Below are positions 1 through 64,000 of a stretch of DNA of 64,000 bases, one piece after another; positions within the stretch are counted from its first letter, which is position 1, and each line of letters starts with the position of its first letter. The position numbers were made by a program, and so were the translations under genes. This stretch comes from Chiloscyllium plagiosum (lineage: Eukaryota), in NCBI RefSeq assembly GCF_004010195.1, contig NC_057718.1, positions 102,985,566 through 103,049,565 of the forward strand, written 5' to 3'. A model generated the notes under the pieces. It was not told the DNA's origin. It ran no database searches and saw only the letters and a program-made list of their open reading frames with translations.

Positions 1-1640
1 AAGGTAGGACTAATAAATTAAACTGCATTTATTTCAATGCAAGGGGCCGAACAGGGAAGGCAGACTCAGGGCATGGTTAGGAACATGGGATTGCGATATC
101 ATAGCAATTACAGAAATATGGCTCAGGGATGGACAGGACTGGCAGATAATGTTCCAGGATACAAATGCTACAGAAACAAAAGAAAGGGAGGCAAGAGAGG
201 AGGGGGAGTGGCGTTTTTGATAAGGGATAGCAGTACAGCTATGCTGAGGGAGGATATTCCTGGAAATACATCCAGGGAAGTTATTTGGGTGGAACTGAGA
301 ATAAGAAAGGGATGATCACTTTATTGGGACTGTATTATAGATCCCCTAATAGTCAGAGGGAAATTGCGAAACAAACTTGTAAGGAAATCTCAGCTATCTG
401 TAAGAGTAATAGGGTGGTTATGGTCGGGGATTTTAACTTTCCAAACATAGACTAGGATTGCCATAGTTTTAAGGGTTTAGATGGAGAGGAATTTGTTAAG
501 TGTGTACAAGAAAATTGTCTGATTCGGTATGTGGATGTACCTACTAGAGAAGGTGCAAAGCTTGACCTACTCTTGGGAAATAAGGCAGGGCAGGTGACTG
601 AGGTGTCAGTGGGGGAGCACTTTGGGGCCCGCAACCATAATTCTATAAAAAGATCGGTGCTGGGTCCTCTATTTTTTGTCATTTATATAAATGATTTGGA
701 TGTGAGCATAAAAGGTATAGTTAGTAAGTTTGCAGATGATACCAAAATTGGAGGTGTATTGGACAGCGAAGAAGGTTACCTCAGATTACAACAGGATCAT
801 GATCAGATGGGCCAATGGGCTGAGAAGTGGCAGATGGAGTTTAACTCAGATAAATGCGAGGTGCTGCATTTTGGGAAAGCAAATCTTAGCAGGACTTATA
901 CACTTAATGGTAAGGTCCTAGAGAGTGTTGATGAACAAAGAGACCTTGGATATCTCCTTGAAAGTGGAGTCGCAGGTATATAGGATAGTGAAGAAGGTGT
1001 TTGATATGCTTTCCTTTATTGGTCAGAGTGTTGAGTACAGGTGTTGGGAGGTCATGTTGCGGCTGTGCAGGACATTGGTTAGGCCACTGTTGGAATATTG
1101 TGTGCAATTCTGGTCTCCTTCCAACAGAAAAATGTTGCAAAACTTGAAAGGGTTCAGAAAAGATTTACAAGGATGTTGCCAGGCGTGGAGGATTTGAGCT
1201 AGGGGGAGAGGCTGAACAGGCTGGGGCTGTTTTCCCTGGAGTGTCGGAGGCTGAGGGGTGACCTTATAGAGGTTTACAAAATTATGAGGGGCATGGATAG
1301 AATAAACAGATAAAGTCTTTTCCCTGGGATGAGGGAGTCCAGAACTAGAGGGCATAGGTTTAGGGTGAGAGGGCAAAGATATAAAAGAGACCTAAAGGGG
1401 AACTTTTTCACGCAGAGAGTAGTACGTGTATGGTATGAGCTGCCAGAGGAAGTGGTGGAGGCTGGTACAATTGCAACTTTTAAAAGGCATCTGGATGGGT
1501 ATATGAATTGGAAGTGTTTGGAGGGATATGGACCGGGTGCTGGCAGGTGGGACTAGATTGGGTTGGGATATCTGGTCGGCATGGACGGGTTGGACTGAAG
1601 GGTCTGTTTTCATGCTGTACATCTCTATGACTGTATGACT
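1..1640 (+). mobile_element. CR1-clade LINE (HER1-like), 5' end outside window, internally deleted ORF2
   Basis: APE endonuclease motifs (KRGGGVAFLIRD, GDFNFP, LDLLLGN, NHN) fused near 645 to late RT ([34 protein letters not shown]); ends in short tandem tail tctatgactgtatgact. Multiple stops and frameshifts. Confidence 0.93.
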
Positions 1641-1702
1641 AATTCACGTCAGCTCCTTGGACAGCTCCTTCCAAAACCAGCTTCACTTCCATTAACGTCC
1701 AG

Positions 1703-1977
1703 CATGGACTCGATCTCCTGACCTCAGTGTGGACTCGATTTCCCGGTCTCAGTGTGGACCCGATCTCCCGGCCTCAGTGCGGACTCGATCTCCTGGTCTC
1801 AGTGTGGACCCGATCTCCCAGTCTCAGAGTGGACTCGATCTCCTGGTCTCAGTGTGGACCCAATCTCCCGGTCTCAGATTGGACTTGGTCTCCCGGTCTC
1901 AGAGTGGACTTGTTCTCCCGGTCTCAGTGCGGACTCGATCTCCCGGTCTCAGATTGGACTCGGACTCCCGGTCTCAA
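1703..1977. repeat. 25-bp minisatellite, about 11 copies (cagtgtggactcgatctcccggtct)
   Basis: Head-to-tail units read directly; they explain three overlapping repetitive ORFs. Confidence 0.92.
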
Positions 1978-2244
1978 GGTGCTACTCAGCGCGGTCTGGG
2001 TTGAAAGGGCCGTTATTCTGAACTTTTATTTCTCTATTTTTCTAATTTATTGCTGTACATTTTATTTCTTTATTTTTCTAATTACTTTCCCTAAGAACTT
2101 GTACTTAATCAATGTGTACCTAGGTACCTTGGTACCTAAGATGGTGCTATAACTGGTGACTTGTAAACTTTTCCCTGTACTCGTGTGAGTGCATGTAACA
2201 ATGCAACTAATTCTTATTCTAATCTAGAGGATAAAGACAACTGA

Positions 2245-2470
2245 ACATCACACCATGCAAGATCCCCTCCAAGCCACTCACCATCCTGACTTGAAACATA
2301 TCGCCGTTCCTTTAGTGTCACTGAATTAAACTCCTGGAATTCCCTCTCTAAGGGCATTGTGGGTCTACCCACAGCACATGGACTGCAGCAGTTCAAGAAG
2401 GCAGCTCACCTCCACCTTCTCATGGGGAACTAAATGCCGGCCCAGCCAGTGACACACACCTAACATACAT
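2245..2470 (+). mobile_element. 3' end of a second LINE family ('LINE-B', CR1/L2-group)
   Basis: ctcaccatcctgacttg...gcacatggactgcagcagttcaagaaggcagctcacc recurs at about 28505-28795, 39750-40075 and 50320-50460, and reversed at 5030-5190 and 43765-43870. Confidence 0.7.
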
Positions 2471-3854
2471 CCATTTTAAAAATATTCCAGTTTCGTTCCT
2501 AATCACTTGCTGTAGCTGCAGCCTAACGTTGTGATTCATGGACCAGGACACCTCGATCCCTATGTACCCCAGAGCTCTGCAGTCTCTGTACATGAAAATC
2601 ATTTGCTCCTTCTCTATTCTATAATGCAAACCAATGATACATTTTGCGGGTTAGATGCTATTATCTGTGGTGCACTATCATGAAAGCTGGAAATCAATAA
2701 AATTAGAGAAAATTAGTTCAGAAAGAAGCAATTAAAAACACACAGGCTGCACAAGTTATGAAAAGATACTGTACTGTGTGTAACATACTTCCATTTATTA
2801 AAGCTTTGCCTGCTCTCAGTGACTGATGTCGATCATTAATTGATAATACTCCACAGCATCGATTGATTTTCTGTTCTGACAATTATTTATCCTGCTCCTG
2901 CTTTATTGAATTATCACTAACAGCCATATCACGCATTAAAACTGAACCAAGGACAATTTGGGGAAGTTTCTGGACTGGGTTCTTTTATTGAGTACCTGAA
3001 TATAGGATGGACAATTGGTTTTTGATTATACTGTACATAGATATTTTTTTTTAAAAAAAACCTAACAACACTATTCCCTTGATGTTTAAATCTATTTTAT
3101 GGTAAACATTGAGGTAGACAAGAATACTAATAAATCCTTTGATCCAAATTAATGGGCTCACCTCATTGCGCATTGATCGCTTTGCAAGCTTGACGTTTCC
3201 TTTAAGTCCAATGTTTCTAATGCTCTGCCTGCTGTGAAGAATAATCATTTATAATTTCCTCAACATGTGCTGTTCCTCCCTTGTTCTGTTTTTCTATTCC
3301 TGCCTCCCAACACACTTGAACTCTCAACGACCTTATCTTCATTTGGAAATCCTGTCATAGCGCAATCCTTCCAACATTTGGATCTTCTCCAGCTCCACGT
3401 TCCATCTATTTTAATCCTATGCTCTTCCAGTCATTTGATTTCCCATCTCTGTGTTATCATCAATGCCCGAGAGTTCAGCCATCTTCACAATATCCCCTGG
3501 AACTCCCTCCACAACTCAGTGTGTCTGACTTCACGTTAGTTCTCATTTTCAGAAGTCTCGTCCTGATCTACCTCTCTAGCTATCATCATTCCTACTTCTA
3601 CTCTGACCTTCTCCGTTAAATGTGTTGTTTTTGATTTTTTTTTCCCAAAACTGAACTGAAGTGACAACATATTTGGACCATCCTCCCCCCAGAATGTTGT
3701 AAAAGGGTTTCAGGACCCTGGAGCAACCTTGCGATAATGTCACAGAGTTACGCATCCCCGAGTATGAATTGCACAGTGTGGGCAGAGTTAGACCAGATCA
3801 GATTACAACCTCCATCATAGCACATGACAAAGATACATTATTCTTTATCTAGTA

Positions 3855-4105
3855 TAGCCATTTCAGAGAGCAGTTAAGTGTCACATGTAGGCCAGACTAG
3901 GTGAGGATGGCAGATTTCCTTCCCTAAAGGACATTAATGAGCCAGATGTTTTTTTTTCTGACAATTAGAAACAGTTTCATGGTCATCAGTAGCCTCTTAT
4001 TTCCAGATTATTATTGAATGTAAATTCCATCATCTAACGTGGTTTCATTCAAACCCGAAACATTAGCTGAATCTCTGCATTAATAGTGACAATCCCATTA
4101 AGCCA
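3855..4105 (-). mobile_element. tRNA-derived SINE fragment ('SINE-B', shares tail with LINE-B)
   Basis: Reverse complement of the family seen at 38255-38530, 44240-44610 and 50515-51135 (gtctggcctacatgtgac core). Confidence 0.65.
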
Positions 4106-4229
4106 TGACTTTTCCCTATGTTTATGACTTTGAATATCAGAGGGATTATGGTTAGATTTTCCCTTGTTGGACATGGTCGCTTCCTGGCTTTTGTGTGGAT
4201 ATTACTTGCCACTTGTCAGCCCCAGCCTG

Positions 4230-4375
4230 ATGCGGAGATCCCAGTGTTGGACTGGGGTGGACAAAGTCAGAAGCCACATGACACCAGGTTATAGTCCAAC
4301 AAGTTTATTTGGAAGGATTAGCTTTCGGAGTGCTGCCCCTTCATTCGATAACTATAACCTGGTGACTTCTGACTT
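4230..4375 (-). mobile_element. Penelope-like terminal fragment (family B) with degenerate hammerhead and short inverted piece
   Basis: Minus strand atgaaggggcagcactccgaaagcta...ttggactataacctggtg matches 15544-15660; inserted in a LINE-B RT fragment. Confidence 0.7.
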
Positions 4376-4907
4376 AGCCCAAACCTGGATATTGTCCAGA
4401 TGTTGCTGCATTCTGTTCTTCAGTGCATGGAATCTTGAATAATCAAGCCATTGAACTTACGTTAGTGTCTCCCTTTGAAGATAACACGCTCTCACAGTGC
4501 AGCACACCCTCATCGCTGTGATGAAGTTTCAGCCTGAATTATCAGCTTGGGATAAATTTTTTTTTGAGAGGATGAGGCAGTGACAGGGATATACCTGTGC
4601 ACTCAGTCAGTAATGAGACATACACACGTTATTACACCTGTCACACTGGAAGAATGGCACCAGATACATCGAGATTTCTCAAGCATTACAGAAATGGCTG
4701 CTGGTAATAAAATTGTCAGCCTGTGAAACAGCAAAATAGAAATGTCTGTTTATCAAGTAGGAATTACAGTATGATGTAGAACTATATTAAAAGAGCCCAT
4801 TGATATTGGTACTGCAATGTGCAGGTATTGTGGCTTTTATTTATTCATGGGATGGAGTCATCACTGGTTAATCTGCCAATTATTTCCCACCGCTAATCAC
4901 CTTTGGG

Positions 4908-5025
4908 AATCATAGAATCCCTAAAGTGTGGAAGCAGGCCATTCAGCCCGTCGAGTCAACACCGACCCTCCAAAAAGCATCCCACCCAGACCCACCCCCT
5001 CTACCCTCATCCATCCCTGTAACCC
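4908..5025 (-). mobile_element. HE1-type SINE, 3' fragment
   Basis: Matches the 3' part of the full copy at 59677-59988. Confidence 0.75.
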
Positions 5026-5190
5026 TCCCTTGTCGGAGGTGAGCTGCCTTCTTGAATTGTTGCAGTCCATGTGCTGTAGGGAAGCAGTTCCTGGATCTTG
5101 ACCCAGAGACACTGAAGGAATGATGATATATTTCCAAGTCAGGGTGGAGAGTGGCTTAGAGAGGAACTTCCAGATGGCGGTGTTCCCTGT

Positions 5191-5322
5191 ATTCCTGATG
5201 AAGGGCTTTTGCCCGAAATGTCAATTTTACGGCTCCTCAGATGCTGCTTGAACTGCTGTGCTTTTCCAGCACCACTCTAATCTAGACTCTGGTTTCCAGC
5301 ATCTGCAAGTCATTGTTTTTAC
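5191..5322 (+). mobile_element. Penelope-like terminal fragment (family A) starting at a hammerhead core
   Basis: attc-CTGATGA-a-GGGC-tttt-GCCC-GAAA-t-GTC at 5191-5222, followed by the family tail (gatgctgc...ttttccagca...ccagcatctgca). Confidence 0.8.
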
Positions 5323-5467
5323 CATGTTTCTGCTGTCCTTGTCCTTCTGATTTTGATGTTGACAACTGGGTTGCCTTCAAAATGAAACACTTCTAGCATT
5401 TCCTGCATCATATTAATTATCTCTTTCGGAAATAACTAGCCTCCTCCTAACGTTAACATCTTCCCAA

Positions 5468-8400
5468 ATAAAAACCGAAAGAACTGCGGATGCTGTAAAT
5501 CAGAAAGAAAAACAGAAATAGCTCGTAAAGCTCAGCAGGTCTGGCAGCATCGGTGAAGAGAAATCAGAGTTAATGTTTCAGGTGATGTGACCTTTCCTCA
5601 GAACTGATAGTAACTAGGCAAGTATCATTTATTAAGCAGAAGACAGGGTGGGAAGGGGTAAGATGTTAACATAAAACATAGAACAGTACAGCACAGTACA
5701 GGCCCTTCGGCCCTCAATGTTGTGCCGAACTTTTATCCTACTCTAAGGATTGTCCATGTACTTGTCCAAGAGTCGCTTAAATGTCTCTAATGTATCTGAC
5801 TGTACTCCCACTGCTGGCAGTGCATTCCACGCACCCATCACCTCTGTGTAAAGAACTTACCTCTGACATCTCCCCTAAACCTTCCTCCAATCACCTTAAA
5901 ATTATGCCCCTTCATGATCGACATTTCCATGCTGAGAAAAAGCCTCTGGCTATCCACTATATCTCTGCCTTTCATCATCCTCTACACCTCTATCAAGTCA
6001 CCTCTACCTTTCTTCGCTCCAATGAGAAAAGCCTCAACTCCCTTAATGTTTTGTCACAAAGACATACCCTTCAGTCCAGGCAGCATCTTGGTAAGTCTCG
6101 TCTGCACCCTCTCTAAAGCTTCCACATCCTTCCTATAATGAGGTGACCAGAACTGAATACAATATTCCAAGTGTGGTCTAACCAGGGGTTTATAGAGCTG
6201 CAGCATAACCTCCCGGCTCTTAAACGCAATCCCCTTGCTAATGAAAGCCAACACACCAAACCCCTTTTTAACAACCCTATCAACCTGGGTGGCAACTTTG
6301 AGGGATCTGTGGACATGGACCCAAGATCCCTCTTCCTTCACATTGCCAAGAATCCTGCCTTTAACCCTATATTCTGCATTCAAATTCGACCTTCCAAAGT
6401 GAATGTCTTCACACTTTTCCAGGTTAAACTCCACCTGCCACTTCTCAGCCCAGCTCTGCATCCTGTCAATGCCCCTCTGCAACCTACTACAGCTCTCCAC
6501 ACTATCCATAACTCCACCGACCATTGTGTCATCAGCAAACTTACCAGTCCACCCTTCCACCTGATTCCTTTCTTGAACAAGTGAATAACATTTTCCACCC
6601 TTCAATCATCTGGCGTTACTCCAGTGGACAGTGAGGATGCAAAGATCATCACCAAAGGCACAGCAATCTCTTTCCTCTCTTCCTGTAATAACCTAGCATA
6701 TATCCTGTCTGGCTCAGGGGATTTACCTATTCTTACGATTTTCAAAATATTCAGCATATCCTCCTTCTTAACATCAACCTGTTCAAACATATCAGTCTGT
6801 TTCACACTATCCTCACAAACAACAAGGTCCCTCTCAGTAGTGAATACTGAAGCAAAGTATTTATTCACGACCTCCCCTACCTCCTCCAACTCCAGGCGCA
6901 ATTTCCCTCCACTATCTCCACTGATTGTCCCTACCCTCAGTCTGGCCATCCTCTTGTTTCTCACTTAGTGTAGAACGCCTTGGGGTTTTCCTTAAGCCTA
7001 ATTGTTAAAGCCTTTCTGAGCTCTCCTAAGTCCATTCTTCAGCTCCTTCCTGGCTATCTTGTAACCCGTTAGAACCTTATCTGATCCTTGCCTCCTCAAC
7101 CTTAAGTAAGCTTCCGTCTTCTTGACTAGATGTTCCACATCTCTTGTCACCCAAGGTTCTTTCACCCTACCATCCCTTCCTTGCCTCAGTGGGACAAACC
7201 TGTCCAGCATTATCAGCAAGTGCTCCCTAAACAATCTCTATATTTCTGTCGTGCATTTCCCTGAGAACATCTATTCCCAATTTAAGTGTCCCAGTTCCTG
7301 CTTAATAGCATTGTAATTCCCCCTTCCCCAATTAAATACTTTCCCATACCATCTGTTCCTATCCCCCTCCATGAGTGTAGTAAAGGAGTTGTGATCACTA
7401 TCACCAAAATGCTCTCCCACCAAGAGATCTGACACCTGGCCTGGTTCATTGTCAAGCACCAAATAAAATATAGCCCCCTCTCTAGTTGACCTATCTATAT
7501 TTTGAGTCAGGAACCCTTCCCGGACATGCCTGACAAAAACTGCTCCATCCAAACTATCTGAACTAAGGAGGTTCCAATCAATATTAGGGAAGTTAAAGTC
7601 ACCCATGACAACAACCCTGTTACTTCTGCACCTTTCCAAAATCTGCCTCCCAATCTGCTCCTCCGTGTCTCTGTTGCTATGGGGGGGCCGTAGAAAACTC
7701 CCAATAAAGTGCCTGCTCCTTTCCTTTTTCTGACATCCCCCCATTCTGACTGTGTAGACAAACCCTCCTCAGTGACCTTCCTTTCTACAGCTGTGATACT
7801 ATCCCTGATTAACAATGCCAATCCCTCACCTCTTTTACCGCCCCCTCATTCTTTTTGAAACATCTAAACTCTGGAACATCCAACAACCATTCCTGCCCCT
7901 GTGATATCCAAGTCTCTGTATTGGCCATGACATCATAGTTCCAAGTACTGATCCATACTCTGAATTCATCACTCTTATTCCTGATACATCTTGAATTAAA
8001 ATAGACCCACTTGAACTCATCACACTGCACCTTTGACCTATCAAATGACTATCCTTCCTCACAGACTCTCTGCACGCTGTACCTGGCTGTGCATTACCTA
8101 TTCCATCATCTGATCCATAGCTCAGGTTCCATAGCTCAGGTTTCCCCCCCCCTCCCGCCAATCTAGTTTAAACCCTCCCGAAGAGCTCTAGTAAAACCTC
8201 CCACCCAGGATATTGGTGCCCCTCCAGTTCAGATGCAACCTGTCCTTCTTGTACAGATCCCACCTTCCCCAGTGATCCACATATCTGAAGCCCTCCCTCC
8301 TACACCAACCCTGCAGCCACATGTTCATCAGCACACGTTCTCTGTTCCTAGCCTCACTAGCCTGTGGCACTGATAGCAATCCTGAGATTACTACTCTGAT

Positions 8401-8935
8401 CCTCCTGCCTTCTAGCTTCCAACTTAACTCCCGACATTCTCTTTTCAGGTCCTCATCCCTTTCCCTATCTATGTCATTGGTACCAATGTGTACCATAACT
8501 TTTGGGTGCTCTCCCACTTCCTTAGGAAGGTAGATATGGATAGAGGTCAAAGAGAGAGAAAACATTAGCACAGACAATGGACTGGATAACGATCTGGTTG
8601 GGAGGGTGAATAGCTGTTAATGTTAGTTGCTAATAATGGGTTGTGTGTAATAGCAGACTATGTGATAACAAGGCCTGGTAAAAGGGGCTTGGGGTAAGGA
8701 CATGGGAGAAGCTCAAGCCTTGAAGTTATTGAACTCGATATTGAGTCCTGAAAGCTGCGGGGTCCCCAAGTGGAATATTAGATGCTGTGCTTCTGGTTCG
8801 CCCTGAGCTTCGCTGAAGCACTGAAGCAAGCCTGAGGCAAGCCTGAGGCAGAGAGGTTGGCCTGGGAACAGGGTGGGCTGTTAGAGTGGCAGGCACCTGA
8901 AAGCTCAGGGTCTTTTTAGTGGATGGAACATATTC
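5468..8935 (-). mobile_element. Penelope-like element 3' part (family C: GIY-YIG C-terminus plus terminal repeat), split by a CR1 insertion
   Basis: 8722-8835 on minus translates SGLLQCFSEAQGEPEAQHLIFHLGTPQLSGLNIEFNNF, resembling the C-terminus of the PLE GIY-YIG domain. Segments 8530-8620 and 5468-5665 join into the uninterrupted copy at 31630-31940. Hammerhead-like core at 5567-5606. Confidence 0.75.
5668..8522 (-). mobile_element. CR1 LINE with ORF1 SGNH esterase remnant, endonuclease and partly deleted RT
   Basis: VMVHIGTNDI...DRLHLNWRG (esterase); ETW, GDFNFPNIDW, DSDHN (endonuclease); KFADD, LEYCIQFWSPHYRKD (RT). Middle of RT is missing near 6560-6600; (ttctatg)-type tail near 5670. 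Confidence 0.93.
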
Positions 8936-9859
8936 CTAGTATACAAAAAGAAAGGAAGGAGGGAAAAAGGTTACAGAATCATTGGGATCACCAAGAATTT
9001 CCATTGAACTGACAGCAATGACTTAGCTGGAGACCTACGTACTCTTTTATCATCGCGGTGTTTGGGAAAACCCGAGGAAGTAGAGGCTTTGGTGTCCTTC
9101 CTTGACTGTAGCTTTGATATGGACGCAACTGCAGATACTGGAAATACGAAAGAGTAGAGAAACAGAAAGCGCTGCCATCACGAAGCAGGCAACATCCACA
9201 GGTAAAGGAGACAATTTCTGACGTCACCTCCTTGTCAAACGGTCCACAGTCAGGAGCACCAAGTGCTCTGTGCCATCCACTGATGCTGTCTGACCTGATG
9301 GGTACCCCCAGTATTTTCCCACATAGAGCTGCAATGAGATTCCGAAACTGGACAGAGGGAATTAGAAGGGCAAGAAGAAAAGAAAACACATCATTCTATA
9401 CTTAAGGACAGAGGAATTAGAATCAGAGGTGGACCATTCAGCCTCTGGAGACCAACAGATAGTCTCTTTGGGTTTCAAACTCCACACTCCCATCTACCTC
9501 CAGTGACCTCGGAGTCACCTGCTGACCAAGAATCCATCCAGCTCCACCTTAGAAATATTCAATGACCTCACCTCCAGTACCTACAGAGGCACACAGTACT
9601 CTGACAAAAAAAAATCCACTCATTTCTATTTTAAACGAGTGAATGCAGTTCTTTTAAATAGTGTCCCCTAGTTCTGAACTCCCCCCTCCCGCAACAAAGA
9701 AGAAACATCCTTTCCACACTCACCCTGACAAGACCATTCCGGATGTTATACACTTACATCAAATCAAACCCCACACTTTGAAACACATCTGCTCTGGTCA
9801 AGCCACCACACCAAGTCATCCCCACAAGTCTTACTTTAACATCTAACTCCATTCTACTC

Positions 9860-10190
9860 CCACAGCATAGTGGCTCATTGGTTAGTGCTGCTGCCTCACA
9901 GCGGCAGGGACCTGGGTTTGATTCCAGCCTAAGGTGACTGTCTGTGTGGAGTTTGCACATTCTCCCCGTGTCTGCGTGGGTTTGCTCCGGTTTTGTCCTA
10001 CACTCCAAATATATGCAGGTCAGGGTGAATTGGCTTTGCTAAATTGTCCACAGTGTTGAGGGGTATGTAGGCTAGGTGCATTAGTCAGAAGTTAAATGTA
10101 GGGGAATGGGTCTGGTTGGGCTACTCTTCAGAGGGTCGGTGTGGACTTGTTGGGCCGAAGGGACTGTTTCCACACTGTAGGGATTCAATC
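9860..10190 (+). mobile_element. HE1-type V-SINE
   Basis: tRNA-like head with A and B boxes, V-domain tgtgtggagtttgcacattctccccgtgtctgcgtgggttt, CR1-like tail. Confidence 0.88.
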
Positions 10191-11184
10191 AAACTAACTG
10201 TTGAATCCTAAACAATCATAAAGGTAACAGAGGGACAGTGGCCAAGCTGCCTGTGATAGGCTAGTCTGGGTCCCAGTGACCGATGACCCAATGGGATGAA
10301 TAACATTTCACTGTAGTCAGTATGCTATCTTTTGCTCTACTATTTTTCCTTCAATGCATTTCAGAATGCAGTTTATCTGGAGGCACACTAGCGATATTCC
10401 TGAGACACCATGGATTGGCTCATGATGAAGAGGCAATTTGGTAAGTGGTAGACCACAACTAATACCAAAAGGTTGATTTATGACGATAATTAAGCATTCA
10501 ATCTGGAATTGCAACTGTACAGCACATTCAGCTGTCTCATCCACGACTCCTAGTCTCGCATCTTATCACGTTTTGAAATCAAAGACAATGAGAAGGACTG
10601 AGCTGGACCACATCTTTCTCATTGTTTTTGCTGCTTTTTGTACTACAGCTGGTGAAAGGGGACAGTAAGGGAACTGACGCACACCCATGTACCCTGTGCC
10701 CCAGGCTCAGAGGATGCATTAACCGTCTACCTGCCGACATTTCGAAGGCTGTTTCTGGTCAATAGGTCAAACCCAAGCAGGAACGCACCAACCACCCCAG
10801 GGATGTCCTGATGACTGAAGAGAGGTCTGAACAAAACTTCAACAAGCCCAAAATACTGTGGTCACTAGAAATCTGAAACAAGAACAGAAAATGCTAGAAA
10901 GAATCAATAGATCAGACAGTTTTCATGGGAAAGAAACATGGTGAGATGGGTGGTATTTAATATCAGCTGAGGTGAGGGATTTTAATTGAGCAGTATTGCC
11001 TTGGAGAGACAATGGGTGAGTGTGCTATTGCTAGAATGTTAATCCAGAGACCCTGGTAATGGTCTGAGAACCCAGGTTCAAATCCTGCCAGGGCAGATGG
11101 TGGAATTTTAATCCAATAAAAATCTGGAATTAAGAATTTAATTACAGCCGTTAAATCATTGTCAGGAAAACCTCATCTGGTTCA

Positions 11185-11780
11185 CTCAAGCTTCTTGAAT
11201 GTTGTTGGAGCTGCCCCCATCCAGGCAAATGAGGAATATTCCATCACACTCCTGACTAGTGCCTTGTAGATGGTGGAATGGCACGAGGGTTCAGTGGTAA
11301 GCACTGCTGCCTCACAGCGCCAGAGACCCAGGTTTGATTCCATCCTCAGACACCCATCTGTGTGGAGTTTGCACATTCTCCCCATGTCTGCATGGGTTTC
11401 CTCCGGGTGCTCTGGTTTCCTCCCACAGTCCAAAGATGTATAGGTTGAGTAGATTGGACATGGGATATTTAATGGAGTGGGTCTGGGTGGGATGCTCTTC
11501 AGAAAGGTTGATGTGGAATCAAAGGGCTGAATGGCCTGCTTCCACACTGTAGGGATTCTATGATGGTGCACACAGCTCCAACAGGGAGGAGGTAAATGAG
11601 TTATCATAGAATGCCAACCATTGTTCTTGGAGCCATTGCATTTATATGGTAAACCCAGTTCAGTTGCTGGTTAATTGCAACCCTAGGGTGTTGATAATAG
11701 GGGACTCAGTGATGGTGTTGCAATTGCATACCAAGCAGCCATGTTTAGATTCTCTCCTGTTGGAGATGGTCATTTCCTGA
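11185..11780 (-). mobile_element. LINE-B RT fragment interrupted by an HE1 SINE
   Basis: Minus strand TIYKALVRSVMEYSSFAWMGAAPTT; sequence resumes after 11570. Confidence 0.7.
11279..11561 (+). mobile_element. HE1-type V-SINE
   Basis: V-domain and tail; flanked by gatggtgga (11269-11277) and gatggtgca (11562-11570), a probable TSD. Confidence 0.87.
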
Positions 11781-11899
11781 GTCAACTTGAACCCTTTTCT
11801 CATGCATTATAAATCATTAACATAGCAAGAAATTCACCAGGGGATTGGGGTTAACTGACCATTTAACTGACTGGTAAATATAAAAGGTGAACAGGGGTC

Positions 11900-12018
11900 T
11901 CTTCTTGTGGTGCAGTGGTAATGTCCCTACACCTAGACTTGGAGGACTGGGTTCAAGTCCCACTTGTTCCAGAAGTGAGTCATAATATCTCTGGGCAGGT
12001 TATTTAAAAATGTCTATA
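11900..12018 (+). mobile_element. Short tRNA-derived SINE ('SINE-C')
   Basis: A box tggtgcagtgg, B box ggttcaagtcc; related copies at 30535-30650 (-), 32380-32485, 51775-51880 and 51895-52010. Confidence 0.65.
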
Positions 12019-12280
12019 AAAGTGGGTCTGCTGTGTGGAAGGGGCTGTCAGACTGAGTAGTCAAAAAAGTTTACTCATAAAGGAAGGTGTTTTGGTTTCT
12101 GTCTCCCTGACTGGTTTGCATTCCAGACTGACATACATTGTTACCCTGTTTGAGATTTGGCATTCTTGCACCAGTCTTGATGAATGCTAATCAGAAAATA
12201 ACACCTTTGACAATATGTCTCTTCTCTGCACAACCAAGCAACTATTCCTAATAACCATACAACTTTATCTTTTATGTTAT

Positions 12281-13398
12281 GCTAACTTGATTGAGTTTTT
12301 TGAAGAAGTCACAAAGAGGATTGATGAGGGCAGAGCGGTAGATGTGATCTATATGGACTACAGTGAGAAGTTCGACAAGGTTCCTCATGGTAGACTAGTT
12401 AGCAAGGTTAGATCACACAGAATACAGGGAGAACTAGCCACTTAGTACAGAATTGTCTTGAAGGTTGAAGACAGAGGGTGGTGGTGGAGAGTTGTTTTAC
12501 AGACTGGAGGTCTGTGACCAGTGGAGTGCCACAAGGATCTGTGTTGGGTCCACTACTTTTTGTCATTTACATAAATGATTTGGATGTGAGCATAAGAGTT
12601 ACAGTTAGTAAATTCGCAGATGACACCAAAATTGAGGGTGTAGTGGATAGCAAAGGAGACTACCTCAGAGTACAACGGGAACTTGATTGGATAGGCCAAT
12701 GAGCCAAGGAGTGGCAGATGGAGTTTAATTTAGATAAATATGATTTAGATAAATATGAGGTGCTTCATTTTGGAAAGGCAAATCAGGGCAGGATTTGTAC
12801 TCTTAATGGTAAGGTCCTGGGGAGTGTTGCTGAACAAGGAGACCTTAGAGTGCAGGTTCATAGCTCCTTGAAAGTGGAGTCACAGGTAGATAGGATAGTG
12901 AAGATGGCATTTGATATGCTTGCCTTGATTGGCCAGTGCAGGAGTTGGGAGGGCATATTGCAACTGTGAAGAACATTAGTTTGGCTACTTTTAGAATACT
13001 GAATTCAATTCTGGTCTCCCTGCTGTAGGAAGGATGTTGTGAAACTTGAAATGGCTCAGAAAAGATCTACAAGGATGTTGCCAGGGTTGGAGGATTTGAG
13101 CTATTGGGAGAGGCTGAATAGGCTGGGGCTGTTTTCCCTGGAGCGTCAGAGGCTGAGAGGGTGACCTTAGAGAGGTTTATAAAGTCCATGATGGGCATGG
13201 ATAGGATTAGCAGACAAGGGCTTTCTCCAGGGTAGGGGAGTTCAGACTAGAGGGCATAGGTTTAAGGTGAAATGGGAAAGATATAAAAGGGACTGAAGGG
13301 GCAGCTTTTTCACTCAGATTAATTTAGAATATTTGGTCGGCACGGACAAATTGGACTGAAGGGTCTGTTTCCGTGCTCTACATCTCTATGACTCTATA
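12281..13398 (+). mobile_element. 5'-truncated CR1 LINE (RT to 3' tail)
   Basis: [46 protein letters not shown]; tail ctctatgactctat. Confidence 0.93.
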
Positions 13399-15457
13399 CA
13401 GTAAACATAAAATTCTGATGACTGCTACCTTTTAATATTGCAAAATTATGGCTTCTTTGTACAGAGAGAAAAAGACCTACAGGACTACTGGCACTTGTGG
13501 GATTGTACTGCTGTGTACCTGTGTGCCTTTCCAAGAGTAGAGTGAATGAAAATCAGAATCTGAGAGAAGAAAATAAGAAAGCAATAAATCTTGCTGCTGA
13601 TCTCTGTGTTACTTGTGTTAAAAAATGGGTCTTAATAAACCCTATAGAAATGTTCTGTACCCTACATGTGGAAAGCTTTTCCTCAACAGTAGCAATTAAA
13701 TCGCTTGGAACAAGTTCTGTTTCCATCACATTGACAGCCACGAAGATGCTGTGTCAAATTAAAATGACAAACTGTATGCGTGAGAATAAAAATAAGTTCC
13801 ACAACACAGAGGAGAGACTATCGCTATTTTCTGAGCAATCTTGGCATGAAGCTAAATTACTGCTCACGTTTGTACTTGTTTGTGAGTTGTCATAGCTACA
13901 CAACAATCAACAATTGGAGTCTCCATAAACCGCTGTCAGAGCTTCCATAACTACCTTTCACCTGTCAATGCTTAGTTGGGCTTTTTCCCTCTTGACATTG
14001 GAAGTGATGACTTTCATTGAGTGGTAAAACTACAGTCATAAGCCTGAAGGTGCTGGTATTCAAAAGGAGGCCATGTTGCAGTTTGAAGGGAAGCTCAGGG
14101 ACAGGAGCTGTTCGATGGTGTGGGATGGGAGCTTATGATGATATCAAATTTGTGAATAGGACTGTTCTGATCATTTTTAACCCAAACAATAACAAATCAA
14201 ATCCAGAGGACTACTTGCTCCATGGCAATTGCAATGCCCAGTCAGAGCCAAGACTATGGCACTGTGGGTGCTCTAACTTCTGATAGAAGTGCTGGAGGGA
14301 GGGAGAAGTGTGGAAAGGCTAATAGGGGTCAGAGATACATCAGTGAGAGGGGTCAGTTAACACTCATTCAGGTATGGACGGCACCCCAAGTGTTGACTCC
14401 CAGGTCTCTCTCCCTCTCCCCCTCCACCCCTCCTCCCCTTACCTCCATCCTCAGCCAGAGGTCATGGTTCATGTTGGGACCAATGACACAGGAGGAAAGA
14501 GGAATGAGGTATGACTAGCAGGCTTTAGAGAGTTAGGGATGACATTGAAAAGCAGGAGTTCAAAGGGAGTAATCTCCAGGTCACTCTTGTTGACATGCAG
14601 TAGGGAGTATCGGAATAGGAGTGTAGAGCAGATGGAGATATGGTTGGAGAAATGGTAAAAGGCAGAGGAATTTAGATTCCAGAGGGGTTATTTTTGAGGG
14701 TGGTCGGACTTGGAATACGTTGGATGTGTTACATCTGAAGAGGAGTAGAACCAACATCCTCATAGGCGATCAGATAATGCTGTTAGGGCAGATTTGAACT
14801 AGACTGGCAGAGGAATGGGATCCTGACAGGTAATTTAGAAAGGAGAGAATCTGAAGTGGAATTAGATGTTAAATCACAAATCCAGATGACAGAGGCGAGA
14901 TAAGAAAGAAGTGAGTCTGTCAAAATGAATATGTTTTAGTACAAGGAACCTGAAGAATCAGACAGATTAGTTGAGGGCACAGAGAGGGAGCAGGTACATA
15001 ATATAATAACCACAACTGAGACTTGGCTGAAAAGTGGGCAAAATTGGCAGTTTATCATTCCAATAGGGCATTCTGATGAGGTATGAGAGAGAGAGAGAGA
15101 GAGAGAAAGAAAAGGAGAATGTCACAAAATTGAATAAGGAATCAATTAGAGCAGTGAGGACAGATGATATCCTAGACATCAAAAGGGACCATACGAGTGA
15201 ACGCTAAAAAAAGGGACAAACACTCTGTCAGGTGGATACTATAGGTCCCCACATAGTCGGGGAGAGACAGAGGGTCAAATATGCAATCCAATGTCAGGCA
15301 AATGTAAGAGTGATGAAGCAGTAATGGACTTGGATTTTGAAGACCCAAATGTTAACTGAGAGATAGTTTGAGTGTACAAGGTAGGGAGGGAGCAAACCCT
15401 TAAATTATATCCAAGGGAACCTTTTTAACCAGTACGTAGAAAGCTCAATAAGAGAGG

Positions 15458-15662
15458 TTTGTTCATTATATAATTTCAGTTGCATCACACTGTAAACTTT
15501 CGCTATAAATTCTGTGTCTTACAATCTTATACTCCACAACCACCTGATGAAGGAGCAGTGCTCTGAAAACTAGTGCTTCCAAATAAACCTGTTGGACTAT
15601 AACCTGGTGTTGTGTGATTTTTAACTCTGTCCACCTGAGTCCAACATCACACCTCCACATCA
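15458..15662 (+). mobile_element. Penelope-like terminal fragment (family B) with TSD
   Basis: Flanked by caataagagagg (15446-15457) and caataagacagg (15663-15674); contains hammerhead core at 15541-15575. Confidence 0.8.
15541..15575 (+). ncRNA. Minimal type I hammerhead ribozyme motif (family B)
   Basis: CAC-CUGAUGA-A-GGAGC-agu-GCUCU-GAAA-a-CUA-GUG; helix I CAC/GUG. Activity untested. Confidence 0.7.
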
Positions 15663-15728
15663 CAATAAGACAGGAGACAGTCCTGGGCCTAACATTTGGA
15701 ATTGAGCCCAGGCAGATGTAGGGTGTAT

Positions 15729-16426
15729 TGTTATGAAGCTGTGGGTGTACTGTATCTTTAAGAGAGTTAAAAGCTAGAAAAAACTACCTGACAACACCAA
15801 GTGTTCTGAAAAAGGATACAATGTAACATGTGCTCCAGCTACTGGGGTAGCTAGGGTAGCTGGTTGCCTGGAAACAACAAAACAGATTTGAATTAGGCCA
15901 ATCAGTTTACATTTTACCCTGAAAAATACCAAACTCCAATCTTAAAAGCCAATGACAGAATCCGATGCTTTGGGGGGTATAAGACCGGGGAAAATTGAAC
16001 AGTTGAGAGGAGAACTGCCAAACTACCAGCCTGTAATGATTGCCTGAAAAATAGCTCTCTTAAAGGTACTTTTATCGCTCAGTAATTGGTGAAGCAGAAT
16101 CCCCAAGAAGAAGAAAAGACAACAGGAATATAGAGAAGAACCGAAAGCCGCCTGGTTTTTTGAGATAAGAAGTTTTGTTTTGTAAATCATAATCGGGGTT
16201 TTATTGGACTAGTATTATAGAAGGGAAAGTGAAAGATAGGTTAGAGGAAGGAGTTGTAAATAGTTGTCAGTTAATTATTCTCTGTTATACTTCAAGAAAT
16301 AAAGTTGTTAATTTTTACTTTAAATACTTCTTGGCCACTGGAATTTTCACAGATTACTGCTCAGGATAACTCTTTTCTGTGTTGTGGGTTTTAAATTAAC
16401 AGAAGGGTTTACATCATGTCATAACA
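15729..16426 (+). repeat. 5' LTR of the Gypsy/Gmr1-like element (698 bp)
   Basis: Starts TGTTATGA and ends TCATAACA (perfect 8-bp inverted repeat); TATAA near 15978, AATAAA near 16298; followed by a PBS. Confidence 0.85.
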
Positions 16427-16429
16427 GTT

Positions 16430-16449
16430 TGGGGGCTTGTCATTGGGAT
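16430..16449 (+). promoter_or_regulatory. Primer-binding site, tRNA-Pro type (degenerate)
   Basis: tgggggcttgtc...gggat 3 nt after the LTR end, versus the canonical Pro PBS TGGGGGCTCGTCCGGGAT. Confidence 0.7.
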
Positions 16450-16451
16450 TT

Positions 16452-16756
16452 TATTAGATTCCCTACAGTGTGGAAACAGGCCCTTCGGCCCAACAAGTCC
16501 ACACCGACCCTCCGAAGAGTAACCCACCCCCCTCTGACTAATGCTCCTAACAACTATGGACAATTTAGCATGGCCAATTCACCTGACCGGTACATCTTTA
16601 GAATGTGGGAGGAAACAGGAGTACCCAGAGGAAACCCACACAGACACAGGGAGAATGTGCAAACTCCACACAGACAGTCACCCGAGGCTAGAATCGAACC
16701 TGGGACCCTGGCGCTGTGAGGGAGCAGTGTTAACCACTGAGCCACTGTGTTGCCCC
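16452..16756 (-). mobile_element. HE1-type V-SINE inserted just after the Gypsy PBS
   Basis: Reverse complement of the HE1 head, V-domain and tail. Confidence 0.88.
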
Positions 16757-16916
16757 TGGTTTGAACTGGTTTAGACAGATTTGAATAAACTGGGGGTGCA
16801 AAAATTTCCAACAGATTTAAACACTTGCAGGTTAGTCTCCTAGGTCTTTAAAACGTAGGTGAGACCATTTGTTTACTTTCAGTGACTTGTGGTTAATTTA
16901 ATTAAAAGTGAGATAA

Positions 16917-18070
16917 ATGGCTTTTAAAATTGCTAAAGAGGTTCTGGGATTTGAAGATGATTCTCAAATTTGCCAAGAAAGTTTAGAAGGAAAGAAAAAG
17001 ACCATACTTCTAGAATTAGCAAATAAATTAGATCGGGGTTTAATCAAAGACAAAAGTAAAGCTGAAATTGTAAGGGAGTTACTCAACCGCTTAGGCCTGT
17101 CAAAGAAACAGACAAGTGCAGTAGAGGTAGAAAAACTTAAATTACAATTGAGGAAAATGGAGTTAGAAAATAAACAAAGAGAGAGGAAAGAGAGAAAGAA
17201 AGAGAGAAGAGAGAGAGAGGATAAAGAGAGAGAAGGTTCTTAGCTGAGCAAGGAGAGAGAGAAGAATAGGAGAGACAAAAAGAGAGAGAATTTGAACTTG
17301 AGAAGTTGCGACTTAGTCAGCAAATTCAAGTTAACAGGATGGAGATTAAAAGAGAACTTAGTGATATATACAAATATGTCAAAATCCTGCCACATTTCGA
17401 TGAGAAAGATGTTGAAGCCTTCTTTATTTCATTTGAAAACTTGGCTAGGCAGATGGAGAGGTCCAAGGATTTATGGGTAATGCTAGTTTAGACTAAACTG
17501 GTAGACAGAGCTAGTGAGGCATTTGCCGCATTGTCAGGTGAGGTGTCAAGAGATTATGAAGAGGTTAAACAGGCTATTTTAAGTGCTTATGAATTGGTAC
17601 CAGAAGCATATAGACTGCGGTTCAGAAACACAAAGAAGGAACCAGGTCAGACTTATGTTGAGTTTGAAAGAAGTAAACATAATCATTTTGATCAATGGGT
17701 GCATGCTTTGAAAATAGATAGGACCTTTTAGGCTCTAAGAGAGATTATTCTGCAGGAGGAGTTTAAAAACTCACTTCCAGAGATGGTAAGAATTCATATG
17801 GAGGAACAGAAAGTTCAGGAAGTGAGAAGGGCAGCAGAATTAGCAGGTGAGTACATGTTGGTGCATAAGACAAGCTTCCGGCCAGAATTTCATCCTGTGA
17901 GGGACAGAAGTTGGGAGAAGGGGAGACTCTACTCTACAAAACCAAGAGTAGAGAGCACTGGTAATAACTTACCACAGGATTAAGAAAAAGCCCAAGAGGG
18001 TGGACTGGAGGTGAAAGGCCTCAGGTGTTTACACTGTGGTAAAGTGAGACACACAAAGTCACAGTGCTGG
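16917..18070 (+). pseudogene. gag: gag remnant with coiled-coil, SCAN-like capsid and zinc knuckle
   Basis: LPHFDEKDVEAFFISFE, AYELVPEAYRLRFR, EEFKNSLPEMVR, CLHCGKVRHTKSQC across frameshifted ORFs. Confidence 0.85.
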
Positions 18071-18239
18071 TCGTTAAAGAAAGGCACTGTGGGAAAAGAT
18101 GTGGTAAAAGAAGCTAAGCCTGTGGCATTAGTGAAGGTAGTAAAGGAGACCCCAAGAAGAGCTGAGAAGCTGCAGGACAGTGCACAGCCTAGGCAGGGTC
18201 TGGATATGGAGTTAGTACCTGATCTCTCCAAAGAATTCA

Positions 18240-18560
18240 CCTCTGTGGGTAAAGTTTACTCAGAAAGAATGGAGGGAGAAGGACAAGAAGTTGTCATTTT
18301 GAGAGATACAGGTTCTAACCAGTGGCTGATAGTAAGGGATGAGTGCATATGCACTCTTTCTGATCTGTTACCTGAGAGTGTGGTAATTTTTGGGATAGAT
18401 GGACAGAAATTTAGCTTTCCCCGTTGTAAGATCAGGTTGGAGTGCCAACTCAAGATTGGGGAAGTTACAGTGGGAGTGATTGACAGAGGGTCAGTTCCAG
18501 GAATACTGTTGGTTCTTGGGAACGATTTAGCAGGATCCAAGGTGGGAGTGACACCCCTTG
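18240..18560 (+). pseudogene. Retropepsin (aspartic protease) remnant
   Basis: VVILRDTGS...LVLGNDL in ORF 18011-18850. Confidence 0.85.
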
Positions 18561-18899
18561 TTGTGGAGAAGCTCAATGAAGACCAAGAAACTGAGGAGTT
18601 AAAACACTATCATAAGTCATGGCACAAAATGAAAACTAAAGAGAAAGATGAAGGAGCTGAGGTTCAGTTAGTGGATACCCTGTTTGATGTAATACTGCAG
18701 GAAAAACCTGAACAGGCAGAGGGTCAGGCAGAAGTGTTTACTCCTGAAAGGCTAAGGGATTTGCAACAGAAAGACAAGATGATAAAAGGTGAATGCATAC
18801 TCCAAAAAGGAGGTAGAGAATATTCCAGAGGGTTAATATCTGAAAGATAGAATCCTAAGGTGGAAATGGAGACCACGGCAGGTTAGTGCAGAGGAGAAA

Positions 18900-19965
18900 T
18901 GGGCCGAAGTGCACCAGATTGTGTTGCCGGTAGCATAGCGACAGGAAGTGTTACAGGTAACACATAAACTATCAGTAGGAGGTCACCTAGGGGTAGGAAA
19001 GGCTCAGGCTAAGGTATAAATACATTTTTATTGGACTGGCATGCACAAGTATGTGGTTAATATTGCTGTTCGTGTCACGCATGCCAAATGGTAGGTAAGC
19101 CACAGGCAATAATAAAACCAGCCCCTTTGTTGCCAATTCCTGCATTTGAAGAATCTTTCACACGGGTTATAATTGATTGTGTAGGTCCCCTCCCGAGAAC
19201 TAAAAGTGGGAACCAGTATTTATTAACGATAATGGATGGGTCTACCAGATTTCCGGAGGCAATTCCATTAGGGAGTATCAAGGCAAAAAGGGTGATAGAG
19301 GAGTTAGTAGCTTTCTTCACACGGTATGGGCTACCCAGAGAGATTCAGTCTGACCAAGGGTCAAATTTTACTGCGAGGCTGTTTAAGGAGGTTATGGATA
19401 CCTTAGGTATACAGTACTTTAAACCCAGGGAGCTTTAGAAAGGTGGCATCAGACCTTGGAGACCATGTTGACAACATACTGCAGGATTACCCAAATGATT
19501 GGGATAAAGGGATCCCATTCATAATGTTTGCCATTAGAGACGCCCCAAACTAATGCACTCAGTTCACTTCCTTTGAGTTAATATTCGGGCATGAAGTGAG
19601 AGGCCCTTTGAAATTATTGAAAGAAAAATTGACAGGACCAAAGTCAGAGATCTCATACTTAGATAATGTATTGGAAGTGAGGGAGAGATTAACTCGGGAA
19701 GGTGAATTAGCTAAACATCCCCTAAAGAGGGCACAGTGTAGAATAAAGAAGGTGGCAGAATAAAAGTTCTGAGACTCGGATGTTTCCCGAAGGGATGACG
19801 TGTTAGTACTGTAACCAGTGAAAGGATTTTCCTTCAAAGCCAGGTTTAGTGATCCCTAACAAACTGAGAAAAAGTTGAGTCAGGTGAGCTATCTAGTAAA
19901 GATACCAGATAGGAAAAAAAGGTATCGGGTATGTCATGTGAACATGTTGAAACTGTATAATACCA
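18900..19965 (+). pseudogene. Integrase remnant (HHCC zinc finger, DDE core, C-terminal module)
   Basis: GGHLG...CHAC, IDCVGPLPRTKSGNQYLLTIMD, EIQSDQGSNF, ERWHQTL, VCHVNMLK. Confidence 0.9.
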
Positions 19966-20131
19966 GAGAGAAAGAACTGGAGAAACAGGTGTTAGTTACT
20001 GCCCCGCAGGGTGACGAATCAAATCCAGATGATGTGGATCTTGATGTGCCTCAAAATAGATTAAAAAATGCAGAGGTCCTTGAGGAGTGGGATAGGTTAG
20101 TAAGCTATCTGTCTCAGGAGTACAGACACAG

Positions 20132-21476
20132 TTGAAAGATTTCTTACCGCAATATAAGGACATACGTAACAATCAGATGGGGAGGACTAATGCTATTGTT
20201 CATGAAATAGACGTGGGGAATACTGCTCCGATAAAACAACACCCCTATCGGCTTAATCCTCTCAAAGCCAGACAGGTCCAGATGGAGCTGGAGGCCATGC
20301 TCGATGAGGACATGATCGAACCAAGCCAGAGTCAGTGGAGTTCGCCGATCGCCTTAGTTCCCAAACCGGCTGTGACTCAACGATTCTGCGTGGATTATCG
20401 GAAGGTTAACGCCGTTACAAAATCAGACTTAGATCCAATTCCTAGATTGGAGGACTGTATCAAGAAAGTCAGACAAGCCAGTTACATCACCAAGTTGGAC
20501 TTAATGCGTGGTTACTGGCAGGTACCTTTATCAAAGTCAGCGAAAGAAATTTATGCATTTGTAACCTCAAATGGGCTATGTCAGTTTAAAGTGATGCCCT
20601 TTGGAATGAAAAACACACTCACCACATTCCAAAGCCTCATGAACAGAGTTGTGGCTGGGTTAACAAACTGTGCAGTCTGTTTGGACTATGTAGTGATCGT
20701 TAGTAAATCCTGGAAAGATCACATGGTACAGTTGGCAGAGCTCTTTGAACAACTACGAGAAGCAAAACTAGTGATAAACTTAAACAAAATGGAATTCACA
20801 AAGGCAGAAGTGACATTCTTGGGACATAATATCGGTCATGGAAGGTTGGCTCCATGGAACGCAAAGACAAAGGCCATCCAGGAATTTCCGTGACCAACCT
20901 CGAAGAAAGAGGTGCTTCGATTCTTTGGACTCTGTGGATGCCATCAAAAGTTTGTTCCAAACTTCAGCAGTATAGTGGCACCGTTAACCAATTTGCTGAA
21001 GAACAACAGTTTCGGCGGATAGAACAATACCAGGAGCCATTCGGCCATTTGAAAGCCACATTAACCACCAAACCATTTTAGCTACACCAAACTTTTCAAA
21101 CCATTTTAAAGTTGCCATTGATGCTAGTGACATTGGAGTAGGAGCTGTACTCCTACAGGAAGAGGAGGTTGGGATTGAACTGCCAGGTGGTTACTGTTCA
21201 AAGAAGATCAACACCCACCAGAGGAAATACTCCACAATTGACAAAGAACTATTGAGTTTGGCCCTGGCCTTACAACATTTTAACGTGTATGTCACAAACG
21301 ATGTGTTGGAGACGGTCGTGTACATGGATCACAATCCACTTACATTCTTAGAACGCTTTAAAGACATGAATATGAGACTATTTCATTGGAATCTTATGTT
21401 ACAGACTCTCAATTTAAAAATCGTACATGTTGCAAGTCATAAGAATGTAATCGCAGATGCGTTACCGCGGATTTAA
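20132..21476 (+). pseudogene. Reverse transcriptase and RNase H remnant
   Basis: PIKQHPYR, RFCVDYRKVN, LDLMRGYWQV, VMPFGMKN, degenerate YLDD (CLDY); DASDIGVGAVL, DHNPL, NVIADAL. Confidence 0.92.
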
Positions 21477-21911
21477 CTGATAGATTTTAGATGAGATTTG
21501 TCTTTATTTAATGTTACATATATAGATATATGGGAAGAAATTAAGGTGAACCTATATCAAAGTTATCAGCATGTTCGGGTTAAAAGAAAAAAAAATGAAG
21601 TCATCTTTACATTATCAGTCGAGAGTGTTTTTGAGGTACTGACTATAACTCAATTCAATTTAGGATAGTTATGAAAAAGGATTAGGATGGTTTGGGATTA
21701 AACATTTAAATTTATCTCACTAAGATAATGTAGGATTTAGCCCAGGTTTGCAGGGAATGGCGAGTTGTTGACACAGCAATAGGGCCAGATACCTGCACAG
21801 CTCAAATCTGTCCCCATAATAACAATGGGTGGGGCCAACACGAAGGAATCCTGGATGTCAATGGGCATGATGGTTAAGAATGAAGAAAATAAAGTTTATG
21901 GCAGGTACCAA

Positions 21912-22565
21912 AAAGAAGGCATTTGGTATGCTTTCCTTTATTGGTCAGAGTATTGAGTACAGGAGTTGGGAAGGCCTTTTTGCGGCTATACAGGACATTG
22001 GTTAGGCCACTGTTGGAATATTGCGTGCAATTCTGGTCTCCTTCCTATCGGAAGGATGTTGTGAAACTTGAAAGGGTTCAGAAAAGATTTAAAAGGATGT
22101 TGCCAGGATTGGAGGATCTGAGCTACAGGGAGAGGCTGAACAGGCTGGGGCTGTTTTCCCTGGAGCATCGGAGGCTGAGGGGTGACCTTATCGAGTTTTA
22201 CAAAATCATGAGGGACATGGATAGGATAAATAGACAAAGTCTCTTCCCTGGAGCAGTGGAGTGCAAAACTAGAGGGCATAGGTTTAGGGTTAGAGGGAAA
22301 AGATTATAAAAGAGACCTAAAGGGCAACTTTTTCACATAGAGGGTGGTGTGTGTATGGAATGAGCTGCCAGAGGAAGTGGCGGAGGCTAATACAATTGCA
22401 ACATTTAAAAGGATTTGGATGGGTATGTGAATAGGAAGGGTTTGGAGGGATATGGGCCGAGTGCTGGAAGATGGGACTAGATTGGGTTGGGATATCTGGT
22501 CAGCATGAACAGGTTGGACCGAAGGGTCTGTTTCCATGCTGTACATCTCTATGACTCAATGACTC
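21912..22565 (+). mobile_element. Young 5'-truncated CR1 LINE 3' end
   Basis: LVRPLLEYCVQFWSPSYRKD...; very similar to 990-1640; tail ctctatgactcaatgact. Confidence 0.93.
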
Positions 22566-22596
22566 CAAGTCAATATGGCAGAGTCCTTATAGGAGG

Positions 22597-22768
22597 ATCA
22601 AAAATCAGAAATTGCTGGAAAAGCTCAGCAGGTCTGGCAGCATCTGTGCAGAAAAATCAGAGTTAACATTTTAGGTCAAGTGACCCTTCTTCAGATCTGA
22701 GATTTTCCAGCAATTTCTACTTTTGTTTCTGATTTACAGCATCTGCAGTTCTCTCAGTTTTTATTTCG
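22597..22768. mobile_element. Penelope-like family C fragments in inverted arrangement
   Basis: Minus arm with ctgaaga-a-gggtc-actt-gacct-aaaa-tgtt (22661-22696) followed by a plus-strand tail. Confidence 0.75.
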
Positions 22769-25700
22769 AAGTGTGAAAGTTGTGGAGTAGGGACTTAAAA
22801 AGGAAGTTAGGAAAACTAAGTGTATGAGAAAGTATTGGCGTGTGGAATAAAAGAAAGCCCATAAGTTTTATTTTTACATTTAAAGACTAAGAGAATAACT
22901 GGAGAAAGGATAGTGCTCTTTAGGGACAATGAAGGCACCCTGTGTGTGGAGCCGGAAGACATGGACATAGCCCTCAGCGAATACCCTCTACTAATGTACA
23001 TGGTGCAAAAGGATAGCACAGATATAAACATTAGGGTTCGGGAGTGTGAAATACCAGAATAAATTAATAGAGAGAAAGAGAGAGAAGATGTACAAACAGG
23101 TTTAGCAGTTATAAAAGTGGATATACCCACAGGTCTTGACGCAGTGTATCCCAGACTGTTGAGGGAGGAGGTATCAGTAATTTTCAAATCCTCTCTGACC
23201 ACTGGAAGTGTCCTCAGGTGTGTAGCTAGAGGAATGGAGAACTGCTAACATTGTCCTGTTATTAAAGAAAACAAAGGAAGGAATAGACCAGGAAATGACA
23301 GGCCAGTCAGTCTAACCTCACTCGTGGGGAAGTTATTAGAAAGCATTTCTGAGGGACAGAGTGTGTCTGCATTTGGAGACACACTGATTTATCAGGGATA
23401 GTCAGTATGGATTTTTTAAGGCATGTTTTAATTTTACAAATTTGATTGAATTTTTTGAGGAGCTATCCAGGGGTGTTGATGAGGGTGGTCGACATGGACT
23501 TAAGAAACGCTTTTGATAAGCTCCCTCATGGCAGACGGATGAAGACAGTAAGAGCCCACGGAATCTAAGGCAAAGTGGCACATTGGACCCAAAATTAGCC
23601 GAGAGGCAGGAAGCAGAGGGTGGTGGTAGGGGGGTGATTCTGTAATGGGAATTCTGTTTCCAGTGGGCGTTCCACAGGCCTCAGGGCTCTTGGTGTACAT
23701 TAACAATATGGACAGAAAGGTAAGGGATATGATTGAGAAATTCACAGATGACACGATAATTGGTGGGGGGTAAATATTGAGGAGGGTAGCTGTAAACTAC
23801 CGGAGGATATCAATGGACTGGTCAGCTGGGCAGGAGAGGGGCAAATGGAATTCAACCAGGAAAAGTGAGAGGGATTGCCCTTGGGAAGGGCCAACAAAGC
23901 AAGGATTTACACTCTGAATGGCAGGAGCCTGGGAAATCCTGAAGATCAGAGGGAACTGGAATCTATATCCACAGATCCCTGAAGGTAGCAGGGCAGGTGG
24001 CAAATGGCAAACTTGGCTCGATTAGCTGAGCTGTGGAATACAGGAGCAGGGAGATTGTGCTGGAACTGTATAAAACACTACTTGGGCACAGAAGGATGTG
24101 ACTGCACTCAAATAGGTGCAGAGGTGATTTGCCAGGATGTTGCCTGGGCTGAAGGGTGTTTGATGCGAAAAATGATTAGATAGACTGGGGGATTTGATGG
24201 AGGTGTGTAAAATTATGAGGAAGGTTGAGAGGGGATTTGATGGAGGTGTGTAAAATTATGAGGAGCGCAGATGGTAGATAGGAAGGCATGTTTTGCTTTA
24301 GTAGGGGGGGCAATAGAGATAGCCAGTAGACAGGCATAGATTGAAGGTATGAGATAAAAGGCTAAGAGTAGAGTTGAAGAGAGTTTTCTTTTTAACCTGG
24401 GAGTATGAAACTCACTGTCTGAGAGGTTGGTTGAGTTAAACTTGGTGTAACATTTCAGCAGGATTTAGATTTTCACTTGCTATGCCATAGCTTCCAGGGC
24501 AATGGGCCAAGAGCTGGCAGACTGGGTAAGTGAAGTCAGATCTTTGTCGAGCCACGCAGACACGATGGGCCAAATAGACTCTTTCTGTGCTGTTAACATT
24601 TATGACAGGACTCCACTGAAATCGAGATTGCCATTTAGTTCTTGCATTGTCCCAGTTCGGACCACAACTGACTTCCTTTCGATACAAGCCAGGCTGAAGT
24701 TCTTCCAGGAATAAAATGTGCCTGTTTCATCCTGGAGAAATATTACCCATTTCAACTCCGCTAAACATTTGGGGAATTCTTGTGAAAATGCTGCATTAGG
24801 TCTTAAAGAGTTCACATCACGAGGCTGCCAAACCCAAAGCGGCTCTCTGCACAGGGAATTGGTAATGATGGAATACAGAGAAACAGGAAACATATTAACC
24901 TGCCAGTGGTGATTGGTCTGCACACCCCAAGCATCACTCAGTGTCAATAATGTAGTCATCAGGTGGGACATCACAGCCAGGACGCCAAGATGTGTGGAGT
25001 TTTATTTTGTGTCAGATTTGTATTTTTTTTTTGGTTTTGTAACCCAATCATTTAATATCGCAGACTTTCATTTTTCAGTTTATTGGTTGGGCAATAACAG
25101 TAAAATTATGTTCTGTACTTATGGTGTCTCTCTATGGTAAATTTATGATGATACTGTAATTTTCCTCTATTACCTCGTTGCCAGTGCACATTATTATGCG
25201 ACTGTCTCACCGTTTACCCATAGGAGAAACAGTGCCATTAAAAAGTGTGCAATTCATTCTCTGAGGTTCCGAATTAACAATAAAATTCTACCTCTGCTCT
25301 TGTGAACAGATGTAGTCTTGCGCTCATCCAGTCTAAAAACTGCTACACTTAACTACAGTTACTGAGCCATGACCTTCAGCCTAAGGCTAGTGGCAATAAA
25401 ATTTTCATGCAACCATATGGAAGAATATTTGTAATAGAGATTTACTGTCAGCAACAATCCCAGAGGAGAAAATAAGGAAGCTGTAACATATTGCTTATTG
25501 TAAATCACTAAGACTTCAACAGAGAAATGAAGTCTCCTCTAGGAAGGGCTACCCTACCTCAAACCTTTAAGTATTGGGCATGCAGCTTATCAAGAATACA
25601 TATAGTGAGGCGGATATGCTGTTTTGCTAAGTATGTCAGATGTTGTTCCAGTAAGTCCTGCAATTAGTTTCTACTGTGATTAATCATCATTACTGTAATT

Positions 25701-26759
25701 CCCTATTAGAGGGGAGCCTTGTACAGAAAAGCATTAAACTGCAATATCGGTTTATTTATTTTTGCATGGATAATGTAATATGGCTGCACTGTTATTTATT
25801 TGATTGCGTTTATTTTTCAACCCGACACAATTAAACATCAGGAGCGAAATAAGAAAAGTGTAATATCTGCAATGGGCAAACTACACAAGGACTTGGTCCT
25901 TCAATTCAGCCAAATTACATATGTCACTACATGCAGGCATCGGAATGATGCCTGGAGCACAGACCTTCGAAATGCATTGTGTTTTCATTAAATCATGGGT
26001 TTGTCACAGTGAATCACAGCTGCCAGGAAGCTATGTTAAATTATGAACAGAGGCGTTCCTCGCAAAACAAATTGTCAACATGCCTGCTTTCAAGGTAATA
26101 TTTAGCTAAGTGCTTATTTCAAACATAACCTTGACAACTGGAATCCACTGAAAGCCAGAAATCTGACTCCAACTTGACTTTGTTACAGGATGGCCGCTGA
26201 AGTCCTTTGACCTCTGGGTTTTACTTTGGAGGACGCCCGGGCTTATCGTATTTTGGCTAGCTTTTATAAGTCAAAGGTGTTCCCTCTTACAGCGAGGTTT
26301 ATGAATAGGAGCATTGGAATTTTATTTATCCAGATTGTTGTAATTACTGGGAACCATCTTACACAAATGTGGAGATGACACGGATTTTCTCAGTAATTAT
26401 AATCGAGGAACCCGCAAGATTAATGGAACATTCGTATACTCACTGTCAAAGGTTACTTTAGGTTCTAACCATAGCTTTTCCTGGGCTACCTCTCTGGACA
26501 AGTGAAAGTTTCTGGCTTCAAGTGCTGCTCTTGACATCTCCCTCTGTATGTATATTTAATCTCTAATGAAGCTGTTTCTAATGTCAACCAGAGAGAAACA
26601 GAGCTAATGTTTCAAATCTGTGGTTATCATTAGTTCCTGAAAGTTTAGTTCTCTATCCTTGGACCTGCTCAGTATTTCCATCATTTGCAGTTTTAATTTC
26701 AGATTTCTGGCATCTGCAACATTTTGCTGATGCATTTCTCGTGGTTGTTATACCAAGCT

Positions 26760-27135
26760 GCAACTCAGTAAGCTTCAGTCTCCGGAGTTTGTGGGTTCAT
26801 GTCCCACCTCAGAGATTTAAGCACAAAAATCCTATCTGACACTGGTGGGGATGCTACAGCAATGTCAGATGTGGTGCTTTTTTGGAGTTGAAATGTTAAA
26901 CTACTCTCTTAGGTGGATCTAAAAGACCATGTGGCACTATTTCAAAGAGGAGACAATCATTTCCGTTGCCTGACCAACATCCATCGTCAAACAACTGCAA
27001 ATAAATTATCTGGGCTGTTTGTGGGAACAAATTGGTTAATGCATTTCCTTTGTTACAACTGCGATTACTCTTCAAAAGTGCTTCAGTGGCTTTGCAAAGT
27101 CCAGAATTTATGAAAGGAGTTATGGACATACACGT
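26760..27135 (+). mobile_element. Deu-domain SINE (SacSINE1/AmnSINE1-like), old
   Basis: aggtggatctaaaagaccatgtggcactatttcaaaga...gctgtttgtggga...ttacaactgcgattactcttcaaaagt resembles the DeuSINE core and tail as I recall it. Confidence 0.65.
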
Positions 27136-28504
27136 TTTGTATACATTTTCTGACCTATTAGTCATAGAGCTGTACAGCATGGAAACAGACCCTTCAGTCC
27201 AACTGATCATTATCATTTTTTGAAGGTGGATTCTAAAATGGAGGCCAAAGGATTTTGGTCAGTCCTGTGAAGGCTTTTTTTGAAAGGTCAGAAAGTCATT
27301 CTGGAACAATGACCTGCTATCCTAAATTAATCTAGTCTAATTTGCCAAAATTTGGCCTAGATATTACATATCAAAGGTTAGGGGATACTGCGGGAAAATG
27401 GCATTGAGATAGATGATCAGATATGACCTAGTTAAATAGTACAGCAGACTCAAAGAGCCAAATGACTCGTTATTGATGCTAGTTCCCCATGTTTGTATGC
27501 ATCTTCTTTATAAAGCCTCAATTATAGCTTTCACCACTGCTAGGATGGCTGTGATTCCCAAACACTGCGTTGCTGCAATGCTGCGGTTATATAGTGCAAA
27601 AGCTGATGAAGCTGGTGTAAAACCCACCTGACCTTCCCAGAGGAGACTATCTTACTCACCTTCACTTCAAAGTTGGTGCTCAGGTACTTCAAGCAGAGTT
27701 ACCCAGTGAATGGTGACAGGAGCAGAAACTCCTGCAGTGACCGAAGATAAGGGGCTGGACCGGGCCATTCGGCCCTACTATGCTGTCAGATTGTGGTCGA
27801 TTTTCTATCCAATGTTCCTGCCTTCAAAGTTTTTTTTATTGCATGTGGCTTCGCTTTATTGCGCTGCATGGATCCTTTCAGATTGCCACTCTGTGCGGTT
27901 TACAGTGAGCATTGGTTCTACCGTGATTCCTGTTCTGCACCTGTGCTGAAAGGCCTATTATATTGATCAGGATCATTTTTTTGAAGTTGGATATTAATAT
28001 GTAGGCAGAAGGATTTGGGTCAGTCCTGTAAAGGTTTTTTTTTCAAAAGATCAGCAAGTCATTCTGGAACAGTGACCATAATATATTGTCATTAAGATAG
28101 CACATGACTGCAATCAACAGTTAACAGGTAGGATGCTTATAATGTTGACTTTATGGCTTTATAACAGACTAAAACCAATAGTTTTGCTTTTATCTCAGAG
28201 CAGAAGACTTCATACTTTTAATGAGGAACAGAAGACACAAGATACAGTTCAGTTTGGGGAAACCAATTATTTCAGGTCTTTTCTAGACTGTGGAGAATGT
28301 AAGTTGAGAGAGTTTGGATAGAGGTCCTCAAATTGTTACAACTCAGGAAGTTTAGGCTATCAGAATTGAGGAGATTTCACACCCAGGAAATGTCTTTACT
28401 GTTCAAAAATAACAAAACTAGAAAGTGTCAATGAAGTAAAGTTATTAAAAGCTGAGATAGGAGTGATATTTCTCATGGCTTGCATCACTGCAATGGAAAC
28501 AGTT

Positions 28505-28797
28505 GGGAAACAGACATTCCAAATCCACAACCATTTCCATCTAGAAGGTCAAAGGCAGCAGATACATGGGAATGCCACCCCCTGCAAGTTCCCCTCCAAG
28601 TCACTCACCATCCTGACTTGGAAATATGTCACCATTCCTTCACTGTCATTGGGTCAAAATTCTGGCATTGAGGGTCTACTTACAGCACATGGACTGCAGT
28701 GATTCAAGAAGGCAGCTCACCCCACCTTCTCAAGGGCAACTAGGGACAGGCAATAAATGCTGGGCCCAGCCAATGGTAGCCATGTTGCATAAATGAC
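28505..28797 (+). mobile_element. LINE-B 3' end
   Basis: Same sequence as 39750-40075, ending gggcaactaggga...ggcaataaatgctgg. Confidence 0.75.
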
Positions 28798-29943
28798 AAA
28801 AAGAAAGGTTTACATTTTATTTTGCTGCTTGTGTTAAGATCTTTATAATTGTTTTATATAAAACAATTAAAATGACCATTCACACACACATATACAAACA
28901 CCGAGGCTTGGGGTTTTTTTGTGCAATAAACTTATATTCTATTGTCAAAGAACATTTGCAGCCTCCTGTGGAGAATGTTCCTCTTGCACAGCCACTCAGA
29001 GGGTCAGTGCACACCAATCAGTGTGTGAACATATTAATTTCTAGTCCTAGAAGTCACTGCTATGGACAGCCCTCTGAGGTCATGCAGTGTTGGGAGGAAT
29101 TAGAGGGAATGTAGCTGGAGAATGTTTCAGTAACTAACTACCAAGCCAACAAACTGCAAAAATTAATCATATGATCTCTCAAGCCGTGTTTTACACCTCT
29201 CTTGATTCCCTTAGTGTCAAAAAATCAGAGCTGTGAAACATAGTGACTGAACTATTGCAGCTGTCTGGGCTAGATCATCCCAACATTTATAATCCTTGAA
29301 GTGAAGAGATCTGAATGTATAATATAAGGGTAGCCTTAGTGTTTCAATTAACATTGGTGGGGGTTACAGATGAACATCCAATATAGTGTCAGTGTACAGT
29401 CTGAATTCCTATATATATATATTCCCCACAACGGGCAAGTTTTGATAAACATTTAACAAGTTAGCTGAGCAATGTTACACAGGAGTAAAGACTACCAGGT
29501 AAAGATAACCACATTGGGAAATCTTTCTCTCACTGTCTTGTTTAATCATTCATCCAGCAATTCAACAGTAACAAAGAAAATACTGAACAACAACACATAT
29601 TTTATGCAGAAATGATGAGTTATCTAGAATGTGTTGCTGTCTCCATGGGGTCATTCGGGAGGGCAATAATCATGAAAAAGGGGACATCCAAAGAGCGCCA
29701 TTTTGTTTTAATTTGAAATTCTGAAACTTGACTTGGTCAGATGGGGAGGGAGGGGAGGGTGTTTTTGACATTCAGGTGAGGCCTATTTATTCCTGGGCCT
29801 CAGGTGTTGCAAATGCCATCTCTGAGTGGTGTCTGGAGCATGTGTGCATGTTAGAGTACCCCATGTCATTCTACAGTGACAGAGAGCAGAAGCCTGTCTC
29901 AAAGATGTGCTGCTGGGGGTTCCGGGTGAGTGCCAGTGGGAGC

Positions 29944-30169
29944 TGAAGTAACTCCACAGCTGGTGGTATCCTGTCACCAAGTCACCCTTTATTTGCGTGT
30001 GCATAGTACATGACACTGCCCCAGCTAGCTCAAAGCCAGCTCTCAGAGTGAACAGAACCCCTGACACTCCAGTTTTTATCTGTCAGCCAGGGCTCCCTGA
30101 TTGGACTAGATTAACAGCCCCAATCGGGTAACTCATATTCTATGAGGTCCATCTGTTCCAATCACTACA
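29944..30169 (-). mobile_element. Probable short solo LTR
   Basis: Minus strand starts TGTAGTG and ends TACTTCA, with CCAAT-like boxes, a TATA-like gataaaaa and AATAAA; no TSD visible. Confidence 0.5.
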
Positions 30170-30934
30170 TGGGGGGAGAGTTCAGATTATGAGGCCTTTC
30201 ACAGGCTTGGCCAACAGGGAGGTTCTATCAGCAGCACAGCTCCTGCAAGCTAACAACCGGACCAGCAGGAGGCGAGGGTAAGCAGCAGGTTGTATGGGTC
30301 GAGGAGGAAGGGAGTGTGAAAGAGGGACTGTTAGTCACGGGATGCTCTGGGGTGAAACAGGCACCTGTGGGACTTATAGATAATCACTCTATTGCTTTTG
30401 TTTGAAGGAAGACTGAAATCAGGGCTTTTGGTTCAATGATTAAGAATGGCATCAGCAAACAGTGAGCTGTTAATATCAACGTTAGATTTTCCAAGCCTAT
30501 GCAGTATATGGAGAAAGAATGTTGAAGTGAGAAAAGCTTTCAATCAATCTTATCAAAGATGGTATGATCCACCTCTGAAGCAGGTGGGACTGAACCCAGG
30601 CCTCCTGGCTCAGAGATAGGGACACTACCACTGTATCACAAGAGCCCCAAGTGTCAATAGGCGCAGTTACTGATCATGTGCAGGAGGAAGTACATTTATT
30701 TTTATCTGATCCCCTGTTAATAAGCCCTTGGTCAGAGCAGCTCTCCATTACTATTGCCTGTGTGCAGTAACACTCAATGAAGCCTGTTGCAGGTCCCTCC
30801 CCCAGGTATAAAGCTCACATTAATCCAGATTGATGGAGGCTTGGGTCCTGGGAAACACTGACTCTGATTGGAGAGATTATCTGATTATCTGGTTATCACA
30901 GGCGAACTATTTGTCACAGGTTATATGTTCATTA

Positions 30935-31510
30935 TCATAAGACCATGTGACCATAAGACATAGGAGCAGAAATTAGGCTATTCAGCCCATCGAGTCTGCC
31001 CTGCTATTCGATCATGGCTGATAAGTTTCTCAACCCCATTCTCCTGCTTTCACCCCATAACCCTTGATCCCCTTGAGACTCAAGAACCTATTTATCTCTG
31101 TCTTATATATACTCAATCATCTGGCCCCCACAGCCTTCTGACGCAATGAAATCCATAGATTCATCACTTACTGGCTGACGAAGTCTCTCCATATCTTTGT
31201 TATAAAAGGTCTTCCCTTTACTCTAAGGCCAAGCCCTCGAGTCCTCGTCTCTCCTACCAATGGAAACATCTTCCCAACATCTACTCTGTCCATACCACTC
31301 AGTATTCTGTGTGTTTCAATTAGATCCCCCCCTCATCTTTCTAAACTCCATCAATTACAAACCCAGAGTCCTCAAACATTCCTCATATGTTAAGTTTTTC
31401 ATTCCTGGGATCATTCTTATGAACCTCTTCTGAACATCCTCCAGGGTCAGTCCATCCTTCCTGAGATATGGGGCCCAAAGCTGCACACCATACTCCAGAC
31501 GTGGTCGGAA
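30935..31510 (-). mobile_element. CR1-type LINE 3' fragment (different subfamily)
   Basis: Minus strand RLEYGVQLWAPYLRKD; tail reads (cataagac)n on +. Confidence 0.8.
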
Positions 31511-31628
31511 ATGACCACATTACCATGCGTAGGAATTAGCGGAACAATGATTCCTACATGACAACAGTGACCACACATGAAAAGTTGAAGTGCTTCCTGG
31601 AGTTATTGAAATGGGCCCGGTGAATGCA

Positions 31629-31940
31629 TTCTCCATTAACAGCTACTGTAGTCACTCTCCCAGCCAGAGCGACATCCACTCCCTTGTCTGCCCAATTGTT
31701 CTCCTCTCTCTTTGGGCTTTATTTCCGTCTATTGTTTATTCCTTACTCCCTCCCCCCACCCTATCTTTAGTATATAAACCGATATTTTCCCAGCTACCAT
31801 CAGTTCTGAGGAAGGGTCACCGGACCGGTAACATTAACACTGACTTCTCTCCACAGATGCTGCCAGACCTGCTGAGCTTTTCAGGCAACTTTTGCTTTTG
31901 TTTCTGATTTGCAGCATCTGTAGTTCCTTTGGTTTTTGTA
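31629..31940 (+). mobile_element. Penelope-like family C terminal repeat with degenerate hammerhead
   Basis: agtt-ctgagga-a-gggtc-accg-gaccg-gtaa-catt-aac at 31802-31838; flanked by tgaatgca at 31621-31628 and 31941-31948. Confidence 0.78.
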
Positions 31941-34229
31941 TGAATGCAAGCCTTTCTCAATTCTCTTTAAGATTTTGTTTTGGTGGGGGAGATGAGCCGC
32001 TCTGACTATAAATTTTACATCTTCACTTCAAGTTGTTGATAAGGTGACAGCCTCCCTGCAGATCAGTACTGTCAACCAGTAGTTTCACATTACAGACAAG
32101 AAAGCTACATTTGGCAATTTTCCTTACAGATGGAAAATGGTTTTCTGAAGATCTATCCCAAATGTTTAAGATTTAATCCATCAAAGTGCATGGGAATTAG
32201 GAGTAGATGTTCTGCTTAAATTCTATTCATGGCAATGGACCCCTTGGGTCTAGGAGGTGAATAACCTTCGAAATTGGACATTAATGCCAATCCCTGCCAT
32301 TATAATTTTGCCAGTTACTGGAAAACGGGACACGTGTTATGTCATCTCAATTGATCCAAAGGTATCCCAATCCTGATGAGTCTTGTGGTGAAGTGGTAGT
32401 GTACTTGCCCTGAACAAGGAGAGCTCACGTTCAAGTCTGGGGGTGTGCAATAGCATTTCTGAACATGGTGATTAGGGGGAAAATATTTCAGATATTGAGT
32501 CAAATCCACAATGAGACAGAAACAAGACAGGCAGCTTAAACCTGATGGGGGCAGTAGTCTGCAGTCTATGAGGATACAATCTTCCCATTCCAATCAACAA
32601 CTCAGCTCTTAAAAACAGAATCTCACAGGTAGGACAATTACTTCTCAATAGAATATCGACAGATTATCACAGATATAAGTTGCTGGGAACTCAGAGGGTA
32701 TATCAGAGAAACAGGACAAAGTGCTGCGGCCACTGTTTAATGATGTATGAAAAACCAGCTAGCAAAGTGCACCATTAAGAATAGCTAAACCCACTACATC
32801 ACAAAGACTTGATGAAATATTTATGCCATTTTGGACAATTTTGTTGCTGCTCAGTTGCAAACAGCCAGCGGAGTCAGACTCCCTCGGGAGCTGAAAACCA
32901 AGGGGGAGCTGACAAAAGCAAAGGCGAAATTCAGCAAACAATTGACGGCCGCTTTCAACTGAAGGTTGAAAGATGTTGTCATTAATTGCACGTTGCATCT
33001 AAACATCGCCTGTCTAGCGCCCAGCCTTGCTTCCAGACATGAAAGGCCCCTTCTGATTTTCCGGCATTGTTAAAGGAATTTTGAACATCAGGAAGCAGTA
33101 ACAGCAGCGATAAGACTGTCATGTTTTAATTGGACAGCAGGCAACCTAACACAATCGAGAAAGTCATGCAACACAGAAGTAATGTTCACATCTGTGAATA
33201 TGAAGGTATCAGTCACTGGAGTATAACCCTGTGAGTATGCTTTCATTGACATTTTAGTTAGAATCCATCACGTCCCCTGTCTTACAACTTTTACAACCAT
33301 AAAATGAGGTATCTCACTTGTTGTCATCTCCCTTCATTTACTTCAGCATTTCCAAATCATTTTAAGCCCTCATTCCACATGGAACTAAATTCTTACCACA
33401 TTAATGTCTCATTAAACATCCTGTTTGCATCTGCAGGAGAACAGATTCATTTTCTTTTCGTACCTATGAGTTAGAAGTGGGAGTAGGCCATTCAGCCCAT
33501 CGAGCCTGCTCCTCCTTTGTATAAGATCATGGTTGGTCTGATTGTGACCCCACCCCCACAGGATGTTAACTGGACAAAAAATACAGGCAGTCCATAAAAG
33601 CTACTGCCTATCCGGAACTTGCAAATTCATCATATCCAACCTTTTACATGTTGACAGCTCACATCCAACTTGATCCACCAGCCCTCCATCTGCCATGATC
33701 TTGTTCACTTACTCTGTTTAAATTCCCTTGAAGTCTCTTTGCATCGTCCTCACAACCTACACTTCAAACCAGTCATTAGATCTTTAAATACTACCCATTG
33801 TCAGTCCATCATCAAGACTTGTAATGTGTTTTTCCAATCCACCACAGCCCAACATCCTCCTCATACCTTCGCAATTGCCTTTGCATTGATTTATGACCCC
33901 AGTTTCAGACTGAAGTACATCTTTTTCTAAGGTAATCGAAAATTCAGTCATATTATGATCACTATTTCCTAAAGGTGCTTAGGAAGGCTGCCACAGCTCT
34001 GGATACAGAGAATATTTTCCAGGATGATGCCAGGTATGAGAGGGTTCAGTTCTGCTTTTCGAAAGTGGGAGGATATTTCCTTTAATGGGGAAGAATAAAA
34101 TTCAGGGACACAATTAAACAATAAGAGGACCTGCCATGATCTTGTTCACTTACTCTGTTTAAATCCCCTTGAAGTCTCTTTGCATCGTCCTCACAACCTA
34201 CACTTCAAACCAGTCATTAGATCTTTAAA

Positions 34230-34442
34230 GCTGGAAATGTGTTGCTGGAAAAGCGCAGCAGATCAGGCAGCATCCAGGGAACAGGAGAATCGACGTTTCG
34301 GGCATAAGCCCTTCTTCCTGAAGAAGGGCTTATGCCTGAAACGTCGATTCTCCTGTTCCCTGGATGCTGCCTGACCTGCTGCGCTTTTCCAGCAACACAT
34401 TTCCAGCTCTGATCTCCAGCATCTGCAGACCTCACTTTCTCC
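34230..34442. mobile_element. Young palindromic Penelope-like insertion (family A) with hammerhead core
   Basis: Inverted arms 34229-34317 and 34320-34408 (87/89); TSD tcattagatctttaaa at 34214-34229 and 34443-34458. Confidence 0.9.
34314..34349 (+). ncRNA. Minimal hammerhead ribozyme motif (family A)
   Basis: CUGAAGA-A-GGGC-uuau-GCCU-GAAA-C-GUC at 34318-34345; helix I weak. Confidence 0.65.
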
Positions 34443-36207
34443 TCATTAGATCTTTAAATACTACCCATTGTCAGTCCATCATCAAGACTTGTAATGTGGT
34501 TTTCCAATCCACCACAGCCCAACATCCTCCTCATACCTTCGCAATTGCCTTTGCATTGATTTATGACCCCAGTTTCAGACTGAAGTACATCTTTTTCTAA
34601 GGTAATCGAAAATTCAGTCATATTATGATCACTATTTCCTAAAGGTGCTTAGGAAGGCTGCCACAGCTCTGGATACAGAGAATATTTTCCAGGATGATGC
34701 CAGGTATGAGAGGGTTCAGTTCTGCTTTTCGAAAGTGGGAGGATATTTCCTTTAATGGGGAAGAATAAAATTCAGGGACACAATTAAACAATAAGAGGAC
34801 TCCTGCTAATGTGGTGATGAAGAAAACTTTTTTTTCTCTTGGAGTGTCGTTGCTCTATGGAATTCTCTTCCCCAGACAGCAGGGAGACTGGATCATTGAG
34901 TGTATTACCAGCTAAATGAGAGAGTTTCTGATCAATGAGGGAGTTGAGAGTTAGAGGGAATGATCAGGAAAGTGGAGCTGAGGCCACAACCTGATCAGCT
35001 GTTGATGGAGCAGGCAGGAAGGGCTGAATAGTCTCCTACTGTTCCGAATTTCAATGTCCCTATGTTCTCCTTGGAGGAGGGAGAAATCATCGATGTGTCA
35101 GAAGGGTTTTTCATGGAGAAGATAGGGAGAAACTGCTCCCTCCGACAAGTCAGTCCATTACCAAAGATTTAAAATAATTGGCAAAAGAGGGGAAATGAGG
35201 AGTTGTTTCTTCAGAGAGGGATTGCTAACACCCGGAATGTTGCAAATGAAACGGCAGTGGAAGCAGATTCCACAGGGACTTTCAAAAGGCAGCTGAATGT
35301 GTATCGCAGAGCACTAATGTTTAGGATTGTAGGGTAAAAACTAAACTGTGAGATTGGAGTAGACAGTTTTTTCATCGAGCTGGTCAATGGACGGTGGGCC
35401 AAGTGGCCTCCTTCTGTGTTTTAAAAATCTTTGTTTCAGTAATTCGAGATCAACTGCACTTCATAAAAATGCAGTGTGGAGTTGCACCAGTTAAATCTGA
35501 AGAAGTCCTAAGGCAGATGAATATAACTCGCTCTGCAATGTTCTTGCCATCAACAACTTTATTCCTTGTTTTCAACAGCATTGGAACAGCGTAATGACCC
35601 GTTGCATACGATATTGAAGGCAATAGTTGCAGAATAGTGGCCCAAGGGTTATAACAGCAAAAAGCAGTGCATCATCATATTAAAATAAAATGAAGAGCTG
35701 CATCGTCCTGGTAAAGCTGGCATGGATGGTGGGTGACTGTATATGGGCCAGAGGTAATGTCACGATCACTGTCAGTGTCATTCATGTTTTTACAGTGTTC
35801 CAGCCATCAAAGAGGGTCCACCCCATTTACACTCTTCATTGATTGAGCAATTCCTTTTCTGTTTAAGGACTAGAGCAAACCATTTGAAAATAATCATGCC
35901 ATTGATGACCTTGTTGATTTTTGCGCATTCTCTCATAAACAGTGACAACAATGAAGATGAATGAACATGAACATCGACAGTAGAAACAATAGAACCATGG
36001 AAACTGCTGATTTAATCTTCCTGATTGTGCAAGTTGCTCCCTGACCTGCTCTGCCTGAATGAATACCTCTTTAAGGTGGAGGCCATGGTTTGAGGTTTAA
36101 AGGTGGAATTCTACACCTTGCTAGTATCCAACAGTATGAAAAGATAGCTACACAATGGTTGTGGGTGTATTACAGCTGGGAAGGAAGTGAAATGTCATGA
36201 GTTCACT

Positions 36208-36472
36208 GACATGGTGGCTCGGTGGTTAGCACTGCTGCCTCGCAGTACCGGGAACCCAGGTTCAATTCCACCCTCGGTTGACTGTCTGTGTGGAGTTTGC
36301 ACATTCTCCCTGTGTCTGGGTGGGTTTCCTCCCAAAGTCCAAAGAAGTGCAGCTTAGGTGGGTTAACCATGGGAAATGCAGGGTTACAGGAATGCAGTGG
36401 GCCTTGGTGGGATGTTCTTCAAAGGGTTGGAATGGGCTGAATGGCCTACTCCTACACTGTAGGGATTCCATG
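36208..36472 (+). mobile_element. HE1-type V-SINE
   Basis: Head, V-domain and tail present. Confidence 0.85.
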
Positions 36473-37182
36473 GAATGGTCTCAAGCTGTTTCTCAAAGCT
36501 ACCTTTAAGTCAGTGACTTTCACATCTATTGGAAGAAGGTGTGCTCAGAAAATCCAAACAATATTTAGCATGTGGTCACCAATGCATAGTAGAGACAGTA
36601 ATTGTAGTGCATTGACAATTGCGTTGTTATATTTGTCCTCTTGAGGCTACCATACACTCATGGGACAGCATAGGGAAAGAAAAAATGACCCACGTTTCAG
36701 CCACATGCTCAACAGTTCAGTTTTGACTGGCAGTTACTGAATCTTTCTGGTTCTACCCCAACAATGTCACAACAATACAGACTCCGCATCGATCAATATC
36801 TGCATTTTAATCTGATGATACCCGTTAGTTCCTCTACTTTCTAACGAGGCCTTGGTGCCAATGACATCAGTCCTATGGTTTGAAGTATTGTCAACTATGG
36901 AACTTCTTTCATTCAGCTGAAGGCAATTTGGCCCATCAAACCCATGCTAGCTCTCTGAAAAAAGTTCCTTGTGCGGTTCCATTTCCATATCATGCCCCTA
37001 TACTAGCATTTACTTGGGAAACATTACAACAAACCAAACCTATTATTTGACTTGTCATTGTCAAGCTGCTATACTGATGACCAAGAAAGTTTTGAAGTTA
37101 GATTGTTTTTACACAAGGTAATCAGCGTAGGTGTGCTTCAGGACAACAGACCTCAGTTTTCCTTTCTCATCTCCAATTAGTT

Positions 37183-37489
37183 ATTAGATTAGATTAGATT
37201 CCCTACAGTGTGGAAACAGGCCCTTCAGCCCAACAAGTCCACACTGACCCTCCAAAGAGTAACCCACCCAGATCCAGTTGCGTCTGACTAATGCACCTAA
37301 CGCTATGGGCAATTTAGCATGGCCAACCTACCTGACCTGTACATCTTCAGACTCTGGGAGAAAACCAGAGCACCCGGAGGAAACCCACACAGACATAGAG
37401 GGAACATGCAAACTCTACACAGACAGTCGCCCGAGGCTGGAATTGAGCCTGGTGCTGTGAGGCAGTAGTGCTAGCCACTGAGCCATCGC
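37183..37489 (-). mobile_element. HE1-type V-SINE
   Basis: Reverse complement with (attag)n tail. Confidence 0.87.
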
Positions 37490-37519
37490 TTTCAATAGAA
37501 AATTGAAAATTGCAAAATG

Positions 37520-38235
37520 CTACTATGCAGGTACAGCAAGTAGTCAGGAAAGCTCATAGAATGTTATTCAAGGGAGTTGAATACTAAAGTTCAGTTTTAC
37601 ACGGCATTACGAGATCACGCTGAGCTTTGCGCAATATTTCTACCTTTATTTGAGGAAGGATGTAAATCCATTGGAAGCCGTTCAGAGAACATTATCGTTA
37701 TTAACCTCTGGATTTGGGTTCTCATATAAGGAATAGTTGGACAGGCCTGGCTTGTATCCAAGAAGAGAAAGAGACAATTTGATTGAAATGTATGAGATCT
37801 CATGGAGGTTTGAGTGGGCAGACGTGGAAAGGATGGTTCCTTTCAGGGAACAAATTAAAACCAAGTCGGAAAAGGGTCACTGGACCTGAGATTTTGATTT
37901 CTCTGGATTTCACAGGATTTCTCTCCAAAGATGCTGCCAGACCTGCTGAGATTTTCCAGCAATTTTGAATCTAAAACTAGAGGTCATTTGTTTGCTGAAA
38001 TAAACGGATGTTACCATTTTAACACCAAAATTAGGAGAAATCTTTTTCCTGTCCAAGGATTGTAAATCTTTCTAACTGTCTTCCTGGCAGAATCCCTTCA
38101 ATATTTTTAAAGCAGAGGGTGAGATCTCCTCAATAAGGAAGGAGCTGAAAGGTTATCAGGATCGGCAGGAGTACAGAGTAATCACTGAGTGGCAGAGGAC
38201 AAGTTAGAAGGGCTGAGTGGCTTACTTCAGCTCTT
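37520..38235 (+). mobile_element. Old CR1-type 3' fragment containing a family C piece (about 37865-37970)
   Basis: Degenerate YLRKDV.LE.VQR motif and a CR1-like 3' UTR. Confidence 0.6.
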
Positions 38236-38254
38236 AATCCATAAGGCAGTTAAC

Positions 38255-38530
38255 ATGTGGCAGGTGGTGGAAATTCAATTATCAAAAGAATTCTGGAATA
38301 TCAAGACAGTGATGACAACCATGAAACTATCGATCATCCATTGTTGCAAAAACCCATCTGGTTCTCGAATGTGCTTTGGGGAAGGAAATCTGCCATCCTT
38401 AGCTGGTCTGGCCTACACATGACTGCAGACCCACAGCAATGGAGTTGAATTCTAACTGCTCTCTGAAATGCCCCAGCCAGCTCCTCAGATCAAGGAATGG
38501 GTGACATCGCTGGTCCTGCCAATGACACAG
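38255..38530 (+). mobile_element. SINE-B fragment
   Basis: ggaaggaaatctgccatcctt...ggtctggcctacacatgact, shared with 44240-44610. Confidence 0.65.
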
Positions 38531-39739
38531 AGACAGACATACAAAGAAAGCGAGTGTTGTACTATGTATTGGAAAGTAAGCTTTTTTCGAGACCAGGTTT
38601 CTTCCTTGAAGACAATTAGTCAGCTGTCAATACCACTTCACAGATACCCAAACAATGATAATACTGTACTATGCGAAACTAAAATATTTCTGTGAAGATA
38701 AAATATTTCTGTGAAAACAGTTTAAGATGACGAAGGCCATAAACAAAGATACCTGTGTTACATATTGTGTTAAATCTGATATATATTTTATATACAATAC
38801 AAATACTGCGTTGTACCTGAGGCTGAAGGATTACCTTATCTAGTGTCTGCATTTTATTCTTTTAATAAAAGATGCTCTCCATGAAGGACAATGCCATTAT
38901 CGGCTGGAAAGACATTTGTACATTTTTATTCCACAGGAATTATGATTGAGCCAAATATGATATATGCAGACCAATAAATACTTGAATGCAAAGTTGCATT
39001 TTTCAGAATAAAATGGATTTCTTTTGTTCCCCACCTTGTTTTCCATTTACCCACGTGATTGTTGATCATATAAAGCTCTTAATTAGCTTGCAGCCCAGTT
39101 TTCGTAAGATGTAAAATTTGAACTCTCTGGTGTGGTAAGGCAGAGCAATGTTCACAATGACTGTATGTGGCTCCATTCGCAGCAGTTTGGGGATAATTGT
39201 TCATTATAATATTACAATTTTGTTGCTTGTATTGCCCGCTGTCACCTCATTTAAAAGGTGCATGAATTATTTTCCAAGAAGCCCATTATTGCTTAGTTAC
39301 GATGATCATTATGATTGTCAATGGCTTGGCTTTTTAGTTTCCCTGACAAGCACCTCAAAGTGAAATTCACCTTTCTGTACAATCTGCTTGAGATATTGTC
39401 TCGGAAAATGACATTTGAATTGATGCGAGGATGCAGATACTGTGGTGATGAAGGGATATCACATACGTCAGTAATAATACTTGGTCTGAGAATTAGTTCA
39501 GTTACTTAAATATGACTAATCACATAGTTTAATGTAATCTATCTGCTTCTGAAATGCCCTTAATCTTTGAAACAATTCTGGCATGCAGTATATCAGATAT
39601 TTGACAAGTACATTTTGGACTTCATATGATTTATTTCATTGCAGTCATAATGGATCAACCCATACAATTTATAGACAAACCGAACAACTCAGTATAATAA
39701 TATGCATTATATCTGATACTTTATTAATTAAGATGCACT

Positions 39740-40078
39740 GCAGAAACTCACTAAGGCTGCTTTGATAGCATCTTCCAAACCCATGACCTCTTACCATAAG
39801 AAGGACAAGGGCAGCAGATACATTGGAACACCACCACCACTTTCAAGTTCCCCTGCAAGCCACAGCCCATCTTGACTTGGAATGATACCAACATTCCTTC
39901 ATTGTTACTGGGTCAATATCCTGGAACTCTCTCCCCAAGGGCATTGTGGGTCTACCCACAGCACATGGACTGCAGCGGTTCAAGAAGGCAGCTCACCCCC
40001 ACCTTCTCAAGGGGCAACTAGCGATGGGCAATAAATGCTGGATCCTGCCAGTGACAACCAGAACCTATGAATGAACTA
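39740..40078 (+). mobile_element. LINE-B 3' end
   Basis: Matches 28505-28797 and 2245-2470. Confidence 0.75.
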
Positions 40079-40182
40079 AACAAAATGAAAAGTTTGAAAA
40101 TGTTCATCCCAACCCCCTAACGATTGGCAAGAAAAATCAATCTGCTGTGGAGATGGCTAAGTACAAACCATGAATTTGTTCA

Positions 40183-40310
40183 AAAAAACCGAGAGAACTG
40201 CAGATGCTGGAAGTTGGACACAAAAACATAAAAATGTTAGCAGGTCTGGCAGCATTTGTGGAGAGAAATCAAAGTACACCTTTCGGGTCCAGTCACCCTT
40301 CTTCAGAATG
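40183..40310 (-). mobile_element. Penelope-like family C fragment
   Basis: Minus strand ctgaaga-a-gggtg-actg-gaccc-gaaa followed by the family tail. Confidence 0.72.
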
Positions 40311-40689
40311 GGTCTGAACTGAACTTGTTCAGGTATCACCAGCTCTCCTCTTTACTTCCTTCAGCTCTACTGGAATCTGAGATCCTCACAGTTTTCCAAC
40401 TCTGGTCTCTCTGGCTCCTCCCTGATTTTAATTGCCCCCACCATTTTCAGCCCTGTCATCTGTTGTCTGTGTGCCAACATCTTAAAATCCACGTCTCTTC
40501 AAGGCATTCCTCCAAACCTACATTTTCGGCCAGGTTTGGGATCACCCTTTGTGCTGTCTCCTTCTGTCATTGGGCGGTGTCGAAAATCTCAAAAACATTT
40601 GTTTTTCAGTTGATACTTCTCTTGATAAACACTTTGGCTCATTTGACTGGACCAAAAAATGGTGCTATATGAATTAAAGTTGTTAGTAC

Positions 40690-41000
40690 TTAGAGTAGAG
40701 TCATAGAGATGTACAGCATGGAAACAGACCCATTGGTCCAACTTGGTAAAAACAAGGGCTGCAGATGCTGGAAACCAGAGTCTAGGTGAGAGTGGTGCTG
40801 GAAAAGCACAGCAGGTCAGGCAGCATCCGAGGAGCAGGAAAACCGATGTTTCGGGCAGAAGCCCTTCATCAGGAATACAGCTTTAGTCCAACCTGTCCAT
40901 GCCGACCAGATTTCCCAATCCAATCTAGTCCCACCTGCCAGCACCTGGCCCCTATCCCTCCAAACCCTTCCTATCCATGTACCCATCCAAATGCCTTTTA
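40690..41000 (-). mobile_element. CR1 3' fragment interrupted by a family A Penelope-like insert (40746-40876)
   Basis: CR1 tail on both sides; insert on minus begins attc-CTGATGA-a-GGGC-ttct-GCCC-GAAA-c-ATC. Confidence 0.85.
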
Positions 41001-41984
41001 CTTTTGTTGTAATCCAGTTCGAAATTTCCGCCAGAAACAAACTGAGTTTTCTCACCCCCAAAGGGAAAAAAAACTGTCAAAATTAATTAATTTTCTGATT
41101 GGTGAACCACTAATTCCTTAACGACAATTTTTGAAAACATTATTCACAGGAATCAGTAATTTATACAAACTCTGGACTGAAAATTAAATTGGAGAGAGAT
41201 CTGCTGTTGAATAATGAGATGGTTTAAGAAAGAAAAAGACATTCCATCTCAGAAATCTGCCTCTTCCTCTTTGCTTGAAATATCAAGTGTGAATTAGTCT
41301 TTTGTTTTAACTTGCAGTCTGGATGCGCAGAGAACGTGCCCTTAGCGAGAAACAGTTCTCTGGTCACTGAACATAACTAATGACTGGGATTGAAAGCTGT
41401 GAGTGCCGCTGTGGTACATGTGCTGGCTGACTAGCAAGAAGCATCACATGATGGGCAAGCGACAGCGTTCTACAGCCCAGCTTCTCCATTTCACCAAGTT
41501 GCTTTGTGAAAGAATGCTACTAAACCACAGAAACAAACCCTGAGCTGTTCCCAGACTCTGCCATTCGCATCTGTCAGTTAGAATTCTTCTTATCTTATTG
41601 ACAGCCAAGGGGCATGATACACTTTAATAATCTAACCATTTCTTTCTTAAACCATACACCAGGAAATTACAAATAGGTCAGTATTAAGAAAATACCGATA
41701 GCTAGTTATCTTTGAGAATTTACAATGTTTTTTTTCCTTCCTTGAAATATTATTTAAACTCTTCAGAGTATGAGTTAATTTTTTGGAAATCAAAGTATTA
41801 ACATTTACAATGCAAGATCAGGGCATGCTCCTTCATCACTGAATCCTGCCTTAGATTAGTCTTTGACTTGAAGCTGTATCAATGGTATTGCTTTGATCTT
41901 GCAAATTTAGCAGAGCCTTTGACTTTCTTCTTATAAAATATAAGCATAAGTTGCATTTATGTAGTACGTATAGGGTAATGAAAG

Positions 41985-42447
41985 ATCCCCAAAGCCTTCC
42001 AGAGACGTGCGATGGGCTGGGCATGCCTTCCCCATGACCCACACAAGACTCCCCAAGCAGGTGCACTACCCCCAGCTCCAAAACGGCAGGGGAGCCCCAG
42101 GTGGACAAGGAAGTTCTTCAGGGATACCCACAAGGCCTCACTGGGGAAGTGCAGCATTCCCTACCGACACCTGGGAATCACTGGGCTGTGACCGTCCAAC
42201 ACGGAGGAGGAGCATCCAGGAAGGCCTCGGGACTTGGCCATCGGGAAAAAGCAGAAGCCGGGCGGAAACAGGGAAAGGAGTGCAGTGCCACACCATCACT
42301 CCATCCACCCCTTCCCATGGCCAACTTCTGCCCCAAGTGTAACAGAGCCTGCCGTAGCTCCATCAGTCTGTAGAGCCACCTACAGACACACCCGGAGAGT
42401 GGGGAGAGAGTCACCCTCATCTGTGAGGGACCGCCAATGATGATGAG
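41985..42447 (+). mobile_element. RTE-clade LINE 3' fragment
   Basis: RWAGH..M..TRLPKQVHY.QL.NG..APGGQ, C-terminal CPKCNRAC, (atg)n-type tail. Confidence 0.75.
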
Positions 42448-43299
42448 GAAAGTAAAATGCGACACCATGTCACTTAAGGTGACTTTAGGGCAAATGGCTA
42501 GAAGCTTGATTGGAAATGTAGGTTTTAAGGAGAGGACAGAGAGTTGCAGAGAGATGTAGTGAGGAACATCCAGACCTCGGGGCCTAGGCAGCTGAACACA
42601 TCAATGGTGGAGTGATAAAAATCAACGGTATTCAAGAGGCCAGAATTAGAAAACCATAAATATTTCAGTGAAATATGGGGCTAGAGATGGTTACAGTGGT
42701 GGATAGAGCAAGGGTCATGGAAGGATGGGATAACGAGAAGGTAAGTTTCATCGCCTTGAGATTAACACTGAAATGGCCAAACCCCATCACAGCATTTCTC
42801 TGGTGACGTTAAATGAAGAAGTTTGCAAAGGTAACCTAAGAAATCTGAATGCTTGGAATTTCCAGGAAAATCACAGTCTAACCAGAGCGAAGGAATTGAA
42901 TTATGCTATTTGAGTTTCTGAGGAAATTTGCACATAGCTGTTTTAATGCAAAACATCTCGATGAAGAAATTTCCTGAATCATTTACGTAATTTCCTGAAC
43001 CCATTTACAGATTAATACAGCTCTGTGAACTAACTCAGAAGTGTACTTCCTACATTTAATCCATTCTTAATGGTTATAAATGAATGCTCAAGATTTCAAA
43101 CATTGCAGGATCCAAAGTTATGAGATCCTGTTGTTTTTCTAGTGATTTTCCAAAGCAATTTGGAAAAATTATTTTTTCTTACTGTATTTTAAATGTCCTT
43201 CTAAGGGTCTGGTAAGAGAAAATGTACCAAAATTGCACTTTAGTTTTAAACATGTTGTCTATTAATGATAAGTTTGCTGGTTTCAAACTTTAATTTGTA

Positions 43300-43516
43300 T
43301 AAAAGCAAAATGCAGCCGGTACTGGAGATCTGAAAGAAACGCAGAAATTGCTGGAGAAACTCAGCAGGTCTGGCAGTGTCTGTGGAGACAGAAACAGAGT
43401 TGACGTTTCAAATCCTGTATGACCCTTCCTCAGAACTGTTCTGGCCAAAACTCATATTGGACACAAAGTGTTAACTCTGTTTGTCTCTCCTGCTGACTTT
43501 CTCCAGCAATTTCTGT
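43300..43516. mobile_element. Penelope-like family C inverted pair
   Basis: Minus arm 43300-43437, then plus arm 43438-43516. Confidence 0.78.
43398..43437 (-). ncRNA. Minimal type I hammerhead ribozyme motif (family C)
   Basis: AGUU-CUGAGGA-A-GGGUC-auacag-GAUUU-GAAA-C-GUC-AACU; helix I AGUU/AACU perfect, stem II with G.U pairs. Confidence 0.7.
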
Positions 43517-43944
43517 GAGCGTTTTAATTTTTATAAAGTCATTAATTTGTAAAGTGATTTCTGTTGCACAAGGTACGTGCTTTCCTTAAATCTCAATTGC
43601 TTTGCTAGTCCATATTTATATTTTCAGGTTGACTGATAAGATTCTTGAAGAAGTTTGGTCTAAATTGTAGTCAGTAAGACCAGCGTAGAAAATGGTTCAA
43701 TTTCACCAGGCGTTTTGGTGTAGGTTATGTTGAGGGGACTGGGCCATAGAAAGAGGCTGCTTTCTTTTCATGGGATGTGGGCATCGATGGTTGGGCCAGC
43801 ATTTATTGCCCGTCCCCAGTTGCCTTTGAGGAGGTGGGATGAACTGCCTTCCTGAACCGCTACAGTCCATGTGCAAGCAGAAAGTATGAACAGGTGGTGT
43901 AACAACATATAGCACTTCACAGAACGGCACTCTGGTCATTCTGT

Positions 43945-44208
43945 CCAAAGGTAAGGTCGAGATGAAAGACTTTTTTTTCACCCAGACAGTGGTGAGACTA
44001 TGGAATTCTCTGCCACAGGAAAGCAGCTGAGGCCAGAGTATTGACTGCTTTCAAGAAAGAGTTAGATATAGTCCTTCGGCCTAAAGGGATCAAAAGGTCT
44101 GGGGAGAAAATGGGAACAGGGGACTGAGTTGGATGGACAGCCACAATCACAATCGAGCAGGCTCGAAGGGCTGAATGGCCTACTCCTGCTCCTATTGTCT
44201 ATGTTTCC
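43945..44208 (+). mobile_element. CR1-type 3' end
   Basis: FFTQTVVRLWNSLP, ending gggctgaatggcctactcctgctcct; same family as 47930-48390 (-). Confidence 0.75.
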
Positions 44209-44237
44209 AAGTCTCGAAACTTCAAAAGACTGCAAAG

Positions 44238-44612
44238 ATAGTGGTGTAATGGCAATGCCACTGGACTAGTCATCCAATAAGCCAAGGATAATGTTCCGGG
44301 TGTATGGGGTTTGAATTTCACCACCATAGAAGCTTGTGGAATTTAAATTCAATTCTTCAAATTAGAAATGGAACAAAAAATTTAGTAATGGTGACCATGA
44401 AACAGCCATCAAGTGGTTTCACTCATGTCCTTATGGGAAGGAAATCTGCTGTCTTTTCCTGGTCTGGCCTACAAGTGACTCCAGACTCACAGAAATGGGG
44501 GTGACCCTCAAATGCTCACTGAAACAGCTGAGTAAACCTTTCAGTTCAAGAGGCAGTTAGGGATGGACAACAAATACTGGCCATACCAGTAATGCCCACA
44601 TCCTCGACAGGC
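44238..44612 (+). mobile_element. SINE-B, near full length
   Basis: tRNA-like head (tggtgtaatgg...ggtttgaatttc), internal core, tail like the LINE-B 3' end. Confidence 0.7.
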
Positions 44613-45796
44613 ATAAACAAATTATTTCTCACATTATAAAGCCAATAAGAGGAAGTGCCCACTGAACCAACATAACTTCAGGGTTTCACTGAGATTTTAA
44701 TAAGATCTGATAGAATATATTACTTCATTATTGGTGAACATTAACAATGTTTAGTGCACTGTTTAACTGCAATGAAATAATTCCTTCGCTCCTTCATGGA
44801 AAGTTTTCAAGGATAACAAAAGCAAAATTAATTATCTTGATCAAACAAGCTCAGCCTGTTACCTGAGAAGGCACGGCCTTGCCAAAGAGTGCATTTCGCT
44901 GGATTTGCCTGCAGGCTAGTGCTTAAAAGACAAGCTACTGCAGCAACGAAAGATATATTTCAAGGCAACGTGTTCACTGACCAGCTCTGGTGCTGACATT
45001 TGCAGTCATTTTCCTCATTCCAAAAATGTTTAATTGCTAGTTCTTAGAAGACTGCAAGCAAATTGAAGAGTTTTTATTTAAACAAACAATGAATTGTGGA
45101 GCTGCCTGTCTTGTTTCGCTCCAAGTCATTATGTACAAGGTCGCTGCTTTTACCCTCCTTCCATTGTGTTCACATTGAAGGTTGCCAGTTTTGAACAAGG
45201 GAATCTATTTTTCCATTTTATTTTGGCATCGAAGCCATTTGGCTGCATAGATTCAGGTCAAAAACAACATTAGACTTTCTCACATTATCCTGACAGCTCA
45301 ATTGAGTCACTAATCTATGGAACCCCACTGTGGTGCCACGCCGTTTCTCAGAGCTCCTGGCAGCCTGGAGCAGAGACAGCTGTAAGTTCAGTGAATTTGG
45401 GCACAATTTTAACCCTGTGCAGGCAGCAGATTGATTTTTGAGTGTGTTAAAATCTCTCCTAAAATTTGTGTTGAGTGGACAATGGTCTGAGACTGTACAA
45501 AATCATCTCTGAGATGAGCTTTAAGACAGAATTCAGTAATCAGTGTTTGTGTTACTCCGAAGTGATCGCAGCTTTGATTCAGAACATGGTGCCACCTGGA
45601 TGACTCAATAATGTGGCCCTACGCAATGTTTAATCATAGACCAAACCGCCCTCAAATTCAATACATCATGCAAAGCTTATACAAATGAATGATAAGTCAC
45701 ACAATGCAAGTGGTCAGAACTAATGATGTAGACACTAAAAGATAAGACGACAGTTAGTCATTAGAGAATTGAATTGAGCAGGAACCTACCTTCATA

Positions 45797-46035
45797 TAGC
45801 CATAGAGATGTAATGCACGGAAATAGAACATGCCGACCAGGTATCCTAACCTAATCTAGTCTCATTTGCCAACATTTGGCCTGTATCCCTCTAAACCCTT
45901 CCTATTCATATACCCATCCAGATGCCTTTTGAATGCTGCAATTGTACCAGCCTCCACCACTTCCTCTGGCAGCTCATTCCACACACACCACTCTCTGTAA
46001 AAATATTGCCCCTTTCACCCTTTCACCTTAAACCT
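45797..46035 (-). mobile_element. CR1 3' fragment
   Basis: Reverse complement of the 3' UTR at 1400-1630. Confidence 0.85.
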
Positions 46036-46209
46036 ACCCAATCAACTTCCATCTCTTTTCTCAAAATTTCAAATGTTGACATTGTTCTTCCTTCTCAGTC
46101 AGAAGGCGGGTTCAAATCTCACTCTAAGCCTTGAATTCATCCTCTAACCTGTACAGTGATTGACAAGGCTCACAAAGGTGACAGTTGCACAATTTAAATG
46201 ATTTGTTGG

Positions 46210-46580
46210 TCTCATTCTTGGGAGTGTGAGCATTGCTGGGAAGGCCAGCATTTACTGCCCATCCCTAATTGCCCACTGAATTCAGTGGCTCACTGGGCTC
46301 TTGCAGTGGGCAGTTAAGAGTCAACCATGTTGCTATAGGTCCAGAGTCACATGTAGGCCAGATCAAGTAAGGATAGCCGATCTCCCTCTTGAAAGAGGAT
46401 GAGTGAACCAGATGGCTGCTTACTCCACTCGATGGTAACTTTGTGACTATTCAGGGGGTGCACATTTTGTTAGAGGTTTACTAATTAATTGAATCGAGGT
46501 GCCTTCAGTTGTCAATGTGGGATTTGAACCTGTGAGCGTTAGTCTGGGCTCTGGATTATTAGTTGCGTGGCGTCATCATC
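46210..46580 (-). mobile_element. SINE-B
   Basis: Reverse complement of 44238-44612. Confidence 0.7.
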
Positions 46581-46737
46581 ACTCTACTCTGAATGTACCA
46601 GTAACAATCTGGGCACTAGCCCTGAAGCACTGCAGATAGCTCAACTTCTCCGACCAAGCTGTAGCAGGTGTTCAGCTATGAGAAGCCTTGCAAATCCAGT
46701 GGATCTTCCTGTTGTGGAGCCAAGTGGAGCTGGAAAT

Positions 46738-47095
46738 TATAGAACATAGAACAGAAGAATACAGCGCAGTATAGGCCCTTTGGCCCTCGATGTTGCGCTG
46801 TTCCAAGCCCACCTAACCTACACTAGCCCACTATCCTCCATATGCCTATCCAATGCCCGCTTAAATGCCCATAAAGAGGGAGTGTCCACCACTGCTACTG
46901 GCAGGGCATTCCATGAACTCACGACTCGCTGAGTAAAGAACCTACCCCTAACATCCCTGGTAAATCTCCTCTGCACCCGTTCCAGTGCCTCCACATCCTT
47001 CCTATGGTATGGCGACCAAAACTGCACACAATACTCCAGATGCGGCCGCACCAGAGTCTTATCCAACTGCAACATGAATTCTCCTGATGCAGCCT
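46738..47095 (-). mobile_element. CR1 3' fragment with internal deletion
   Basis: LVRPHLEYCVQFWSPYHRKD...RRFTR joined directly to DVRGRFFTQRVV. Confidence 0.88.
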
Positions 47096-47371
47096 CACAC
47101 ATCGGGAGCTTACTCTGCCATTCCCTGCAAAACTGTCACTGAGTCTCCTTTGACTGCACTCTCCCAAAAAAAATCCAACCTTCCAACTCCGAGATGAGAA
47201 CAGGGAGTAAAACCGGGAGTTAATCTGGACCAGGATTAAATGTAGGAAAAGGCTCAATGAACTCATAAGAGCATCCAATTTATGTACAACTCTTCATTTC
47301 CTTCAAGAGGCGGAGAGCCCAAAATCTGCTGATTTCCAATCCCAAAGATTGACTCCTATCCACCATAGTTG

Positions 47372-47660
47372 TCATAGAATCCTTTACAGTGTGGAAGCAG
47401 GCCATTCAGCCCATCAAGTCCACACTGACCCGCTGACGAGAATTCTACCCAGACCCCTGCCCCTCTACCCCCATAACCCTGCATTTCCCATAACCTGCAT
47501 GCCTTTGGACTGTGGGAGGAAAGTGGAGCGTCCAGTGGAAACCCCATGCAGACACAGGGAGAATGTGCAAACTCCACACAGACAGTCACCCATGGCTGGG
47601 ATCAAACCCAGGTGCCTGTTGCTGTAATGCAGCAGTGCTAACCACTGAGCCACTGTGCCA
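47372..47660 (-). mobile_element. HE1-type V-SINE
   Basis: Reverse complement of head, V-domain and tail. Confidence 0.85.
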
Positions 47661-47924
47661 CAATCTGCATGGATTGGTAGCAATTGGCTTGGTAAAGACT
47701 ATTCTCCTGAAATACTGCTCTTCAGATAGATCCAAGAATGAGATACCTGGTCTGTACACCTCTGCATGGCTACAGTCGATTACTTACTTTATCTGATTCC
47801 TCCAATAGACCCAACTGCTCCCCACGCTGGTTACTGATGGCATTGCTTTTAGAGATATCCCTGCAGCAACTCTGAGTTCACTTCTCTCACTCCATTCAAA
47901 TACAACAGATATGAGAAACAGATA

Positions 47925-48390
47925 GAAACATAAACATAGATAATAGGAGCAGGAGCAGGCCATTCAGCCCTTCAAACCTGCTGTGCCATTTTATATGACC
48001 ACGGCTGATCATCCAACTCAGTCCCTTGTTCCCACTTCCTTTGAATGTACTTTGGTTCCATTAGCCCCAATACGTCTAAATTCTTCTTGAAAACACTCAA
48101 TGTTTTGGCCTCAACTGCTTCCTGTGGCAGAGAGTTCCACAGGATCATGACTTTCTGGGTGGAGACATTTCTCCTCATCTCCGTCCTAAATGGCCATAGC
48201 CTTACTGTGTTTGCTAGGGCTGGACTCCCCATTTGTTGGAACTGTCCTTAACGTGTTTGCCCTGTCTGATCCTGGTTGAAGCAAATACGTTTCTATAAGA
48301 TGCCCCACATTATTCTGAACTGCAGTGAATGTAGCTCTAACCGATCCAGCCTCTTTCATACATCGGTCGTGCCAACCCAGGAATCAATCC
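47925..48390 (-). mobile_element. CR1-type 3' fragment
   Basis: FRTEMRRNVSTQKVMILWNSLPQ. Confidence 0.78.
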
Positions 48391-48509
48391 AGAGTTTAGA
48401 GAAAGGCAAAACTAATCTCAGTCAGCAGTGGGATGCTTTCCTACCAATATGAACATGCAAAATAGTAGCAGGAGTGGGCCATTCACCTCTATAAGTGTGT
48501 CCTACCATT

Positions 48510-49172
48510 TAACATAGAGTCATAGAGATGTACAGCACGGAAACAGACCCTTCAGTCCAACTTGTCCATGCCGACTAGATATCCCAACCTAATCTCATCC
48601 CATTTGCCAGCACTCAGCTCAAGTCCTTCCAAACCCTTCCTATTCATACACCCATCCATATGCCTCTTAAGTGTTGCAATTGTACCAGCCTCCACCACTT
48701 CCTCTGGCAGCTCATTCCATACATGCACCACCCTCTGAGTGAAAAAGTTGTCCTTTAGGTCTCTTTTGTATCTTTCCTCTCTCACCCTAAACCTGAGCCC
48801 TCTATTTCTGGACTCCCCACTCCAGGGGAAAGACCTTGCTTATTTATCTGATCCATGCCCCTCATGATTTTATCAACCTCTATAAGGTCACCCCTCACCC
48901 TCTGATGCTCCAGGGAAAACAGCCCCAGCCTGTTCAACCTCTCCTTGTAGCTCAAATCCTCCAACCCTGGCAACATCCTTGTCAATCTTTTCTGAATCCT
49001 TTCAAGTTTCACAACATCCTTCCTATAGGACGGAGTCCAGAACTGCACGCAATATTCTAAAGGTGGTCTAACCAACGTCCTGTCCACCCACAACATGACC
49101 TTCCAACTCCTGTACTCGATAATCTGACCAATAAAGGAAAGCATACCAAACACCTTCTTCACTATTCTATCT
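48510..49172 (-). mobile_element. Young CR1 3' fragment
   Basis: KKVFGMLSFIGQ...LEYCVQFW...FFTQRVVHVWNELP; tail present. Confidence 0.93.
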
Positions 49173-50514
49173 TTTGAATTATGGAGATTTCAAAAGGACT
49201 GGCATGAGCTCTCCATTTTTGTGAGTCATCTTATGTTTCTAAGACATATTGAAACACACTACTGACACATGGAGTATGATGGGGATCTCATCACTAACCC
49301 TCATGGACTATGAGAGTCCCACTCCACCAATCCCCATGCTGACCTTTCGCTCATGAAAAGGCAGATTTGCTGCCACCATCTTCCTCTTAAGTTGTGGCCT
49401 ACTGCATGTGCACTGTCTTGTGCAGCTTTTGTCTTAATCAAGCTGCAGTTTATTGTCTGATAGGAACCAGATCCAAGTTACACGAGAGTGTGGTAGACAT
49501 TTTTCGTAAGACAATAGAGAGATCTACAACATGGCTCTTTCATCTTCAAGATCCAAAGATGTTCTTCCATCCAAATGCCTATGACATCATCACATTGGGT
49601 GGAGCTTTATGTACTCAACATTAACCCTTTCAGAATCAAACACATTAACCCTTTCAGAACCAAACAGATGAACTCTTTTCAGAATCAAAAATTGTGTGCA
49701 ATATTATTTTCAAAACATTTGACTTATGTATTGTGAAGAGGTTGAGTTTGTGTTCACCTCACTGCATTGCTAGCATAAGGGTAACTAATCCATCCCCCCA
49801 GGATCAGGCTGTGCAGGACTCAATCCCAAAGATAAAGTGAGTTCCCTGGTTCATTGCATGTTGGGTAAAGAGATCCCCATTCTACAAACCTGACTATCAC
49901 TTCCTTCTGATTGGCTTACACTGTTCTCCAAGATTCACATTGTATCATGTGATATTTGTATCACAGAAACAGGCCATTCAACTGGACTGATCCATGCCAG
50001 CATTTATGTTCAATCCAGTCTCATCGTACCCCTCCATATCTCACTCTATCTACATGCTACAGGGCAGTAGCTCACCAACTCTCCTTATTTACTACCACTC
50101 AAATCTCTGCCATTGAGAAGGACAAGAGTACTGGATACATAGGGACAACATGATGAGAGGAGACCTCATTAAAACAGAGACTTGAGGAGTTACTGCCCTG
50201 TATCTTGTTAATGGAGTGCGACATAGCAGGTTACAATGAGTGTCCATAAACACTGGCATGGAGCAGTCCAGTTGCATGGTCTGTGTCTGTGATATAAGTA
50301 ACACATAGGGACTACAATTTCCTCTCCAAGTCACTCACCATCCTGACTTAGAAACATACTGTCATTCCTTCACTGGCGCTAGGTCTAAATCCAGGTACTC
50401 TGGGTGTCCCTACTCCCAAAGACTGCAGTAGTTCAAGAAGTCAGCTCACCACCACCTGCTCTATGTGGGCTGTATACATACCATAGACAATCCTTCTTAC
50501 CTGCTCATAGGAAA

Positions 50515-51135
50515 GGTGGTATTATCACTGAACTGTTAACCCAGAGACCCAGGTCATGTTCTGGATTTATTTGAGGGAGGCACAATGATGTCCTTTGATC
50601 AGTTAGCACAGAAAAGTGAGCTATCTAACAGAGACCTCTTTCGTCTTTTCAAGTTAGGGATTTTATTTTTTAAAAAAACTACACTTTTGACTGATCTCTA
50701 CAATCCGACATAGAGAGGAGTCTTGGGTTTGAACCCCACCACAGCAGATGGTGGAATTTGAATTCAGTTAAAAATCTACAATTAAGAGTCTAATGATGAC
50801 CATGAATCTATTGCCAATTGTTGGGGAAGAAACCCCATCTGCTTCACTAATGCCCTTTAGGGAAGAAAGCTACCATCCTTTCAGAGCAGATGCTGGAATC
50901 TGTACTTCAAACAATAAATGCTGGAGATCACAGCATCCAAGGAGAGAGAGCCAGCTAATGTTCTGAGTCTATGTGACTCTTCATCAGAACTCTGTCAATC
51001 TGCAGCATTTGTTGTTTTCAAATTGGCATCGTTACCTGGTCTGGCCTACATGTGACTCCACACCCATGGCAATGTGAACAACTAGAGATGGGCAGTAAAT
51101 GCTGGCGTTTGCAGTGATACCCTCATCCCATGAAT
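50515..51135 (+). mobile_element. SINE-B interrupted by an L1 fragment (50564-50718) and a family C insert (about 50883-51020)
   Basis: SINE consensus resumes after each insert. The family C insert has agtt-ctgatga-a-gagtc-acata-gactc on minus (50953-50991). Confidence 0.7.
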
Positions 51136-51774
51136 TAATAATAAAGAAAAAGAGGGTCTGGTCTCTCTTAGCAACTGGATGACCTTTGGGTTATTTTGAA
51201 ATGAAAAAGTTTACCCACTGAATTTAAGGGTGGGTCAAAGTGTAGTAGTGGTTGGAATTTCAGATCCTGCAGTTAGAAATGATTTATTCAGTCCCTCCTT
51301 CAAGAGAGAAGGGAAGCTACTGAATCCTTGTTTTGGAACAGCTCTGTATCTTAACTGGAAGAGCCAATCTGCGATGCATTAGTTTTCATCACCTTTCTCT
51401 TAATCCATATGATCTGTTGATGCTCCAATTATATATCAGAAGCTGTTGAAATATCTCTAGAAGCCACCAACATTGCTGTAAAAGATGCTTGTTTCTGGGA
51501 GCTTAGATGGTGTTCCTTTCTTCCACAGAACAGAAATGTGGAGGTAATCATTTTAACTCTGTCCACCCAGCATTGCTTCCTGTCGTGGTGCATGTTCCAG
51601 AAGGTCAATAAATCAAGGACAGAACTGGAGCTAATCTTTGCACCCTGTATATTTATTTGCAGGGTTGAATATTACAAACATAAACCTCCTGACCCAGCAA
51701 ACACAGTCGTGACCCAATTAATATCCCTCAGCTGCACAAACCATTAAATAAAATTAAATATAATTAAAGTGAAG

Positions 51775-52010
51775 GCTATTGTGGTACAGTGGTAGTGTCC
51801 CTACCTCTGAGACAGGTAGGGATTACCTGGTCTAGTGATGTGTCATACCATCTCTGCACAGGTTGATTAGAAATATCCATAGCTAGTCGTGAGGGTTCTT
51901 ATGGCACACTGATAGAGTCCCTATATCTGAGCCAGAGGTCTTTGTTCAAGTCCCACCTGCTCCAGAGGTGTCTCATGCCATCTGTGAGCTGGTTGATTTG
52001 GAGAATATCT
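51775..52010 (+). mobile_element. Two adjacent SINE-C copies
   Basis: Both resemble 11900-12018 (gtccctacctctgag...ggttgatt). Confidence 0.65.
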
Positions 52011-52083
52011 GTGATTAATAGTGTTACCTGTTCTATTCCTTTTAGAAATGGAGTTTTGCTTATTCATATCTTAACTTGAAGAG

Positions 52084-52191
52084 TTAACCTGTGCTGTATT
52101 AATTAATATTAATTAACCTGTGCTGTATTAGTTATTATTAACTAAATTGTGCTGTATTAGTTATTATTAATTAAACTGTGCTGTATTAGTT
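52084..52191. repeat. 29-bp AT-rich minisatellite, about 3.7 copies
   Basis: Unit ttaacctgtgctgtattagttattattaa. Confidence 0.9.
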
Positions 52192-53431
52192 TTCCCACCT
52201 TCCTTTCAATCCCTAAAGTCTGTTGATGGACCAATTCAAACAGCTCACACCAGAGATAGGAGAGGGTCTTAGCAGTATATATGGAGGTCAGGGTCCTCTG
52301 ATGTAAGTTGGACGCCAACACCATCTTACGTGAGGTGGCAGAAACCTGGTTTTACACTCAAGCTCCCTGAAAGGCCCTGGCTTTGTTCTCTCAGAGTCAC
52401 TGAAGCAGTAATGTCTCACTCGTATGGCATTGCAACATAAGACCACCTACCCCTTTCAGTTCAGACTGAAGAGGATCTTTGCACCGGGGAAGAGGCAACC
52501 AGCAGTCTGTCTGTAGGTTGCTTCCTGGCATGAGCACGACAAGTAAATTGGGTCGATAGTCTCTGGAATTCAGAAGAATCGAAATATCAAAAAGTTCTGA
52601 AGGGATTTAGAAAGGTAAATACTGACAGATTGTAGCCCCTACACAGTATTAGGATAAGGTGCTGAGCACTTAAGACTGAGATAAGAAGAAAACTCTTCAC
52701 ATAGCGGGCTGGGAATCTTTACCCCGGAGGGTAGTGGATGCCTCATCACTGAAAATATTTAAAACGGGGAGAGACAGGGTTTTAATCTCTTGGGGAATCA
52801 GGCGAGATGGGAGCCAGTGGAAAAGTGGTCCTGATTTAGAGGTTCATTCTAGATCAAGTGCTGGCAAATGGGACTAGATTAATTTCGGATATCTGGTCGG
52901 CCTGGACGAGTTGGACCGAAGGGTCTGTTTCCGTGCTGTATAGCTGTATAACTCTATGACTCTATGATTCACAGAACATACTTTACCACATCTATCACAT
53001 TGGGTCAACAAGGGCCTTTTACACTCAATGTCACAGATCAACTCAAAGAATAATCATTTCCTGATTTCCCCACTCCTGCCACCTTACTGAGGAGTGGAAC
53101 CAGATACTCCAGTCATTGCTGAGAATAGAGGGATTTTCTCACAGGTTGGGTTTGTACTCTGAGTTCAGGAGGTTGAGACAAGACCTCACTAAAACATATA
53201 AGATCCTTCAGGGACTTGACAGGGTGGGTACGGGCAGGTTGCTTCCCTTTGTGAGAGAATCTAGTGCCAGAGGACTTCATCTCAGAACAAGATGTCTCAC
53301 AGTTAAGACAAAGATGAGGAGGAATTCTTCTGTCAGGGAAGTGTATCGTTGGATTTCTCTACCACACAAGGATGCTGAGGCTGGGTCTTTAAGGGTATTC
53401 AAAGCTGAGACAGACTTTTTTAATTAAGAAG

Positions 53432-53606
53432 CCACGAGGAGGTGCTGGTGTTGAACTGGGGTGGGCAAAGACAGAAGTCACACGACACCAGGATATAGTC
53501 CACAAAGGAGCAGCGCTCTGAAAGCTTGTGATTTTAAGCAAGCCTGCTGTCATGTAACTTCTGTCTTTGTCTGCCCCAGTCCAATACCAGCACTTGCATG
53601 TCATGA
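53432..53606. mobile_element. Penelope-like family B inverted pair
   Basis: Minus arm 53432-53502; plus arm starts aaggagcagcgctctgaaagcttgtg (hammerhead lacking CUGA). Confidence 0.72.
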
Positions 53607-53938
53607 TAACAATCGACACCACAAACTGCCAGCTCAAAGTGGACAGGATCTCCAAGAAGATCACACATATCGACACAAAAGAGACGTATAGGACAGGAAC
53701 AGGCCCTTCAGCCCTCCAAACCTGTGAAAATGCCCTAACTAAACAGAAAAACAAACCTTCTGCCTTTATTTGGTCACTATCCCTCTATTCTCTCCCTGTT
53801 CGTGTAACCATCCAGATGCCTCTTAAATGTCCCCAGTGTGCCTGCTTCCACCACCTCCCCTGGCAGTGTGTTCCAGGCTCCTACCACTCTCTGCATGAAA
53901 AACCTTCCTCACACAGATCCCTTTAACTTTTCCCCTCT

Positions 53939-54062
53939 GGATGTAGGTTTGTTCGCTGAGCAGGAAGGTTCATTCCCAGACGTTTCGTCACCCTACTAGG
54001 TAACATCTTCTACATTTACATCCAGAATCTCAACCTGAGCTACAAATCTTCTCAAAACTTGC
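53939..54062. mobile_element. Penelope-like family D inverted insert within a CR1 3' fragment (53670-54087)
   Basis: Minus strand gaaga-t-gttacc-tagtag-ggtgac-gaaa-c-gtc (53979-54010); flanks tttcccctct and tttcctctc resemble a TSD. Confidence 0.6.
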
Positions 54063-54499
54063 ATTTCCTCTCCCACCTTGAACCTGACACCAAGTTTCTA
54101 CACTTCACCTACTGAAGAAGCAGTGCTCTGAAATCTTGTGATTTTGTTTTTAAACATATTTTGATTGAAAAACAGGTACTTTAATATTACAACAAATACA
54201 AAACAATACAATTCAAAACAATACAAAGAAAGAACACCAAAAAAATGTAAAAACCCAAACTGCCCTCATGTACAAATATATAAATATGTATAAAAAATAT
54301 TTTAAAAACTCAACTAACTAAACTAAATAAATAATAACTAACAACATACTAATAAGTTATCATACAGTTCAGCAAAAGAAAATACTGACTCTCGAATATC
54401 GAGAGCATTAATTTTCACCTATTCATACGTTCGCAGATCCCTCTCTCTGGATATTGGACTCATAAAACACAATCATTACGGCTATATAAAAGCCATTGT

Positions 54500-57480
54500 T
54501 AGTATGGCAGACAAATCTGTATCCTGGTTGTTCAAAAAGGGCCACCATGTCCTCTAAAAATTCTCAGTTTTGTGGTGTACCATATTTGTGAGAAATTCCA
54601 AGGGGATATGCTCCATAACAATCTTATGCCAACCCGACAGGCCCTGGGGATTTTTGGACACCCAACCTAATGAGATATTCTTCCTTGCACTGAAAGTGAG
54701 GATGTTGAAAAGTTACTTACAGGCAACACACCCTTACACTCAAAGTCCTCTCCATTGCACCCGTCACAGCGCTCCAATGTGTTTGAAGCCTACCACAGGA
54801 CCAGAGACAATGGGTAAGAGTGCCCGTACAGCCCGTACAGACCTTGCACTTGGGATATGTTGAAGATACCCCTGGTTTAAATTTTGACAAATGGTCCAGA
54901 GCCAAATGGACCCTGCGGAGAATCTTAAACTAGTAGAAAGTGAGGACTGCAGATGCTGGAGATCAGAGTTGACAGTGAAAAGCACAGCAGGTCAGGTAGC
55001 ATCCGAGGTGCAGGAGAATCGATGTTTCAAGCACAGGCCTGTCATCAGGAATAATGAAGAGTTTCTACCTGAAGAGCTTATACCTCTATGTCAGATTTGT
55101 AGGGATCAGTCAAAAGTGTAGTCTTTTTTTGAATAAAGTCCCTAACTTGAAAAAAAAATCCCTGTTAGATTATTCGTATTTCCGTGCTAACTGATCATAG
55201 GACTGATCATTGTGTCTCCCTCAAATAAATCACCCCTGCAAGACACACCCCTAGCTGCCCAACATTTGAACCCTGAATCTATCATCCCTGGTTGAAAACC
55301 TGGCATACCCACTATAGGTGTAAATAAAGATGCTTTGCCAATATTGCATTCCCTCTGCCAAATTGCCCTCCATGCTTTAACAGTCTGGGTAACTATTGGG
55401 TTATGGGAATATTCCCTAACTCTCCTCATTTTGTCTAGAAACAGCAAGCTGGTAAGGGAGTAACTTTGACATCTAACCATATTGAAAGAGGGTCCCCGAA
55501 GGACCAATCACTCACTTAAGATAAAGCAAGCTTAGTTGGTAGCTTTTAATGTCTGGGACGTCCACTCCCCCCAGTCTGTGAGGCAACTGCAGTTTGACTA
55601 ATTTAATGATGGGCCACTTACGATGCCAAATAAAGGAGCTGAACCAACCATTCAGTCTCCTGAATGTTTGCTTATCGAAAATCAGGGGGAGCATCCATAT
55701 CGGGTATAACAAACGGGGGAGAATATTCATCTTAATAATCACTATCTGACCCAACCACGAGACTGGAAGCGCCTGTCATCTCTAAAGGTCTTGTTTGAAT
55801 TTGTCGAATAATTGAACAAATTAGCTTTGAACAATCGATCCAGAACTGGAGTGATGAACATGCCCAAATAACAACCCCCCCCCCCCCCCGTGACCACTTA
55901 AATGGGAATTGATATTCGCCCTCAAGACCCAGCTCCTTCGTAAGACCACCCATGGGTATAGCCTCTAATTTTGCAAAATTAATCTTGTCCCCCGAAAAGG
56001 CGCCAAACGCACAGATGCATTGTATGAGGCGAGGCACTGAAACTGCTGGATTTGACAAAAAAATTAGGACATCGTCCATATACAGTGAAATCGTATGTGC
56101 TTTTGACCCCACTTCTGGAGCTGATATATTGGGATCCCTACTAATGGCTTCCACCAATGGTTCAATCACCAGCCATGGTGAAAGGGAAACAGCCCTGCTG
56201 GCTGCCCCTAAAAATGTTAAAATTGCTTGATCATACCCCAGTGGAGATGACCACAGCAAGAGGGTCACTGTTGAGAACCTTTACCCACCTTATAAAGGCT
56301 TTGCCCAAGCAAAACCACTGTAGAGTATAGAACAGGTACGGCCACTCAACTGAGTCAAGTGTCTTCTCTGCATCTTGAGAAATCACCAGTCCCTGTGTTG
56401 ACTGTTGTTGACATACTTGAATTACGTTAAGCGGTCTCCTAACATTATTGGAGAATCTGCGGCCCCTTATGAAGCCCGTCTGGTCCTCTTTAACAATAGA
56501 AGGTAACACAGTCTCCAGCCTTAATGCAAGAGTCTTGGAGAGGACTTCAAAGTCCACATTTAAGAGTGAGATGGGTCTGTACGAAGCACAGTCCTCCGGG
56601 ACCTTCCCTTTTTAAAGAATAAGCAAAATATTGACTTCTCTTACAGATGCAGGATATAATCACGACTGTATAGTCATTAAACATATTGAGCATCGGGCCT
56701 GATAATATGTTTATAAATTCCTTATAGAATTCGCTGGGAAGTCCATCAGGACCAGGCGCCTTCCCACTCTGAAGCTGCTTCACAGCCTCCTGCACCTCTT
56801 GCTCTGATAAGGGGGCATTGAGAAAGGACTCTTGTCAGGGGTCACGCCCGAGAGCTCCAGATCCTTATAAAAGGATTCCATTTTGGCCCGTCCCTCCTTA
56901 CAATCCTCAGATTGGAATAATTCAGAGTAAAATCTCAGGAATGCCGCATTAATCTTTTTGGAATCACATGTTAGGTTCCCAGACCCTTCCCTAATTGCCG
57001 TAATGGCTTGAGGGGCGCTCCTTTTCCTGGCGAGATACTCTAGGTACTTGCCAGGTCTGTCACCATGCTCATATAACCTCTGTCTTGCAAAAGTAAGCTC
57101 CTTCTTGCTGTCTCCACGAGCACAGAATTCAATGCAGACTGTAGCGCCGTAATCCTCTGTAGCTTGACCAACGAGGCCCTGTCAAAGTAAGCCTGCTCGG
57201 CTGCCTTCAACCGTGCTTCGAGTTGTTGCTGCTTGCCCTTCTGCCACTTCCTACAGGCAGAGTAGGAAATAACTAACCCCCTGGCATAGACTTTGGCAGT
57301 TTCTCAAAGGACGGACAGGCTACTAACCAAGCCTGAGTTAATATCTCGGAACGCCTGAAATTCCCTCGAGAAATACTCCACAAGCCTATTATTCTTAAGG
57401 ATAAAGGGATCCATTTGACAGTGCCTCGGGCCCACTGTAACATCCTAAATCTTAACCAACAGGTACACTGGAGCATGACC
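54500..57480 (-). pseudogene. L1 ORF2 remnant (end of endonuclease, RT, cysteine-rich C-terminus)
   Basis: HAPVY, GKAPGPDGLPSEFYK, EDQTGFIRGR, QDAEK, SLYMDDVL, KINFAK, PKCK...LTHCLWSC. Confidence 0.9.
54934..55053 (-). mobile_element. Family A Penelope-like insert within the L1
   Basis: Minus strand begins attc-ctgatga-caggcctgtgctt-gaaa-catc; tail matches 34345-34442. Confidence 0.75.
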
Positions 57481-57514
57481 AACATGTCTATTTGCACATA
57501 CTAAATCGTTCAGA

Positions 57515-58327
57515 TTAGATTAATTTGTCCACCAAGTCTCTTGCCTTCTCGGACGTGTCAACGAGATGTACGGATCCATCTAAGGTGATCCGAAGCACTG
57601 CCGGATACCTCAGAGAGTACTGGATCCCAAGCTCCCTCAGTCTTCTCTTGACACCATCATAGGTGTTTTGTTTCTGCATCACCGCCGCTGAGCGGTCCTG
57701 GAAGAACATGATCTTGGAGCCCTCGTAAAGAAGGGCCTTCGGATCCTTCCCCTGGATTCTGGAAACTTCCACGATTCTCTCCTTATCTCTAAAGTGATGA
57801 AACAGAACCAGGAGAGGACGAGGATGTTGACCCAGACCTGACCTCCATACCGTGACCCGGTGAACCCTCTCAATCTTCAAGCCTCTCACGCCAGCGTCCA
57901 AGTTAAGGAATTTCAGCAACCAGTCCTCAATAAGTTCCACCAGCCACTCACCTTCCTGACCCTCCGGCAGACCGACAATCCTAATATTTCTTCTCTTGCC
58001 CCTGTTCTCAACGTCATGCACTTGATCATGCAAACTACGGACCTGCCTCCCCAGGGCTTGGATCCTATCCTTGGAGGAACTGGCATCAGCTTCCACCACT
58101 GTGACCCTGTGTTCTAACTCATCGGTCCTCTTCTCCAGGTCTCCCAACTGCAGTTCATGCTTCTGCAGTATGATAGATATTGGACCAGCTTCTCCTCTAT
58201 CTGCTTCCCCAACATCATGTGAGACTTTGAGAGCTCCTTCACGAGGGGCCGGTAGGTAATTGAGTCCGAGGATCCTGCAGGCTGGGCCGCTGTCCGCCTC
58301 GGACGCTCCTCCTCCCTTCTTTGGCAT
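57515..58327 (-). CDS. L1 ORF1p (coiled-coil, RRM, CTD), probably non-functional
   Basis: 270-aa ORF with heptads, then DVENRGKRRNIRIVGLPE, IERVHR, PRPLLV.FH.FRDKE, YSLRYPA.L. Confidence 0.85.
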   Translation of the reverse strand: MPKKGGGASEADSGPACRILGLNYLPAPREGALKVSHDVGEADRGEAGPISIILQKHELQLGDLEKRTDELEHRVTVVEADASSSKDRIQALGRQVRSLHDQVHDVENRGKRRNIRIVGLPEGQEGEWLVELIEDWLLKFLNLDAGVRGLKIERVHRVTVWRSGLGQHPRPLLVLFHHFRDKERIVEVSRIQGKDPKALLYEGSKIMFFQDRSAAVMQKQNTYDGVKRRLRELGIQYSLRYPAVLRITLDGSVHLVDTSEKARDLVDKLI

Positions 58328-59676
58328 CCCTGCATGACGAAAACCAAGGCAAGTTGCTTCTGACAGTTTCCTGGGACTCCACGACCTTTCCAGAGAGCCA
58401 GAATATTGCGGTGGTCTGGGTAGGGCAGGTCAGGACTATCTCCCGCTTACGATGCGGTGCGGAGCTCTGAAACACAATCTTCCTAGATCGCCGCCATCTT
58501 GCAACCCCCTGAAATCTTGTGATTTTAAATAAACGGTTGGACTATAACCTGGTGTTATGTGACTGTTGACTTAATTAGTAAGAGAATCAAGAGTTATAAG
58601 GAAATGACAGGAAACGGTATTGATGATGATCAGCTCAGCCACAATCTCATTGAATGGCAGCGCAGACGCGATGGGCTGAATGGCCTACTGCTGCTTCTCT
58701 GCCTTTTGATTTTATGGACTGGTGCTGAACATTACATAATCATCAGCGGACATCCCACTTCTGAACCTGTGCTGAGACCTGAGTCATATCACAGGGCAAT
58801 TTATTGTAAGATTTCCAGATCTTGCTTGACTGAGTTAGCAGGTACAGAAGAGATAGAGTGCCCTCTGCAAAAAGGTAAAGCAGCAGGGTGTTTATTGTAA
58901 CAACTGGCCCCACTGAATCCAAATGGCAGGACTGAAATCAATACAGTAGTTAACTCTTCTTCAGTAAAAGAACAGGAAAACCCAAGCGAGAATAATAGAT
59001 ATGTAGTGGTGAGCTACAGAGTGGAACAGATCATTTGGGATCTGTTATAAGGCCACAGTGCACATCTTGAAAAACCAGCCAGAAAAGAAAGCAGTGTGAC
59101 GTTCCACTGTAACTTTTATTAGCCGTCAGCGATACCATTCCAGGCTAACAGTAAGCACATTATAATGGCCATAAAATAAAAATGGACACAATTTTAAAAT
59201 GTAATAAATAACAGGCACATTTGCAGCAGATTAATCTCAGGCTTCTCCAGATATTCGTAAAATATTCACTTAGGATTTATGATAATAAGGAAGAAAGTGT
59301 TGAGTGGCCCACTGTGTTTTACTGCTTGCCATCTTTGCAGCATAATACAACATAGTCAAGAGCAAAAGCTTTTCAAAAGCATATGCCACCGGCTCACTCC
59401 GACTTGCACCATCTTTTTATGATTTAACATACTCTGGTTTATGGTATTACTTTCATCTTCTATCATTGGAATAACCATTGGAATAACCATTGGCAACAGT
59501 TCCACGAAATCAGGGAGATTTCAAGGCCTAGAATTTGCTGTCAAAATTAACAGTGAGGCCAGCAACGCCGAGGGAGATTGGCTGATCTCTAGAAATCGGA
59601 AAGGCGGCTGGATTGGTTGTACTGTTCTGCTGTTAACTTTGTGCAAACAACATCAAACTGTTTGCCTCCCTGTTGT

Positions 59677-59988
59677 GGGCGGCACGGTGGCACAGTGGTT
59701 AGCACTACTGCCTCACAGCGCCACAGACCTGGGTTCAATTCCCGCCTCAGACGACTCTCTGTGTGGAGTTTGCACATTCTCCCCGTGTCTGCGTGGCTTT
59801 CCTCCGGGTGCTCCGGTTTCCTCCCACGGTCCAAAAATGTGCAGCTTAGATGAATTGGCCATGCTAAATTACCCATAGTGTTAGATGAAGGGGTAAATGT
59901 AGGGGAATGGGTCTGGGTGGGTTGCACTTTGGTGGGTCGGTGTGGACTTGTTGGGCCGAAGGGCCTGTTTCCACACTGTAAGTAATCT
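59677..59988 (+). mobile_element. HE1-type V-SINE, full length, little CpG decay
   Basis: gggcggcacggtggcacagtggttagc head, B box ggttcaattcc, V-domain, tail gggccgaagggcctgtttccacactgta. Confidence 0.92.
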
Positions 59989-60357
59989 TAACTTCATTAC
60001 ATTCTGTGAAATTGTCATATTTACGCAGTAGATATGAGATAAATTCACCACATTTTAACAGTGTTGTGAATTATAGTCAATGAAAAACTGAAAATGAACT
60101 ATTGTTAGTGTGAACTCTCTTTAGTCCTGGTAACAATCATTGTCGGAGATTTTAAAGAGTGCATTTATTTTTCACTTCTCATTTCTTTATTCTCCGTTGA
60201 ACAAATTGCCGTTCCATTGTTATATTTTTGTTTCTGTGTCTGATTCTACAATGAGTTTCCTGCGAACGTTACACTTCCTTCTCAGACCTCATAATGTCAA
60301 TTTCACAATCTTTCATAATTGGATCAATGAGGAAATGGATTTGGTTGCCTGCTTCAC

Positions 60358-60945
60358 TTATAGAATCATAAGGTCATACAGCACAGAAACAAACCCTTCA
60401 GTCCAACCAGTCCATGCCGACTGCTATTCCAAACTAAACTAGTCCCACCTGCCTGCGCTTGGCCCAGATCCCTCCAAACCTTTGCTATTCATGTACTTAT
60501 CCAAATGTCTTTTAAATGTTGTAACTGAACCCACTTCCTAAGGAAATACTTCCACACTCTGTGTAAAAATGTTGCCCCTCATGTCTTTTTAAAATCTTTC
60601 TCCTCTCAGCTTCAAATAAACCCCCTAGGTCTTGAAACCCTCCAGGACTGAAAAGACACCTGGCCCTCATCTATGTCTCTCATGATTTTATAAACCTGTA
60701 CAGATGGTCACCCCTTGAGCTCCTTCACTTCAGTGAAAATGTTTTCAGCCTATCTAGTCTCTCCCCATTTCAAAAACCCTCTATTCCCAGAAACATCCTG
60801 GTAAATATTTTCTGAACCCTCTCCAGCTGAATAACGTCCTTCCTATAATGGGGTGACCAGAACTGCACACAGTAATCCAGTAGAGGCCTCACCAACATCC
60901 TATACAACCCCAACATGATGCCCCCAACTCCTATGTTCAAAGGTC
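60358..60945 (-). mobile_element. CR1 3' fragment
   Basis: LVRPLLDYCVQFWSPHYRKD plus 3' UTR. Confidence 0.88.
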
Positions 60946-61195
60946 CGAGCATTAGGTGCCCAGTTTCCCTCACTGCGACTCTATTTGCTCACATTTTTAG
61001 GACTCCTAGATGAAAAAAACAAAAATCGAGAGCATGCAAAATCAAGTTTCACCCGAGATACCACGGGATTCCCTGTCACAGCAAAATCTGATACAGAACA
61101 GCAGGATTGATACAGTGCAGAAGGAGGCCATTTGGCCCATCATGTCTGTGCCGGCTCCCAAACAGGCATCTCACAGGGTGTCACTCTTCTTGACT

Positions 61196-61715
61196 TAGAA
61201 CAAAGAACAAGAACAAAGAAAATTTACAGCGCAGGAACACGCCCTTCGGCCCTCCAAGCCTGAGCCGATCCAAATCTACTGTCTACACCTGTCGCCCAAT
61301 TCCTAAGCATCTGTTTCCCTCTGCTCCCTATCTACTCATGCATTTGTCCAGACGCATCTTAAATGAATCTACCGAGCCTGCCTCTACTACCTCTGCCAGC
61401 AAAGCATTCCAGGCACCTACCACCTTCTGTGTAAAGTACTTGCCGCGTGCATCCCCCTTAAACATTTCACCTCTCACCTTGAAAGCGTGACCTCTCGTTA
61501 TTGAATCCTTCACCCTGGGAAAAAGCTTATCTCTATCTACTCTGTCTATACCTTTCATGATTTTGTAGACCTCAATCAGGTCCCCCTTCCTTTTTTGCTC
61601 ATGAAAATAATCCTAACCTACTCAACCTCTCTTCATAGCTAGCACCTTCCATACCAAGCAATATCCTCATAAACCTTCTCTGTACCCTCTCCAAAGCGAC
61701 CACATCCTTTTGGTA
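61196..61715 (-). mobile_element. CR1 3' fragment
   Basis: KDVVALERVQRRF, TRGHAFKVRG, YFTQKVVGAWNAL; tail reads (agaacaa)n on +. Confidence 0.9.
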
Positions 61716-61964
61716 AGGTTCGACCTGAGCTGTACACAGACTTCTTCCTGTGACCCTGTGCGTTCTCTTCCAATAACCACCTATTTCAAATTGGAATGCT
61801 TTAAATGTCCCTGCCTCCACTACCCTCTCACATGGCGCATTTCAGAACCTAGCTGCTTGCTGCGTGAAAAGTATTTCCCTCACTTCAATCTTGTTTCTTT
61901 TATTGATTACGTTAAACCTGCACTGTCTCAGCCTTGATCCTTTCACAAGTGAGAAGAGTTTCTA

Positions 61965-62135
61965 AGCAGGACCTGCAGATAGAGAAACAGTGTTAACATT
62001 TCAAGTCCATTACAACTTCTTTGGAAGTTCTGAAGAAATCATACTAGACTCAAAACGTTAACTCTGTTTCTCTCTCCAAAGATGTTGCTGAGCTCCTCCA
62101 AGTTCCTCTGCGTTTCTATTAGATTTCCAGCACCC
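61965..62135. mobile_element. Penelope-like family C inverted pair
   Basis: Plus arm agtt-ctgaaga...gactc-aaaa-cgtt-aact (62026-62063), preceded by an inverted arm. Confidence 0.7.
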
Positions 62136-63159
62136 CTTTATTACGGGAACGTTTTCTCCCTATCTCCTGAGCAGACCTCTCATGATTCTGAGGATGATCT
62201 CGATCACATCAGATCTTCGATCAGATCTCGTCTCCAAAGAGAACAGTCCTAGCTTCCACCTTTGTATCTGAAATTCCTCAGTGCTGAAAGCCTTGTGACA
62301 GAAACAATCAGGTGCAAAACCCAGTGATGTGAAACAACGATTAAAAATGAGTGGCTTTGGAAACTAAGATGGCCAATCCTCCTCTGCAGCAGTGGGGAGC
62401 TTTGTTTGCGCTGTGTAACTCGGGAATAGGAAAGTGGGTCATCTTGCTCAGCAAGGCAATCATGCCCTCCAGAGAAAGGCAATATGGGAGCTATTTCCAC
62501 AATTACCAGATCAGAGGCCTGGTACCAATAAATGCGATTTAGTAGGAAATCACGTGAAGAAAAGACAGCAATCACAATTAATTTAAAAGGACAAATGATC
62601 AAATCCCTGCAATATGCTACAATATGGTTAAAAATGATAAATACCAGCATGAAACGCTATGCATTATGAAACAGATAATGATTTTCATGGAGGGTGCATG
62701 GTATATAGCTGGATTCTGTTCTGATCAATTGCAGCATGTCCAAATTTAATCAGTATAACGGAATGATTATTATCTCAGTGCATATTCACTACGTGCTGCT
62801 GTACCCTTGAACTCAGCAGAGCAGAATTAATATTAAATAACAATTACACAGTAAGTTACGAAATGTTACAACACAAATAGCGTAAATACTTAGCTATATT
62901 GCCTGCTTTCTGAGTTCCTAAAGTCACACATATTTCCAAATTTGTCTGTGTGAAAGAAAATCTGAAAAGTGCTTCGATTGTTTGGCGATTCTTAGTGAAT
63001 GGCGTTTCAAGGCGAATAAGACACCTCCTAATTGTTGCTTTCACTTGTTTCCTAAATCACCACAGTTTACAGTAGACCTCATTTTATCTCAGCTTTAGCC
63101 TAAGTTTAGCTTTGCAGAACAAACATAGAGACTGCATCTTGATTCACTCACAGACGTTT

Positions 63160-63670
63160 ACATCACAGAAAGAAGGTGATTTGGCCCTTTGTGCTCATGC
63201 CTGCCAACTACAATCTAGTTCTCCAGTTCTCGGCCCAAGGCCCTGGAGGTAATGCAGCTCAGTATCTACATAATGCTTCAGTGTTACAGGAGAGTCTGAT
63301 TCAACCATCCTTTCAGGCAGTGAGTGCCAGATTTCCATCTCCCAGTTAGTGAAAGTAATTCATTTTAGCTCTCCTCTTCACCTTCTGTGTCTTACGTTAT
63401 ACTGATCCCTTCCTGTCCAGCCCATCTATGTCCCTCAAAACCTTATACACCTCTGTCAAGTCCCCTCTCAACCTTCACTGCTCCAAGGAAAAAAAATCCC
63501 AGTCTATCCAATCTTTCCTCATAGTTCAGAACCACCAGCCCAGGCAGGATCCTGGTAAATCTCCTCTGTACTCTCTCTTGAGTACAATCACATCCTTCCT
63601 ATAATATAGTGATCAGGACAGCACACAATATTTTAGTTGTGGTCGAACTGGTGTTTCACAATTCCAACGA
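63160..63670 (-). mobile_element. Old CR1 3' fragment
   Basis: Minus strand PQLKYCVLS*SLYYRKDVIVLKRVQRRFTRILPGL. Confidence 0.75.
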
Positions 63671-63794
63671 CCTACACATCTACATCAGATCATGGAGCAA
63701 AATCACAATATGAAGCAAGGTATATTTATTAATCTAATTTGATAGAATGTTAAAAAACAAGGAACATGAGCATCAGCGGAGTTTATGAAGGGCT

Positions 63795-64000
63795 TATCAT
63801 AAAGTCATAGAGATGTACAGCATGGAAACAGACCCTTCAGTCCAACCCATCCATGCCGACCAGATATCCCAACTCAATCTAGTCCCACCTGCCAGCACCC
63901 GGCTCATATCCCTCCAAACCCTTCCTATTCATATACCCATCCAAATGCCTGTTACATGTTGCAATTGTAACAGCCTCCACCACTTCCTCTGGCAACTCAT
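63795..64000 (-). mobile_element. Young CR1 3' end, continues beyond window
   Basis: Reverse complement of 1435-1635. Confidence 0.92.

Follow-up and report, generated by a model that had tools for sequence, protein, structure and literature searches.

The short hammerhead-like repeats that crowd a window of 64,000 nt from Chiloscyllium plagiosum (NC_057718.1, positions 102,985,566 to 103,049,565) are probably 5'-truncated insertions of the terminal repeats of Penelope-like elements (PLEs), primed within a tail on uncleaved RNA and, in the three Neptune-type families among them, copied until the reverse transcriptase (RT) ran off the RNA 5' end. Elements of this type, their motif and the architecture of their insertions, including tails and inverted copies, have already been published; what stands out is the number of copies and, in three of the four families, the placement of most ends just before the ribozyme.

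Repeats in the window and across the genome

The sequence-only reading had listed 13 motif-bearing sites in varying states of decay. Every coordinate was checked and all 13 proved to be copies of a hammerhead-bearing repeat, nine of them on the minus strand or in a minus-strand arm; the core and NUH are kept at seven (5191, 5567, 15541, 34318, 40840, 43398 and 55020) and broken at six (22661, 31802, 40275, 50953, 53979 and 62026). A strict descriptor (CUGANGA, one extra base, a stem II of at least 4 bp, GAAA) matched eight times in the window, whereas 12 dinucleotide shuffles averaged 0.17 matches. With one mismatch allowed there were 15 matches versus 4.0 in shuffles, so that the loose motif alone is partly due to chance, and a two-mismatch descriptor was dropped as too loose for use (72 matches). 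Family profiles gave 23 matches in 19 insertions (Table 1) and none in the reversed sequence. An Rfam search of the window returned no hammerhead up to E 10, the seven weak matches belonging to other families; the module is invisible to Rfam, which matters for shark repeat annotation.

Table 1. Hammerhead-bearing insertions and remnants in the window (C3 and H17, core positions; TSD, target-site duplication)
Feature	Position	Strand	Details
Family C (Neptune-type) stub	4237..4345	-	begins +3 within core; core broken; long tail
Family A (Neptune-type) stub	5187..5323	+	helix I; intact core (C3 5195, H17 5222); long tail; begins 8-9 nt before core
Family B copy	5470..5671	-	terminal repeat extends about 70 nt upstream; intact core (C3 5601, H17 5572)
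Family B tail-only remnant	10848..10929	-	weak match; without hammerhead
Family C copy	15455..15660	+	TATAAA box upstream; intact core (C3 15544, H17 15572)
Family B head-to-head insertion	22601..22791	.	minus arm 22601-22700 (GAAA box mutated); plus arm from 22693
Family B copy	31627..31937	+	terminal repeat extends about 180 nt upstream and contains a TATAAA box; mutated GAAA box
Family A head-to-head insertion with TSDs	34214..34458	.	insertion 34230-34442; minus arm with short tail; plus arm with long tail and intact core (C3 34318)
Family B stub	37872..37967	+	core broken
Family B stub	40184..40309	-	core present, NUH lost; 12-nt TSD with one mismatch
Family A stub within CR1-like 3' end	40744..40880	-	intact core (C3 40872); begins 8 nt before core
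Family B head-to-head insertion	43307..43526	.	minus arm 43307-43438, intact core (C3 43433); degraded plus arm 43458-43526
Family B stub, GAGUC/GACUC subfamily	50921..50991	-	GAAA box mutated
Family C head-to-head insertion	53443..53585	.	without intact core
Family D (Poseidon-type) insertion	53931..54062	.	minus arm 53931-54010, begins +2 of core; short plus arm, tail sequence about 54011-54062
Short family C remnant	54106..54142	+	core boxes present; stem II shortened
Family A stub	54935..55053	-	intact core (C3 55048); begins 5 nt before core
Family C remnant	58501..58576	+	without first core box
Family B stub with inverted arm	61978..62137	.	stub 62026-62137 (+), GAAA box mutated; degraded inverted arm upstream

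The window is typical of the genome, at least one copy being present in 87 of 100 sampled 10-kb stretches. The very large population that the sequence-only reading had proposed is borne out by a 0.96-Mb sample, which holds 286 hammerhead-reaching copies and 118 intact cores per Mb (core and NUH in 114 of 339 matches) and in which the module alone makes up about 3.5% of the DNA. Extrapolation from this sample yields an estimate of about one million copies and about 420,000 intact cores genome-wide, against counts, obtained with another descriptor, of about 4,000 in the coelacanth and about 9,000 in Xenopus that are given in passages of Cervera and De la Pena 2014 (PMC4209133).

Four families and their ribozyme motif

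The repeats are the terminal-repeat ends of four PLE families, three Neptune-type (A, B and C) and one Poseidon-type (D), labelled by the RT/GIY-YIG ORFs upstream of longer copies; the number agrees with the initial estimate of about four. That the inserts are PLE termini is upheld by the longer copies, which in every family run upstream into a GIY-YIG ORF and in family A alone also into an RT. The GIY-YIG domain lies below Pfam's cut-off in family A (E 2.5e-4 and 6.4e-4) and above it in family D, and families B and C carry YIGET-type motifs in decayed ORFs with no Pfam match. Relatives of the family A protein carry RVT_1 and GIY-YIG, the best match being a Chiloscyllium protein (89%); its RT region found no match in a PDB sequence search or a Pfam scan. 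Assembly gaps or frameshifts left no intact full-length ORF in the eight long loci fetched. The clade labels rest on the linker motif: a zinc-finger-like Cys cluster precedes EN in A, B and C and is absent from D, and such a motif in the RT-EN linker marks Neptune and Nematis in passages of Craig et al. 2021 (PMC8557442). In family A, for which the repeat was demonstrated at both ends, the module occurs about 215 nt past the ORF stop and again directly before the ORF start, as a pLTR.

The motif itself is, by its pairing and conserved positions, a minimal type I hammerhead and a putative ribozyme. All core positions and NUH are retained across the four families, an extra nucleotide stands before 10.1 (A in all 30 of the commonest motifs), and 15.2-16.2 is palindromic, reading GC in C and CG in the other three families, B also showing the decayed form CA. 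The stems were as first described, with GAGUC/GACUC forming a subfamily of the GGGUC family. Among 122 cores parsed using core positions alone, helix II pairs II.2-II.4 are formed at 0.87-0.94 versus 0.57-0.77 when shuffled, and helix I pairs I.1-I.2 at 0.85-0.91 versus 0.61-0.70; II.1 (10.1-11.1) is mostly G-C or G-U. Pair types differ among the families, and the expected stem covariation is seen as compensatory changes between families in helices I, II and III (at six pair positions), the independent events being the four families and not the 122 copies.

After insertion the copies decay neutrally, the cores like the body. Changes common to several family A copies affect 0.3% of the core versus 11.3% of the body, and private changes stand at 2.0% versus 1.6% (p 0.40); the corresponding private values in family D, 3.5% versus 7.5%, are borderline (p 0.057). 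The core had at first seemed conserved in copies of A and D, an impression that was set aside because it stemmed from subfamily differences in the body; private changes in family A do not differ.

Insertion ends and the RNA template

The insertions display the optional tail, inverted 5' copy and TSD of PLEs. Their 3' ends are bimodal, falling into two tail classes, and inverted, head-to-head pairs join one long to one short tail in 49 of 58 cases versus about 29 expected. TSDs were detected in 14 of 104 short solo copies versus none of 60 mismatched flank pairs. The family A insertion at 34230-34442 lies between 16-nt duplications (34214-34229 and 34443-34458), and a matching empty site is found at 33773-33788 in the window as well as among the contigs of two independent DNA runs. 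Since the majority of stubs occur singly or head-to-head, they lack a same-strand partner.

The 5' ends, called with 58, 30, 47 and 50 cleaned references and subject to an error of a few bases, begin within -12..+12 of C3 in 124 of 233 A/B/C insertions, a pile-up spread over about 25 nt. The rate of 5' ends per 1000 nt at risk is 27-39 at the front edge versus 2.6-7.3 at +13..+40, and only seven of the 233 insertions start near the cleavage site (+25..+33). About a quarter of the A and C insertions reach at least 100 nt upstream, so that their source must be a longer RNA and its 3' repeat. Among ten copies whose core continues into the ORF start, eight begin at -8..+6, one at about -20 and the last at a gap in the assembly. 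In A, B and C the edge trails a TATA-like box by about 29-32 nt: TATAAA stands at -33 in B (24 of 36 long copies) and at -40/-38 in C (34 of 54), and TTTATYT, not a canonical TATA, at -37..-35 in A (34 of 65). This box about 30 nt before the edge makes it likely that most stubs arose by run-off copying of uncleaved RNA. Family D has TATAAA at -47/-48, yet no pile-up follows some 30 nt behind it; none of 24 sampled copies starts later than -28, and of 42 further copies one starts at -12. A reading of the 5' edge as a splice acceptor was abandoned, an AG before helix I occurring in family B only. A single-cell polyA run, a library unsuited to the question, of which about 2% was sampled for 1,321 matching reads, showed no pile-up of starts or ends and similar strands; a second run contributed no reads.

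These patterns suggest a mechanism in which RT likely primes at either of two sites in the tail, 80-130 nt past the ribozyme, and internally if the element behaves as its anole relative does in vitro, copies uncleaved RNA and, in the three Neptune-type families, runs off the RNA 5' end just before helix I. The TATA-like box would set the RNA start at the front edge of the ribozyme and, since the same module precedes the ORF start, a stub would be a copy of the RNA's first 100-130 nt. The ribozyme may be selected only in source elements, most genomic stubs presumably being inert because they have neither promoter nor same-strand partner. To a more pointed version we give even chances: the Neptune-type transcript begins at the first bases of helix I, the main product of retrotransposition is a run-off copy, 100-130 nt long, of that uncleaved 5' end, with priming in the upstream tail, the ribozyme makes no template ends and acts as a 5'-leader switch on the mRNA, and the Poseidon-type family handles its template differently. 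If this is true, hundreds of thousands of stubs document in vivo that template ends are not the work of the ribozyme, and the Poseidon-type family without a pile-up is a built-in control, the clades differing in template handling.

With the same PLE origin, the pile-up might instead mark a point at which RT stops or the product is processed at the ribozyme (through folded RNA, bound protein or resolution of an insertion intermediate) on templates primed in the 3' repeat. We regard this as unlikely, though it would accommodate the breadth of the pile-up, of which a third (38 of 124) starts inside the core at 0..+12, and the inverted junctions, which fall at the same place. It also agrees with a negative cap-G test, in which untemplated G was not in excess at 5' junctions, whether of solo copies (12 of 42, expected fraction 0.28, in a test blurred by subfamily mis-assignment) or of inverted copies (3 of 27). 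However, RT should run into a structural block on the 3' flank of the fold (+13..+40), and few ends fall there; family D shows no pile-up in spite of its longer stem II; and the edge keeps its distance from the TATA-like box in three families.

That the motifs are no longer ribozymes, being conserved only as protein-binding or promoter-proximal sequence, is quite improbable: the core with NUH persists in four families with compensatory stem changes, and an anole PLE hammerhead cleaves in the presence of its protein (PMC11167929), even though helix I of the commonest family (A, GGGC/GCCC) has only 2 bp before a U-U mismatch (I.3 being mostly U-U there) and an A-U pair, monomer folding does not reproduce the hammerhead core (z -2.8 to +0.4, most unremarkable), and 8 of 9 Xenopus retrozyme dimers failed to cleave in vitro. 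The sequence-only reading had offered PLE termini or non-autonomous derivatives. The very high copy number, the uniform stub size of 100-130 nt, the TSDs, the existence of internally deleted derivatives and a report (Li, Clavereau, Pollet 2026, bioRxiv 10.64898/2026.07.22.740005) that one chondrichthyan has retrozymes derived from PLEs would suit SINE-like or retrozyme-like units that are transcribed, self-cleave and are re-mobilised; this is nevertheless very improbable, as the upstream box is lost, ends near the cleavage site are few and cores decay like the body. Only the termini are needed, because the variable 5' ends grade into long copies and same-strand tandems are rare (253 copies included 8 same-family pairs no more than 500 nt apart, and the window had none). 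No arrays were seen in the sample, though rare ones may exist elsewhere, and the copies are dispersed, single or head-to-head, whereas non-LTR retrozymes are defined by tandem repeats of at least two hammerhead units.

Relation to known elements

Minimal hammerheads in the pLTRs of metazoan PLEs are described in passages of Cervera and De la Pena 2014 (PMC4209133), and the present ones share with them the type I core, the extra nucleotide between 9 and 10.1, the G10.1-C11.1 pair and the loopless palindromic 15.2-16.2, as well as the occurrence of many families per genome, mostly as single motifs from truncated PLEs. These passages propose cleavage of the template and its circularisation, whereas the cleavage site is the starting point of few copies here; neither they nor two supplement files mention a shark. 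Literature searches on shark Penelope and hammerhead elements and on start-site clustering yielded no description of these families. Like the non-LTR retrozymes (bioRxiv 10.64898/2026.07.22.740005), the repeats derive from PLE pLTRs and bear type I hammerheads, monomers included. With endonuclease-bearing PLEs, as portrayed in passages of Arkhipova et al. 2013 (PMC3846280) and Craig et al. 2021 (PMC8557442), they have in common 5' truncation, an adjacent inverted copy, TSDs, a 30-40 nt tail at one end only and a putative TATA and Inr in the pLTR; a pile-up at the front edge of the hammerhead is not described in those passages, and in that of Craig et al. the role of the hammerhead in PLEs is an open question.

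A further parallel is the Poseidon element PAc of Anolis carolinensis (Frangieh et al. 2024, PMC11167929), which was reported to prime internally in vitro, at two sites in the tail, and to use mainly uncleaved RNA as its template. Two tail-defining priming sites, a probably uncleaved template and a hammerhead ahead of the ORF start recur here, and family D is of the PAc type by its ORF. In PAc the ORF starts within stem II, whereas about 165 nt separate the core from the ATG behind it in family A. The junction statistics of about a million dated insertions favour an uncleaved RNA template, in agreement with that one in vitro study. The 5' pile-up is a feature of the Neptune-type families and not of the Poseidon-type family D, a contrast within one genome that is open to 5' end mapping.

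Penelope-like families and their hammerheads

The sequence-only reading of the window, which took its hammerhead motifs for termini of Penelope-like elements (PLEs) or non-autonomous derivatives, proved real and correctly interpreted: longer copies of each of four families (A–D) reach an upstream PLE ORF, and the insertions are almost certainly PLE-derived. The family A ORF (stem II GGGC/GCCC) has a Cys-rich linker and a GIY-YIG domain and ends ~215 nt before the core (CUGANGA/GAAA boxes plus NUH); relatives of its RT region carry RVT_1 and GIY-YIG, and the top-ranking relative of the protein comes from Chiloscyllium (89% identity), which makes a shark genome likely. Families B (stems AGUU/AACU and GGGUC/GACCC) and C (CAC/GUG and GGAGC/GCUCY) retain decayed frames, unmatched by Pfam, with the same linker and a YIGET-type motif. 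In family D (stem GUUACC/GGUGAC), GIY-YIG exceeds the Pfam cut-off and the linker has no Cys cluster. By the linker criterion in excerpts of PMC8557442, these sequences would place A–C as Neptune-type and D as Penelope/Poseidon-type.

The family A module is the terminal repeat (pLTR), since it is also found directly 5' of the ORF start. No intact full-length element occurs among eight long loci. Eight of 20 family A loci with the ORF start (L219, L223, L224, L227, L228, L229, L232 and L235) begin in the tail, not at the hammerhead; at least L219, L223 and L227 jump into the 3' repeat after 100–130 nt of ORF. These are derivatives that carry an internal deletion, and their 5' ends form a second class.

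Hammerhead-type sequence is present at all 13 window sites originally listed, although core and NUH are intact at seven and broken at six. The suggested descriptor search, which required exact core boxes and four base pairs in stem II, returned 8 window sites versus 0.17 in 12 dinucleotide shuffles (15 versus 4.0 with one mismatch). Profile HMMs of the four families, made from 70, 25, 25 and 24 genomic copies, gave 23 window matches, or 19 insertions after merging four head-to-head pairs, and none on reversed DNA; Rfam produced no hammerhead match in the window.

Abundance and insertion anatomy

The claim of a very large population was borne out in a sample of 100 stretches of 10 kb each, taken at round-number coordinates of large contigs (962,650 non-N bases). 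Among 339 profile matches, 275 copies reach the hammerhead, i.e., 286 per Mb (bootstrap 245–331), with 114 intact cores (118 per Mb; 96–143), and the module covers 33,740 sampled bases (3.5%). Extrapolated to the 3.56-Gb assembly, this gives ~1.0 million hammerhead-reaching copies and 0.42 million intact cores, arms of pairs being counted separately; excerpts of PMC4209133 give ~4,000 in coelacanth and ~9,000 in Xenopus, obtained with a different descriptor.

The 3' ends fall into two classes ~20–35 nt apart, and the stretch between them is the PLE tail. One long and one short arm make up 49 of 58 head-to-head pairs, versus about half expected (p 4e-8), in agreement with PLE descriptions in parts of PMC8557442 and PMC3846280. 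Family D palindromes (L134, L138) centre near the TATA box (~-40 to -50), those of A–C at the hammerhead. Target-site duplications (TSDs) of 8–20 nt flank 14/104 short solo copies versus 0/60 mismatched controls. One family A insertion has a 16-nt TSD; a nearly identical duplicate next to it shows the empty site, as do contigs from two independent DNA runs. The 441-bp tandem around this insertion may represent two alleles assembled in tandem; if so, the insertion is polymorphic. Another locus, the small contig L002 (G000:C101939), matches the window up to a family A core; on the 5' side of that core it runs into a longer copy belonging to a different subfamily, and so represents either a mis-assembly or an allele whose 5' end has been converted.

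Front-edge 5' ends and a proposed run-off account

The 5' ends were placed against cleaned long references, once per insertion, dropping those with gaps or <60 nt of flank; on artificial truncations most calls were ≤3 nt off. Starts pile up within -12..+12 of C3, the core base from which positions are counted (A 68/128, B 33/59, C 23/46), whereas 7/233 A–C insertions have their first base at +25..+33, in the region of the cleavage site, and 47/233 reach at least 100 nt upstream. Per 1000 nt at risk, there are 27–39 ends at the front edge versus 2.6–7.3 on the 3' side, and upstream 5.3–5.4 in A and C and 21 in B. Of 20 loci chosen because they contain the ORF start, ten have the core upstream, and eight of those ten start in the range -8 to +6. 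None of 24 family D copies (Fisher p 5e-8) starts later than -28; among 42 non-random copies one starts at -12, and the window's own copy, at +2, is an exception.

Promoter-like boxes lie ~29–32 nt ahead of the pile-up front in A–C: B carries TATAAA at -33, C has the same box at -40/-38, and A shows TTTATYT at -37..-35. The family C layout of TATA, start, ribozyme and poly(A)-like signal recalls an LTR R region. Drosophila Penelope, according to a portion of PMC2377424, has a TATA-less internal promoter.

In vitro, as excerpts of PMC11167929 describe, a PLE protein nicks AT-rich DNA and primes at two internal sites bounding the tail, with uncleaved RNA as template. Here, if the 5' repeat of the RNA is primed in its tail and copying runs off at the RNA start, stubs of 100–130 nt would result; priming in the 3' repeat would yield ordinary truncated copies, and two priming events or fold-back the head-to-head arms. 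We regard this run-off account of the stubs as fairly probable. Because starts at the cleavage site are few, cleaved RNA is seldom the template. The run-off account gives no explanation for family D, with TATAAA at -47/-48 and no pile-up behind it. Untemplated G is not enriched at 5' junctions, and RNA reads of one single-cell run are alike on both strands, with no pile-up of starts or ends. Most stubs are likely inert, since they have no upstream box and no same-strand partner (8 close same-strand pairs among 253 copies) and, if head-to-head, would be locked in a hairpin.

Fold conservation, precedents and neighbouring elements

The predicted covariation was recovered from 122 intact cores, parsed from box positions alone: pairing at II.2–II.4, I.1–I.2 and 15.2–16.2 lies above all 300 control shuffles, the independent events being the four families. 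Among these, II.4 is C-G, U-A, G-C or A-U, I.2 is U-A, U-A, A-U and C-G, and helix III is CG versus GC. II.1 shows no excess over the shuffles because it hardly varies, and I.3 is U-U in most family A copies. Changes common to several family A copies amount to 0.3% in the core versus 11.3% in the body, whereas private changes are alike (2.0% versus 1.6%, p 0.40), and core and body decay equally in B and C; thus, selection acted at the level of the source elements and not of copies once inserted. A 2017 paper reportedly describes dimer cleavage of such ribozymes.

The motif, its pLTR location, mass occurrence as single motifs, the tail, inverted copies and pLTR TATA/Inr candidates are already published. 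A literature search, with Repbase and Dfam outside its scope, found no description of these shark families, nor of the 5' pile-up in published papers; the supplements of bioRxiv 10.64898/2026.07.22.740005 may list families of its chondrichthyan.

Decayed repeats make up most of the window. CR1/L2-like 3' ends (repeat families D2–D16) are numerous, with several PLE stubs inside them. The integrase-before-RT order of the LTR retroelement is unusual for Gypsy-type elements, and we presume a likeness to the Gmr1 clade; the broken LINE is presumably L1/Tx1-like.

Features located in the window
Feature	Positions	Strand	Remark
Tandem array	1650-2006		25-bp units, ~14
AATAAA and GU-rich stretch	15582-15625	+	polyadenylation-signal-like, 3' of a family C hammerhead
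LTR-retroelement ORF pieces	17984-21476	+	decayed; Pfam
Integrase	19061-19438	+	Pfam; ahead of RT
RT	20096-20893	+	Pfam
RNase H	21000-21476	+	Pfam
441-bp tandem	33690-34800		99.7-100% identity; family A insertion in one copy only
Family A insertion	34230-34442		with TSD and empty site
Match to L002	39342-40875		99.8%
Broken LINE	55732-58429	-	RT pieces PF00078
ORF1-like frame of LINE	57515-58429	-

Follow-up and report, generated by a model that had tools for sequence, protein, structure and literature searches.

Complex insertions of EN+ Penelope-like elements (PLEs) are the closest described counterparts of the locus presented here. Among the examples of Arkhipova et al. (2013, PMC3846280) there is an inverted pLTR with a 31-bp tail and a 9-bp TSD, and the insertions discussed by Craig et al. 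(2021, PMC8557442) include such with a 30-40-bp tail on a single end. For PAc, the Poseidon element of Anolis carolinensis, it is reported that both strands of an AT-rich target are cut and extended, that two RT start sites bound the tail and that hammerhead (HHR) cleavage is not needed (Frangieh et al. 2024, PMC11167929). Two further systems are relevant. By definition, non-LTR retrozymes consist of directly repeated units in tandem, every one of which contains a complete type I HHR (bioRxiv 2026.07.22.740005), and for false duplications in genome assemblies gaps are among the marks listed by Ko et al. (2022, PMC9516828).

Fold-back insertion is an ordinary event for the Penelope-like class with an anatomy known since 2013 and earlier, and as fold-backs of this kind probably number in the thousands, a single locus is of little weight. 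Inverted insertions of this class nevertheless lack a mechanism, and an insertion together with its empty allele provides an exact before/after pair that records cut and start sites. Here, we analyze such a case at positions 34214-34458 of a 64,000-nt stretch from Chiloscyllium plagiosum (the window). In our judgement it is likely that the terminal module of a Penelope-like family present in very many copies was inserted here recently, head-to-head and dead on arrival, and has not become fixed. This module is composed of a hammerhead motif, about 90 nt and then a tail.

Anatomy of the insert

The insert comprises 213 bp (34230-34442) and is dominated by two inverted arms (34229-34317 and 34320-34408) that are complementary in 87 of 89 positions, the mismatched pairs being 34262/34375 and 34300/34337, with a 2-nt spacer (34318-34319) in between. 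The left arm is a minus-strand, tail-less copy of the element end without C3-U4 of the hammerhead core, and it extends outward as far as about +90 from C3. The right arm is the plus-strand sense copy of the pLTR-like element end and continues into a 34-bp tail (34409-34442, plus strand) that is found at this end only and stops at the common 3' end of the family. A perfect 16-bp TSD (34214-34229 and 34443-34458) encloses the whole, and the window contains this 16-mer at three positions and no others (33773, 34214 and 34443). Arms, spacer, tail and TSD had been recognized in an earlier sequence-only reading and were reproduced by re-alignment. Base 34229 is at the same time the final base of the left TSD and the first base of the arm; similarly, base 34443 opens the right TSD and is also the commonest 3' end of the family among the loose ends listed.

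The axis of symmetry indeed falls at the start of the hammerhead core, as had been noticed before: the plus arm reads CUGAAGA at 34318-34324 and the minus arm has AG instead of CU. Since positions 34315-34317 fit both the native upstream letters of the element and the mirror image of 34320-34322, the axis is a microhomology junction (34315-34322) with three nucleotides on each side of the spacer, situated at the 5' edge of the core and supported by the loose-end consensus before 34315 and by the window relatives. A palindrome of this size is not due to chance because the next-longest inverted repeat in the window (spacer of at most 10, at most 2 mismatches) has 18 bp, three mononucleotide shuffles contain 14-16 bp, and the fold z-scores are -27 as RNA and -28 as DNA, neither of them equalled by any of 200 shuffles. 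On thermodynamic grounds a cruciform as well as hairpin RNA from the arms would be possible. Both arm differences are C-to-T in the element sense, one of them at a CpG, and the arms have rare letters in common, e.g., C at 34403 where 16,863 of 20,359 first-mate reads show T.

The hammerhead motif

On the plus strand a minimal type-I hammerhead motif extends over 34318-34347, with the core at 34318-34324, an unpaired A at 34325, stem II at 34326-34337, GAAA at 34338-34341 and a predicted cut after 34345. This arm shows the boxes CUGANGA and GAAA with NUH, the unpaired base after A9 and the palindromic 15.2-16.2 pair of min-HHRs. The 10.1-11.1 pair is G.U (34326/34337) and not G-C, with C in 17,064 of 19,479 first-mate reads, and helix I of this copy has 2 pairs only, as opposed to the 4-5 bp expected of min-HHRs. 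Across 12 motifs of the window 86.7% of 45 stem II cells are paired, a value reached by 4 of 500 shuffles and compared with 11-56% in slid controls, which suggests that stem II was kept across the window copies. However, pairs changed on both sides are equalled in 303 of 500 shuffles and further pair types in 487, and two family C rows in this comparison look out of register. No Rfam model matched the window at its gathering score; over 34200-34470 an E-value of at most 10 admitted 21 matches, none of them a hammerhead and all below the gathering score. Most of these were miRNA models, which fit any long hairpin, and a miRNA identity was rejected.

The designation ribozyme-bearing can be retained for the motif only, the computed stem II pair probability in the insert transcript being 0.000000. 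Owing to the G.U closing pair, the 2-bp helix I and the burial in the hairpin, the motif, real as it is, is probably dead in this copy, i.e. a passenger that very probably does not cut. Ribozyme cleavage was also discarded as cause of the truncation: the sense arm begins some 30 nt on the 5' side of the cut, and among the 15 joints listed (of 698) there is none with a restart at the predicted site 34345/6.

The neighbouring empty site

Alignment reveals a tandem repeat of 441 bp: when the 229 bp of insert plus TSD are taken out of 34131-34800, the remainder is identical to 33690-34130 except for 2 mismatches. Copy 1 (33690-34130) contains the uninterrupted 16-bp target at 33773-33788 (75% A+T), and copy 2 (34131-34800) the insertion. 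Contigs from two samples of the same species (S1 and S6) and from one relative served for comparison, and in all three sets a single contig crosses the locus as one empty unit (S1 record 1, S6 record 8, relative record 15). The S1 contig has no difference to 33560-33829 and then leads directly into 34500-34900. Both SNPs that separate the repeat copies also vary among these single-copy contigs: at 33724 S1 has T while S6 and the relative have C, and at 33829/34499 S1 and the relative have T while S6 has G. Copy 2 agrees with S6 at 34165 and 34499. It follows from the single-copy empty contigs and from the SNPs varying between them that this is a young insertion which has not reached fixation, and that the repeat probably represents two alleles. 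The youth postulated earlier is supported by three empty contigs out of three.

We consider it probable that the assembly set two alleles side by side, copy 1 being the sister allele, in which case the assembled animal would be heterozygous. Haplotype-specific letters in the copies and a single-copy locus in the other data are what a false duplication of this type leaves behind. Of the empty site reported nearby, the uninterrupted 16-mer stands, but it is no independent paralogous target and probably belongs to a false tandem duplication. That the duplication is genuine and private, having brought an empty and a filled haplotype together, perhaps after breakage of the palindrome, is unlikely. 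Such an origin would agree with the missing N gap between the copies and with site 34730, which is mosaic and at odds with a simple tree of two alleles (copy 2 has the letter of S1, not of S6), and a real junction contig could explain the unassigned S1 depth of 2.75 in the junction bin 34100-34144. De Bruijn contigs, moreover, drop alleles and can collapse and so hide tandem copies. On the other hand there is one continuous single-copy path in all three contig sets, both inter-copy SNPs equal letters of other haplotypes, the junction is without direct microhomology, and its bin has a depth of 0 in S6 (5.7 in the relative, 0 in raw reads at less than 1x coverage). Extra S1 depth occurs in bins 34100-34144 and 34460-34504 and is ambiguous as to junction contigs.

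That the palindrome itself is a fold-back artefact of sequencing or assembly is very improbable. Its location at a probable assembly fault would fit, as would the fact that among the 24 pieces listed of about 190,000 there is no read or contig that spans the repeat junction or one of the two insertion junctions. Such an artefact, however, would not produce a perfect TSD matching an independently observed empty site, a 3' end typical of the family or the two C-to-T differences between the arms, and similar axes are crossed by reads of other copies, with five further fold-backs being present in the window.

The insertion and its empty allele show that the family moved recently in this genome, and this clean, non-fixed Penelope-type insertion is usable as population marker. 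At the same time the adjoining empty site, being probably a product of assembly, is a warning that similar local duplications in this genome need read checks before interpretation.

Family and class

The family is very abundant. Its depth of 55,426 in 1,934 Mb of raw reads corresponds to 86,000-143,000, i.e. about 10^5, copies if a genome size of 3-5 Gb is assumed. Its 3' ends pile up where the tail of the insert stops (7,010, 12,821 and 5,605 raw reads with loose letters behind 34442, 34443 and 34444, respectively). Upstream of 34315 a total of 21,163 reads continue with a common consensus (agreement 0.67), and longer family copies must therefore exist. The 15 joints listed of 698 show 14 distinct restart positions of the sense arm, between 34316 and 34419. 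Insertion flanks of the family are AT-rich. TSD-like repeats measure 16 bp without mismatch at the insert and 15, 13, 12 and 10 bp with 1, 2, 1 and 1 mismatches at four window relatives; no convincing repeat was detected by the TSD scan at eight other element sites of the window (near 5k, 55k, 31k, 22k, 62k, 4k and 53k, and 43k in a sense-only scan).

The locus thus displays a head-to-head inverted, 5'-truncated copy, a 34-bp one-sided tail and a TSD of variable length at AT-rich sites. By analogy with this already published anatomy (PMC3846280, PMC8557442), and because TSD-like repeats vary between 10 and 16 bp and the inner junctions vary too, its assignment as Penelope-type inverted, truncated terminal repeat, and not as MITE, is supported. 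The same conclusion had been drawn from the sequence-only reading, and the tabulation of TSD lengths and inversion breakpoints in window relatives and reads, which was recommended there, gave variable values for both and neither fixed TIRs nor a constant short TSD. A DNA transposon with long TIRs, be it a MITE or of another type, would likewise be short, non-coding, palindromic and TSD-flanked, but it is extremely improbable: the inverted repeats are not terminal as the tail follows on one side, the TSD is not constant, all three other close window relatives are single-armed, and it is the inner end that varies. That the whole palindrome is a non-autonomous mobile unit of SINE- or retrozyme-like kind, derived in one piece from a palindromic master, is also improbable. 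Copies with an axis near that of the insert may number several thousand (2,468 to 4,127 reads at 34262 or, roughly, 3,800-10,700 arms), and two window copies begin at the identical base, 8 nt before the hammerhead core. Yet the inner junctions vary widely, the six fold-backs of the window have different centres, and an 89-bp RNA hairpin of -186 kcal/mol would presumably be a poor RT template. Retrozymes in addition are direct tandem repeats by definition (bioRxiv 2026.07.22.740005), and at this locus the copies are inverted and form no tandem array.

Very likely a Penelope protein with GIY-YIG and RT domains acted in trans. Among the 198 stop-to-stop frames of at least 70 aa in the window Pfam detected RT, endonuclease-RT, RNase H and integrase fragments that belong to other retroelements, and no GIY-YIG domain. 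The family DNA had no match in viral, metagenome (2 patterns) and prokaryote genome contigs, and a comparison of the sense-arm frame with longer proteins gave two candidates, none of them scored, which is weak evidence. None of these searches connected an RT/GIY-YIG ORF with the family.

Proposed mechanism of insertion

With a slight preference we propose priming from two ends. Both target strands would be cut 16 nt apart, and both 3' ends would prime RT on element RNA. The first cDNA would start at the distal start site and give the arm with tail, the second at the proximal one and give the tail-less arm; both would halt on uncut RNA at the 5' border of the hammerhead and then be joined via the 3-nt microhomology. 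More tentatively, a dimeric RT/EN might prime both cut strands, one per RT start site, and the point of cDNA stop and joining might be marked by the folded hammerhead, still uncut, or by an RNA 5' end bordering it. If this is true, the ribozyme motif would be an insertion boundary signal and not a cutter.

Self-priming is conceivable though rather doubtful: one cDNA could have folded back at the 3-nt microhomology and served as its own template, or an antisense template could have primed itself as proposed for rotifer Penelopes. The rare letters common to both arms fit one template, the arms reach nearly the same inner point, and palindromes at inverted junctions are interpreted in this way in PMC3846280. 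Self-priming nevertheless leaves unexplained why four of seven tail-less arms, across three families, end between +88 and +93 from C3, and a loop of 2-4 nt with 3 bp would be a weak primer. Nor can it yield the copy at 22601-22762, where the long arm is tail-less and the tailed arm a stub; as the tailed arm is the shorter one, neither arm can be a copy of the other. With arms that agree in 89% over 28 nt this copy is old; it has no TSD and may represent two events.

L1-type twin priming inverts a different part of one RNA. It was rejected since here the same part of the element is doubled, and a literature search for twin priming combined with Penelope-like elements returned no title on this subject.

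Comparison with known systems

With the complex EN+ PLE insertions (PMC3846280, PMC8557442) the locus shares the head-to-head inverted copy, the one-sided tail of 30-40 bp (34 bp here), the TSD and the palindrome at the inverted junction. It differs from them in the absence of an ORF, in both arms ending at the hammerhead, in a TSD of 16 bp compared to 8-10 bp in the rotifer examples given there, and in that no autonomous partner was found. The juxtaposition of two alleles of a heterozygous stretch on one scaffold resembles the heterotype false duplication of Ko et al. (2022, PMC9516828), apart from the lack of a gap between the copies in this window. Min-HHRs of metazoan PLEs, as presented by Cervera and de la Peña (2014, PMC4209133), have the same core boxes, the unpaired base between 9 and 10.1 and the palindromic 15.2-16.2 pair, and they also occur mostly in dispersed truncated copies with some pairs on opposite strands; the insert deviates by its G.U pair at 10.1-11.1, a helix I of 2 bp, a helix II of 4 bp and the burial of the motif in an 89-bp hairpin. 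PAc (PMC11167929) offers two 3' end points a tail-length apart, an AT-rich target, a hammerhead that precedes the distal end by about 120 nt and a template apparently uncut by the ribozyme, all as in our case. PAc has its start codon inside the hammerhead, where the insert has none, and its description as given there does not model inverted copies; the idea of joining from two ends we infer from its both-strand extension.

Anatomy and age of the insertion

The 213-bp insertion at 34230-34442 is a real, young and ordinary Penelope-type fold-back. Its left arm (34229-34317, - arm) is complementary at 87 of 89 positions to the right arm (34320-34408, + arm), separated from it by a 2-nt spacer, and the right arm adjoins a 34-bp tail (34409-34442). 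A 16-bp target sequence starts at 34214 and 34443 as the flanking TSD and occurs uninterrupted at 33773. Arms, tail and TSD are therefore as the sequence-only reading had described them, and a sequence check also bore out that the + arm keeps the hammerhead core (34318-34324) and the - arm is without its first two letters. Under identical search rules the runner-up inverted repeat of the window measures 18 bp, and three shuffles gave 14-16 bp. The insert strand has a folding energy of -185.9 kcal/mol as RNA (z -27) and of -116.4 as DNA (z -28); on purely energetic grounds a cruciform or a hairpin RNA may form.

The regions 33690-34130 and 34131-34800 are one 441-bp unit present twice, differing by 229 bp (insert plus TSD) and by two mismatches (33724/34165 and 33829/34499). 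The 16-mer at 33773, previously taken as an empty site, is indeed uninterrupted but it is no free-standing second target, since it belongs to this tandem unit. The locus was compared with 4 of 22 listed sequencing runs, including three contig sets, namely S1 and S6 from two samples of this species and one from organism B, a relative. In all three sets one contig spans the locus as a single unit without insertion, which agrees with the young age proposed earlier. S1 record 1 follows 33560-33829 with 0 differences and then 34500-34900 with 1; S6 record 8 follows 33560-33772 and then 34443-34900; organism B record 15 takes the same empty path, from which it differs over 670 positions by 13 letters plus 5 gap letters.

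At the two mismatches S1 carries the letters of the empty copy 1, S6 those of the filled copy 2 and organism B one of each. Such recurrence of both SNPs among contigs is not expected from a duplication on one chromosome. The simplest reading of the single-unit empty contigs and the SNP pattern would be a heterotype false duplication, an assembly phenomenon described in PMC9516828; there is a good chance that the tandem is an artefact placing empty and filled alleles side by side. A genuine recombinant duplication is regarded as unlikely, even if the window has no N gap anywhere between the copies and site 34730 is mosaic, both of which count against false duplication. Also against false duplication, contigs of this kind can conceal alleles and tandem copies, and in S1 the bin containing the repeat junction has a depth of 2.75 left unassigned (S6 0, organism B 5.7, raw reads 0). 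Of about 190,000 pieces 24 are listed, and none of these spans either the repeat junction or a junction of the insertion. Sites 34730, 34849 (a CpG) and 34499 group S1, S6 and copy 2 in mutually incompatible ways, which could reflect recombination, recurrent change or polishing. Provided that the insertion is real, as supported by its TSD and family-typical end, either reading of the repeat makes the empty state the ancestral one and leaves the insertion unfixed in the species. The adjacent uninterrupted target probably represents the other allele.

The hammerhead motif

The motif fits minimal hammerhead criteria (core boxes, an unpaired base after A9, palindromic 15.2-16.2), the features compared being those in PMC4209133. 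For 12 window motifs stem II pairing reaches 86.7% of 45 cells, with 4 of 500 shuffles as high and slid controls at 11-56%, and two of five measures of this test failed to beat shuffles. Rfam gave no hammerhead match. At the insertion the closing pair is G.U (C in 17,064 of 19,479 first-mate reads), helix I keeps 2 pairs, and the computed stem II probability in the insert transcript is 0.000000 on either strand. A single minimal motif was inactive in vitro according to the same source (PMC4209133). Judged by these features, the copy in 34230-34442 is very unlikely to be a functional ribozyme. The earlier term "ribozyme-bearing" applies to the motif only.

The family and its relatives

X19, a raw read set of 1,934 Mb from another animal, reaches a depth of 55,426 over 34370-34414 versus 0-3 in most unique flank bins, corresponding to approximately 86,000-143,000 family copies at at least 90% likeness if a genome of 3-5 Gb is assumed. 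The copies have a common 3' end, as 7,010, 12,821 and 5,605 reads depart from the reference after 34442, 34443 and 34444, respectively, and the flanks beyond are AT-rich and unrelated. Upstream of 34315, 21,163 reads continue with a common consensus (agreement 0.67), so many family copies are longer than the one studied here. From read consensus and three window relatives, 34315-34317 are native element letters and also the mirror of 34320-34322, hence the axis is a 3-nt microhomology. Other copies have their turning point elsewhere. Among 15 joints listed of 698, the antisense arm exits at 34310-34317 in 12, a range biased by the reference end; in these 15 the sense arm resumes at 14 distinct positions (34316-34419), none of them the predicted cleavage site.

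In the window the same family has three further copies, all single-armed, and two related motif families have about ten; five of these relatives are fold-backs. Four relatives are flanked by TSD-like repeats, 15, 13, 12 and 10 bp long and each with 1-2 mismatches, compared with 16 bp at 34214/34443, and scans of eight other window elements found no convincing repeat. Counted from C3 of the core, 12 of 18 aligned arms start within -5 to +6, eight of these starts being constrained by how far the reference reaches or by the cut made at the axis; for the family with a reference to -56, 5 of 9 start in this range and 1 extends to -51. Four of seven tail-less arms, including 34229-34317, end at +88 to +93, the others at +104 (running into a TSD), +76 and +27. 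The frequent starts at the core 5' edge may arise because the folded motif halts the RT, or because an RNA has its 5' end there; an intron end was mapped to helix I in Drosophila virilis, as stated in PMC4209133.

An older fold-back at 43298-43515 is tailed on one side and flanked by a 15-bp TSD with 1 mismatch; its axis lies about 5 nt upstream of the core. In three further decayed fold-backs of hammerhead-motif families (61953-62132, 4240-4381 and 53438-53593) the long arm begins at or just inside the core 5' edge. Two single-armed copies of one subfamily, 5187-5328 (+) and 40740-40880 (-), share an identical start base 8 nt before the core and each lie within an older repeat.

Mechanism of insertion

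The anatomy, the variability of TSD and junction, the shared 3' end and the recent origin are established. A Penelope RT/GIY-YIG protein would mobilise the element in trans. As reported in PMC11167929, such a protein cleaves AT-rich DNA on both strands and extends both, using two start sites that bound the tail; it is a predicted dimer, and ribozyme cleavage is not required. Extension of both strands from two sites suggests two-ended priming, in which the tailed arm would come from one cut strand priming at the distal site and the tail-less arm from the second cut strand priming at the proximal site, and both cDNAs would meet at the 3-nt microhomology. By this analogy we lean slightly towards two-ended priming as the origin of the fold-back. 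Self-priming, where one cDNA folds back and copies itself into the mirror arm, is the interpretation given in PMC3846280 and is considered a tentative, rather doubtful alternative. Rare letters common to both arms are compatible with either process. The fold-back at 22601-22762, from a related hammerhead family, bears on two-ended priming: its long arm lacks the tail and extends to C3-1, its tailed arm is a mere stub beginning at +66, and so neither arm is a copy of the other. The 22601-22762 fold-back is old, and no TSD was found at it.

Other elements in the window

The window is rich in decayed retroelements, with RT, endonuclease-RT, RNase H and integrase pieces detected by Pfam on 198 stop-to-stop frames of at least 70 aa. 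A broken Gypsy-type element at 17732-21473 (+) has a weak SCAN match, and its integrase matches precede RT and RNase H (Pfam); such an integrase-first order occurs in Gmr1-like elements. Further pieces are a broken L1-like element at 55735-58429 (-) with RT matches and an upstream 304-aa frame without Pfam match, and a LINE piece at 7274-8616 (-) with an endonuclease match and a GDSL-esterase-like match upstream. An old imperfect palindrome at 49947-50306 (360 bp, 66%, centre of about 93 nt) is flanked by an 8-bp direct repeat, and no hammerhead core was found in it. At 1705-1976 lies a minisatellite with a 25-bp unit in 10.9 copies (83% matches).

Comparison with known systems

Pfam found no GIY-YIG domain in the 198 frames, and searches of viral, metagenome and genome contigs and of proteins for an RT/GIY-YIG ORF tied to the family gave no match. 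Neither the family nor two-ended priming was met in literature searched by title and abstract start, a coverage outside which lie most subscription journals and Repbase. Retrozymes, as characterized in bioRxiv 10.64898/2026.07.22.740005, are defined by tandem repeats, a definition from which the insertion departs. A MITE was rejected in view of the one-sided tail, TSD-like repeats of 10-16 bp and single-armed relatives; with TSD and junction variable, the initial preference for a Penelope-type inverted truncated structure is supported. According to PMC3846280 and PMC8557442, endonuclease-positive Penelope-like elements leave an inverted truncated copy together with a TSD and, on one end, a tail of 30-40 bp, all of which are present here. 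By this likeness 34230-34442 works like an endonuclease-positive Penelope-like insertion, known here from a terminal module without ORF.
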